Assembly: GCA_951406725.2 (NCBI GenBank)
Contig: OX597822.1
Coordinates: 64,046,001-64,110,000 of the forward strand
DNA from: Octopus vulgaris
Taxonomy: Eukaryota
Direction of reading: 5' to 3'
Length of the DNA stretch: 64,000 bases
In this document: positions 1-64,000 of the stretch, piece after piece
Layout of the letters: every line of letters starts with the position of its first letter
Position numbering within the stretch: the first letter of the stretch is position 1
The notes under the pieces: generated by a model
Databases searched by the model: none
Seen by the model: the letters and a program-made list of their open reading frames with translations, nothing else
What the model was told of the DNA's origin: nothing
Translations under genes and position numbers: made by a program

Positions 1-479
1 TTGAACAGATGATACACAAGATCTAGATGAGTGTTGAATGGTTAAATGGTTAAAGTGTTCGGTTAGCAATACCATCTACAGATCATAATTCGTGGTCTTC
101 ACTAAAGGAGAGAATATTTTTCCTTTTATCAAAATTTTTCCCAATTTTGGCACAACACCAATAGTAACTTTGAGAGGAGGGGGGAAATTGATTACAGAGC
201 TTGATTTGTGCTTATTTTACCAAGCCCCAAAGGGATAAAAAGCAAAGTTAGCCTTTGTAAGATTTGAACTTAGAACACAAAAGAACTGGAAGAAACACTA
301 CTAAACATTTTATTTGGTTTGGTAACACTTATGCCAGTTCACCAACTTTTCTATTTTATAAAATGAAAATGCTATTAGAAAGTAGTCTGATTGGTTCAAG
401 GCTAGTTCCTTACTTTAGATTTTATAGCATTAAACAAATGATTTGAGAAGTCTCCTTCCAGACAGAGAAGTCTCCTTCC

Positions 480-1046
480 ACAAGGTTCCAGATTCAGTCC
501 CGCTGTGTAGCATCTTTGGGCAAGTGTCTTCTACTATAACCTCAGGCTGACCAAAGCCTTCAGAGTGGATTTGGTAGATGGAAACTGAAAGAAGCCCATC
601 GTATGAATGTGTGTGTGTGTGTGTGTGTGTGTCTTTGTTTGACCCCCATCACCATTTGATAATGTGTGTTGGTGTGCTTACACCCCCGTAACTTAGTGGT
701 TTGGGGAAAGAAACTGATAGAATCAGAACCTCATTGTTCTGGGTTCAGTCCCACTGTGTGGCACCTTGGGCAAATGCTTTCTACTATAGCCTTGAGAGTG
801 GATTTGGTAGATGAAAACTGAAAGAAGCCCATCATATGTATATGTGTTTGTGCGTGGTGCCGGTGTCACATTAAAAAGCACCCACTCCATTTGGTAAAGT
901 GGTTGGTGTTAGGAAGGACATCTGGCTGTGAAAATCATGCCAAAAACAGACAATAGAGCATGGTGCTATTCTCTGGCTTGCCAACTCCTGTCAAACCACA
1001 CAACCCATGTCATCATGGAGGTTGGACATTAAATGATGATGATGAT

Positions 1047-1077
<31 letters not shown>

Positions 1078-1275
1078 TTATTTTTTGTCTTTGCCCCACT
1101 GCTTGACAATTGGTGTTGGTTTGTTTACATCCCTGTAAGTAATTGTTTCAGCTTACAGACCGAAAGAATAAGTAACAAACTTATAAAAAATACCAAGGTT
1201 GATTCGTTTGACTAAAACACTTCAAGACAGTATCCCAGCATGGCTGCAGTCCAATGATTGCATCAAGTAAAAGAC
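480..1275 (+). mobile_element. Cluster of partial family-A tRNA-derived SINE copies, including a (GAT)n-ended tail module (~855-1045)
   Basis: Family motif TTGGGCAAGTGTCTTCTACTATA...GGATTTGGTAGATGGAAACTGAAAGAAGCCC present twice; 3' half at 1085-1275. Confidence 0.8.
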
Positions 1276-1729
1276 CGGTGTAACTTCCATCCAAGTGTTT
1301 CCTTTTGGTCTGGAGACCCTGGTGGCACCCATCTCACACAATCAGAATAAGGGCACAGGTGACCCTCCCAATGAGCTCATTCACCTTTAGTAGATATTTA
1401 TTTATTTTTTTTCCTCAACCTTGCTGGGTCCATTCAACCATAAACAGTTAGCAACGGATTACATGATCACTAGTGGTGGGTTTCCAACAATCTGTTATGG
1501 AATTGGTCTTGAACTGATAAATGGAAAAACAGGAATACACAATAGGCCCATTGTGTGATGGTGATGAAGAGGATATAAAAATAATAATAGTGATAAATAC
1601 CACCCTTTTAATTCTCTCCATCATTCATAACACTAATGGTGTTAGATATATGGAAGTATTAATTAATAAATAATGAAATAATGAAACAAACATAAAAACA
1701 TGATTTCTTATGTGATCTGGTCACGACCA

Positions 1730-2290
1730 CCATGGCCACCACCACTTCCTACCCACCATCAGCAATGTTATGATTGTGATGATGATAATCGTTGTTGCCA
1801 CCACTACCACCAGCATTGCTGTCCACTGTCAACAATGCTATGATGATGAAGATGATGACAATGATAATGACCACCACCGCCACAACTATTGACCATCAAC
1901 ACTGCCATCACCACGACGATGGCAACAATAATGACCACTACCACCATAAATGGTGCCATCACCACAATGGTGCCATCACCACAATGGTGATGCTGACAAT
2001 AAAGACATACATTACCACCAACACCACCACCACCACCACAACTGTCCACCATCAACGCTGCTATAGCCAAGATGATGACAATGACAACGAAATTAATGAT
2101 GATTACCACCACCACTACTACTGCCATAATGATGATGGTCATTTTCCCCACCATCACCTCCACTACTGTCTATCAACGCTGCTATGACCCTAACTATGAT
2201 GACAATGTCCCTCACTGCTGCTGCAGCCCACCATTAATGCTGTGATGACGATGATGACCAACACTACCATTATCACCATGTTTGCTGTTA
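1730..2290. repeat. Degenerate trinucleotide (CAC/CAT/GAT) low-complexity tract
   Basis: Runs of ACC/CAT/GAT; explains His/Thr/Val-rich ORFs on both strands. Confidence 0.85.
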
Positions 2291-2328
2291 TGACAGGTAA
2301 CACGTCCAATAAGATTGGAGATGACCCC

Positions 2329-3411
2329 TTAAAACAAATAGCATTTAAAATGGCTACATCCAGCCCAAATATTCTCCCTTTCTTATGTTGGCCAGATCCT
2401 GCTTTCTCACACATACCCTACAATGTCATTCTAAAAATAAACAATCACATCTTCACCCCTTTTTTCATGTTGGCCAGATCCTGTCTCTTACACCTACCCT
2501 ACAATGTCATTCTAAAAATAAACAATCATATCCTTTTTTTATGTTGGCCAGATCCTGCTTCTCACACATACCCTACAATGTCATTCTAAAAAATAAACAA
2601 TTACATCTTCACCCCTTTTTTTATGTTGGCCAGATCTTGCTTCTCACACATACCCTACAATGTCATTCTAAAAAATAAACAATTACATCTTCACCCCTTT
2701 TTTTATGTTGGCCAGATCCTGCTTCTCACACATACCCTACAATGTCATTCTAAAAAATAAACAATCACATCTTCACCCCTTTTTTATGTTGGACAGATCC
2801 TGCTTCTCACACCTACCCTACAATGTCATTCTAAAAATAAACAATCATATCCTTTTGTTTATGTTGGCCAGATCCTGCTTTCTCACACATACCCTACAAT
2901 GTCATTTTAAAAATAAACAATCATATCCGTTTTTTTTAATGTTGGCCAGATCCTGCCTCTCACACCTACCCTACAATGTCATTCTAAAAATGAACCATCA
3001 CATCTTCACCCCTTTTTTATGTTGGCCAGATCCTGCTTCTCACACCTACCCTACAATGTCATTCTAAAAATGAACCATCACATCTTCAAAACCTCGATGC
3101 TACAAGATAATGCATGATTAATTTTTTTTTTTTTTAAATGTGGATAAATATGCATTTTGTTTGATAAATTAATCTGAGTGCTAACAAGTTAAAACAAACA
3201 GCATTTCAAATGGCTATATCTGGTTAAAAATATTCCACCTGGTTTTATTTTCAAAACTGGCCAGATCTGGCCAGTCACACCTACAAGGTGATTCAAAAAA
3301 ATAAACAAGCACATTATCGAAATTTCAAGATAATGAAGCATGATTAATTCAAAACAATGTGAATAAATAAGCATTACATTTGACAAAATAATCCGAGGGC
3401 TTAAAGGCTAA
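2329..3411. mobile_element. Two tandem copies of a TTAA-bounded non-autonomous DNA element (2329-3192, 3189-3411)
   Basis: Both begin TTAAAACAAAYAGCATTT..AATGGCTA and share AAGATAAT..GCATGATTAAT; junction TTAA at 3189-3192; termini degenerate, superfamily uncertain. Confidence 0.5.
2385..3088. repeat. Minisatellite, 9 copies of a 74-82 bp unit
   Basis: ATGTTGGCCAGATC.. starts at 2385, 2467, 2541, 2623, 2705, 2786, 2861, 2939, 3019. Confidence 0.95.
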
Positions 3412-3494
3412 ACAAATGGCATTGAATGTACAAACAAGAAACAGATGTACATGATATAAATAACTAAATATATACAATATGCATGTATATTTTT

Positions 3495-4262
3495 TTTATT
3501 CTTTTGCTTGTTTCAGTCATTTGACTACAGCCATGCTGGAGCACTGCCTTCATCATCATCATTGTTCGACCGTGGTCGAGACAATGGAATTTACCATGCT
3601 ACGCCAGACTTCACGGTCCATCATGGCATTACAGAAGTCCTGTTGCTGGATGCCTGTATCCCTGGAGATTACATCAGGGTAGGAGAGTGTGCGCCCTCTG
3701 GTATTGCGAGTAGATGGCTTCCAGAGGAGAAGAGTAGAAATTACTTCTTTTTCAGCTCTACAACAATGTCCAGCAAACTGGACTCTCCTACCTTTCACAA
3801 GAGATGACACAGGTGGTAGTTTCCCATATATTTGCATTTTGGTTGGATGGCGCTTCCACGAGAGATTTTGAGCTCTCATAAGGAGGCGAGTGTAGGTCCC
3901 ATCCAACCGCCTCTCAAGTTTCTTTGATAACGTGTCGAAGAAATTGACCCCGGGACTTATTCTTTGTAAGCTTAGTACTTATTCTATGGGTCTCTTTTGC
4001 CGAGCTGCTAAGTAATGGGGATGTAAACACACCAACATCGGTTGTCAAGCGATGGTGGGGAGACAAACAGACACAAAGACACACGCATAAATATATACAT
4101 ACATACATACAACAGGCTTCTTTCAGTTTCCATCTACCAAATCCAGTCACAAAGCTTTGGCCAGCCAAGGCTATAGTAGAAATACTTGCCCAGGGTGCCA
4201 TGCAGTGGAACTGAAACTGGTACCATGTGGTTGGGAAGCAAGCTTCTTACCACACAGCCAAG
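3495..4262 (-). mobile_element. Family-A SINE interrupted by an RTE LINE fragment
   Basis: 3' end TGTTTCAGTCATTTGACT at ~3510; element resumes at 3934 and runs to the tRNA-like head at ~4260. Confidence 0.85.
3551..3933 (-). mobile_element. 5'-truncated RTE-clade LINE: C-terminal end of the ORF plus (TGA)n tail
   Basis: TLSKKLERRLDGTYTRLLMR..SWKRHPT..IYGKLPPVS..RRVQFAGHCCR..LLLWKP..DREVWRS, typical of RTE C-termini; stop runs straight into TGATGATGA. Confidence 0.85.
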
Positions 4263-4449
4263 TCTGCATCTTACACACACATATATTATTAGCTAAGATT
4301 CTTCCATCATCGTCACTAGAAATTTCATGATTTTCGTCATACCCACCCTCATATATACTGAAGGATGTGGGTCGTTGGGTCTTTTAATTATAAGGGTAAT
4401 CTTAATTAACTGAAGCTTTTCAATTCAATATATATTATGTATATATTTT

Positions 4450-4645
4450 TATCTTTCACATGTTTTAGTTATTGGGTTGTGGGCATGCTGGGGCACCCCC
4501 TTGAAGGGTTTAGTCAAATTTGATCCCAAGACTTATCCTTTAAGCCTGGTACTTATTTTATCAGTCTCTTTTACTGAACTGCTAAGTTATGGGAACAAAC
4601 AAAACATCACTGGTTGTCAAGCCATGGTGGGAGACCAACACAAAG

Positions 4646-4702
<57 letters not shown>

Positions 4703-5125
4703 CTTTCATCCTCATTTAGCGTCCGCTTTCCATGCTAGCATGGGTTGGACGGTTCAACTGGGGTCTGTGAAGCTGGAAGGCTTCGTCAGGCCCAGTCAGA
4801 TCTGGCAGTGTTTCTACGGCTGGATGCCCTTCCTAACGCCAACCACTCCGACGCCACAGTAGAAGACACTTGCCCAAGGTGCCATGCAGTGGGACTGAAT
4901 CCAGAACCATGTGGTTGGTAAGCAAGCTACTTACCACACAGCCACTCCTACGCCTTTACGGGTGATATATGACAAGCTTCTTTCAGTTTCTGCCAGCCAA
5001 ATCCACTCACAAGGATTTGGTTGGCCCGGAGCTATAGTAGGACACGCATGGCATGCAATGGGGTTGATCCTGGATCTAAGTTTTTGCAAAGTAAACATCA
5101 TACTACAGAGCTACATCTGTGCCTA
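4450..5125 (-). mobile_element. Family-A SINE copies with a nested tail module (~4700-4850)
   Basis: Family-A motifs; GGATGCCCTTCCTAACGCC module inside. Confidence 0.8.
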
Positions 5126-6485
5126 CATATATAAGATTAACTAACGCACACATGTATGCAATGGCATGGGTGTAAATGCAATGTTCAGATAATAGAGATA
5201 TAGATAGCTAGAAGAGTGAGGGGTGGGGCTATTCTAGAAAATTGTTAAATCAATAGAAATAAACCATTGAAGTATTACATGTATCGGTGGTATTACGTAA
5301 GACAGGTGCAATGTAATGAGAACAGACTTACAGACTTGGTCACAACACAAACACAAGATCAAGTGTTGCTTAGTTACAATGGAATATAGTAAAGAACTTT
5401 TGTAAGTTAAAATAGGATTATCTGTCGGATAAATTAGACATTTCAAAGTCATAAATTACAAGATATAAATGATGCAACACCAGCGGCTATGACAACGGCA
5501 GCTAGTAATAATTCTAAATTAGGAAAAGGCAACCATGACACCTGCACAGATACATACATATTGTATTGTCCTATATAGAAATATGTGTCTGTATACCTGT
5601 GTGTGTGTGTGTGTGTGTGTGTGTAAAGAAATGTATACATTCATAGACTAACACAGATATACAGACAAAGGTAAGTGGATACATACAGGCATGTATACAC
5701 ATATATACATAGACACAGATAAATGTCTTGAAACCATGTAATAAGAACTACAACAGGCTTTAGAAATACATACAGGCATGGCTGCATGGTTTAAGAAACT
5801 TGCTTTGCAACCATGTGGTTTTTAGGTTCAGTTCCACTGCATGGTACCTTGGGCAATTCAAGATGTGTTTTTTTCCAATGTTGGCCATTGAGTATCTCCC
5901 CATGGTTGCTTAGCCTGCTTGTGTAATTAGCAATCAAGTCTTAATATTTTATATATGGAAAACATTAAATATTAGATAAAAAGTCATGATGGTCATGTCT
6001 GACATGCCCCTGATCATAAATCTGCTTGACCCAGGGTTAAACAAAACTACCACTGCCACCACAACTGCCCAAAATATAGTGGAACAATGCTTTAAAAAAA
6101 TGTTCAATCGTTTCTGTGGCACTTGCTGCAGATATGAAATTATTAATTAATTAAACAATACATGTACAGCAATTAGATAATTGACAGATGTCTCCAAGCA
6201 GAAACACTTATTCTGTGATTCTCTTCAGTAATTACAGGCTTAATTACTCCTGTAACGGTTTGGAAACCTAATGAAGATAAGCCTCAGTTGGCAGGACTGA
6301 CAGACAAACAGCTGCTGCCTCATGGCTCTTTAATTAATATGTTGGACAAATTAATATTTGATGAAATATCACAAGTCATCATTGTCATTATCGCTGCTGT
6401 TGTGTAACCCAAGCCTGCTCTGATCAAGCTGACCTCCCATGGCCAAAAGAATTCCAGCTGTGACCATTCTGTGTTTGTGGGGACA

Positions 6486-6825
6486 AGGCGTGGTTGTGTG
6501 GTAAGAAGCTTGCTTCCAAACCACATGGTTCTGGGTTCAGTCCCACTGTGTGGCACCTAGGACAAGTGTCTTCTATTATAGCCTCAGGCTGACCAAAGCC
6601 TTGTGAGTGAATTGGTAGATGGAAACTGAAAGAAGCCCATCATATGTGTGTTTGTCTCCTTGCTGTCACTTGACAACCAATATGCATATGTCCCTGTAAC
6701 TTATCAGATTGGCAAATTAGACTGATAGAATAAGTACTAAGCTTAAATGAATAAGTCCTGGGGTTGATTTCTTCAACTAAACCCCCTTTAGGTGGTGCTT
6801 CAGCATGGCTGCAGTCAAAAGAGAT
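6486..6825 (+). mobile_element. Family-A SINE
   Basis: GGCGTGGTTGTGTGGTAAG head, GGTTCAGTCCC B-box-like motif, tail to CAGCATGGCTGCAGTC. Confidence 0.85.
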
Positions 6826-7320
6826 TAAGGTAATGTCTCCTTTACTTTAAGATGGCTGAGTGAAATTTGAAGGAGATTTGGCTCATATTTCTAGCAGGTC
6901 AAGAAACTATACAAAGCAGGGGTTCACAAATGGTGCATCACAAGGGAATATTTAGATGCAACACCTTTTTTTTCTTCTTTTAAATATAATTTCAAATATC
7001 AGAAAACCCTTACAAATATTTAAGCATTCTGAAAAATGTGTTATGCATAATTTTTTGTGGCTGTGTAGTAGGAAGTTTGCTTCCCAACCACAGAGGCAGT
7101 ACCAACTAGAGGCAGTACATAAAAACTATTAAATTCACTTTAAAGCTATTTCATGATGTTTTAAAAATTTTGGTTGCATAACTGCAACCTGGTCACTCAT
7201 ACAATTCCCCACTTAGTCTCGGATCAAGTTACTTGCTTGATAAGCAGAATTCCAGAACTTTAAAACAGTTTTTCTTTTTCTTTAACCTTCCATGCAAAAA
7301 GTGCTAACAACATTTTTGTA

Positions 7321-7885
7321 GGCGCAGGTGTAGCTGTGCAGTAAGAAGTTTGGTTCTGAACCACCACATGGTTCCAGGTTCAGTCCCACTGTGTGGTACT
7401 TTGGATAAGTGTCTTCTATTATAGCTTCAGGCAGACCAAAACCTTGTGAATGGATTTGGCAGACGGAAACTGAAATAAGCCCCTCGTGCTGGTGGCATGT
7501 AAAAGCACCCACTACGTTCTTGGAGTGGTTGGCATTAGGAAGGGCATTCAGCTGTAGAAACTCTGCCAGATCAGATTGGAGTCTGGTGCAGCCATCTGGC
7601 TCGCTAGTCCTCAGTCAAATCGTCCAACCCATGCTAGCATGGAAAGCGGATGTTAAACGATGATGTTGATGATGATATGTATGTGTGTTTGTCCACCACC
7701 ACTTCTAGACAACCAGCGTTAGTGTGTTTATGTCCACATAACTTAGCAGTTTGGTAAAAGCGGCTGACAAAATATGTACCTGACTTTTAAAAATTAAATA
7801 CTGGGATTGATTCATATGACCAAAATTCAAGGCAGTGCCCCAGCATGGCCACAGTCTAATGACTGAAACAAGTAAAAAGTAAAAG
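7321..7885 (+). mobile_element. Full-length family-A SINE with internal (GAT)n-tailed module (~7487-7675)
   Basis: GGCGCAGG head to GACTGAAACAAGTAAAA end. Confidence 0.85.
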
Positions 7886-8324
7886 ACATCTAAGTGTATC
7901 ACACAATCAAAAGACCGAGCATTACTGATATAAAGACTCTCTTGTTGGCTGATATCATATCATATATATATATATTTGTAAGTATTAACTTATGATAATA
8001 TCAGCTGGAAGAACTAATGGGTCTGTACTCATTTTTTTTCTTCTTTTTGTTTGTTTTTCTGAGTAGATATAAAGAGATTAATGTCCTCAACAATATGTTG
8101 AAAAAGCAGCTCCTCTAGAAGAAATCATGGTCCAAAGAGCCATGAAGAGTGATGACGGGAGTTAAAGAAAGCCCTTCTAGATTTGTGGTAATGATAGTCT
8201 CAGCTGGTTCCACTTGACAGATAAGAGGTTAGCTCTTAAGAAAGAACTCAGCTGTAAAATATCTTTAGCTTTATGGTGTTATGATACTGTTTATAAAGTA
8301 TTTAGGCATGCACATATATTTTTA

Positions 8325-8732
8325 TCTTTTACTCATTTCAGCCATTAGACAGCGGCCATGTTGGAGCACTGCTTTAAGGAATTTTTAGTTGAATGCATCG
8401 ACTGACCCTAGTAGTCGTTGTTTTAGAGCATGGTACATATTGTATTGGTCTCTTTTGCCAAACTGCTAAGTTATGGGGACATAAACACACCAGCACCAGT
8501 TGTCAAGTAGTGGTGGTGGTGGTGGGTGGGACAGACGGATATGTGGACAGACACATACACACACACACATAAAAACACTGGATTTCATTAGTTTCTGTCT
8601 ACCAATTCTACTCATAAGATTTTGATTGACCCAAGGTTATAATAAAAGACACCTGCCCAAGGTGTCATGAAGGGGGACTGAACCCTGAACCATGTGGTTG
8701 GGAAGCAAACTTCTAACCACAGTCACATCTGC

Positions 8733-8782
<50 letters not shown>

Positions 8783-9180
8783 CTTTTCTTTTACTTGTTT
8801 CAGTCATTTGACTGCAGTCATGCTGGAGCACCGACTTTAGTCAAGCAAACCGACCTCAGGACTTATTCTTTTGTAAGCCTAGTACTTATTCTATCGGTCT
8901 CTTTTGCTGGGCTGCTAAGTTATGGGGATGTAAACACACCAGCATCGGTTGTCAAGCAATGTTGGGGAGGACAAACACAGACACACAAACATACACACAC
9001 ACACACATATACATATATATGACGAAATTCTATCAGTTTCCGTCAACCAAATCCACTCACAAGACTTTGGTTGGCCCGAGGCTATAGCAGAAGATACTTG
9101 CCCAAGGTGGCATGCAGTGGGACTGAACCTGTAACCATGTGGTTGGTAAGCAAGCTACTTACCACACAGCCACTCCTGCG

Positions 9181-9182
<2 letters not shown>
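8325..9182 (-). mobile_element. Two tandem family-A SINEs (8325-8735, 8786-9182) separated by (TA)n
   Basis: Both span head to tail; the TTGGGCAAGT segment after the tRNA part resembles the CORE-SINE domain. Confidence 0.9.
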
Positions 9183-9225
<43 letters not shown>

Positions 9226-10789
9226 AAGAATGTGGAGAGGTAACTTGTTAAAATAGTGTGCTCTGAGAAAATACAGCAATAGGATTCACCTAAATAGACT
9301 GTAACTAAACTAAACTCTTCCAAAAGTTAAACTAACATTATTCTCATTCCCCATGAGAAATGAAACAAATATGATAAAATATAACTAATTTAGTGATAAA
9401 AATAAACTTCTAAAACACAGATTTTGTTTAGGTTAGAAATGGGTTGTTAGTTACTTAGTTACAAGTGGAATTTATCTAAATTGGATGGGACAACATAGAT
9501 AAATAGCAACAAAACAAACTGACCAGTCACTCAGGATTTCTTGATAATAACTGGTCAAGTTTCATGTGGTGTATCTATTTCTGTAAATCTTCTTAACTGC
9601 CACTGACTTATTGCTACAGCACTGTTGTATACTAATAGGAGATGTAGATGGCTGGGCGATGTGGGAGTGGGGTGAACAGTAGAAGCCTACAATGATACCA
9701 ATTAAGTGAAGAGAATACAGCATTGTTTAATTAAATGACATTATATCATAGACACTGGACTTTAAGCTCAGTTTGCACATTTGTCTACTCGATAACAAAT
9801 TGCTTTCGTTGGCCCACAGCCAATGGTAGCACCTTTGTGGCTTCGTCTAGCAGCGTGTGCGTAGCTTGTCAGATGAAGGAGAATATATATTCCTGCCGGA
9901 CTATCATCAATTGAAAGAATAAATTGATCAATCAATAGGAGGACAGTCATTCAATGAAGAATTCATTTTATCTGATATCACTCTTACATGCAAACTTAAT
10001 TATCATTACAGCCGCAATCTGTTTTAAGGGAAGAAACAGCACCGTAGTAGACTGACTGTTAGACTAAACACTGCCTTGTGGTACTTAGTTATATCTCATT
10101 ACGTCTGGAGTTAAAAGTGCCTTTCATTTCATCCCTCTTGGGTCAATAAAATATATACCAATCATACAGTCATATAATATAGATCAATTAACTTACATAC
10201 CAATCATTCATATAGTCAATTTGCTACAGACACTCTACCCCAATCCCCGCTCCGTCCCACCCCTTTCCCTCCTCAATAATTGGCAGCGTTGTGCTAATGT
10301 CATGATGAAATAGTCATGGTTTCAAATCCAGGGGAAAAACAAAAGTCACAGCAGAACTTCAATAAAAAAAAATTGAATTTGCAATGCCCAATACTACACA
10401 TAAATTATTACTGCGTACAAGTTATTGTTCTCTTAATAAGCAACTTGTAATATGATTCCATTTGTTCGTTCATTTTACGTCTACTTTCCATGCTAACCAG
10501 CAGCTGTAGTAGAATCTTTTCCACTCTAGTCACAAGGCCTGAAATTTTGAGGGAGGGAGGGAGGGAGGGAGGGGGGTTTCAGTTGATTAGATCGACCCCA
10601 GTATGCAACTGGTACTTAACTTATTGACCCGGAAAGGATGAAAGGCAAAGTCGACCTTGGTGGTAGTATGTACTGGAATGGTCCGAACCATGATGATTAG
10701 AACTGAGCTAAAGAACTAGAGAGTATTTACTGCTGCTACTGCTGCAGTTGTTTAACCCTAGGCCACCGCTAATCGAGCAGACCATCATC

Positions 10790-11090
10790 ATCATCATCAT
10801 CATTTAACCTCTGTTGTCCATGTTGCCATGGGTTGGACAGTTTGACTAGAGCTAGCGAGTTGAGAAGCTGCACCAGACACCAGTCTGATTTGGCACACAC
10901 ACATGCAGCCCCCCCCCCCATCATCATCATTTAATATCCGTTGTCCATGCTGGCATGGGTTGGACAGTTTGACCAGAGTTGGCGAACTGGGGAGCTGCAC
11001 CAGACACCAGTCTGATTTGGCAGGGTTTCTACAGTTGGATGCCCTTCCTAACACCAACCACTTCACAGAGAATACTGGGTGCTTTTATGT
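10790..11090 (-). mobile_element. Two copies of the (GAT)n-tailed module
   Basis: CATGGGTTGGACAGTTTGAC...GCTGCACCAGACACCAGTCTGATTTGGCA duplicated, each next to (CAT)n. Confidence 0.75.
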
Positions 11091-11824
11091 AGTGTCATAT
11101 GGGTGCTTTTACATGGAGCTGCATAGGTCCTCTTATGTAGTACTACCATAAAATGAGCAAAAATACTATGAACCTGTTCATCATCTCTTTCTTGCTCCCT
11201 TTTTTTAAAAAAAAATTATATCTAGCACTGCATTATATTATCCACTGCATGCTTCCTTTCTATAAGTGGTATGGTGCAATTTATGGGAGATGTAGCTGCT
11301 ATTTCTAACAACTCAAGCAACTACATAGAAGCTTCCTCATCAAAGCAAGTTTCCTAGTTAAGTGCAACTGCACTGAAACTATAATGGTGGTGGTGATGAT
11401 AAAAGCAATCAAAGCGAACAGAACTCATTGTGAACCCCTTTGATATTCACCCACCTCTAAGACCGTCCCTGGTTCTCTGAAACAAAAATTCCTGTTTAAA
11501 AGTGATCTAAATTAAAAACTTTCCATCAAAATTTCATGCCATTTTATATTCCTAAACACCAGCTTAATAACGACATTGTTATCTTACTAAATTATTCATT
11601 ATTTTCAAAATTAATTGGAAACAAAAGCAGTGTATTTCCAACGGCTCCCATTTATGTATATTATTACATTGAGATACCTGAACAGCTAACTCATTCCTGC
11701 TTGCCCTCAAACACACACACACACACACACGATAAACAGAATCCATGATTCAAATTCAATATAAATTATAAAGTTGCTTAAATGAATGCCAGAGAAAAAA
11801 AAAAAATTAACGGTCAAGAGAAAA

Positions 11825-12022
11825 CACCACCACCACCACCACCACCACTGCTGCTGCCACCACTTATAATCATCACCATCATCATTACTATCACCACTAT
11901 CGTCACAAGAACTGCCATGACCACCACCACCGCCGCCACTTATAATCATCACCATCATCATTACTATCACCACTATCGTCACAAGAACTGCCATGACCAC
12001 CACCACCATCATCATCATCATC
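11825..12022. repeat. (CAC/CAT)n tract containing a 76-bp tandem duplication
   Basis: CACTTATAATCATCACC...AAGAACTGCCATGACCACC at 11861 and 11937. Confidence 0.85.
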
Positions 12023-12521
12023 AAGTTTTTGTATTTATGAATAGGTAAAACATGAGGTGAGTCATATTAATCTAATATGTAGCTTACACAGCATCCTCTT
12101 CACAAAAGAAAAAAATGAGAAAGATTTCAATGGGGGTGATTGGAGTGGGGGTTGGGGTGAGCGAACAGGGAGCACAAAATGGAAAATGGTGGATGGGAAT
12201 AAAAAAATTAATCTATATGGACTCGAGTTTTCCTCACTTCTCTCGCTCCTCCATCCGTTCAGATAAAAAGACTACTACTATCAGAAGTTTAGTTTTTAGT
12301 GAGTCGCCAGTTCAATTCATTAACACGGCTGGATCACCACTAAAGAACCATCACGAAGAAAGAAGTGCCTGAAGAAAAGAGGAAATAATTCTTTATGAGC
12401 GCAGACAATTTTAGATGGCACAGATTCCAGTTCATTGAACAAGCCTGTTTAGTCAACTGGATAAATGTATTTTCCCCCATCTTCAAAGACTAGACTAACT
12501 CTCAGCTCCATTACCATTATG

Positions 12522-12552
<31 letters not shown>

Positions 12553-12575
12553 AGTATATACACGCACGTGTGTGT

Positions 12576-12611
<36 letters not shown>

Positions 12612-13138
12612 CGGGAAGCTTTATGAAAATAAACAAAAGACGAAGGCATATATGTATATGTATGTATATACATACATGTGTGTGTGTGCGCTTTAAAAAT
12701 TGGAAATATTTGGTGTCTTCACACCCGTACGTATGTTTTGAAGTTTGAGTTCGTATCTTGTCAGAATAAGCATGGAAGCAGTAGACTTTGCATTTTCATT
12801 CGTTTATGGGAATGGAGGTGGGGTAGTGTGGGGTAGTGTGTTGATAAAATAAGCATCAATAACATTGGCTATTGATAATCAACATCTAACTTAACTCCAT
12901 CACCCCTAAAACATAAAATTACCAGGTGACGAACAAGTAGAAGCATTCAAGCAACTGACGAGATGCCTTCTTGTGGTAGTTTTTCTGGTTTCTTGCATTC
13001 CGAGTTCAAATCCAAGTAAGATCAACTTTAGTCTTTAATCTTTCTGGGGTTGATAAATAAAATATTAGCCCAGGGCATGGATTGGTAGGATCATAAGAAC
13101 AATGAATGCAAATGATTTGCGATATTTATTCCATCCGA

Positions 13139-13566
13139 AGGTGGCGAGATGGTAGAAACGTTAGCACGCCGGGCGAAAGGCTTAGCGGTATTTCGTCTGC
13201 CGTTACGTTGTGAGTTCAAATTCCGCCGAGGTCGACTTTGCCTTTCATCCTTTCAGGGGTCGATAAATTAAGTACCAGTTACGCACTGGGGTCGATGTAA
13301 TCGACTTAATACCTATGTCTGTCCTTGTTTGTCCCCTCTGTGTTTAGCCCCTTGTGGGTAATAAAGAAATAGGTATTTCGTCTGTCGTTACGTTGTGAGT
13401 TCAAATTCCGCCGAGGTCGACTTTGCCTTTCATCCTTTCAGGGGTCGATAAATTAAGTACCAGTTACGCACTGGGGTCGATGTAATCGACTTAATACCTA
13501 TGTCTGTCCTTGTTTGTCCCCTCTATGTTTAGCCCCTTGTGGGTAATAAAGAAATAGGTATTTCGT
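13139..13566 (+). mobile_element. Family-B tRNA-derived SINE: head plus two 185-bp tandem units
   Basis: GGTATTTCG at 13187, 13372, 13557; B-box GAGTTCAAATTC; central GCCTTTCATCCTTTC..GGGTCGATAAA..AGTACCAG resembles the Meta/MESC SINE domain. Confidence 0.9.
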
Positions 13567-15924
13567 TAAAGAGAGTCGGGCTAGTCGATAAGAAAGAGTT
13601 GTCTTAGTGTTGTGATATAACAAGAGCTCGATAATAATGTCTGTTAGTTCCTAGCTGGTATTTTTTATTCAAATAATTGGGAGGAAATACCTGGAAAACT
13701 AGTGAAAGCCTGTAAAAACAAACGTCATTTAAAAAAAAAAAACATTTAATAAAACCACGTTGAACAAGAAGTTAAGAATTGAGCTCTGACATTCTACAAA
13801 ATGCCTTTATACGTATGTCACGTACATAGGCAGGCTTAAAAACTATTTTTCGTCCCCCCTACTACAATAAGAAAAGGTTAGTCTCGACCTGTTATTTCCA
13901 ATTTATTTATTTATTTATTTATTTATTTTGGTTGACAGCTCAAATGATGTCCTGCCATATCGTATATCAGATAAAGTTATTCGTCCATCTGATGGATTCC
14001 TGCAGTGAAGTCAGCGAGAGTCCGCAATTAAGTTTTCGTTATTCGTTATATATTTTTATACAAAACCCTCTGGCACCACAGATCCTGCACCTCTCCTTTC
14101 TTTCTCTCATCAAAAAAATTACTCGTGATCAACTAGCATAAACAATTTAAGAAACTTTGACAAATAATAATTGATAGAGACACATGACTAGTTAGTTTGG
14201 CTGGCTAAACCAGTCTAAATTTCACACAATCACACGATAAAACAATATAGGTAGAAACTAGAGACGAGAGAACTCGGTGGTAATTTAGACGAAACGACAC
14301 ATTTTAAAATGTGACTCGGCAGTCTCTCGATCTCGCTCGCTCGCTAACCGTAGATTCATATTTTGGTAGGATAAAAAAACAAGGTGAAAAAAAGAATAAA
14401 TAAATAAAATAAACACTTAAAACTGAAACAAATAACGATTAACGGGGGATCTAGAGAGAATTAACAATGTTTGGGTGCAAGAGGGATTGAATTGAATATT
14501 AGAGTGAACAATATTTGCAGGAGGGGGGTAATACTCAGAAGGTGGTTGCATGACCACACTGTAGGCGAACACCCTATTTTAGAAAATGCATTTAGGGAGC
14601 TCAATAAGAAAACATTCATTCTTGACAATGGTGTTTAGGAGCTGGGCAAACATCTGTTCTAAAATTGTCTTTATACATTTTAAGCATCAAAATGCATTCA
14701 GATCTCTACTGTGTGCGTGTGTCCATTAAAACCTGCTGTTGTTTTGCTTCAGGCCTATCATAATTAACAGGCTCTGTGGGTCAAAAGCATTCCAGTTGTA
14801 ACCACAGTAGGGTGTGATTTGAGAGAGATTTGGCTGTTGTTTCTAGCAGGCCGAGCGACAACAATGGAGCTTCCCTAATGCCTCGAAGAAAATCTTTGAT
14901 GAAAGGTGGCATTACCACTACCACCACCACAACGAAACAGAAATGTCACAGAAACCTGCTGTGAAGTCTCTCATCACGTTTCCTTTTATGGTGGGGTTTC
15001 CATCTCTCGTTACCCACTATTGGTAACTAAGGAAACAAAAAGAGGAAGACAGGCAGGTGAGCAAATATCGGAACTATAAAAAGGACGTTTGAATCATCGT
15101 ACCTCTTCGGGAATCTGCTTAATTCCTTAAGGTCACCTTGACATTTCAGAAAGTTGAAGAAAAGAAACGGAATCTTTATATCGGGATAAACGTCGGGTAG
15201 GCGGGCTGGGAAAAACGAATGCAACCGAAAAGAATCAAACAAAACAAAAACTCATAAACGGACGAAAAAAAAAAAAAGAGAGAGAGAGAGAGAAATGAAT
15301 CGTCCCAAATTTACACCCATGTAATAAATAAGAAAGAAAGAAATGAAATAGAAATATTAAAACAAAGACACCCAAAAGCCTGTGAGAGACGGGATAAAGT
15401 TTATGGGAGACAAATTTCATAGGTCGTTAGACAAAATCACAATGGAGATGTGGAGGAGACAGCTATTTTGTTGTAGGAGCTGAAGAAGCAAATTTCCTGT
15501 CTAGACTAACTAGAAAAAAAAAAAAAAAAAAAGGAATTTTCTTTCTGAATAATTCAGGGCTTGGCATTTCGAGAAACAAAAAAACCACTGAACATTTCTA
15601 TGTGATGCGATATTTTGCAATTATCTTCTTTCCAAGGACACACGCTCACATATAGAAAAAATAATGTGAAGAAGTGTGGGGGATTTTAAAAAAAAATTTT
15701 AAGAATAATCAACAAGGAATGCCTAAAGGAAAGAAAAGGCAAAACGAAACCATATTTTAAGACGAAAATCATTGTTATTTATTTGGAGGTGAGTGGTAGA
15801 ATAGATAGGGACCCAGACCAGAAGAGCTCAATGTTTCGGTAAGGTTGTTTGACTGACTATAAATAGCAGTCAAATCTTCCTTAAATCACACTTCACCGTC
15901 TCAATAATAATAATAATAATAATC

Positions 15925-16122
15925 ATTTCTACTCTAGGCACAAGGCCTGGAATTTGGAAAGGGGACTAGTCGATTGCATCGACCCCAGTATTTCATTGCT
16001 ACTTAGTTCATCGACCTCGAAAGGATGAAAAGCAAAGTCGACCTCGGTGGAATTTGAAATCAGAACGTAAGGACGGCCGAAATGCCGCTAAGCATTTTGC
16101 CCGGCGTGCTAGCTCGCCGCCT
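15925..16122 (-). mobile_element. Family-B SINE with the older tail
   Basis: TCTACTCTAGGCACAAGGCC tail through GCTCGCCGCC head. Confidence 0.85.
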
Positions 16123-16266
16123 AAATGATGATAAAGACACATTGGCTGATGTAGTCCAAGGTACTGGATGTTTGTAATGAAAGATGGGATGGTCATAATT
16201 GAAACGCCAAAGGACCAATCAGTAAATCTGTTCGATCACTTTATTCTTTTCGTTCATCACCTTATA

Positions 16267-17104
16267 CAGGGTGTCCCAAAAGTCACTGATGGATTTCAAT
16301 TTTTAATAACTTCCTTAACTTTATAAATAAATGCATTAAATTTTGATGCAATATAAAGGACATAATGGAAATTAATGGGCATGATTCAAATTTTGCAACA
16401 CCACTACATGGCAGCCATTTTCGACTTCGCACGCCCGTGCTCTTTCCAAAGCTTGCACCACAACACTTTCAAGAGATTCAGACCCCATTTCATTGATTTT
16501 TCTATTGATGTTCTCCTTTCAGTTGCACCAGGGTCTCCGGTTTGTTGACGTAAACCATCTCTTTCAGGTAACTCCCCATAAAAAAATAAAAAATCCAGGC
16601 TGGTCAAGTCTGGGGAACGTGAAGGTCAGCTAACATTGCCGTAGCGGGAGATTGTTCTCCCTCCAAAGCACAGCCGTAGCAAATGCCTCGTTTGTCTTGC
16701 GGTATGAGAAATTGCGTTACCCCATCTTGCTGGAACAATGAGCGAGGTCTACTTCAAGTGGCCTTCACGTTCCCCAGGCTTGATTAGCCCAGATTTTTTC
16801 TGGTGGGGATACCTGAAAGAGAGGGTTTACTTCAACAAACCGGAGTCCTTGGTAAAACGAAAGGAGAGGAGAACATCAATAGAGAAATGGAGTCTGAAAC
16901 TCTTGAGGGTGTTAAGGTGCAAGTTTTGGAAAGAGCACCGGCTTGCGAAGCCGAAAATGACTGGCATTTAAGCGATGTCGTTTTTCATATGTGACGTAGT
17001 AGTGTTGCACAATTTGACTCGTGCATATTAATTTCCATTATGCTCTTTGTATTGTATTAAAATTTCATGCATTTATTAGTCAAGTTAAAGAAGTTATTCT
17101 AAAA
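16267..17104. mobile_element. Fold-back Tc1/mariner remnant built from two inverted transposase 3' ends
   Basis: TA+CAGGGTGTCCCAAAA terminus; minus arm FQQDG..PSRSPDLTSLDF..YLKEMVYVNKPETL; plus arm WPSRSPGLISPDFFWWGYLKERVYFNKP..ACEAENDWHL; frameshifted. Confidence 0.9.
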
Positions 17105-17234
17105 CATACCCGCATACATGCCTTCCTCGTAAACTGTTATGGTGCAAGTAAAATATCACCTAGTCAACTCCCTACTTCAAGATGACGTAACAGATTCTAT
17201 TAGGTGGTGCTATAATTAAGTTAGACACGGCCAT

Positions 17235-17608
17235 ACTCTTTACTTGTTTCAGTCATTCGACTGTGGCCATGCTGGAGCACCGCCTTTAGTCGAGCAAATC
17301 GACCCCAGGACTTATTCTTTGTAAGCCTAGTACTTATTCTATCGGTATCATTTGCCGAACTGCTAAGTTACGGGGGACGTAAACACACCAGCATCGGTTG
17401 TCAAGCGATATTTGGGGGGAGGGGCAAACATAAACACACACATCTATATATATATATATATATATACGACGGGCTTCTTTCAGTTTCCGTCTACCAAATC
17501 CACTCACAAGGCTTTGGTCGGCCCGAGGCTATAGTAGAAGACACTTGCCCAAGGTGCCACGCAGTGGGACTGAACCCAGAACCATGTGGTTGGTAAGCAA
17601 GCTACTTA
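17235..17608 (-). mobile_element. Young family-A SINE
   Basis: Close to the family consensus seen in this window; extreme 5' end truncated. Confidence 0.9.
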
Positions 17609-19744
17609 CAGACCGAAACACATTTAAGTTTAAAACATCGATTAACACAACGACATACATTTTGCATAGGGAAGCAGTTGATATAAAATTGGGTATGTAT
17701 GTTGACGGGGACAACATTGTTTTTGCATATCCCACTTCTGACAGATAACGTTAAATTTTTCGAATGGCGGTGCCCCAGCATGGCCACAGCTTGTGAGCTG
17801 AAACTAGATGAAATGGAATGATATTCGTAATCTCCAACATGTTAAACCTAGGAATTCGAATAAACTTTTTCAGAAAAATGTATTTTTCAAGGTAAAGTGC
17901 AAATCTGCATTAACCCCAGATATAATAAATCACAGCATTTCACTGATACTTTATTTTATCGACCAAGAAAAGCTGACTTCAGTTATATTTAAACGTAGAT
18001 TGTAAAAACACTGATATAAAACATTGCAAGCACTCCCAAAGCCTCCCCCACCACTTTTCTCGGTACTTCACTAAATCTTCTCTTCGATGTATACATAATT
18101 AAATATGGAAGAAAAAAAAAAAAAACCTCATAAAAATATATGAGGGATATTTTGTTAGTAAATCTTAAGGTGAAAGCATTTGTTGAAAAAAGAGGAGCGG
18201 GGAAATGACTACAGCTTTCAATTAGTTGTTCCCCTTCTTCACCACTCTCCTGTAATGTGGGAGAGAACATGGCCGGAGAGGAAGTAGAAGCAACAGTATT
18301 AAAAAACGAAGACATCCTAAGACAGGAAAAGTGGGTCAGGGATAATTTTTAACGGCGGATAGCAAAAAAAAAATTTGTTTAGAAACGCACGAACCAACCA
18401 ACGAACGTGGTGAACGAGTGTGTACGCCACGACACGGCACAGATCTCCACCGTCACTTCCACTTTTTAACACACCAGAACCACCACCATCACTACGACCA
18501 TCACTAACACATCGTCAACGGAATAAGTACCGCCGCTGCCTCTAGTAGCATTATCATTAGAACTATCCCACACTTCATCACCAGAGGAACCGCCACCAAC
18601 TACAGCAACAGCAACAACAACATCAATTTATATTTATAAGCTTGGGTTAACACAACATTCGCCATTCAACATACTGTGGTGGAGGTGGATAATTGAAATA
18701 ACATATAAGGAAAGGGAGCGACTGCGTAAGACATTTTTTGATGAGGGTGGTGGTGATGGTGGTGGTGTGGATGGGCGGGTGGGGTGAGAAAGAAGTAAAA
18801 AAAAAAGAAAATATATATATAAATAAAGGAAAACAAAAAACAAAAATTGCTGATGGGCAACCAGGACTTGTCTGGTTGGCTGACTGTCGTATCGCATCGG
18901 GTGTGGTCAATAAGTGAAGTTTGAAGCAACTATGGGATTACAGCTGTGTGTATAAGTGTGTGTGTGTGTGTACATTACACATACAAAAATTCTCACTCAT
19001 ATTGTGTTTACTCATACAGAAATTCAGAGACGACACGTGTATGTGTGTGCTGTAAGGAAAAAACGGAAAACAGTTATTCGTTATGTGCAAGGGAAGCTGT
19101 ATTAGTTTAAAACAGCAATCTGTGCATTATACTTAACGTAGATACATCACAGAAGGCCAAATTAGCTGCAGTATTCGTCCTGAGATGATATCTCTTAGAA
19201 ACGAAGTGTATGTCAGTAACAGACGAAAATTGTCCAGCAGCGGTGACAATATTGACTGGAAGGCATTTCTGCTTCTTTGAGCTTCGTATGTAGCAAGTAC
19301 CCAGAGGAAACGCATGCATTGGCAAAATCCATCGTCACCGAGACAAGAAAACAGCGACTGAAAAATTACTGGTGTCGCAGATAGCCGGTGAGCTGAATGA
19401 AAGTTCCTTAAGAGCAACAGAAGCTATATTAGTCTAAAACAGTAATCTGTGTATGATACTTAAAGCATATAAATCACGAAATCCGCATTAACTGTGGTGT
19501 TTGTCTTGAGATCAACATCTCTTATAAACACGTACAATGCGAAATGTGAAGAGGAAGACTGAAAACAAAGGGAGAAAGGAGTAAAATTAGTTTAGAGGGC
19601 TTTCAGCGCAGAGTATCTTGATATTCGTTCGGAACGAGTAATTCTTCGCTTGGTAAGCTGGTTCATCCTGGAACAAGTACGACCAATCATGGACTAAGCC
19701 CACTTCTACCACATAAGCGTACACGCATATATATATATGCATAC

Positions 19745-19866
19745 ATGCATTGGATGTCACTGGTATTTGAATACCAAAACTAACACCACCATGTGACCTA
19801 TTTTGACCAATAGTAGCATGACCTCGAGCAACCATTTGAACTTCCTTCATCTCTTCATTCGGTCGC
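19745..19866 (-). CDS. Candidate coding exon of an unidentified gene (RPNEEMKEVQMVARGHATIGQNRSHGGVSFGIQIPVTSNA)
   Basis: Non-repetitive open frame bounded by TTTAG acceptor and GTATGC donor; no recognised homology; weak polypyrimidine tract. Confidence 0.3.
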
Positions 19867-20733
19867 CTAAACTTGACGAGTTAGGTTTCACTGAGTCAAA
19901 CCAAATTATTTAAAATACAACATACAAAATTAGCCGACAATCATTTCGGTTTTGACCCATGGAGAAGTCCGAACACATCAGTAGTGATCAGTGAAGCTTG
20001 CTTACCCCTCCGCCGCTTAGCTTGTTCTCGAAGTCATAAAACAAACCTATTTGACACAGTACATTAGCGGATCTCAAACAGAAAGAGCATTGGTGCACTG
20101 TCGAGTTAAAAAAAAATAATTTAAGGCTTTAGAAAATCTATACTTAATGCCTTAATATTTCGAAAAATGTGTTATAAATAATAAAACGAGGCAAGCAATA
20201 ATTTTCTCTCTATTTTTTTTTTCTTCTAAAGTCTTAACTTCAATTTTTATGCTTTTCATGCGAAGTACACAAATATATATTTTGTTTTCATATCTTCAGA
20301 GCGCCGTGAAGTCTAAAAGGTTGAGAAGCATTGCCGCAAAACCCACGTTTAGCACTATAATACCTACTTTAGGGTATTAGAGAATGAATGAACGAAAGGG
20401 GTTGACGAAGAAAGTGTGCAAACGAAATTTCAAAAGAGCAAGAGTTGTAGGAGAATGCAGAGAGAGTGGAGGAGAAAGAGAAAAGAAGGAGAGTGTATCT
20501 GCTTCTCTTCAAAATAAGCTAAACAACGAGTGAGAAAGTTAGGTGTATGCAGAGAGAGAGAGAGGAAGGTGACCAGACCAGCGTAAAGTTATTTGACCAG
20601 CGAAACATAAGAAGTTATTTTACAAAGAGACGCAATGGTACAGAATAGAAATGGCCAGCTTCGGTTACAGAAACAAGAAACCCGAATCGTTTGGTGGAGC
20701 TAAATTTCATTACTTTCGGGTGTTTAAGCCTCA

Positions 20734-20770
<37 letters not shown>

Positions 20771-23477
20771 TTCTTGTTCTCTCGTGGCATTCGTCCGTAC
20801 ACTCCCACAGCTCTCAACCCTACCTCTTTCTCTCTCTCCTTTTCCCTCACACAAACAGACGTGCGCGCACGCACACAGCTGCAGCAACCACTACCACCAC
20901 CATCACCACTACTACTTAAAGCGTGTATGTAAAACAGTTTAAGGCTTGTGTATTACGTTCAAAGTTTGGGAATTGTTCTTTCCTTCTCGTCCTGAGCAAT
21001 TAAAATTGTTCTTAAATCAAACCCTACACCTAAAAAAGGTATCTAAAATTACATTGGATAATGTGGATACACGGGGTCAGAAAAAAAAAGCGCAGGATGT
21101 TCAAAGAACTACTCAGTTGAATTTATTTATTAGAAAAATGGCTAGTAGAAAAATGTTCCCGTAACCAAAGGCTTAAAAGTGTGTTTGGATATATATATAC
21201 GTCTTCCATTATACTGCGTGTATGTAAACGCAGATAAGAGGAAAGATATATTTAATTTAAAGAAATAAATGAAATAGAGCTGATTTAATTTGTGAATCAA
21301 AGCTTGTGTTATCAATAGGGTGATTATTTCTATTGGCCTTTAAGTGAAGATTTTTCAATGAGAGATGTGAAGATGTGACTTTCACGACTTTCCAAACAGA
21401 TTAGAGAATTTACCATCTGCGTACCAGATGACATTCACAGACGTGTTGAGAAGGAAAAACAACCAAAACAAAAATATATACGAATGTCAAAGATCTTACA
21501 TGAAAGACATCAACATGAGCAGTTAAGTAACTTAAACCAGTAATTACGATTAGCGAAGTAAAAACAGCAAAAAGAAAGGAAAAAGAAAAAACATCAATGC
21601 TTTCTAAAACCTTGTGCTTAGTTCTGATTCCATGGCGTTAAACACAAGAGAGTTTAAAGTGCCTTTGGAAGGGACGCCTGACTATCGCTGGTAACATTCC
21701 CAGAAGATCTGGTGTCTATTTATGGCGTGTGTTGTCCGGGAACAGAACGGAACGCCTGTGGTGGTTTTGAATTCATGAACTTGCGAGCCTGTTGTAGTCC
21801 AATACACCTTAATCATTCGACCACTTCGATTTTGTTCGAAGACAAACGACACGAAGAATGTGGCAGAGGAATGTAGAAGAACAAACATTGGATGAAGAAA
21901 AGAGCGAGGAGAATGGACAAAGGAACTACACGTGATCCTTGCTTGTGAAGTTGTGTTAAAGGGAAAATAATTACTGGACATCTGCATACACACTGGACAC
22001 AGATTCCTAATTAGATAGACCAAAACAATACATGGTGGACGCACTGAATGAAGCTTGTGATTTGGGTAGACAGACAGATCATACAGGTCAAGAGAAACTG
22101 CGTATTTTATTATAGTGTGTGGATGTAGTTAGATTCAGAATTGAGAAGAGGCATAAATCGCCTGTTCACACGGCAGGCGAGAGAATGAAGCAAAGAGAGA
22201 GAGAGAGCGAGAGAGAGAAGATAAGCGAATTGGTTGTAAAGGGGTTATTATTTTCACCCATAAACTATCACTTCAAACACATCTCATCTCTCCCTAATAT
22301 AAAGCCATACACCAAACGAGCCACGAACGAGCCAGTCCCTCTCTCTAGGCGGTCGCTAAATCTGCTAGAATTAACAGTCAAACACCATCGCCACCCTAAA
22401 CCATTCGTCGGCTTTTTTCATCATGAAAAAGCCGACAACTGACAGTTCACACTGACCGGGGCTACGTACAGCAATCAAAATACAAGTGATAGCTTAGCTT
22501 AACCACGAAGGTTTTAGCTTGTTAATAGTATTAAAAAAATACCATCAACACAAAACCTCGTTGACAATTTTGGCGGCAAATACAAATTTTGCCTTCGAAA
22601 AACTGCTTTTTTCTTTCTCTCTCATGATTTACACAAAATATCGATACAGATAGTGGCTTAGCTCGTTCGATCGCTATTTTATCAAAAATTTCTTGTATGT
22701 TATTCACACAAAATAGAAGAGAAACTATTGTTACTAATATATGGAAACAAAACATTTCCGGGATCCTACTGATCGGGAAGTCTCTTCGTAGCTACTTGAT
22801 TTGCTAGAAATAGCAGCAAATAAATCTTTCCAACTAAAAAAAAAAAGAAAAAGAAAGAAAGAAAAACCATATTTGGTTAAGTATGTATTGTATAAATAAA
22901 ATATGGGGTTGTCATGGCTGAAGCGACTTTGATTATATTTTTGATTAAAGGTTGACTTTGGAGCTAAACAAACAATTTCCACGAGCAGACAAGGGAACTT
23001 ACAAGTGGCCGCATTACCCGTTAGAAACCGAAACCAGATCGACCTCAAATCACATCCTATTGTCTAAATGAGCGATATGAGACTCCCCCCGTTTCACATT
23101 TATGAATTCATAGGATTAAAGGTTCGTTATTTTTTCTAGTGTTCCGCAGGTTCTTATACAGTCTTATTTCACCCTGGAGCTAAAAATGCGCCTCATACCT
23201 GGTCTAAATATGAGAGGATAGTCGTACCTGAAATGCCTCTGAGCCCCGGGGCGAAATTTCTATTACAGGAAGCTTCAATTAGCAATTAGAACTAGCGAAT
23301 ACAAATAATCCCTCGCCATATCGCGGTTTATCACTCAAGCTTACGTCGATTCCTCCGTTTTGCATTTATAATATAATAAATATATACAAATTATAAAAAT
23401 ATAAAAATGAGTACAGTACACTACTGTACTCTTCGCGGGGGTTTTGGAACGTAACACTCGCGATAGTCGAAATTACC

Positions 23478-23705
23478 TATTTCTTTACTACCCACAAGGG
23501 GCTAAACACTGACAGGACGAACAAGGACAGACAAACGGATTAAGTCGATCATATCGACCCCAGTGCGTAACTGTACTTATTTAATCGACCCCGAAAGGAT
23601 GAAAGGCAAAGTCGACCTCGGCGGAATTTGAACTCAGAACGTAACGGCAGACGAAATACCGCTAAGCATTTCGCCCGGCGCGCTAACGTTTCTGCCAGCT
23701 CGCCG
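23478..23705 (-). mobile_element. Young single-unit family-B SINE with target-site duplication
   Basis: CGCGATAGTCGAAATTACC at 23459-23477 and 23704-23722. Confidence 0.92.
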
Positions 23706-24499
23706 CGATAGTCGAAATTACCGTAGATCCAAATTTCAACGCGGACCACACACATATATATTCGTGCATATAATATACATACGCATAACAAGCACACATT
23801 TAACTATTCATCCATACATTTATATGTATACATAAACATGCATAAACAAACAACCACACACACATATTGACTAAAACTACTTCTGCACACACTCTGCAAC
23901 ATCTATTCCGTCAGTTTCGCGTTTTGATCGACATAATCAAAATATAAATCAATCTGGATGCTTAGAGAGAAACAGACGGAACAATGTTTATAGTTTGGTT
24001 TTGACCGAACTAAATTATTTACACTTTATCTTCGGTCTTGAGTACTTTTTCGCATGTCCGGTACCGTGTGTGTATACACAAACACACCTGAAATGTTGAC
24101 TGATCAATCAATACACAGAACAATAGCACACGTTAATTGCTTTCCACAAAAGGTAGAGGTGTGGAAAGAGGTATCGCAGAAATCCGTGTTCTACCGTTCT
24201 ACCACGAAGCTTTTTTTGTTTTTTTGTTTTAGCTGGTTTAAAGAAATCGCTTCCTGTTCGAGGTTTTTTTTTTTACGAGTGCAAAAGATTGGATGAGGTG
24301 TGTGTGCATGTTGAATAAACTGATGCGTAACTGGTGTAAATAGGCAGAAATGTGGACAGAGAGAATTAAAGAATAACTGAAACATAAAATAGTCTAGAGA
24401 GAGAAAGAGGAAGATAGAACAAGTTCACAAAATATAGCAAACGAAATACATAATCACAAGTTCATACACACATACACACACACATATATATATATATAA

Positions 24500-24734
24500 A
24501 TCACGCGACCGACCAGACCATCAGATGTTGTTACACATCGCTGGTCACAATGCGAGCAGGCCAACAGAAGAAAGAGTGGGAGAAGGAGTGGTGAAGGAGT
24601 ACAGCAGGGATCACCACACCCTGCCGGAGCGTCGTGGAGCTTTTAGGTGTTTTCGTTCAATAAACACTCACAACACCCGGTCTGGGAATCGAAACCGCGA
24701 GTCCGCTGCCCTAACCACTGGGCCATTGCGCCTC

Positions 24735-24737
<3 letters not shown>
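24500..24737 (-). mobile_element. Family-C tRNA-derived SINE, alternative 3' tail
   Basis: Head GGAGGCGCAATGGCCCAGTGGTTAGGGCAGCGGACTCGC shared with the copy at 56217. Confidence 0.85.
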
Positions 24738-24795
<58 letters not shown>

Positions 24796-25647
24796 CACTA
24801 CCCCAAGGAAGCTCTCGCTCCACCTGTTACGAACAGTAACCAAATCTCACCCACAGTTCTAAGAAAAGGACACGTTGACCAGAATGGTCTTGTTTTTTTT
24901 TCTTCCCGTAGCAAATAGACGAGATGGCTATGGTTGGGAGCTAAACAGCAAGAACAACCTTTTCTAGCTTTAGATACAGTATTTTGGGAGATGTTTGTAA
25001 TTAGTTTAATCGACCTTAGTACTTGATTACAAAATTCATTTTTACCAAACCAGGCAAAAATGAAACGCAAAATCCACTCCGATGGGATTCGAACCTGCGA
25101 GCTCTGCGTTAGCAAGCTGGGTACATGTAAGGCATCAATCTCAGCTGATTTCTTCCCCATGTAACGCACATAATTCCCTCTGCCCTCCATGTGTGTGTGT
25201 GTGTGTGCGTGCGTGTGTCCGCGCGCATCTTTTGTCAGACTGCCTGCAGCATGTGTGCGTGTGTTCGTTTCTTTTGCTGGAATATTCATTTGTATATCCA
25301 CTCGTATGCATTAAGGTGTGTGTGTGTGTGTGATTAACTCTTTTCGTTTATTCTTTCATCTTTTACAGACGTCGGCCGTTGCCTCTCAAACTTCCATATT
25401 TTATATACGAGTATTGGTTGAGGACATTTAAGTGAAAACTTCCCCTCGCTAAGGCAAAAACTGCCCCGTGTACACTTTCTCTCTTACTACTTCGCACATG
25501 TCTATCTCACCAGTTCTCGTTCGATCACCGAAGTAACGTCGAGCCTAGTTAGTACGTAGATAGGGGACCGCAATGTCAATATCCGTAACCCCGTTAACAA
25601 ACTCTGCCTAACTAGCTTCTATATCAGCTGTGAACTTTATTCCACAC

Positions 25648-26600
25648 CAGTGGCTCTCAACCATTTCTTACCTACGGAACCCTCGATTACTATTTCACTC
25701 TGGTGGATTCCCATAGTCATTCGATGTTTAAAAAACTAGTTTTATAGAAACTTCTTCCAAAACTCCCGTTTTGTTTTTCGCACATTAACCCGTGTAGGTT
25801 GAAATATGTAAAACATTAGAGAAAGAAATCTTACAGTTTGTTGCAAATAAACACGCTTAAAGCAAAAGATCTTTTCATGGACTCTTATTTCTTTACATAT
25901 TTAATCGACCTCCAAAGTTGCCCACGGCAGATTTGAATTCAGAACGTAACGGCAGACGAAATACCTATTTCTTTACTACCCACAAGGGGCTAAACACAGA
26001 GAGGACAAACAAGGACAGACAAACAGATTAAGTCGATTGTATCAACCCCAGTGCGTAACTGGTACTTATTTATCGACCCCGGAAGGATGAAAGGCAAAGT
26101 CGACCTCGGCGGAATTTGAACTCAGAACGTAAAGACAGACGAAATACCTATTTCTTTATTACCCACAAGGGGTTAAACACAGAGGGGACAAACAAGGACA
26201 GACATAGGTATTAAGTCGATTACATCGACCCCAGTGCGTAACTGGTACTTAATTTATCGACCCCGAAAGGATGAAAGGCAAAGTCGACCTCGGCGGAATT
26301 TGAACTCAGAACGTAAAGACAGACGAAATACCGCTAGACATTTCGCCCGGCATGCTAACGTTTCTGCCAGCTCGCCGCCTTTTTTTTTTTTTTTTTTTTT
26401 GGGGGAGCAACGTGAAACGAAGTGTTTTGCTCAAGAACACAACGCGTCGCCCGGTCCAGGAATCGAAACCATAATCTTACGATCATTATGCTGACACTAA
26501 CCACTAAGCCACGCGCCTCCACCTTTCATGGACTCTTCATATACTACAGTTGTTATTTTGTTTGCGTGGGTTCTCAGGAGTTATATTGACACCGTGAACA
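25648..26600. mobile_element. hAT-like MITE interrupted by a composite SINE
   Basis: CAGTGGCTCTCAACC left terminus similar to the MITE at 37699; right end degenerate. Confidence 0.5.
25887..26523 (-). mobile_element. Composite insertion: family-D SINE head + poly(A) + family-B head and tandem units
   Basis: Flanking direct repeat TTTCATGGACTCTT at 25873-25886 and 26524-26537. Confidence 0.8.
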
Positions 26601-27479
26601 GTAGCGTAGTATGGTGCAGAAATGGAGGAAGAGGTTCACCCTAAGTAATGCTTATATGTGCTGGGAGGCACTTATGGGTCAGTCGTATAAGAGTGTATAA
26701 ACTGTATTGAAACAAGTGTTTTTAATATCAGGACACTGATAAGAGGGGACTCGAGGGCTACATTGGGCAGCACACACACTAGCTATTCGCAAAATGTAAC
26801 CTCTCCATCCAATGATGTGACCTGTAAGAGGTCATTGACCCTGCTCAAAACGACAGTTAAATATCCCTCCAAATACAATTTATTGTATTTGGGACACATT
26901 GGCGATTTCGTCTTAGATACTTTATCTCTGTAAACAAAACGTGGTAGTCACGACTGGGATGTCTACGATCATGTTTGCTCGATCGGGATTTGTTTTCATA
27001 TCTCCTGAGCGCCGTGAAGTCTAAAAGGTTGAGAAGCATAGCTCCCTACTTCTAGCCATCAATAGGTCCAGTTTTGGCTGCATCTTGACTCCTTCAGAAG
27101 GATCCAAAAACCTACTTCCCGAAAACCAGTTTTGTAGGAAGTATTTTTTTCATTAGCGTTAAACATTTCAATTTGATTTTATGAGCCGGAAATAAGCTAT
27201 TCAATGTAGTGGTCCCAGTATTATTTCATACAGGAAATGATTACGTTTGACGACTATTAAAATGAAAAATATACAGAAACAAAGAAAGTGAGAGAAATCG
27301 ACGGAGATTATGCGCATGCGCACACGTGTGTATCGGCATACACTCAAACTCCAACAGTCATTGAAAAAGAAACCTGATCCCAATTCCTTTGTTCTCGAGT
27401 AATGGATGTAATAGAATAATAACAAATATTAACACACACACACACACACAAATCGCAAGACGGTACTCAATATATATGT

Positions 27480-27807
27480 ACGTGGCTGTGTGGTAAAGAA
27501 GCTTGCTTCCCAATCACATGTCCTGGGTTCAGTCCCACAGCGTGGTACCTTGGGCAAGTATCTTCTGCCATAGCCTCGGACCGACCAAAGCCTTGTGAGT
27601 AGATTTGGTAGACGGAAACTGAAAGAAATCTGTCGTGTATATATATATATATACGTCCCCGTCACTTAGCGGTTCGGCATAAGAGACCGATAGAATAAGT
27701 ACTGGGCTTACAAAGAATAAGTTCCGGGGTCGATTTGCTCGACTAAAGGCAGTGCTCCAGCATGGCCGCAGTCAAATGACTGAAACAAGTAAAAGAGAGA
27801 AAAAAGA

Positions 27808-27861
<54 letters not shown>

Positions 27862-28030
27862 TTGTCCCCCCACCACCACCACCATCGCTTGATATAGCGG
27901 TTCGGCAATGATACCGATAGAATAAGTACTAGGCTTACAAAGGACAAGTCCTGGGGTTGATTTGTTCGACTGAAGGCGGTGCTCCAGCATGGCCACAGTC
28001 AAATGACTGAAACGTGTAAAAGAGAGAAAA
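27480..28030 (+). mobile_element. Family-A SINE plus an extra 3' half
   Basis: Family motifs; the 3' half recurs after a (TA)n(TG)n tract. Confidence 0.85.
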
Positions 28031-28890
28031 AGTAATACAGTTTACATTGACGACTTGGCCGCTTCTCAAATTCCATGCTCTGGGATCATGTGAGTGTGTG
28101 CGTGCGTATATGCTCATACAGAAGGCAGAGTGAGAGAGAGAGAAAGAGAGAGATTTGGATGTACTAAGTACTATTAAGAAAGGAAGAGCAATACACTTAT
28201 TTATTAGTTGTTTCAGTTACTGGAGTGCGGGCCATACTGGGGCACCACCTCGAAGAGTTTAGCCGAATATTCTCCACTACTTATTCTATCGCACCCTTTT
28301 GCACCGAACAGCTTACGTTACGGAGACGTAAATAAACCAGCACCGGTTGTCAAGCCATGTGGAGGGGGGCAAACACAAACGCGTGCGGGTACATACAATG
28401 GGCTTCTACAGATTCCGTCCACCAAATCCACTGTCAAGGCGTTGGTTAACTAGAAGATATATAAGTAAACAAACTTGCTCAAGGTGCTGCGCTGTGCGGT
28501 GGGACTGAACCCGAAACCACATGGTTGTAAAGCGACCTTCTTAACCACACAACCGATTCTGTGTCTATTAACCCAACTGGAACTGGAAAATCTTTGACTG
28601 CAATCCTTCGGTATTGGTGCATGACGTCAGTCACTCACACAACTTTTCCTAATGATAGATTTAAAAAAAGAGAGAGGGGGGGGCAAAAAAAGAGGGCGAA
28701 TGATGTCGTCTCCACACATCGATACTCTGTAGACCAATATCGAAGAAATGCTGGCTTTGATACCTCACGGTGACCAATGGTTTCATTTTGGTATGGGAAT
28801 CTTCAGATATTCCGTAAACACAAAAAAGAATAACCATCAAACGGATGAACAGAAATATATCGGAAAACGAAACAAAATAAAAAATAAATT

Positions 28891-29298
28891 AGATCTTTTC
28901 TGTTTGAACGGCAGTTTTTTAAAATAATTTCCACGTAACTAAACACTTTTAAACTTCGTATCCTGGTAGAATGTGTTTATAAAACATCTTTTTCTCTTGG
29001 TTTTATTGAGAAAATTCTATAGTTTGTAAGATATTTGTGGGGTTTTTTTCTTCAATTTCTGCAATTTCAACCAATCAATGACATCCATTTGGGGTGAAAA
29101 CATTCTGTGTCGTATGAATATGTCTCTCGTTTAAGAAACAGATTGGGTTTATTTACATTTCTGAAGAAAAAAAGATACCCTTGCCCCCACCCCTAAAACA
29201 GACTGGAATGCAATAGATCGATACTAGGGTCATAATTATGGGTGACAATTTCATATGACACCGCTAGAAAAAAACTGCCGTTCAAACCGAAAAGATCC
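28891..29298. mobile_element. MITE with ~29-bp TIRs
   Basis: GATCTTTTCTGTTTGAACGGCAGTTTTTT vs AAAAAACTGCCGTTCAAACCGAAAAGATC (1 mismatch); possible 8-bp TSD AATAAATT/AAAAAATT. Confidence 0.85.
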
Positions 29299-31742
29299 AA
29301 AAAATTAATTGCACAGCTGCAAGTAACACTATATAACAGAAATTACGTCGTCGTAGTAGTAGTAATAATAGTAGTAGTAGTTATCCAACTATAGAATGTT
29401 ATCAATGAGATGAAAGGTCAATAATGATGGATAAAAAAAAGATTTAGAAGTTAATTCTTATCGTCTTATTTCAGTGCAGACAACTCGGTCGTTGCTAGTT
29501 ACTGTGTGTATGTGTGTGTGGTTTCCGCTTTGCAACCACGTGGTTTCTGATTTAGTGTCACCTTGGGCCGTCGTATAGTATAAGTATACGTGTGTGTGTG
29601 TTTGTGTGAGCACACGCGTCTTAGTATCTGTATTTGCCCCCCTTCCTCACATCGGGCCACCGCTTGACGACCTGTGTTGATTTGTTCACGTCCCGACTAA
29701 AATCCTTCGAGGCGGTGTCCCAACAAAGTCGCTCGCAGTCCAACGAATGAAACTGGTTGATTAAAATACATGTGTGTGAGAAAGAAATGGATACTTATCA
29801 GCGGAATAGACTAGAAAGGACGGTACATACATACACATCGAAAAGAGTGATAAATATCAAATAGGCCATTGTTTTGTGCGTAAGGCATGGGAAATGCATT
29901 GTCGAAATTGTAATGGAAAGAAAGAAGGAAGCAATAGATGATTGGGACAACGCTTTAGTTTTAAAGAAATAAACAAATCATTTATCATCCATCGAAGAAA
30001 CGATCTTTTTCTTTTTTTCTACGCTTGCACAAAGGTCTGCTCCTTTAGGACCGACCAGCAACAGCCCATATTTGGATATGCGCGCGCGTATGTGTAGAGA
30101 TAGATAGATAGATAGTTATAGAAGTGGTGGTGTTCAGTTAGCGGAACACGTGAAGAAGCATTTCCATGCACAATGCATGACGTGCCTGTATCTATGTATG
30201 TATATGCCTTTACACCTGCACGCATACACATTGAGCCAACTAGGAAGTAGGTACATAATCGCTGGTCCTGCTGGAAATAGAAGCCAAATCTCCCTCGAGT
30301 CACACATTTTACACGGACAATGTGGTTCTGCACAAAAGGGAAAGGCGTTATGGTCATGGCTGAAATCTCTTTGATGACAAAATTTACACTCTCAGAACTG
30401 ACCCGAGGCTAAACAACAATACAAAGGCATATCTTAACGTGCGGTGTATAGCTCATCGCATGTGTGAAAGCGCGTGCGATGAGCACCGGCCTTCATCTGT
30501 CGTCTGATCAACCACCACCATCCAAGCCCTTTGTGATAAAAGGTAAGTTTTCTACCAAAGTGTGTTTTAATGGAGTCCATTTGGCTGAAAATACGCATTG
30601 AGGGTCAAACTTCCACTCCTTACTTCATTCTACGAGTCACAAAGACCTTGGAAAGTGTTATGGGGCATAGTTTTTCCTCATCTATGTCATAAAAAAAGTT
30701 TAAGCACGGCCAGACTTTTTTGTGCTAATGTGCGGAAGAAAGCGTTTTCAGTAGACAATAGAGTCGGGAATTACCGTCTAAAACTTATTTCTTTGGATCT
30801 ACATGCTTTAAGCATCGTAGATTATGAAGCGAGGAACGGGAGATTCCCTACCCAGCGTTTACGAAATTTTATAGAAAACAAGGATGATGGACAACTGCCT
30901 CAATTTTTATTTTCAGATTTGTAATCTACAACTTCGAAAAAATTACGGTTTTGGTACACTTGATAATTTCCGGCTCTATTTTATACGAATACCGCGTATT
31001 CTACTGTATGTATAGAGAATCTGTGAGTGTGTGGAGAGAGAGAGAGACGTGCGTGCGTGCGTTTCAGCAGGAGCGCAATCACAGCAGCATATATGATGAT
31101 ATCCTTTCTACTGGACGCTTATACTCATATTGCACAATCGTGACAACAGGCCACAGCAAAGGCGGTAAGAAAACAAGTGGAACAATTATCACGGGCCAAC
31201 AATTTTGAAACAGTCTACTCTTTCAATTAGAGGCAGGCAAAGGGAAGTCCGACTCTTTGGTAAAGAATTACTCTTTATCATAAATCGTCCGAAATTTTTA
31301 AGCTGTTTAAACTGTCATGTAACAACATGACAGTTTTATCATGTACGCAACTTCCGCATAAATAATACATGCATCACCACTGATTACTAAAACACTTAAC
31401 GGACTGAATAAGGACCTACACTTCACACTATCATGTTTCCAGTTCTGCACATGTTTTGTTAGGGGTATCGGATTATCAAATCAAGTTGCAGATAAGATCG
31501 ATGGTTCGTCGTATATCTACACTGAAACATAGAAACAACAGTAATACTAGCGTTGTTGTTGTTTATACTCAGGTCAGCCCTTAATGTGCAAACCGACAGG
31601 ATTATGTTTTTCCAACATTGTGTTCTTGCTTTTAAGAGACAGTACGGTAATTGTCTTGAGACTATGCACCGCGGACGTTTTAGAATTACGAAGTAAAGTT
31701 TCGGAAAATCCATACTGTTGTTTGTGAGTGTTGAAAACGTGT

Positions 31743-31900
31743 TTGGTTTGCCTTGACACTAACTCTGTTCTTATTTGCCTGAAAATAAAATTGTAGGACC
31801 ATACTAACTTGGTCTGTCTTGTCCCTATCTCTGTTCTAATTTTTCAGCCTCAAACTTGTAGAACCATGTTAACTGGTTTGCCTTGCCCCTATCTCTGTTG
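31743..31900. repeat. Degenerate ~66-bp tandem repeat, about 2.5 copies
   Basis: TGGTTTGCCTTG..CT.TCTCTGTT motif three times, TTGTAG.ACCAT..TAAC twice. Confidence 0.7.
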
Positions 31901-32531
31901 GAGATTACCTACCGCCATTGTGCAATATGAATACTAAAGATACTAATATAACAACTACTCTTAACAGCTGCTGTGATTATACTCCTGCTAAAATACACAC
32001 ACACATACAATTAGTAAATACTATAGAAAGTACTCTAATATGCACATCATGTAACTAATAAATTATTGTTATTGTCGTTAAGGCGGCGAGCTGGCAGAAT
32101 CGTTAGCACGCCGGGTGAAATGCGTAGCCGTATTTTGTCTGCCGTTACCTTCAGAGTTCAAATTTCACCGAGGTCGACTTTGCCTTTTATCATTTCGGGG
32201 TCGATTAAATTAGAACCAGGAGCTAGTCTATAACGAAGGGAGCTCATATTTCACTGTTGGCACTTTATTTTGACGATCCCGGTGAAATGGCGAAACTCGA
32301 ACTCAGAACGTACAACTTTTTTTTTTCCCGACGATTCTGCCAACCAGCACGTTGCGCCTCATTTTCTTTCTTTTTTGTTTATAAAATAACAATGACGGTA
32401 GTCGATTTAATCAATCTTAGTATTTTATCAAACTCCTACGAAATAAAGAAGTAGCAGAAACGGGGCGGGGGGGGGCGAATTGGGATTCCCGAAACGAAGG
32501 ACAGTAAAATTCATTTAAATACAGCGCTTCG

Positions 32532-32944
32532 CTGTACGATAGTTTGTTTCTTCAAAGATGGAATAAGTGTGCCATTCGTTTTCCGGTTAAGTCCGATCAA
32601 CTTTCTAGAAATAGCAGCCTAATCTCTTCTTAAATTGTACCGTTTTTAAAATGAAAGACGTGTTCGATAATGAAGTCTTCTATGGCGTTTCTATGCTAAC
32701 CTGGAGCAAAAATATTACTTTTACTGGGCGCTTTTTAAATATAAATCCGGTTAGTTATCGATGACAGCAAAATTTCCAACTCCAGATTTATTATTATTTA
32801 TTCATTTTAAGACAACACCAATATAATGAATTAATGAGAAAAAAAAAACCCACTCGAATTTCTAAATATCCTAACATTTTCTGACTTGACCGGAAAACGA
32901 ATGGCACACTTATTCCATCTTTGAAGAAACAAACTATCGTACAG
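32532..32944. repeat. 62-bp inverted repeat (32532-32593 / 32883-32944)
   Basis: CTGTACGATAGTTTG...TTTTCCGGTTAAGTC and its reverse complement, 1 mismatch. Confidence 0.92.
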
Positions 32945-33905
32945 TCTTTCTAGTTAACTTTTTCTAGACACACCTGGTCCAAATACTTGCAACAGAGTGG
33001 ACTCCGCAGATTGTACCCAGTTACCAGGTGATTAATCTAAACTAGGCAACAAGTTAAGTTTTGTATCCAAAGACACAAACAAACCGGAACAAATATCACA
33101 AGATATCTTATTCCGATACATGTTTTAACAATTCCGCTTATCAAATTGCTCTGGATTGTAATCCCGAAAAATAAAAAAAAAATATGGAAGGTAAAATTAA
33201 CCTCGGCGTTATTTGAAATCAGAACGTAGAGAGCCGAAGCATGACAAGATATTCTGTCCCATGAGTGAACCAATTTTCCACTAAAAAGTGGTGGTGGAAG
33301 TCTGCGTTGGATAAATAAGACGACGGTGGTGGAGGCGGTCGTCTGCGTCGGCTCCATAAGACGATGGTGGAGTGGCAGAAAACGGCATATGTACCAGAGT
33401 GACTGAATGAAAGAATGCTTCACAGTAATTTTCGTTTTGTCACTTAGTTCAAATCCCATCGGAGACCAACATCTCTCTTCATCCCTCTGGCAGTCGAAAC
33501 ACTAGTCCAGGTATCTAACTGAGGTCGAAGTCAATCGACTACACATATCCCTTCTTCTCCCCACAACAAACATGTACCGTAAAGCCCTAACAAGAAATCA
33601 ATGATATACCGCTGGTCGTTCACTTCAGATAACGATATCAACTTCAACTGTGTATATGTGTGTGTGAGAGAAAGAGAGGGGGATAGAGAAGAGGAGAGAG
33701 ATAATGGACAGTTGAGTCGTCATTCATTTGATAGGAAATTGTTGATGTTTAACCCTAGGTCAACCCTGACTGAAAAGGAAATTCTGATTAAAGGCGTTGA
33801 AAATGTAACCATTCTTATCTTTTTCTTGTTTTTCTTTTCAAGTATTGTGTATTATTTGAGGGAGATCAAGCTGTCATTTCTAACAGACTCAGCGACCGCG
33901 TAGAG

Positions 33906-34053
33906 CAGGCATAGGCGACCTTATTTCGAGAAACGAGCCACATGAGACACGGTTCATCAACAAGCGGGCCGCACTACTAAAAAATTCAAGATAATTTTTC
34001 GTTGGGCGGTGCCGCTGAGAAAGTCCCGCGAGCCCCAGATTGTCCAAAGACTG
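33906..34053. mobile_element. Degenerate hAT-like MITE
   Basis: CAGGCATAGGCGACC left end, GCGGGCCGCA subterminal-type motif, imperfect 8-bp flanks GCGTAGAG/ACGTAGTG. Confidence 0.5.
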
Positions 34054-34232
34054 ACGTAGTGGCTGCTTCGTTTTGGTTCGATCGATGAAGCAGTTAAGCT
34101 GACCGGCGTGAAAATTCCTCAGAAAATGACTAACGACAAGCTATTTATAGCTGACTGAATTGATTTTAAAGAAATAAAATCATTAGTAATAATATAAAAT
34201 CAATCAGATGACTATAGTATCATTCATTCACG

Positions 34233-34304
34233 TGTCGGTTGAAAACTTCACTAACCGCTACTGCGCAAACTCAGAGTAGCTGTGAGTGAAGTTTTCAGCT
34301 TACA
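34233..34304 (+). ncRNA. Candidate pre-miRNA-like hairpin
   Basis: 26-bp stem (2 mismatches, 2 G-U pairs on +), 12-nt loop, short basal extension; no known miRNA recognised. Confidence 0.3.
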
Positions 34305-34626
34305 ATTATATTCATGGGATTAATTCTACAAAATATATCGAGTAATTCTTTGAGTCATAAAAAAAAAAGAAAGCGTATTTCAATAGATGCTTTTAAAATA
34401 ACAACAAACATTAACAGAATAAACAATATATATATATATATATATATTTCAACAATTGAGGGTAAAATTAATTATCTCTCTCAGATAGTGTTTGCCTAAA
34501 CCAACTCACAAAAGTATGGGGGAAAAAACATTAAAAAATCAAATTAGAAATAGCTGAAGAAATTTCTTTAGCTGCTATTTCTAATGAGTTCAGTATGTGG
34601 CAAAGTAATTTATTTTACTAAGCCCT

Positions 34627-34676
<50 letters not shown>

Positions 34677-37322
34677 GAGAAAGAGAAAATGTGAATAGTG
34701 CACAGATCAGAAATATATTTACGGTCACAAATACAATTGAACATAGTTATTCCATTACCAAATATATTAAAGGTATAAGTATGCATGTGTGTGAGAGAGA
34801 GAGCGGAGGGAGTTGACACCTTTCATGCCAAATGTTTTTCCTCCATTATGAATGTGCGCGGCCAAGTGGTTATGGTGTTGTTTGGCTCATGACTACAAGG
34901 TCGTGGGTTCGGTTCCTTGACCGAGAAAGCAAGGCACTTCGCTCAATGTTGTTCCAGACTGCACTGCTGAATATCAGTAGCAGCGCAGTACTGGTGAAGC
35001 CCTTTCTCCTTCGCTAAGCTGTCACACATCCTCGATGTTCATTCCACTGGGGTCAAGGATCGGAGGCCACGACTCCATAAAACATGAAGCGAAAGTGTGG
35101 TACATATGCTAGCCGGTCAAACTCGCTTGCGAGTGACGGTTTAGAAAACTAGATATAAACTAGTTTTGGTGGTGTTCATCGTAGAAGAATCGAATTCAAA
35201 AGACCCAATCTTATATGTGTAGTAACAGAAGCAACAGCAGAGTGTGAGCACAAGTGTCTGTGTTGGTGCGTGCGTGCTGATACGTGTGTGTGTTTGCCTT
35301 ATGTGTTGATATGTGGATACCTTGTTCTCAATATACGTTTTTTTACTGTGTGTTTGTGTGCATGGTCAACAATGTAGAAAAAAAATGCTGGAAGAAAATG
35401 TGTGGGTATGTATATATATATATATATACACACACACACATCGTTAGTGGAGGAAAAAAAGAGCCGGGTAGGACATCGAATACGTAAAGGCCCGTACTGA
35501 AATGAAACAAGGGTACGACAAAATAACAACAGAAACTCTTTCCCACGCACCATAGTTATATCTCTTGCCAACACTCTGAAGAATAATAATAAAGAAAGAA
35601 AAAACTAAAGTGCTCCAACCAACTTGTTTCTCAACAATTTCAGGTGTGTGTGTGTGTTGCTATCGACAACTTATATATAACACTGTCTAATGAATAGATT
35701 TATTAATTACACAAAAACCCAGAAAGTTATAAAAAGCGATTGAAAACATTAGATGCCGCTGAGATAGAGATATTTTTCTTTTTACAGTCAGATATAGGAG
35801 GGCATAATCAAATGTTTTTTTTTTTTTTTGTATACAAGTTCAGCTTTAGCCCAGGTCGGCTGTTTTTCATATCCACGGGTTTGAACAGAAGTCCCGGTCA
35901 AGCATAGAAGAGAAGAGAGGTTGGCCTAATCTCGTCTATCCTACTCCAGATCGTTGGTTATATTTGCTGTGTCTCTGTGAGAAATCATTAAGAGCTGCAG
36001 AGAGCAGAAAAAGACAGGCACAAAGCTATGGCAAACATTTTAGAGGATGAGTTTAGTCGATTAACGCAACCCTCGTAGTTTATTTTAGTGATTCCAGAAA
36101 GGATAAAAAGCAAAGATGGCCCGGCCCCTTGGACACTTAATTATATCTGTTTACGTTCTGAGTTCAAATCTCGCTAGACTCGACTTTGCCTCACCCTTTC
36201 GACAGCAATAAAATGGAGAGAAAAAAAAAAACTGAGCGTTCTCTGTAGCCGAGTTCGCTACAGTGGTCGTAGTGACGATTTGACAAGCGTTGTCTGTAAC
36301 AGTACAGTCTCCGGTTCAATTCCCCGACATTCTATCCGAAGAAAGCTTCATATTTTTCAAATGCATAACTCTACAGAAGGTAGAACGAAGCACTGGTTCT
36401 ATAGAATCTTGAAATTCACGAATGGATTAATTTTTTGGGAAGACATTATTCAATATCGACTATTTTCCATTCGAATCTTACGAAAGTTGACGTGTGTGCA
36501 TGTATGTGCGTTTGGGATTCCGTTAGAAACAGACGCAAACTCAATTAAAATAAGGGTATATTAATGTCTTTCAAAGAGAAGTTACTTGTACTGGACTACC
36601 TCTGACGATTTCTCAACAAAGTTAACAGCACTAGTTCTATAAAGGTTATTTCATTTCACAAAGGGAGAGAAAACGAACTCAATACGTAACAGAACGTTTA
36701 CAGTTATTAGTACTGGAGTATACAAGTGACTAAAAGCGGTTAGTTTTGTGCAAGACGCTTACCAAAAGTTTAATACATATACACGTACACACACACAATT
36801 AAAGGAAATCTATCTTTGAAGTTCTAGCTTTAGTTTGAGGCTAATTTTCTTTTATATAAGAACACGATATGCATGTAGAGGCTGGATAGTCATTTATATC
36901 GACCCCAGCATTTGACTATCGGTTATATAAACTAAGCTCAGAAAGACGTTAGATCAAGATGAATTTGACGGAATTTGAACTCAGGATACGTAGTTATAAA
37001 AGTTTGCTTGTCACTCTTCTGATTCTGCTACGGGTACCCACGAATGAAAGTAAATTTCCAGCGTACCGAACCTGCGAAAACGGTTTCGATTATAATTCAG
37101 AGTCGTTTCTCGAGGGGTGGGTGAAAGCAGAAACATGTCCTTCACACAATTACATCTTCCTCTTCGCCGTTCCCTTTATCTTAATAAACACAACCCGTTG
37201 TGTTTTGGTAAAGACAGCCGATATGGATGAGAAACAACGAACGGATTTAATCAGCGAGAGACGGGACAATTTTGTGACTGTGTGCGCATCTTTTCTTTGT
37301 TAACATGTGTTATTATCATTAC

Positions 37323-37432
37323 CATCCGAGGAATGTATTTCTCTGGAGGAATATAGGATAGGCCTCAAACGCATCCATACCGTCTCCTCCACACTGTATG
37401 CCAGTCTTTGTGTGCGTTGCTGCGCCTTTATA
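37323..37432 (-). promoter_or_regulatory. Candidate TATA promoter and short first coding exon (MDAFEAYPIFLQRNTFLG)
   Basis: TATAAAGG at 37432-37425, ATG at 37378, donor TG|GTAATG at 37323/37322, in unique CpG-richer sequence. Confidence 0.3.
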
Positions 37433-37698
37433 GATGCGTTTAATTTGGCCGCCCGCTGTCATTCCAAATGAACTTGCTCGTTGATGTGCCGTCCCGCATT
37501 GAGGCACTTCATAACGGCCTATTCTAGTCTAGACATCAATAGGTTTTAATGAAAATACACAGGACGTTGCTCGATAAACAAAGACCTTACTGAAAGAGCG
37601 TAAAAAGAAAAAGAGGAAGGGTTTACGGCGTTCATTCTTTTCCAATATCAATTATGGTAGAAACGACACAAAACGCTTATTTATCTGTTGCCCTATGT

Positions 37699-37854
37699 CA
37701 GTGGTTCCCAACCACTTTTATTTAAATAAAATTTCCCACGGACTCCTTTTTAATACGCTTATCCTTATATGAAATTTTGAATTTAGTTCACGGACCTGCA
37801 GTACTACCTTTGAGGACCACTATGGGTCCATGGAGCCCAGGTTGGGAACCACTG
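37699..37854. mobile_element. hAT (Charlie-like) MITE
   Basis: Perfect 15-bp TIR CAGTGGTTCCCAACC/GGTTGGGAACCACTG; 8-bp TSD CCCTATGT/CCCTGTGT. Confidence 0.92.
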
Positions 37855-40294
37855 CCCTGTGTACTAAACATAAATATAAATAGCCGGACGACAGTTGAGA
37901 ATTATACAATGTACTCGAGCTTGGCAATAATCTAAAAGTCCTGGCGGGGGTCTAATCCTGCTTCAGCCTGCTTGAGTTTCTCCACTTTATATGAAGCCAA
38001 AGAATTTTTAGCGATGAACCAGCTACCCAATGGCTTCTGAACACACAACTGTATCTATCTATCTATTCATTGTGCAAGTCTGGGTATGGCAAACTTTGGC
38101 GTGAAGTTCCATCGTCCAGATTCGACCACAAAACGGAATTGGTTAATTTACATCGCTTTATGTCATACAGAAAGGTATGAATGCTGTGGACTCCCATTTC
38201 TGTATCTCTCCGTCTCTGATATCTACATTAAAAACAACAACAAAAAACCATACACACACACACACACACACACTAGCATAAGTGGTGTGTGTCTGTGTGC
38301 AGTTCTCCGTGCGCAAGCTCTCTCGAGCACACACGCAATACTAAAACAGTAGTAGCTGTATAGTAAAGCTGTGTTGACTAAATTATGCAGAAAGGGACAG
38401 TTCCGTGAAGAAAGTAATAAAGCGTCCCGGGGACGATGAAAAAGAAAAAAAGGGAGCCCGGCATGTATAAATGAGTGCAAAAAGTAAGGGGGGGTGTCAT
38501 CATTTAAACGGTTCAAATTTAGCAAATGTACTGAGCCAACGAGTGATCACTATACACGCTAGAAATAGTAGTGAAATCAAATCTCATTCAATCACAGCCT
38601 ATTGACTTTAAAATGAGAAAGATACAGTGTGTGTGTATATATGAGTGTGTGTGTGTGCAGAACTGTGAATGAAGGTGTTTTAGTTATGACTAACCCGTCG
38701 TATGTGAAAGGAAGGTGTTGCAATTACGACGGGTTAGTCATAAATGGAACGCATTTGCTCATAGGTGTGTAGACCAATCAGCAAATGGATTCCAGCTTAT
38801 GGGGCTAACCTGAAGACAAAAGAACAACTGGTTACTTAAGATTCATCTTCTTAAATCCCAACTTGATGGGATCTTTAAATAGGATAGACAGAAGAGAAGA
38901 GAGAGTTAAACACGTTTCACGCAGCCAGTCTTTCTTTCTTTCTCTCTCTCTCTCTCTCTAGCATGCGTTCGGATGTAACTTCCACTGACCAAGTCAAGCG
39001 ACACCTGCAGCCAACGCCCAGTTGGTGGTAGCAATGAGGAATGCAGACTTGGCAGTGCAATAAAGACTTCAGCTTTGCAACTCTGTGGTATCAAGTTCGA
39101 TCCTTCCATGCATTAATTTGGGCAAATGTTTTTGTTTTTTTTAATTTTCTTTTGTCATAGCCTTATGAATAAAATTCAGAAAATTATCAGAAGAATCGTC
39201 ACGTTTGTTTTGAAATAAGATTTAAACTATCGTATTGTTTTACACCATAATCACCTCGCACTTGTAAAGTCTTTACTAGAGTTTTCTGGCTTGATCTTGG
39301 GGATACCGAAAGGGATCATGGGCGTGGACTTTCTCAGTTTTATCTTTTACTTTTTGAAAAGTTTTGGTCAAACAAATCGACCCCGGGACCTATTCTTAAG
39401 TATGGTACTTATTCTATCGGCCTCTTTTGTCGAACTGCTAAGTGACAGGGACGTAAACGGACCAACGGTTGTTAAACGGTGAGTAGGTAAACACACATAT
39501 ATGTACAAACACGATGGGCTTCCACACAGTTTCCGTCAACCGAATTCACACACAAGGTCGATCCGGTGATATGGAAGACCCTTGCTCAAGTTGCTGCGCG
39601 ATTGAACCCGAAATCATGCGGTTGAAAAGCGAGCTTCTAAACGCGCATATGCAATTAAACAAAATCAATTAATTTCGAGCTAATTATATCTTCATATCGT
39701 GCTTATGTGTCTGATAGTATATCCATATTTCTAGGAGAAACCTTCAGTAATCTATCACCAGTGCTAAAAGTTCTGGTAGGACCGCATCCGTTTAGACGTT
39801 TGGCCCGCCGTATACACTGGACCGTACAACCTAACACTTAACTTTCGTACATGACCGTACAGGCGCCCGTCCCGTAACCAATCTTACTCGTGCATAATTA
39901 AATCTATACAACCATGCAGATGTATAAGTATTATATAACATAACTATTTATCATCTATCGATTTATACACTTTTAATCGAGTTACCGTTTGAAAGTTTTT
40001 TAATAACTGAATAGATTTAATGCTCATATTTAGCCAGAATCTTTGATCATATGCAGAAGATAAAACAGGCTTTGTAATTGATTTTTATCCATCTACCCTA
40101 GAATGTTACCTGTAGGATGAAGCAAAAAATCTAAATTTTGAAAAAAAGGAAAAAAAAAATTTTTTTTTGTTTTATGAAATACAGGAATATTGAAAAAAAT
40201 TTTTTTAAAAAACTGAAGGCGGGGAGACTGACCATACAAATATCACCCTAAAATTTTAATTAATCTGCCAAATAATAGCAAAATCAATCCTTTT

Positions 40295-40692
40295 TATAAT
40301 TTGCACGAGGCCTGGAATTTTGGGGTGGGTGGGGTGGGAGAGGGCTAGTCGTTTACATCGACCCCAGTGCCTCAACTGGTAACTGTTTACATCGACCCCG
40401 AAAGGATAAAAGGCGAAATCGACCTGGCAGAATTCGAACTCAGAACACAAGGACAGTCGAAATACCCATTTCTTTACTACCCACAAGGGGCTAAACACAG
40501 AGGACAAACAAGGACAGACAAACGGATTAAGTCGATTATATCGACCCCAGTGCGTAACTGGTACTTATTTAATCGACCCCGAAAGGATGAAAGGCAAAGT
40601 CGACTTCGGCGGAATTTGAACTCAGAACGTAGCAGCAGACGAAATACTGCTAAGCATTTCGCCCGGCGAGCTAACGATTCTACCAGCTTGAT
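40295..40692 (-). mobile_element. Old family-B SINE carrying an inserted young unit
   Basis: Young tail joins GGGTATTTCGAC of a diverged copy that ends in the older tail. Confidence 0.85.
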
Positions 40693-43151
40693 GTCTTAAT
40701 AATAATAATGCCTAAAGTTAGAGAAAAGGAGCTTAGTCGATAAAATATTTCACTGTTGGCACTTTATTTTGACGATCCCGGTGAAATGAAGAGCAAAGAA
40801 TTAAGAACCTAGGTGGAACTCGAACTCAGAAAAAAAAAACTACGAGGTACTTTTTTCCCGACGATTCTGCCAGCCAGCTCGCTGCGCTCACTTTTTTTTT
40901 CCAATAAAGTAACAATGACGGTAGTCGATTTAATCAACTTCAGTATTTTATCAAACTCTTACGAAATAAAGAAGCAGTAGAGCCGGGGGCCGGATTGGGA
41001 TTCACGAAATGAAAGACGGCAAAATTCATTTAGGTACAGCGTTTCACCGTTTACTGTCTCAAGTTGTCCAGTAGAAGAAAGAACAAAAAGAAAAAAGCAA
41101 AAAAGCTCACTATCCTAGGTCAAAAAACACACGACAGGTATTATTTAGATGTAATGATCCACCGTCATTATCACATAACAATTATTTCTTTTATTAGGTT
41201 ACAGGGGTATCAGATAAGGGGACAGCTAATAATAATTGTTCGTAATTTAGGCACAAGACTAGCAGCAACCTCGCACGCGAGCCTTTTTTTTTTTTTCTTT
41301 TGCTAAGGAGAGGGCTACACGACACCGCTGATGCCAGTACTTGATTAGAATTTTATTTTATCGATTCCGGGAAGGACGAAAAGCAACACTGATCTCGACG
41401 GGATTTGAACTTAGAACATAAAACAGCGAAAAAAAATTATCGCAAGATAATTTCGCCGATGCTTTAACGCGTCGCCCTGCTTGCTCATAATGCTGATTTC
41501 GACAGAAGACCAACGATTTTGACGAGAAGTTTAGTCGATATTATTGATCTTCCCACAGTTCCACTCCAGTACTAGACTAGTATTCTATTTTAGCGGCCCC
41601 GCAAAGATGACAAAGTAAAATTGATTACGATGAAATCAGAACGTAAAGAATAACAATATTGCTATTATTTGAAAGCATTATTATTATTATTATTACTACG
41701 AGACATTGCCTTTCATATAATTTCGGGGTCGATAAAATAAGCACCAGGCAAGTTCTGGGGTCGATGTATGTAACCAGCTATCCCTTCCCCGCCAAATTTC
41801 AAGCCTTGTGCCTATATAGAAAAAAAAAAAATTTTTATTGTTACTGCCCCGCAAATACTAATAATGCTTCCGGCATAGGCACAAGCCCCGATATTCTTTA
41901 CCTTATTTGCCTGTGAGGAATTAGTCGATATCATCGATCCCAATACTTGATTGGTACTTCATTGTATCGACCCCGAAGTGGACTTCGGCAGTATTTGAAC
42001 CGAGAACAAAAAGCCGGAAGATATACTGCAAGGTATATTTAATCCGTCGTTCTAACGGTTTTCCCAGTCCACCGTACTATACAAATTCACCTGAACAACA
42101 ATTTATTGTATAGATAGGCACGAAGCTAGAAATTTGGGAGTATTGGAAGGAACACGGAACACTCAATTATAATATCAGTCCCCGTATTTAACTAGTACTT
42201 TATTTTACCGTGTCCCAGAGACGAAAGCACACTTGACTTCAGCGGAATTTGAACACCCAATCACAAACAGACAGAATAGATGCCAAAAGGTATTTTTTTT
42301 CCGACGCACTAACGCTTCAGTTCAGACCCTTTAATGGAGCTTTGAATTGTTCTGTTGATGAAATTACCCTTCCAATTAGTTCGGTAGACTTTCAGTTGTT
42401 CATTAGTGTCCTGCAGAAACTAGTAATTTAATGTTTATATTGATTAGTTAAACGGTAAATAATATACCATGACGACGACGATGACGAATATATATTATTA
42501 CAAGCTTGCAAGTTCATAGGGATAAGATAGAATTGTGTGTGTGTGTGCGTGCTGCACATCTTTAGTGCATAGCAATGTTGAAAAGAAAAGATCAGTGTGT
42601 GTATACACACATTATTGATTCAAATAAATTAACTCTGATATAAAAATCATCCGTAAGTGTCTTTCACACTCACAAACACACATACACTCAAGGAAGATAC
42701 TGTAAATGTCTCAGCATACAGGAAAAACCCATTTCCCATTGTCTACAGCAACAACGGTGCATTGGAGAATCCTGCTCTCTACACCTGTCTGTCTATCTTT
42801 ATTCTAAACGAAACTTTGTAGCCGAGATGACGATGCTACTATGATACAGTCGTGCGAAGCGAAACGAACACAAATCTTGGTCAGTTTTGATAGCTTTTGT
42901 ATTCGTCCAAGCATGTTCAAGCCCTGTAGCCAACTATATATTTTTAATAATAATAATAATAAGGATGTGAATTGGTAGGGTCATTAGAATATCAAACAAA
43001 ATGCCTTGTGGTATTTCCTTTACGTTGTGAGTTCAAATCCTACCGAGTTCAGCTTTGACTGTTAATCTTTCGGACTTGACAAAATGTAACTATAACCCAT
43101 GTAGCGAGATCAGTTTAATCGGCAACCCTTCACACCACCAACAGATTTCTG

Positions 43152-43253
43152 GGCGGAGGTAAAGAATACGTACACCACCAGTTTTCGGCGTAACATAGAC
43201 CCTAATCCTGATTCCTACCTAAACACTGGGTGTGCGTATTCTTTAGCTTCGTC
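43152..43253. mobile_element. 102-bp MITE with perfect 8-bp TSD (Merlin- or hAT-sized TSD)
   Basis: TSD GATTTCTG at 43144-43151 and 43254-43261; TIR GGCGGAGGTAAAGAATACGTACACC / GGTGTGCGTATTCTTTAGCTTCGTC. Confidence 0.85.
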
Positions 43254-43992
43254 GATTTCTGTCCTTCTTCGTTAGAAACGGCAGTGCTTATTATTAATAA
43301 GGGTAGCGAGTTGGTAAAATCGTTGGCACGTCGGACAAAAACGCTTGGCGGCATTTCTTTCGGCTTTACGTTCTGAATTCAACATCGTATCGGAATCGAT
43401 AAAGTACCAGTTATGTACTGTAGTCGATTACATCGACTAACCTATTCCCCTAAAAAAAATCTCAGGTCTTGTTGAAAGGATTAATCTTGGAGGGTAGTGA
43501 GATGGCAGAGTCATCTGCTCGACGGACAAAATGTTTAGCGGCATTTCTTCCGGTTTTACGTTCCGAGTTCAAATTCTGCCGTGGTCGACTTTACCTTTCA
43601 TCCTTTCGGGGTCGATGAAATTAAGTACTAGTCAAATCCGGAGGTCGATGTATTCTACTAGCCCCACGCCTCCTAAAATTTCAGGCCTTGTGCTGATTAG
43701 TAGAAAGGATTTGTTAAAGGGACGGATAAACTGCCTTGTGCTCTTTCGTTACATTAATGTTCTGTGTTGAGTTTTCTAAGTGGCCGATGCTGATAAAATA
43801 AGCACTGGAATCAGTTACAGGCAAATTGTCTTATGATATTTAAAGTTATGTACCTATGTTCTGGGGGTCAACAATACTCAAGCTAGCTTTCATCCTTCCG
43901 AGATAGCTAAAATAAGTACCAGTGATTGATTGCACCTGTACCCATCATTAATTCTGTAGCCAAGTATCATGATCAAAAATTATTAACATTAC

Positions 43993-44060
43993 GGCCCTGT
44001 GGCGCAAGGGTAGCGCGTTCGACTCTATATCAGATTTCGTATTCGAATCCCACCGGAATA
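43993..44060 (+). pseudogene. Degenerate tRNA-like sequence (Trp/Arg-like)
   Basis: GGCCCTGTGGCGCAAGGGTAGCGCG A-box/D-arm and TTCGAATCC T-loop; acceptor and T stems broken. Confidence 0.6.
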
Positions 44061-47000
44061 TAGTATATAAATGTTGTATTTTAGAAGGAGCAAATAGCAG
44101 AATTGTTAAATTTATTTTTTTCCAGTTCAAATTCCAAGAACTCGTTTGGTTTCAATGGGCTAGCCTCTCCCAGCAAAATTATAGCTTTGTGCCTATGTTT
44201 AAAAGCAAGATGATTATTTAAGGGTGGTTAAGACGCCAGTGGGGGAAAAAACGCATCCGTATTTATTCCAACTCTTTACGTTCAGAGTTCGAAGCTCGTC
44301 GAGGACAGCTTTGCTTTTCATCATCCAGGGTCGATAAAATAAAGTACTAGTTAACTACTGAGGTCGATGTTGTCGATTAACCACCTTCTCATAATTTCTC
44401 ACCTTGTTGAGCTGAGGGAATCGGCAGAGAAAAAAAGTGAAAACTCTGGGTTCGGTTTCCCCAAGTTCAAATCTCAGCGGTATGATTGCCTTTCAGCGTG
44501 TGAGAAAATACGTACAAATATTATACACACATATTTATTATATATATACTTGTAGCCGCTGGTCTTGGCTACGATGGCGAGAACTAATGAACTGAGAGTT
44601 TATTCGTTTCACCAAAGGGGCTTTTCTATGTGGTCGATTTACATGTCAGAAACAACAGCCAAATAGTCCTAAAATTACACCCTAACTTAGATGAAGGACA
44701 CAGCATTCATAAAGTGGAATGCTTTTTTTAATCATAGGTATGCACGATCAGCAGAACTGACCTGGAGCTAGACAAAACTAGTTTATTCATTGAACTACAA
44801 CCTTCCCTCAAATAGTCCATCGCTTTATGCAAATGTAGAATCGTTAGAGCATCGGACAAAATATGATTTGCAGTATTTGTTCCGAGTTCAAATCCACTGA
44901 AGCCAATTTTGCTTTTTCATCCCTTCTAAGTCGATAAAAAGGCCGGTTTAATCGATAAACATCGTTTTCCCAGATGTCTGGCCTTGTGCTTATGTTGGAA
45001 ACAATTCATCAAGTCTTAACTATTACAACTTCCAGGGAGGGAGGGGAGGCTCGCGTGATTTGTTCCGGCTCTTTATTTCCTGAGTTCAAATCTCGCTGAA
45101 GTCAACTTTATCGTTTTGGGGTCGATGCCATCAACTAACCCCACCACTTCAAAACTGCTGGTCTTCTGTCGAAATTAAAAACTACTATTAAATGTAATAA
45201 AATGACAAGTTGCATTTCGTTCTTTCTTTCTTGCTCCGAGTTAATATTTTCTTTTATTATAATTCCATCTCGATCCCAGAAAGATGGAAGGAAAAATTAT
45301 CCATTAGAGGATTTGAACTCTCAATATAAAGAGCTATAACTAAATGCCGTAAGCGATTTTGTTCGACGCTTTAGCGATTCTTGACAATTCACCGACCACA
45401 GTCGTCTTCGCCTTTCTTTCATCCTTCCGAAATAGCAAAAAGTCTCGGTAATATATATATTGGAATCGGTTAAATTCTATAATAACCCTCCTCTACGAGT
45501 TTGAGACAGTGTGTCGCAGAAAAACGGTGTCTTTTGAATTACTTCTTGACAATATCGCCCGTTTCCTTTTAACAGTCGGAAGCCTTGTAGGGCGATAAAC
45601 ATTTTTGTTTTAACTAGAAAATGAAGGACTGCAAGCGGGAGGTGTCGGTCAGTCGTGTCATCTGACCGAATCAATCGGGTATTTTAGGCCTCTGCATCCA
45701 AAAATTCTCGGACACTCTAGCCACGGGTTATATAGGGCAAAATGCACACACAACCTTCTCTTACTGGTCGCTGTTCAGTAATCATCTATCTATATATATA
45801 TATATATATATCAAGATTTTAATCATCTGCTTCTTTCTTCTCTTTTCAAAGAGAAGCAACACATGTAAGAATGTTCACACACTACTAGGATATTTCTCTC
45901 TCTTTTTTTTCCTGCTTCTAGTAACGAAGCGAACAAAGTCCAGCTAAATCGACTTACAATTTTTAGTATTTCTTCATATACAAGGGTTTTTTTTTAAGTG
46001 ACAGAAACGTATAAACTTGACGGAAATCTCATCTCGCACACACATACATACATAATTTCATCCTCTTTATCTTTCTTTCCATACATACATTCATATATAC
46101 ACGGTATACGACGAGGCAGTGCTCTGGTGAAATCGGTGAATAGGAAAAAAAGGTTCCCTGTATAGTATCCTTTAAAAGGGGACTTTTCCGTGCCGAGTGT
46201 GTGTGTGTGTATAATATATAACTAAAGGAAACTACTAATTTCTACAGGAATGAACAGTAAGCAATCTTAAAACTATGGGAATGAATTGACAGGTTTGTCA
46301 ACTATCTATATTGAAGAAACGGGAAAAGACGAAATAGCAAATACAGCTATGAAATCCGGGATTTCTTCAGTATCCCGCCCCTCATAACTTTTCATTAATT
46401 TTAAGTTGATAACCATTTGGAGCATTTTATTAAGCTTTGGATATGGAAGAACTAAGAAGAAAAAAAAACCAACAATGGGGTGAACTTTTTTGCAGATGTG
46501 CACGGACACACATTATATAGGCTTATATATAATTTGCACAGGCATACACTGAGTAGATATTGTTGTTTAACAGCAGATCAACCCTAATTTAGCAAACCTA
46601 TGATCAAAGACATTCCACTCATGACCATCCTGTATTGCACCTCAGTGGGTTAAATCTAGGATTACAATTTCTAATAGTCTTTCCTTTTAAGAGTGGCATG
46701 TGATTTGAGAAATTTGGCTGCTATTTCTAGCATATAAAAGTAACAATGTAGCAGCTTCCTATGTATGTGCAAATATGTGTACAAATATTTATTTTTATCG
46801 ATATTTATTGTAGTTTTATTTTCTTTATGTATTTCCGTGTGAATGTATTTAAGTGTGGGTGTGTGCAATTATATATATTTTTTATAGTAGCATTCCTGTT
46901 ATTTACTTTTGTATGAAAGTATATTTAACTCAGCAGAATAGATTTTTTAACAAATCCGATAGTCAATATATAGTTTTCACGCTATTTGAATTGGTTTTTA

Positions 47001-48162
47001 TCGTATTATTATTATTATTTATTTGTTTGTTTGTTTGTAACGGTCAAGGAGCAAATGTTAAAATCAAGCTCTGAAACGATGAGACTTTATTGCAATAAAA
47101 TAAATCTAGTTATTCTCTTTATTATCCCCCCCCCCCCCCAAACCAACAACGATCAACAGATACATCGTATACATACATACATACATATATATATATATAG
47201 CCGGTAATAATGTATGTATGTATGTATGTGTGTGCGGAAAATCAGTTATCTTCATATTCTGCTTTGCTTGCTAGCTACACACATACATTCTTATTGAACG
47301 TTGCTATCCTTTAACCCCGGATAGAATTTCATGTTTTATAGCTGAGTGAATACGGGTAGAAATGCTGGGTGTCAATAGGTGAAAAGAAAGTGTTAAATTA
47401 CCAGACGAGAACAGTCAGCAAGGGGTAACAGCTCTTTCAGGAGCAAGTAGACCTGCTGGCTGACCAACGAGGGAAAGAAAATAAAATAAAAAAGGAAATT
47501 GAGCGAATAAATTACTAAAAATGAAAATCTTCCTACCTTTAACGGTTAAAGTAAGGAATCCGATTGTCCAAATAAAAGTTAAGGTCACCGAAAAAAAGGA
47601 CCGACTGACTGTCCATCTGCTTTCTGGTAGAAGTTTCAATCCGATTTTCGCCATTGCCCCGGCCCAGATAGATGGGCCCTCACCAAGGTGTCGGTCTATT
47701 GATGTATGTACACTGAACTATTACATTCACAGTCAGTGTAGTATGTGTATGTGTGTGTATATATAATTATAAATAATTGGAGGGTGTAAAAATTGTCCTA
47801 GTGTTGTAGACAAGGAACCAGGTTTCAGGTGGTGTGTACAAACAATTTATGTATGTACATGTGTGGGGTAAATGTGTTGGAAAAGAAAAAAAAATTACAA
47901 TACCAAAATCTGATTAGAGAAAAACAATGAATGTATAAAACAAATATGTATGTTTCTTTGGTTTAATATTCAATGACTTTTTTACTGTCGTGATATATTT
48001 TTTCGGTGAAAAATAAATATGAACAGAAAACTAAATAATCCGGAAATTTATCTATCTTAGGAGTCTAACCCTACAGTCATGTTTTCCCTTCATATCATTT
48101 CAAATCTTCCCCCCTTTTGTCAGTCAAAAAGATAACATCTTTATTCAAATATAAATATATCA

Positions 48163-48208
<46 letters not shown>

Positions 48209-48899
48209 TCACACAAACTTCGCTCTTTCTACTGCAGGTGTCCGTTTCTTAGGGTTTTTCTTTTCTTTATATAGACGTGGTCCACGAATAGAAGGTAAAT
48301 ATCCTTGAGCAGGTAAAATCCGGAAAGGTAAACCGTGGGTGGGCCATCAAAACTTAATACCTACTAATAACTACGCTATTTATACTAGCTATAGTAATTT
48401 CTAAAGGGGAAGAGAAACCTAGCATATGACAGTAAAACCGGCGAGTCTATCACTATTAATATAATACTACAATAAGTGTTGTTGATAGATGCATATATAA
48501 ATAATATATTCTATAAATTATCTGTTTATGTATATGTAAAGGTGGTTTTTATGTTTTGCATGTGAAAAAATGTGTCAGTACGTTGGTTCCTATTAATTCT
48601 TTAAAGTCGGTGTTTGTGTTAGAAAACTCGAATATTTATTTCTTCCCAGCAGATTGTGCGTAAACATGTATGTATATACACACATATATGTTTTATCAGT
48701 AGGCCGGCACTCAAATATATCGTGTGTACATATAAATATATATACGAATATAATCCGTGTGCAGATTACGGTGTGTGTAGATATACAGGGTGTATATGTA
48801 TATTAAAATAAAACATCAACACAAGTATGTCCTGCAAGTGCAGTTGGTATATTATGAACCCATTTCCTGGTCGCTCATATATATATTTCTCCACAGATT

Positions 48900-49860
48900 T
48901 CTTATTTCTTCTTCTTTGAAATATCCTTTCGTCAGTTAAAAAATCCAAACTAATTTTAATTAATCGTCCGTACACAGATCTCGCTTTCTTGCATGTGTTC
49001 GTATTTCTTCCTCTCTCTTGCTTTCATTTCAGCTTTCAACAAATACCTCGATCAGCTATTTTATTTTCAGTCCAGATTCAATTCGAACTCGAGGTACTTT
49101 GGTTTGTATTAGCTTCGTTGTTGTTGATGGTTGCTGTCACCAAGTTATTGATGCGATTGTTGTTATAATAATTATTTGTTGATTTCGCTTTTTCCTTCTT
49201 TTTTTTCTTTCTTTTAAACGGGAAAGTAATAAGAGGGGTGGGTTTAAAAAAACCAAAAGGGCACCCCCTTCTTTCCAAGTTAAAGTTGCTAATACAAAGC
49301 TTTGTAGTAGAATGGAAGAAAAGGAAACTGCTGGTAGCGTAAAGCCAGAGCTGCTGCGGTTAATAGAGAAACAGCCCGGACCACCATACTGCCTCTACTT
49401 GCTTCAAAACTGAGACTAACAGTGAGGGGGAAAGGAGGAGAGGCTGGAGGTATAATGCTGGTAGAGAGAGGAGTTACAACATGCATATAGAGAGGGTGAT
49501 AATTTGTAGTGGTTTGTTAGTAGCTGAGGCAGAGGAAGAGTGAGAGAGAGAAAAGAAGGCAGCGCTAGATGAGTGAGAGTGGAGGAAGAGGAGTAAGAGG
49601 CAAAGTGAAGACGGAGAAAACGAGAACGAGTGAGTGAAAGCGAGAGAGAGGGTAAGACTAGTAAAGGGAGTGAAAAAAAAAAGCGGGTGTGATTTGGTTA
49701 TAGAAGAAGGGGGCTAGCTGAGTGCGGCGATGAGACAAGCAGGGAACAGGAGGACAAGAAAGAGGAGAGAAATGGAATGAAAGAAAAAAATAGGGAGCAA
49801 GTGGATGATAGTAAGTTAAGCGTAGGGGGTAAAAAGAGGGTAAGGAATGAAAGACAGAAA
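48900..49860 (-). promoter_or_regulatory. Putative promoter and 5'UTR exon of a minus-strand gene
   Basis: SINE-free unique region; long GA/CT-rich tract 49500-49860; Inr-like TCAGTT (rc 49408-49413); possible donor GAG|GTATTT at ~49047. Confidence 0.35.
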
Positions 49861-52120
49861 GAGTGCGTATTTATTTATTATGTGTAGAAGAGAATAGAGA
49901 AGTTGTGTGTTCGCTGTATGTGTATACGAGTGTCTATCCGTCAGTCTGTATATATGTTTAAATGTATGTTTGTATGTACTTGTGTATATGTCAACGAATT
50001 AACATGTAAATTTATGCCCCCAAGTATATAATATATGTGTGTGTGTGTGTGCGTGTGAATGTGTATATCTATCTCTCACCGTGTGTGTGTATATATATAG
50101 TGTATATATGTATGTATGTGCGTGTGTGTGTGTGTGTCACATGTGTATATGTATCTACGCTCGCTTTACTAGCGTGCGCTTATGTGTCTGTGTATATCTA
50201 TTGAAACACATGCATGTGTGTATGTGTGCGTGTGTGAAATACGGAAGCACACACACGCATGCGTGTGTGTAACAGGGAGTTAAAGGGGATACGCGTGTGT
50301 GCATATGTATATAGCGTGTATGTATCAGTCAAGGAAGAGGATGTGTGTGTGTGTGTGTTTATGCGTATATCTTAGAATTAATATAGTGTAAACGTGTGTG
50401 TATATGTATATTGGTAAATTAGTATAGAGTATGAATGTGTGCTTATATATGGGGATGTCAGTCTTTTAAATGTATGCGTTTATATATCAGAAAAATAAGC
50501 GAGTGTGTGTATTTATGTGCGTGTGTATATTTATGTACTTGTATAATGTATCTCAGTAAAGTGCGTGTGTATATAAACACGTGTGTGCATTTGTGTTTGC
50601 ATGTTTATCAGTGAATTAAGGTTGTATGTGTGCGATTAAATATCTATAATGTATGTATTTGTTCGTGAATTAAGGTAGCACTTGGGTGTGTGTTAGCAAT
50701 GCACACATAAGTTTATATATGTGGATATATGCACACGTGTATGTGTGCATGGAATCATGACTCGGTAGATGTGCACGTACGCACGAGGCGTGTGTGTTCG
50801 TCGGTGTGTGCGCGTGTGTCTGTCAATGAATTAACATCGTACATGCGTGTGTGCAATACATGTGTCTGTGTGTTCAAGAGTGAAGAGATGAGGGAGATTA
50901 CACGCTTGTGGCGGCCAGTGTAGGAAGATTGAGGAAGGGGCTGGATATGAGAAGGATGAAAAAGTAAAAAGATAGGGGATAGTGGGAGGTATAGAGTAAC
51001 GTAAGGGGAGAGGTGAGAGAAGAACATAGGCGTTCAATAGGAGGGGGTGGAAGTAGGCTTTTAAAAAATAGAAGGCAAGAGAAAGGATGCTAATGGCTAA
51101 AGGTTCTGAAGGGGACGTGAATAATGGTTATATAGAGGATAGAGAGTGAACGTTGCAGCAATGGTGGAGGTGATGGTGGTGTGACGGCTATAGTAGTCAT
51201 GGTGATAGTATTGGCAAGGACTTGCTCTTAATGTTGATAGTGATAATGATGTTGGTTATGGTAGTAGTAGAAGTGGTGGCGATGCTGGTATTGAGTGGTA
51301 GAACGTTTTCGTTGATGTTGATAGTTGTGTTGTTGAGTTACTAAGATAGATTCAGCCATGATCGAAAAACATAGATCTATATAGATCAAAGAATTTCAGC
51401 CTTGACCAGCTTTTAGATGTATTTAGGACATTGCATTATCTAAAGCATCCTTATCCGTTTTAAGACAGTGAGAAGCGGTGTGTGGCTATTATTTCTAGCA
51501 GATCTAGCAGCCACAGACTGACACCCTGTTAAGCCTCATTTTGGTTGATGTTAAGTGTAGTTTTTTGGTGGGGAGTTGTTGGCGGTGAGACTTAAAAAAA
51601 TTTTGTTTTATTTTGCTAGTATTGTTGTTGTTGTTGTAGTGATTGTTATAACGGTTCTGTTTGTTCCGTTGTTTAGCCCCGGGTCAGGTGTGGATCAAGC
51701 AGACCTAAGATCAAAGTCAATCAAACTACAGATGGTATGGTATTACAAAACCATACCAGCTTTTTTTTCTTCTACCTCTAGGAAAAAAACGAGACCACAA
51801 AATCATTCATTATACAACATATCTTTTCCTGAGAATCGAGGAAACATTGGCTGATATTTTTAACAGGTTTCGAGCGACTTTGACGAAACTCTCTCGTTGG
51901 TTCGTAGTCGCAGCAGCGGCGGTAGCGATGTGGGTCGAGCTGTTGTTGCTGTTAGCCTCAGGTCAGCGCTGATTAAACAAACCAATAATGAAAGATATTC
52001 CAACTATGGCTAATTTTGTCTTTTTCTATACCTCGGACTACATTACACAAACGTGCCTTCATTTTTTTAAAAAAAGGTAGGGTGTTTTTGAGAAAGATTT
52101 GGTAGCTATTTTTTCCTAGT

Positions 52121-52170
<50 letters not shown>

Positions 52171-52172
<2 letters not shown>

Positions 52173-52382
52173 ACTCTTTTACTCGTTTCAGTCATTTGAC
52201 TGCAGCCATGCTGGAGCACCGCCTTTAGTCGAGCAAATCGACCCCAGGACTTATTCTTTGTAAGCCTAGTACTTATTCTATCGTTCCCTTTTGCCGAACC
52301 GCTAAGTTACGGGGACGTAAACACACCAGCATCGGTTGTCAAGCAATGGTGGGGGACAAACACAGACACACAAACACACACA

Positions 52383-52454
<72 letters not shown>

Positions 52455-52629
52455 CATGTATAAGACGGGCTTCTTTCAGTTTCTGTCAACCAAATCCACT
52501 CACAAGGCTTTGGCCGGCCCGAGACTATAGTAGAAGAAAGACACTTGCCCAAGGTGCCACGCAGTGGGACTGAACCCGGAACCATATGGTTGGTAAGCAA
52601 GCTATTTACCACACAGCCTCTCCGGCGCC
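52171..52629 (-). mobile_element. Young full-length family-A SINE
   Basis: Complete head to tail with internal (CA)n, adjacent to (CT)n. Confidence 0.92.
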
Positions 52630-52841
52630 TATATAGTTGGCTGAAAAACTTGTACAAGTTAGTTGCGTTAGTGGTATTGTCGGTGTTGTTGTTCAGCCCC
52701 AGGTCAGTCCTTCTCCAGCAGACATATGGTCAAAGGCGCTCTTGTTATGACCATCCAGTTATTCTATATATTGGGGACTACATTGTCCAACATATCCTTT
52801 AATTAGCACGGGTGTGATTTGGGGGAAGATTTGTAAATTTA

Positions 52842-53225
52842 TAGGTGCAGGCGTGGCTGTGTGGTAAAAAGCTTGCTTCCCAAGTACATGGTTCTAGGTT
52901 CAATCCCACTGCGTGGCACCTTAAGCAAGTGTCTTCTATTATAGCTTCGCGTCGCCCAAAGCCTAGTGAGTGGATTTGGTTGATAGAAATTGAAAGAATC
53001 CCGTTGTACATATGTGTGTGTGAGAGAGAATTCCTGAGTCTGTTTGCCCCACCACCACCGCTCGACAACTTGCGTTGGTGTATTTGAGTCCCCGTAACTT
53101 AGCGATTCCACAAAAGAGATCGATAGAGTAAGTAGCAGGCTTAAAGAGAAAAGAAATACTAGGGTCGATTCATTTGACTAAAAAATTCTTGGAGGTGCTC
53201 CAGCATGGCCGCAGTCTAATGAGTG
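52842..53225 (+). mobile_element. Family-A SINE, inverted relative to 52171-52629
   Basis: GGTGCAGGCGTGGCTGTGTGG head to GCAGTCTAATGA. Confidence 0.85.
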
Positions 53226-53394
53226 CGAACACCTAGTAATCATTCTGTCTTTCTCTTGTGCAGGGAGCCAGGATAACGTTATCCAATGAATTGTATTTTT
53301 AAGACAAAAAGGATGATTTGAAAGTGATTCGGCTGCTTTTTCTTGCTGATCAAGCGACTTAGTAAAGGCATTATTATTATTGATCTTAATCCTT

Positions 53395-53603
53395 TCCATT
53401 AAAGGCACAAGGCCCGAAATTTTGGGGGAAGAGCTAATCGATTATATCGACCCCCAATACGCAACTGGTAGTTATTTAATCGACTCCGAAAGAATGAAAG
53501 GCAAAGTCGACCTCGGCGAAATTTGAACTCAGAATGTAAAGACGGACGAAATGCTGCTAAGCATTTTCCCGTCATGCTAACGATTCTGCCATCTCGCCGC
53601 CTT
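53395..53603 (-). mobile_element. Family-B SINE with the older tail
   Basis: AAGGCACAAGGCCCGAAATTTTGGGG tail; TCGCCGCC head. Confidence 0.85.
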
Positions 53604-54074
53604 AAATTACTGATCTTAATAATAGAGATATCCTGGCCGTCGTTGTCCTCGTTGTTGTCGTGGTTATTGTTTTACGACATCCTTCTCAAACTTAACACCA
53701 TTGTTTTTTATAAAATTGTTGTGGATTGTTTAGATCAGGCCTGACCGTGATCAGAAGTATCATTGTAATGGTCATCTCGTCTTTCTGTTGAACACGGTCT
53801 ATCTGGTGTACTTCCCTTCCTCACCGACATTGTTTTGTAAAGATGATAGTCTACTGGGCGTATAATCTACCTGAGGTTATTACACAGCAGAAACTATTAA
53901 AAAAAAAAAACCTTTGCCTATCGAGAGCAGCGAAATATAGGCTGGCCTGGATACCCCATCTCTGTCAGGCTTTCTTACAGTCACTATGGAGGGGAAGAAG
54001 AGGTGGAAACAAAGATTCGTACTTTTAGATCAAATACTCTCTCTCTCTCTCTCCCAATGTTTCCCTCGTCTCTT

Positions 54075-54205
54075 TTTTCTGAAAAAGGACTAACGTCCGA
54101 AACGTTAGAGCGCTCTATGAGCATTTCAAATACTCGTCTCAAGTTATCAACTTATACTGTATTCGCTGTAGTTTTTCTTTCTGTGTTATGTTTTATAACT
54201 TTACA
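54075..54205 (+). mobile_element. Penelope-like 3' end fragment with a degenerate minimal type-I hammerhead (54079-54110)
   Basis: CTGAAAA-A-GGAC-TAAC-GTCC-GAAA-CGTT; downstream similar to rc of 57838-57930; ends at TA/TG microsatellite. Confidence 0.55.
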
Positions 54206-54900
54206 TTATATCTATATGTGTGCACATATATGTGTGTGTGTATGTGTGTGTGTGTTTGTGTGTATGTGTGTGTGTGTGTGTGTGTGCGTGTGTATACATG
54301 TGTCATACACACAGAATAAAAGAACAAGAATGAACAACGCAAACGTTTGCTACATGTGTTTCCATAGCGTGGTCTTTTATTCAACAATACATAACATTGC
54401 ATAACTTCATATAAATTACATTAAGTTTATTGTTTCATCGAGCTATATTCAGCCTTTTATAAGCAAAGTCAAACTGTGAAGAAATATGTTTGCAGATAAA
54501 TATATTGAAATCGCAACACATTTCATCAGTGTTATTTTGCTTGTAAAAGACTCATGGCCTGATGAAGTGCCGGGATGGTGCACTAATATTAAGCTATGTA
54601 ATATATAATATTTTGCATAATTGAATAAATTACCACTCTATGGAAACGCGTGTAGGAAAAATCTGAGCTGTCCATATTGTTCCGTTGCTATATTATACAC
54701 CGCGTAATGTATACTGCTTCTTGATGCTACGTAAATGGATTTACGGGATGCTAACGTCGGTTTAACATCGCAATGGCCGCTGTATTGGTTGATTAGGACT
54801 ATTTATGCATTCTTTTTCAGTACCTTGTTAATTTGATATACCCCTTGGAGTGCTACCAAGTAAACTGCCAGGATCATTTAAATTCCCACTACTTTAAACA

Positions 54901-54957
<57 letters not shown>

Positions 54958-55186
54958 TAAGCACTTTTGTACGCATGTACAAGAGTGGAGCCGCTATTGA
55001 TAGTATCTGTGACCGAACTTTGAGTCACATTTGCCATTAAGAGCAACATTGAAACAAAACCGGAGCTTGGTCCTTATCTAAAGGCTCGTGGTAAAGAAAC
55101 TAGCCGTACATATTATATATGTATATGACTGCATTGAGGAAATGGTTAGTCTCGAAACCGTTTCAAAACCCAACATGTAAGTGTTC

Positions 55187-55248
<62 letters not shown>

Positions 55249-55390
55249 GTGTTTTTGAGTGTGTGGTGTGTATGGGCGTAGCCGCACTTTCGAGTTCCCA
55301 TTTATTGAAAATGGATACCTTATTAACTGATAAATTGGCGAAAAACAAAATTAAAACAAATGTTAATTAATTATTATATTTGTGTGGGAA

Positions 55391-55982
55391 GGCGGCGAGC
55401 TGGTAGAAACGTTAGCGCGTCGGGCGAAATGCTTAGCGGCATTTCGTCTGCCGCTACGTTCTGAGTTCAAATTCCGCCGAGGTCGACTTTGCCTTTCATC
55501 CTTTCGTGGTCGATTAAATAAGTACCAGTTACGCACTGGGGTCGATATGATCGACTTAATCTGTTTGTCTGTCCTTGTTTGTCCCCTCTGTGTGTAGCCC
55601 CTTGTAGGTAGTAAAGAAATAGGTATTTCGTCTGCCGTTACGTTGTGAGTTCAACTTCCGCCATGGTCGACTTTGCCTTTCATCCTTTCGGGGGTCGATT
55701 AAATAAGTACCAGTTACGCATTGGGGACGATGTAATCGACTTAATCTGTTTGTCTGTCCTTGTTTTCCCCCTCTGCGTGTAGCCCCTTGTGGGCAGTAAA
55801 GAAATAGGTATTTCACCTGTCTTTATGTTATGTTCTGAGTTCAACTTCCACCATGGTCAGCTTTGCCTTTCATCCTTTCGGGGTCGATAAATTAAGTACC
55901 AGTTGCGTACTGGAGTCGGATCTAATTTAACTGCCCCCTCCCCCAAAATTTCGGGCCTTGTGCCTAGAGTAGAAAGGATTAT
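55391..55982 (+). mobile_element. Family-B SINE array: head, two young units, one old unit
   Basis: AAAGAAATA|GGTATTTC junctions at ~55621 and ~55806; last unit ends in the older tail. Confidence 0.9.
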
Positions 55983-56216
55983 ATTTGCGTGGAGCTGGCT
56001 TGGTGTGGGTGCGGGGTCCGATCATAGCGCAACTCGAAGAAAACGGTTAATGATGTTTTCTTACCCTTTACGCTTCGAAGGCAACATCAGCAACAATCTT
56101 CGTCATCAATCTTCCCGTACAGTTTTCGTGTGCATCGGACAACAAGACGTCTACAATAATTCCTGTTTTTGAGCATGGTCACCCGCATTTTCCTTAGTGA
56201 TACTTAGTTGCTTCAG

Positions 56217-56603
56217 TGGAGGCGCAATGGCCCAGTGGTTAGGGCAGCGGACTCGCAGTCGTAGGATCGCGGTTTCGATTCCCAGACCGGGCGTTGTGAG
56301 TGTTTATTGAGCGAAAACTCCTAAAAGCTCCACGAGGCTCCGGCAGGGATGGTGGTGATCCCTGCTATACTCTTTCACCACAACTTTCTCTCACTCTTAC
56401 TTCCTGTTTCTGTTGTACCTGTATTTCAAAGGGTCGGCTTTGTCACTCTCTGTGTCACGCTGAATATCCCCGAGAACTACGTTAAGGGTACACGTGTCTG
56501 TGGAGTGCTCAGCCACTTTACACGTTAATTTCACGAGCAGGCTGTTCTGTTGATCGGATCAACCGGAGCCCTCGTCGTCGTAACCGACGGAGTGCTTCCA
56601 TCC
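56217..56603 (+). mobile_element. Full-length family-C tRNA-derived SINE with 15-bp TSD
   Basis: ACTTAGTTGCTTCAG at 56202-56216 and 56604-56618; A box TGGCCCAGTGG, B box GTTTCGATTCC. Confidence 0.92.
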
Positions 56604-57272
56604 ACTTAGTTGCTTCAGATCTATTTTCAATGTAGTGCGATCATGGCTCGATTAAGACTCAGAGAGGCCCTAAGCCACTTAAAAATTTTTTTGATGCCCC
56701 CATATATATATATATATATATATAAACGGAACAAAAACGCAATAGAGTGTATTAAGACGTTCGGACAGATAGACGACACAAAGGCGGTCCAAATGAAACA
56801 AGAATTAGAAGGACAAGCAAATATGACGGGTCATCTTTGGCTTGTCAACTGACTGCGGTCATGCTGGAGCACCGCCTTTAGTCCAACAAATCGACCCCAG
56901 GACTTATTCTTTGTAAACCTAGTACTTATTCTATCGGTCTCTTTAGCCGAACTGCTACGTTACGGGGACGTAAACACACAAACATCGGCTGTCAAGTGAT
57001 GGTGGTGGTGGTGAGGGACAAACACAGATACGCTGACATACATTTTTCAGTCCATACTTTTTTAATTGCAAAGTGTTTGATCAGATCCTCACTGAACACT
57101 TCGAAATTATATTTCCTACCACCACCAATGTTGATTATGCTGCTTTCCATTTCAAAAAATATATATAACTGTTCTTCATGGTTTTGATATTGACGACGAT
57201 GGTGATAATGATGATGACGATGATAATGTCGCTCACACTCCATACACAAATGCACTCACACTCAAACCCGTT

Positions 57273-57307
<35 letters not shown>

Positions 57308-57333
57308 GTACATATAGTGTATGTCTGTGTGTG

Positions 57334-57364
<31 letters not shown>

Positions 57365-57421
57365 GTTTCTTTATTACCCACAAGGGGCTAAACATAGAGG
57401 GGACAAATAAGGACATATATA

Positions 57422-57480
<59 letters not shown>

Positions 57481-57738
57481 GTGAGAGAGAGAGAGAGATG
57501 TGTGTGTGTGTACTTATATATTTTTTTCTACTCTAGGCACAAGGTCCGAAATTTTTAGGGAGAGGGTCAGTCAATCAGATGGACTCCAGTGCGCAAATAA
57601 TGGTACTTAATTTATCGACCCCGCAAGGATGAAAGGCAAAGTCGACCTCGGCTGAATTTGAACTCAGAACGTAATGGCAGACGTGAACATACATACATGC
57701 ATACACACATACATACATACATACATACATACATACAT

Positions 57739-57825
<87 letters not shown>

Positions 57826-57837
57826 AATATATATATA

Positions 57838-57966
57838 AAGTTAATCCAAGCAAGAAAACAAAAAGACAACAACGCGAGGATGTGGAACAAATAAAGTATT
57901 ATTGGACGCTCAGGAAAGACGGGAAGAAAGGGTATGACGTTTCGAGCGGAGCTCTTCGTCGGATGC
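57838..57966 (-). mobile_element. Penelope-like 3' end fragment with a minimal type-I hammerhead variant (57932-57966)
   Basis: rc: GCAT-CCGACGA-A-GAGC-TCC-GCTC-GAAA-CGTC-ATAC; ends in (TA)n. Confidence 0.6.
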
Positions 57967-58695
57967 AGCTTGTGCGCGTGCGCGTCTTTCTCAGTGAGTG
58001 AGTGTGTATGTGGGTCTTTCTATACGAGCGTGTGAGGCTTTTTTGTCTTTTATTTTTTTTTTTTTTCGAATGACTGTTATACCTGAGTCTGTTCTGAACG
58101 AGTGCGTCAGACTGAGTGCGTGAGTGCGCGTTTTTATCTATAAAGATATCGTATCTCCGGACTGAAACAGATGGATTCTCAATTATGCATAGGAACGGTT
58201 CCCCTTAATAGCAAAGCAATATCATGGTTTTACACACAGTTGTGTTGTGTTGTGTGGTGTCGTGATCTGTGTTTGCGGCTAACTCGGAAGTCGTGTAGCT
58301 CCAGTCTGGCCTGATCTGGGGTGGGTGGGGGTGAGCAGATCTGTTCACAGTTGTTGCCAATGTAGTCAGTCAGTCAGTCAGCCTTCCACCACTTCAGAGA
58401 GACAGACTGACAGACATTAAAGTTGCCTTTAATACGTAAGTCATATGTAAGACTTGCACACACACGCATTTTATAACTTCCCTGCTGTGTCTGTGTGTGC
58501 GTGCTTCTGTCGCGTTCGCAATCGCGTATGAATGATCTTGTGTGTACGTGTGTGTGTGTGTGCACGCGTGTGATGTCAACAACGCTTAAGCGTATATTCT
58601 GCAAAACACGTGGTGTGTGTGTGTGTGTGTGATTCCTTGTGTATGTATGTATGTCTCTGTGAGTGTTTCTGTGTATGTATTCTGTGTATACACAC

Positions 58696-59335
58696 GAGCT
58701 GGCAGAATCGTTACCGTACTCTTAAACTTTACTCTTTTTTACTCTTTCACTTGTTTCAGTCATTTTGACTGTGGCCATGCTGGAGCACCGCCTTTAGTTG
58801 AGCAAATCGACCCCAGGACTTATTCTTTGTAAGCCTTAGTATTTATTCTATCGATCTCTTTTGCCGAACCGCTAAGTTGCGGAGACGTAAACACACCAGC
58901 ATCAGTTGTCAAGCGATGTTGGGGGCACAAACACAGACACACAAACATACACACACATACACACACACGCACATATATACATACATACATACATATATAC
59001 ATACATACATACATACGATGGGCTTCTTTCAGTTTCCGTCTACCAAATCCACTCACTTGCTCAAGGTGCCACGCAGTGGGACTGAACCCGGTACCATGTG
59101 GTTGGTAAGCAATCTATTTACCACACAGCCACTCCTGCGCCTATTACTTGGCAAAAATGCTTGGCAGTATTTCGTCCATCTTTACGTTCTGAGTTCAAAT
59201 TCCGCCCAGGTCGACTTTACCTTTCATCCTCTCAAGATCGATAAAATAAGTACCAGTCGAGTACTGGGGTCGATGTAATCGACTATCCCCCTCCTCCAGA
59301 TTTCAGGCTTTGTAACTATAGTCTATTTAAAGGAT
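58696..59335. mobile_element. Family-A SINE (58741-59142, -) nested in a family-B SINE (+)
   Basis: B head GAGCTGGCAGAATCGTTA at ~58697 resumes at ~59150 AAATGCTTGGCAGTATTTCG. Confidence 0.85.
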
Positions 59336-60074
59336 TAACATGCATAAAAACTCATGACCATATATGCACACACACTTTACTCCACACAAGGACACATATG
59401 GAGACACGTGTTCGCACATATAGAGATGCACATCCATACATACAAACATAGTAGATAGTTGCAAAACACACACACACACAGACATGCACACACAAGGAGA
59501 CAGAGGTGCATACATATACAAACACACGCTCACACACACACACATACATATAACATACATAAACACGGACATGCAAGCACATGAATATGCAGAATATATA
59601 CATACAGATGCACACACATACATATATACATATGCATACACACACATGTATACATACACACACATGCATACATACATACATACATACATACATACATACA
59701 TACATACATACATACATACGTACATGCAGGTACCCCGCACCATGTTTTGGGGAAGCAAGCTTATACAGAATATACATATGCATGTGAAAATGTGTATAAA
59801 TAACTAAAGGAGCCTAATACTGCAGGGCATTTTCCCCTGTTCCATCAATTCTGCCCATTTGATAATCTTGGAAGATTTATATGGAATAAAGAAATTGTGA
59901 AAATACACAGTTTCGAGTTGAATATAGTTGAAATGAAACCGAGTGGCAAGTCAGCAGAAATGGTTCATTGACGTATTCAAAGTGCTGCATTTTATCGTTG
60001 TAAGTTTCTCTGTTCCTGTTTTACCGAGACTAACTTAACAGTTTCTGCCTCTGGTAGAGATAAAATGATTATCA

Positions 60075-60190
60075 GTCTATAAATATTTTTAAAGTTTTTT
60101 TTTAATTCATAAAAAGTTAACCGAAAAAATAATTATTATGTCTATAAATATTTTTAAAGTTTTTTTTAATGCATAAGAAGTTAACCGAAA
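60075..60190. repeat. ~65-bp tandem duplication
   Basis: GTCTATAAATATTTTTAAAGTTTTTTT..AAGTTAACCGAAA twice. Confidence 0.85.
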
Positions 60191-60534
60191 TATGTAAAAT
60201 GATGCTGATAAATATGGATACAGACAAGATATTGTTTTACTTTGCATAAGTTGTTTAATGATTCAGTTATATTTCGGGAAACGTTCTCCTTATCAAATGA
60301 AGATAAAAAGAGATAATTCAAGAGTTAAGAAAAAAAGTCATATGAACGTCAGCTCAACCGATATTTTGCCTAACCTCCAAACTGCAGTACTTAAAAAATT
60401 AAAATATTTATATTATTTACACATTACACAACTTCATGCAAACTACACTAAGCAGTTATCAGTCTGGTATAAACTGTTCCTCAGTTGTAAGGTTTTATGC
60501 TAATTGTACGAAATAAATTTTCTATAATGTAGCA

Positions 60535-60656
60535 GATTGACAGAATGGATAGTGTTTGATACCTAATTCGTTATGTTTCTTTACGTTCTTAGTTGATTGA
60601 CAGAATGGATAGTGTTTGATACCTAATTCGTTATGTTTCTTTACGTTCTTGGTTGA
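60535..60656. repeat. Near-perfect 60-bp tandem duplication
   Basis: GATTGACAGAATGGATAGTG...TTACGTTCTT at 60535 and 60595. Confidence 0.95.
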
Positions 60657-60689
60657 ATACATATTATCATTCAACCAAACATAACCTTA

Positions 60690-61010
60690 CAAAACAGTTG
60701 GATATACCATTAGTTAGTCTGGGATAATCTTTCCAGTTAGATACCTCATTAGCTGGTCATGGAGAACACTACAGAATAGCTGGGTTTGTTATTAGTTTAC
60801 TTGCAAGCCCCGGATAACACTACAGACTAGTTAGATAGGTCATTAGCCCAGTTAATACTATGTAACAGATGGATGTGACATTAGTTCACTTAGGATAACA
60901 TTTAGAATAGGTACAAACGTTACAAACGTCATTATTAACTTAGGATACTGGTATGAAACAAGACAGTTAATGACATCCTTCAGTTTGGTGTAACACTACA
61001 AAACGGCTTT
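60690..61010. repeat. Old degenerate ~40-45 bp minisatellite
   Basis: Recurrent AGTT(A/G)GATA..CATTAG..GGATAACACTACA, about 7-8 units. Confidence 0.6.
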
Positions 61011-61699
61011 ATACACCTGGTATAATATAGGCGTTGGAGTGGCTGTGTGGTAAGTAGCTTGCTTACGAACTACGTGGTTCCGGGCTCAGTTCCATGCCGG
61101 GTTCAATTATATGCCGGTTTCAGGACAGCGAAATGGCAGAGTCGTTAGAGCATCGGACAAAATGTCTTCAGGTATTTGTTCTGCATGTGTTCTGAGTTCA
61201 AATACAACCAAGCTCGGCTTTATGCTTTACCTTCGATCTCTTCCGGGTTTGATAAAATGAAGTACCAGTCCAGGGAAGGGGTTTGGCAGAATCTTTAGAA
61301 CGTCAGCTGAGATATCTTGCGGTATTTGCTCCTGTTATTTGTGTTTTGCCTTCTTGCACGTTAGACTTAATCTGTCATTCATCTTAAAATCACCACTTAG
61401 CATCTTGAGTAGCTTTAGTAGGGTTCAGTGTACTGCAAGCATTCAAGCTAGTTCCCCAGTTTGAGGATAATCATCGTATTGGATGGCATATCAAAGTACC
61501 AGCTGAGCGCTGGGATCGATGTAACCGACTCAGCTACTCTTGGGTTTGATATATAAAAAAGAACTGCATCCTTCTGACAAGCCATGTCGAGCCAGTGTAA
61601 CATAGAAGGCTCATCAAACCAGTATGATCTCAAGCCATTGTCTTGTGTAGAGAACATGCTGAGGCCTTCGTTCTGCAGTGGGCTGATCATGAGTAACCT

Positions 61700-61918
61700 A
61701 ATCCAATTCCGATGGCATATAAGATACACTGCACTCACCAAAAAAGAAAGAAAATGTCTAAAAACCATACAGGGTCTTATATGCGAAGTTAGCTGTTCTA
61801 TAGACATTATTGCACTAAAACCTTTTCCACCTGAATATGCGCTGCTGAAATTGCGGGTGCATCTAATATGTTCGTGCATCTAATATGCTCGTGCATCTTT
61901 TGTGCCTCAAATACAGTA
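61700..61918. mobile_element. pogo/Tc2-like MITE remnant
   Basis: Right end GGTGCATCTAATATG (repeated)...CAAATACAG-TA; left GGCATATAAGATACAC. Confidence 0.45.
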
Positions 61919-62571
61919 CACTTTATCCTTCTCGACAATCATGAAGAAATGAGGGTTAAGGGTGCTGCACCTAACCTTTTATTTCTTCAGGACCGAGTAG
62001 CTTGAAAAATATTAACCGAACAAAAAATCACCCAGCATGAAAGACTATTTCTCCAACGAGGAATCATCTAAATTTTGCTGAACGGCTTCCGCTTCGTAGA
62101 CTCAAGGCTAGTATCTTTATTTTCATATCTGTTTCACTTCATTTTATCTTTAAAAATCTATATTTAATGCTATGTACAGCATTGAAAAATTAACTCTCAT
62201 TTAAATTTCCTAATGGTAGAGATATAATCCTCCATAAATGTATACTGATGAGATATACTGATGAGATATATGTAGAAACGCGTCTGCAGATGATGGAAAG
62301 GAAACTTAAATGTGCTCACAATATAGAATAATGGTTAATTTTAAGAGGGTACTAATTTTCGAATTCTGTACTTTACAATGGACATGACAATTACGAATCC
62401 GAAAAGAAAAGAAGGAACAGCCATGCAATCGGAAGGGAATGAAAAAAAGGGTCCTGATGTGAGTGAATGATATAACAATACTCTCTGCCCCCCTCTCTAT
62501 CTCTCCATACATGCATGCATACATTATTTATATCATATGTGTGCATACATACATACATTATTTATATCATA

Positions 62572-62602
<31 letters not shown>

Positions 62603-63098
62603 TTATATATATATATGAATATATCATATATGTGTATATATGTATAGACACGTGCACACACACGTATATATATATATACACACACACTTGCACGCATTGA
62701 TCTGTGTGTGTATATCTATATAGATAGATATACAGCTATAGATAGATATACAGATATAGATAGATATACGTATATTACAAATGTCACAGCGACGTTCTAC
62801 TTTCTGTTTAATGTTGGATCATAGTAAAAGTCACTGCAAGTCACTTATATATAAAAGGAAAAAAAAAAAGTATGAAAGTAACTAATGACATTTAGATTAT
62901 ATTTCAAACGCATACCACATACATCTGTGTATATATGGGACCAAGCTTGCGTACATTTACATGTGTATTGTCCTCTGAAAGAACGCTCATAACAAGACAG
63001 TGAGAAAACACGACGGGGTGAACGAGTAATGTCGAACGAATATGTTTGTGTATATATATATATATATATGCATACATATATATATATATATACATATA

Positions 63099-63248
63099 GG
63101 CGCAGGAGTGGCTGTGTGGTGAGTACCGAGCACATGGTTCCGGGTTCGTTCCCACTGCGTGGCACCTTGGGCAAGTGTCTTCTACTACAGCCTCGGGCCG
63201 ATCAAAGCCTTGTGAGTGGATTTGGTAGACGGAAAGAAGCCCCTCGTA

Positions 63249-63337
<89 letters not shown>

Positions 63338-63549
63338 TTGTGTGTCCAAGTTCGTCCCCCAGCATGGGGTCCATTGTTGGGTCCCCCAACAAGGAACTAA
63401 GTCGATTACATCGACCCCAGTGCGTAACTGGTACTCAATCGATCCCGAAAGTATGAAAGGCAAAGTCGACCTCGGCGGAATTTCAACTCAGACGAAATAC
63501 TGTTAAGCATTTCGCCCGGCGTGCTAACGATCCTGCCAGCTCGCCGCCA
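63099..63549. mobile_element. Family-A SINE (+, 63099-63365) abutting a family-B SINE (-, 63395-63549)
   Basis: Family motifs of both. Confidence 0.85.
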
Positions 63550-63602
63550 TGTATTGCGTTGTAATCCCATCATGACGATCGCACGGGTTCACGTGACTCT
63601 CT

Positions 63603-64000
63603 GTCGCTACCCAATTCTAGTTTTCATATTTGAATTGGGAGCTTGATTCATAATGAATCTTTCATTAGCTAATTGCACAACCATGGACGCTGCCCTTATG
63701 GATGTGTCGTAATTACTCTCGATAGAGTTTGCTAATCCTGACCGTTGATCTAAGTTTTCTCCGCTCAACGTCAATGTAAGAAACACGGTTGTCTGAGTTG
63801 AGCTCTTCTGCTGCGTCTAACACAATCCGCCATACTACCATCGCATGACTTCGCCGTATCCTTGGTAGGGTAGCTGAACGGCTGCTATCAGTCGCTACCC
63901 AATTCTAGTATTCATATTTGAATCGGGAGCTCGAATCATAATGAATCTTTCGTTAGCTGATTAGACAACCATGGACACTGCTCCTATGGATGCGTTGCAG
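63603..64000. repeat. 288-bp-period direct repeat running off the window end
   Basis: GTCGCTACCCAATTCTAGT at 63603 and 63891, similarity continuing to 64000. Confidence 0.85.

Follow-up and report, generated by a model that had tools for sequence, protein, structure and literature searches.

What leads a short interspersed element (SINE) to a single position within its own family? The window analysed here, a 64-kb stretch of Octopus vulgaris DNA, contains a SINE family (family B) with an old and a young tail, and a sequence-only reading had proposed that the young subfamily borrows a site-specific LINE that cuts inside the head of family B itself. Our preferred explanation, which we hold with moderate confidence, is that the young tRNA-like SINE sits preferentially in front of GGTATTTC(G), likely by pairing of the last ~9 letters of its RNA with the nicked target, using the reverse transcriptase of a borrowed LINE.

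Identity of the repeat family

Family B gave 33 blast matches in the 64 kb, ~7% of the window, with ~233 bp per element, and is a short, non-coding, dispersed many-copy repeat; none of the 150 longest frames of the window reached the cut-off for a Pfam family. Its head contains what we take to be the A and B boxes of a tRNA-like promoter, spotted by eye against the usual consensus, and its predicted fold resembles a tRNA in which one arm is long (z -1.8). ARAGORN and Rfam returned no matches on the element, and no copies were found in viral, metagenome and prokaryote collections. When the element was compared with MetaSINE and other named central-domain superfamilies, neither of two core words occurred in PMC4824008 (supplement file 2); the consensus words of the family were likewise absent from the supplement of PMC13282606, and the excerpts of PMC5786205 and PMC4758252 do not name the family.

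Most young tails end at a fixed motif

All nine full young tails listed by the sequence-only reading were re-found, ending at 13371, 13556, 55621 and 55806 on the + strand and at 57366, 40467, 26149, 25966 and 23478 on the - strand. As it had claimed, eight of them are followed directly by GGTA(A)TTTC (GGTATTTC in seven cases and GGTAATTTC in one), and the ninth (57366) is an exception that runs into (TA)n. A probable tenth tail end at 25895, internally deleted and degenerate, is followed by AGAGTCC instead of the motif; with this one included, the motif stands behind eight of ten tail ends, the eight cases representing only five loci. The motif occurred 15 times in 128,000 strand-positions, tail-abutting cases counted in, and the chance of finding it at five or more of seven loci was p ~5e-19. 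Away from tails, exact 9-mers were present only in three young heads; the motif lies between the promoter boxes (A/B) of the family's own head.

Behind six of the ten tail ends in the window, the sequence continued as family B at this internal site, in agreement with the proposed self-targeting at a single position and with the 185-bp arrays, and above Kojima's threshold for target-specific SINEs of the Tx1-mobilised, SINEU-3 type, namely over 20% of flanks in one repeat (PMC4494074). Between a unit and the segment behind it, the opening 19 letters differed at 0-9 positions, so that the annealing step proposed below is deduced from a missing duplication. The earlier claim that young units at 40.5 and 55.8 kb run into older, diverged copies was also borne out, the old-tailed bodies differing from the family majority at 19/123 and 20/128 positions, respectively, and the young units at 2-9 of ~122. 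At 55.4 kb, an old copy was split by two young units and kept its own 14/15 duplication. The 13.1-kb array had been placed just after the equivalent site of an old head; this proved incorrect, as that site, near 12978, precedes the array by ~160 bases, and the DNA on the 3′ side of the array is not family B. At most two to three units were found per locus in the window, compared with the four or more middle monomers of a SINE-derived satellite (sSat).

Table 1. Family-B features in the window.
Feature	Position	Strand	Remarks
Young SINE-B	13140..13371	+	internal site GGTATTTCG at 13187, behind a tRNA-like head (to 13186); then body and Y1 tail
Start of Y1 tail	13493..13505	+	12/13 letters complementary to 13550-13562 (tail end + GGTATT)
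Second 185-bp unit	13372..13556	+	begins with site motif; 98.9% identity to first unit
Hairpin, 4 bp, CTTGT loop	13532..13544	+	common to old tail via two both-sided changes
GGTATTTCG behind last tail of 13.1-kb array	13557..13565	+	followed by DNA outside the family; upstream of array, no duplication detected
3′ copy of 19-nt target duplication	23459..23477	-	immediately behind tail
Single full-length young copy, Y2	23478..23703	-	within non-family DNA
5′ copy of 19-nt target duplication	23704..23722	-	starts GGTAATTTCG; last ~3 letters could also be start of head
Third unit, diverged, internally deleted	25886..25965	-	15/86 from majority; ends in probable tail remnant, no motif behind
Head and two young units	25966..26379	-	Y1 tail, then Y2 tail
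Old-tailed body, site motif at its start	40290..40466	-	directly behind young tail
Head with old-type letter (GAATC), then young unit	40468..40690	-	
Uninterrupted old-tailed copy, control	53391..53601	-	14/15 duplication beginning at ATT of own tail
15-nt duplication around whole 55.4-kb composite	5′ copy 55373..55387, 3′ copy 55978-55992	+	14/15; 0/1500 random flanks
Head and two young units within old copy	55391..55806	+	
Old-tailed body, site motif at its start	55807..55977	+	
Solo young tail, 59 bp	57366..57424	-	within (TA)n/(CA)n tract; off-site exception

In the contigs from one public run, the motif likewise followed most tails (depth-weighted). In runs X1 and X15, the latter being RNA at a guess, read depth continued across 13561-69 and was gone at 13570, and the X1 joints led from the young tail into many, variously diverged family-B bodies (both depth-weighted and from a single analysis). 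The raw-read runs yielded only 12 (X22) and 232 (X23) aligned reads, those of X23 being dominated by one variant array, and therefore give no count of independent insertions.

Target-site duplications open with the letters of the tail end

Clear duplications of 15-19 nt, a property of SINEs, were found at three of the ten junction pairs tested, and for each of them, including the exact one at 23.5 kb (19/19), 0/1500 random flanks scored as high. All three opened with the terminal letters of the tail, as in SINEs primed by 3′ overlap with the target (RTE, CR1 and L2 type), in which case the RNA of family B would contain these letters. Specifically, duplications started at ATT for old copies, whose tail ends in GGATT, and at GGTA for young ones, whose tail would end in GGTATT; the 3′ copy at 55.4 kb begins at the ATT of the old tail. 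Because the 23.5-kb duplication includes the motif, which is also present upstream of the head, the motif is target DNA at this locus, as the sequence-only reading had held. This target presented a 1-nt insertion within the motif, and such an extra base would suit a bulged RNA-DNA duplex better than a protein reading a fixed register.

No duplication was detected at the 13.1-kb and 26-kb arrays, and two old copies (16.1 and 43.5 kb) likewise gave none. The 40.7-kb junction yielded a weak 7-mer (21/1500 random flanks as high), and the test was uninformative at the solo tail at 57.4 kb, located within a microsatellite. Against the pairing model, a clean duplication was present at only one of the young insertions, and a young-type letter is found in the 55391 head even though the duplication around the composite is that of the old tail. 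A rolling-circle (Helitron) origin was set aside, the duplications being too long.

Tail homology and the probable end of the RNA

All six old tails could be aligned with the young tail, with scores reached by only 1-36 of 2000 shuffles. Both tails share the CTTGT-loop hairpin, which was 88% paired and changed on both sides in two of its four pairs; these both-sided changes may represent one event between two subfamilies, and the hairpin is a predicted LINE-recognition element. The young subtypes Y1 and Y2 showed three differences, each creating a pair, and two of these pairs involve letters of the motif. The Y1 fold stood out only modestly from shuffles (z -2.1, 9/200), and the Y2 tail folded no better than shuffles (z -0.02). 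TTTT, the RNA polymerase III stop, was absent from the young units, the nearest being 57-250 bases beyond the last tail.

Since the old and young tails are homologous and Y1 presents the 12/13 complement, the sequence suggests that GGTATT is probably the 3′ end of the element's own RNA as well as its target. The earlier reading had treated these as exclusive choices; the target side stood at 23.5 kb, and the exclusivity is probably too strict. If GGTATT is in the RNA too, the endonuclease may not be the only source of specificity.

A putative mechanism and its alternatives

Three observations are the starting point of the mechanism that we favour: the motif directly follows the tails, its duplication at 23.5 kb marks it as target DNA there, and old copies are interrupted by young units. 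The shared hairpin would likely act as a handle for the LINE protein. As young units have no TTTT and Y1 pairs with GGTATT, the RNA would end in GGUAUU(UCG). Reverse transcription by the partner LINE would start at a nick where the last ~9 RNA letters can pair with the target, and such a match would most often lie in the head of the SINE itself. The other end of the new DNA would then anneal to the matching head of the target, as the missing duplication suggests, which would leave only one head and lengthen the locus by a ~185-bp unit. Each insert would restore the spacing between the A and B boxes and leave a site at both junctions; with promoter layout and site restored, arrays could grow and read-through RNA would carry the guide letters again. 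Pairing of LINE and SINE 3′ ends with the target has been proposed for RTE, CR1, L2, I, R1Bm and R2Ol (PMC6007223), and the published overlaps in non-specific clades, from one to several letters, are shorter than the 8-9 letters found here, which speaks against pairing. A bolder extension, which we offer tentatively, is that family B is a homing SINE whose last 6-10 RNA letters serve as an alterable guide: through a minor alteration of the tail end, similar LINE machinery would have been re-aimed from ATT sites to the family's own head, and each insert would convert an old copy into a young, promoter-complete master with the guide present once more in its read-through RNA, so that the young tail takes over the old family in a self-reinforcing way.

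Site specificity of non-LTR elements is usually credited to the endonuclease. The strongest alternative, less probable in our judgement but a serious contender, is that a sequence-specific LINE, probably of the Tx1 clade, nicks at GGTATTTC, the SINE borrowing only its tail and the motif being purely target. The constancy of the motif over 8-9 letters and the 15-19-nt duplications agree with this, as do the precedent of SINEU-3/Tx1-Mar, with 90% of copies in one transposon, a 16-nt duplication and tandem copies (PMC4494074), and the listing of L1-Tx1, Dong-R4, Hero and R2 as recently active in Octopus vulgaris (PMC13282606). Against it, the complement in Y1 reaches across both the tail end and GGTATT, the old tail, with its homologous GGATT end, obeys the same rule with ATT, and the 23.5-kb target has the extra base inside the motif. 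Moreover, when the longest 150 among 351 non-repetitive frames of the window were scanned, none reached a Pfam cut-off or matched reverse-transcriptase or endonuclease families, and the five weak sub-cut-off matches were not relevant. Of the earlier interpretation, self-targeting at a fixed internal site was supported, endonuclease-only specificity is the less probable reading, and no partner LINE was found among these frames. A LINE-like 3′ fragment at 3559-3978, presumably RTE, was rejected as the partner, as it ends in (TGA)n, unlike the old or young tail. Our guess is that the partner belongs to the Tx1 clade and that its endonuclease may add a preference; RNA pairing and endonuclease-led targeting can both hold.

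Duplication at the DNA level would require that the element ends in GGTATTTCG and that its end and the internal site serve as partners in slippage or unequal crossing-over, from which the arrays would arise; such processes have been suggested for SINE satellites and for the SINE arrays of bivalves (PMC10702118, PMC11481361). The 13.1-kb units (98.9% identical and without outer duplication), the tail satellite of run X23 and the resemblance of 55.4 kb to the duplication-(SINE)n-duplication arrays of blood clams (PMC11481361) are in line with it, and it probably contributes to array growth. As the origin of the pattern we consider it improbable, because the motif is also upstream of the head at 23.5 kb (19/19) and adjoining 26-kb units carry different tail subtypes. 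In addition, young units differ from the adjoining old body at 21-26 positions and have another tail, and are therefore not local copies.

Still less credit is given to composite masters, in which a nested arrangement of head, units and old body arose early, once or a few times, and was recopied whole via the old tail, self-targeting being rare and merely amplified. The 55.4-kb composite combines an ATT-type bracketing duplication with a young-type head letter, and unit 55622 and the old body behind it have rare letters in common, in line with such recopying. It is opposed by the 31 positions at which the old body at 40.5 kb differs from that at 55.8 kb, by the many different diverged sequences to which the X1 joints lead behind the tail, and by the insertion of the young tail alone at 23.5 and 57.4 kb.

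Relation to known systems

Like family B, Alu supplies its own landing sites, as it inserts into Alu A-rich tracts, although its target is a homopolymer and whole nested copies are left. In R1 and R2, target-matching 3′ letters of read-through RNA help priming, as proposed here, whereas these elements are autonomous and target rRNA genes. The closest known system is SINEU-3/Tx1-Mar in Mariner-N4_AMi of crocodilians, in which a SINE is also sent to one site in an abundant repeat, with a ~16-nt duplication there and tandems formed by repeated insertion (PMC4494074). However, the target of SINEU-3 is another transposon instead of its own head, its tandems are whole copies around the duplication instead of one head plus 5′-clipped units, and it has an snRNA head and a known partner, while family B has a tRNA-like head and only a candidate partner (PMC4494074). 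In AfroSINE and Sauria SINE (RTE clade), the last RNA letters correlate with the insertion site, and the 3′ repeat agrees with the base that opens the duplication (PMC6007223). As here, a near-identical pair with different ends uses different sites and duplications are mostly >13 nt; in contrast, the overlaps are of 1-2 letters from simple repeats, compared with 8-9 non-repetitive letters matching the element's own head (PMC6007223). Blood-clam arrays likewise contain a first copy with a whole head, clipped middle copies, a last copy with a whole tail and one outer duplication (PMC11481361), and squamate SINE-derived satellites also amplify SINE segments in tandem (PMC10702118). Those arrays have been explained by unequal recombination of similar units, while the inner units of family B are younger, carry another tail and also occur singly at the same motif (PMC11481361, PMC10702118).

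Among the matches listed in open-access titles and abstract openings, a scope outside which Repbase lies, none described a SINE that targets one fixed position within its own head. Old and young subfamilies with homologous tails, different last letters and landing sites, and very many copies constitute a natural experiment, in which the shares of RNA pairing and protein in target choice are directly testable. The 185-bp units and the ~80-bp tail array offer an insertion-based route from SINE to satellite, a link that has been called poorly documented (PMC10702118). If the RNA end programs the site, this could be useful for retrotransposon-based gene insertion.

As a separate observation, the ~80-bp satellite in run X23 was a tail-only array.

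Most young tails precede a motif found within the SINE head

The DNA of the window is animal and rich in repeats, and family B, a tRNA-like SINE of ~233 bp, accounts for about 7% of it (33 blast hits). The sequence-only reading had claimed that eight of nine young tails are directly followed by GGTA(A)TTTC, the motif between the A and B boxes of the head (the internal site). This was borne out: all nine full young tails were recovered where they had been placed, with the motif directly 3′ of eight and (TA)n after the ninth. Since the motif occurs only 15 times on both strands of the window, the association is real and far above chance, even when counted as five out of seven loci, and young tails prefer this site. 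Of the eight motif-bearing tails, six lead, at the internal site, into family-B body and two into unrelated DNA. A probable tenth tail, a remnant, lacks the motif. The array at 13.1 kb had been placed just after the equivalent site of an old head; it lies ~160 bases beyond that site.

Contigs from two public runs (352,846 from X1 and 20,134 from X15) were placed in one alignment on a reference unit from the 13.1-kb locus. Relative to the tail plateau, contig depth, which is biased towards arrays, was 0.34-0.40 in 13552-60, 0.07-0.08 in 13561-69 and about zero at 13570, while the first two bins at the reference's true left edge gave 0.03 and 0.16. Compared with these left-edge bins, the profile indicates that most tail-bearing contigs align across the motif and do not extend into the 13.1-kb flank. 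Joints connected positions 13556-13566 to 13372-13411, and in several of them varied diverged letters intervened (15 joints listed, at least 184 more unlisted; X1 joints counted in part), as would be expected for tails preceding many different family-B copies. The raw-read runs X22 and X23 were small (12 and 232 reads). X23 contained a ~80-bp tandem of young tail plus 13 site letters, deduced from loose ends on both sides (45 and 22 reads) and carrying its own variants, such as 13558 G>C in 58 out of 90 reads; this tail-only satellite was absent among the 12 reads of X22.

The motif is target DNA and young units are nested in old copies

At 23.5 kb, a lone young copy is flanked on both sides by an exact 19-nt duplication (none of 1500 random flanks scored as high), which begins with a motif variant carrying one extra A. 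This confirms the proposal that the motif is target-derived at this locus. The 55.4-kb composite, made up of a head, a pair of young units and a body with an old tail, lies as a whole within one 14/15 duplication beginning at the old tail's ATT. An old copy without interruption, at 53.6 kb, has the same pattern. These three loci provided the only clear duplications among ten tested junction pairs.

Young units differ from the family majority at 2-9 of ~122 letters and old-tailed bodies at 17-36. At 40.5 and 55.8 kb, where young units had been read as running into older, diverged copies, the bodies behind the young tails are indeed old-tailed, with 31 differences between the two. The distinctness of these bodies, together with the duplication patterns, shows that young units sit in different old copies at one site.

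In the 55.4-kb composite, the second young unit differs in its first 20 letters from the old body that follows, while two rare variants lying 34-44 letters into the unit are common to both; gene conversion or a long duplication may be responsible. Old copies arranged head to tail (Table) may also seed sites for their own family.

Table. Positions of repeats and related features in the window
Position	Strand	Feature
2353-3084		Nine ~80-bp units in tandem, unrelated to family B
3559-3978	-	139-residue open frame ending in (TGA)n; no Pfam hit; resembles the C terminus of an RTE-type LINE
13372-13640		Reference unit for public runs
13520-13562		Tail with hairpin-plus-AATAAA layout
13557; 23477		Motif-bearing tails running into unrelated DNA
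25895		Probable tail remnant
26380-26500	-	21-nt A run and head of another SINE family, preceding the 26-kb array
40690-40790; 43302-43711		Old-tailed copies head to tail; next family-B head directly behind ATT-rich tail end
55622-55690; 55807-55880		Second young unit; old body sharing its rare variants
55930-55981		Old tail with hairpin-plus-AATAAA layout

Tail structure and the RNA end

The young tail could be aligned with each of six old tails (1-36 out of 2000 shuffles reached as high a score), the aligned ends being AGAAATAGGTATT in young and AGAAAGGATT in old tails. Both contain a 4-bp hairpin around CTTGT, paired in 88% of cells, in which two of the four pairs differ in both letters between old tails and young, possibly through one event. 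We take the hairpin-plus-AATAAA layout to resemble Rex1/CR1-type LINE 3′ ends, and the old tail presumably also resembles R4-type ends; both are candidate partners.

Of the two young-tail subtypes, Y1 and Y2, Y1 makes up about 40% of X1 depth at diagnostic places. Its opening 13 letters are complementary at 12 positions to the tail end plus GGTATT, and with the motif its tail has a folding energy of -13.3 kcal/mol (z -2.1), against -6.8 (z -0.3) without it. No comparable gain over shuffles was obtained for the Y2 tail with the motif. Whatever gave rise to this complement, selection or a single fold-back copying event, the Y1 master apparently carried GGTATT. TTTT, the standard RNA polymerase III terminator, is absent from young units and first occurs 57-250 bases beyond the last tail; transcripts made by polymerase III would therefore read through the motif. 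Besides being target DNA, the motif is probably the end of the RNA as well.

Proposed mechanism and alternatives

Most likely, a putative partner LINE binds the tail hairpin, and reverse transcription would be primed at a nicked strand through pairing with the following ~9 letters of the RNA. Old copies, ending in GGATT, land at ATT, and young copies, ending in GGTATT(TCG), at that sequence. Away from tails, exact 9-mers occurred only in three young heads; with one mismatch there were nine sites in family-B heads and seven in other DNA. In the predicted fold of the head, the site makes up the 3′ strand of a long arm. In no array of the window does a second whole head come after an old half-head, and when a unit is compared with the segment behind it, their first 19 letters show 0-9 differences. 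We infer that the far end of the new DNA anneals to the matching target head, so that one head is kept and a ~185-bp unit added. Such annealing would restore the spacing of the A and B boxes and keep a copy of the site at either junction, and through this feedback arrays would grow.

Targeting led by the endonuclease is a possible, though less probable, explanation, and both models can hold together. It has a good precedent in SINEU-3, which Tx1-Mar delivers to a single transposon, with duplications of 16 nt and copies in tandem (PMC4494074). In O. vulgaris, Tx1 LINEs and LINEs of the R4 type are active (PMC13282606). DNA-level duplication may lengthen arrays but is improbable as the origin, because it cannot yield the 23.5-kb duplication or young units within old bodies. 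Composite masters, which fit the 55.4-kb locus but no other, are slightly less probable still.

RNA pairing, as favored here, recalls the link of RNA end to site in RTE-type SINEs (PMC6007223), and the target preference is like that of SINEU-3/Tx1-Mar. Among the titles and abstract openings listed by literature searches, none described a SINE directed to a set position within its own head; Repbase, MetaSINE supplement file 1 and subscription papers, outside this scope, may already name family B. SINE arrays of blood clams share the outward shape of those in family B and are ascribed there to recombination (PMC11481361).
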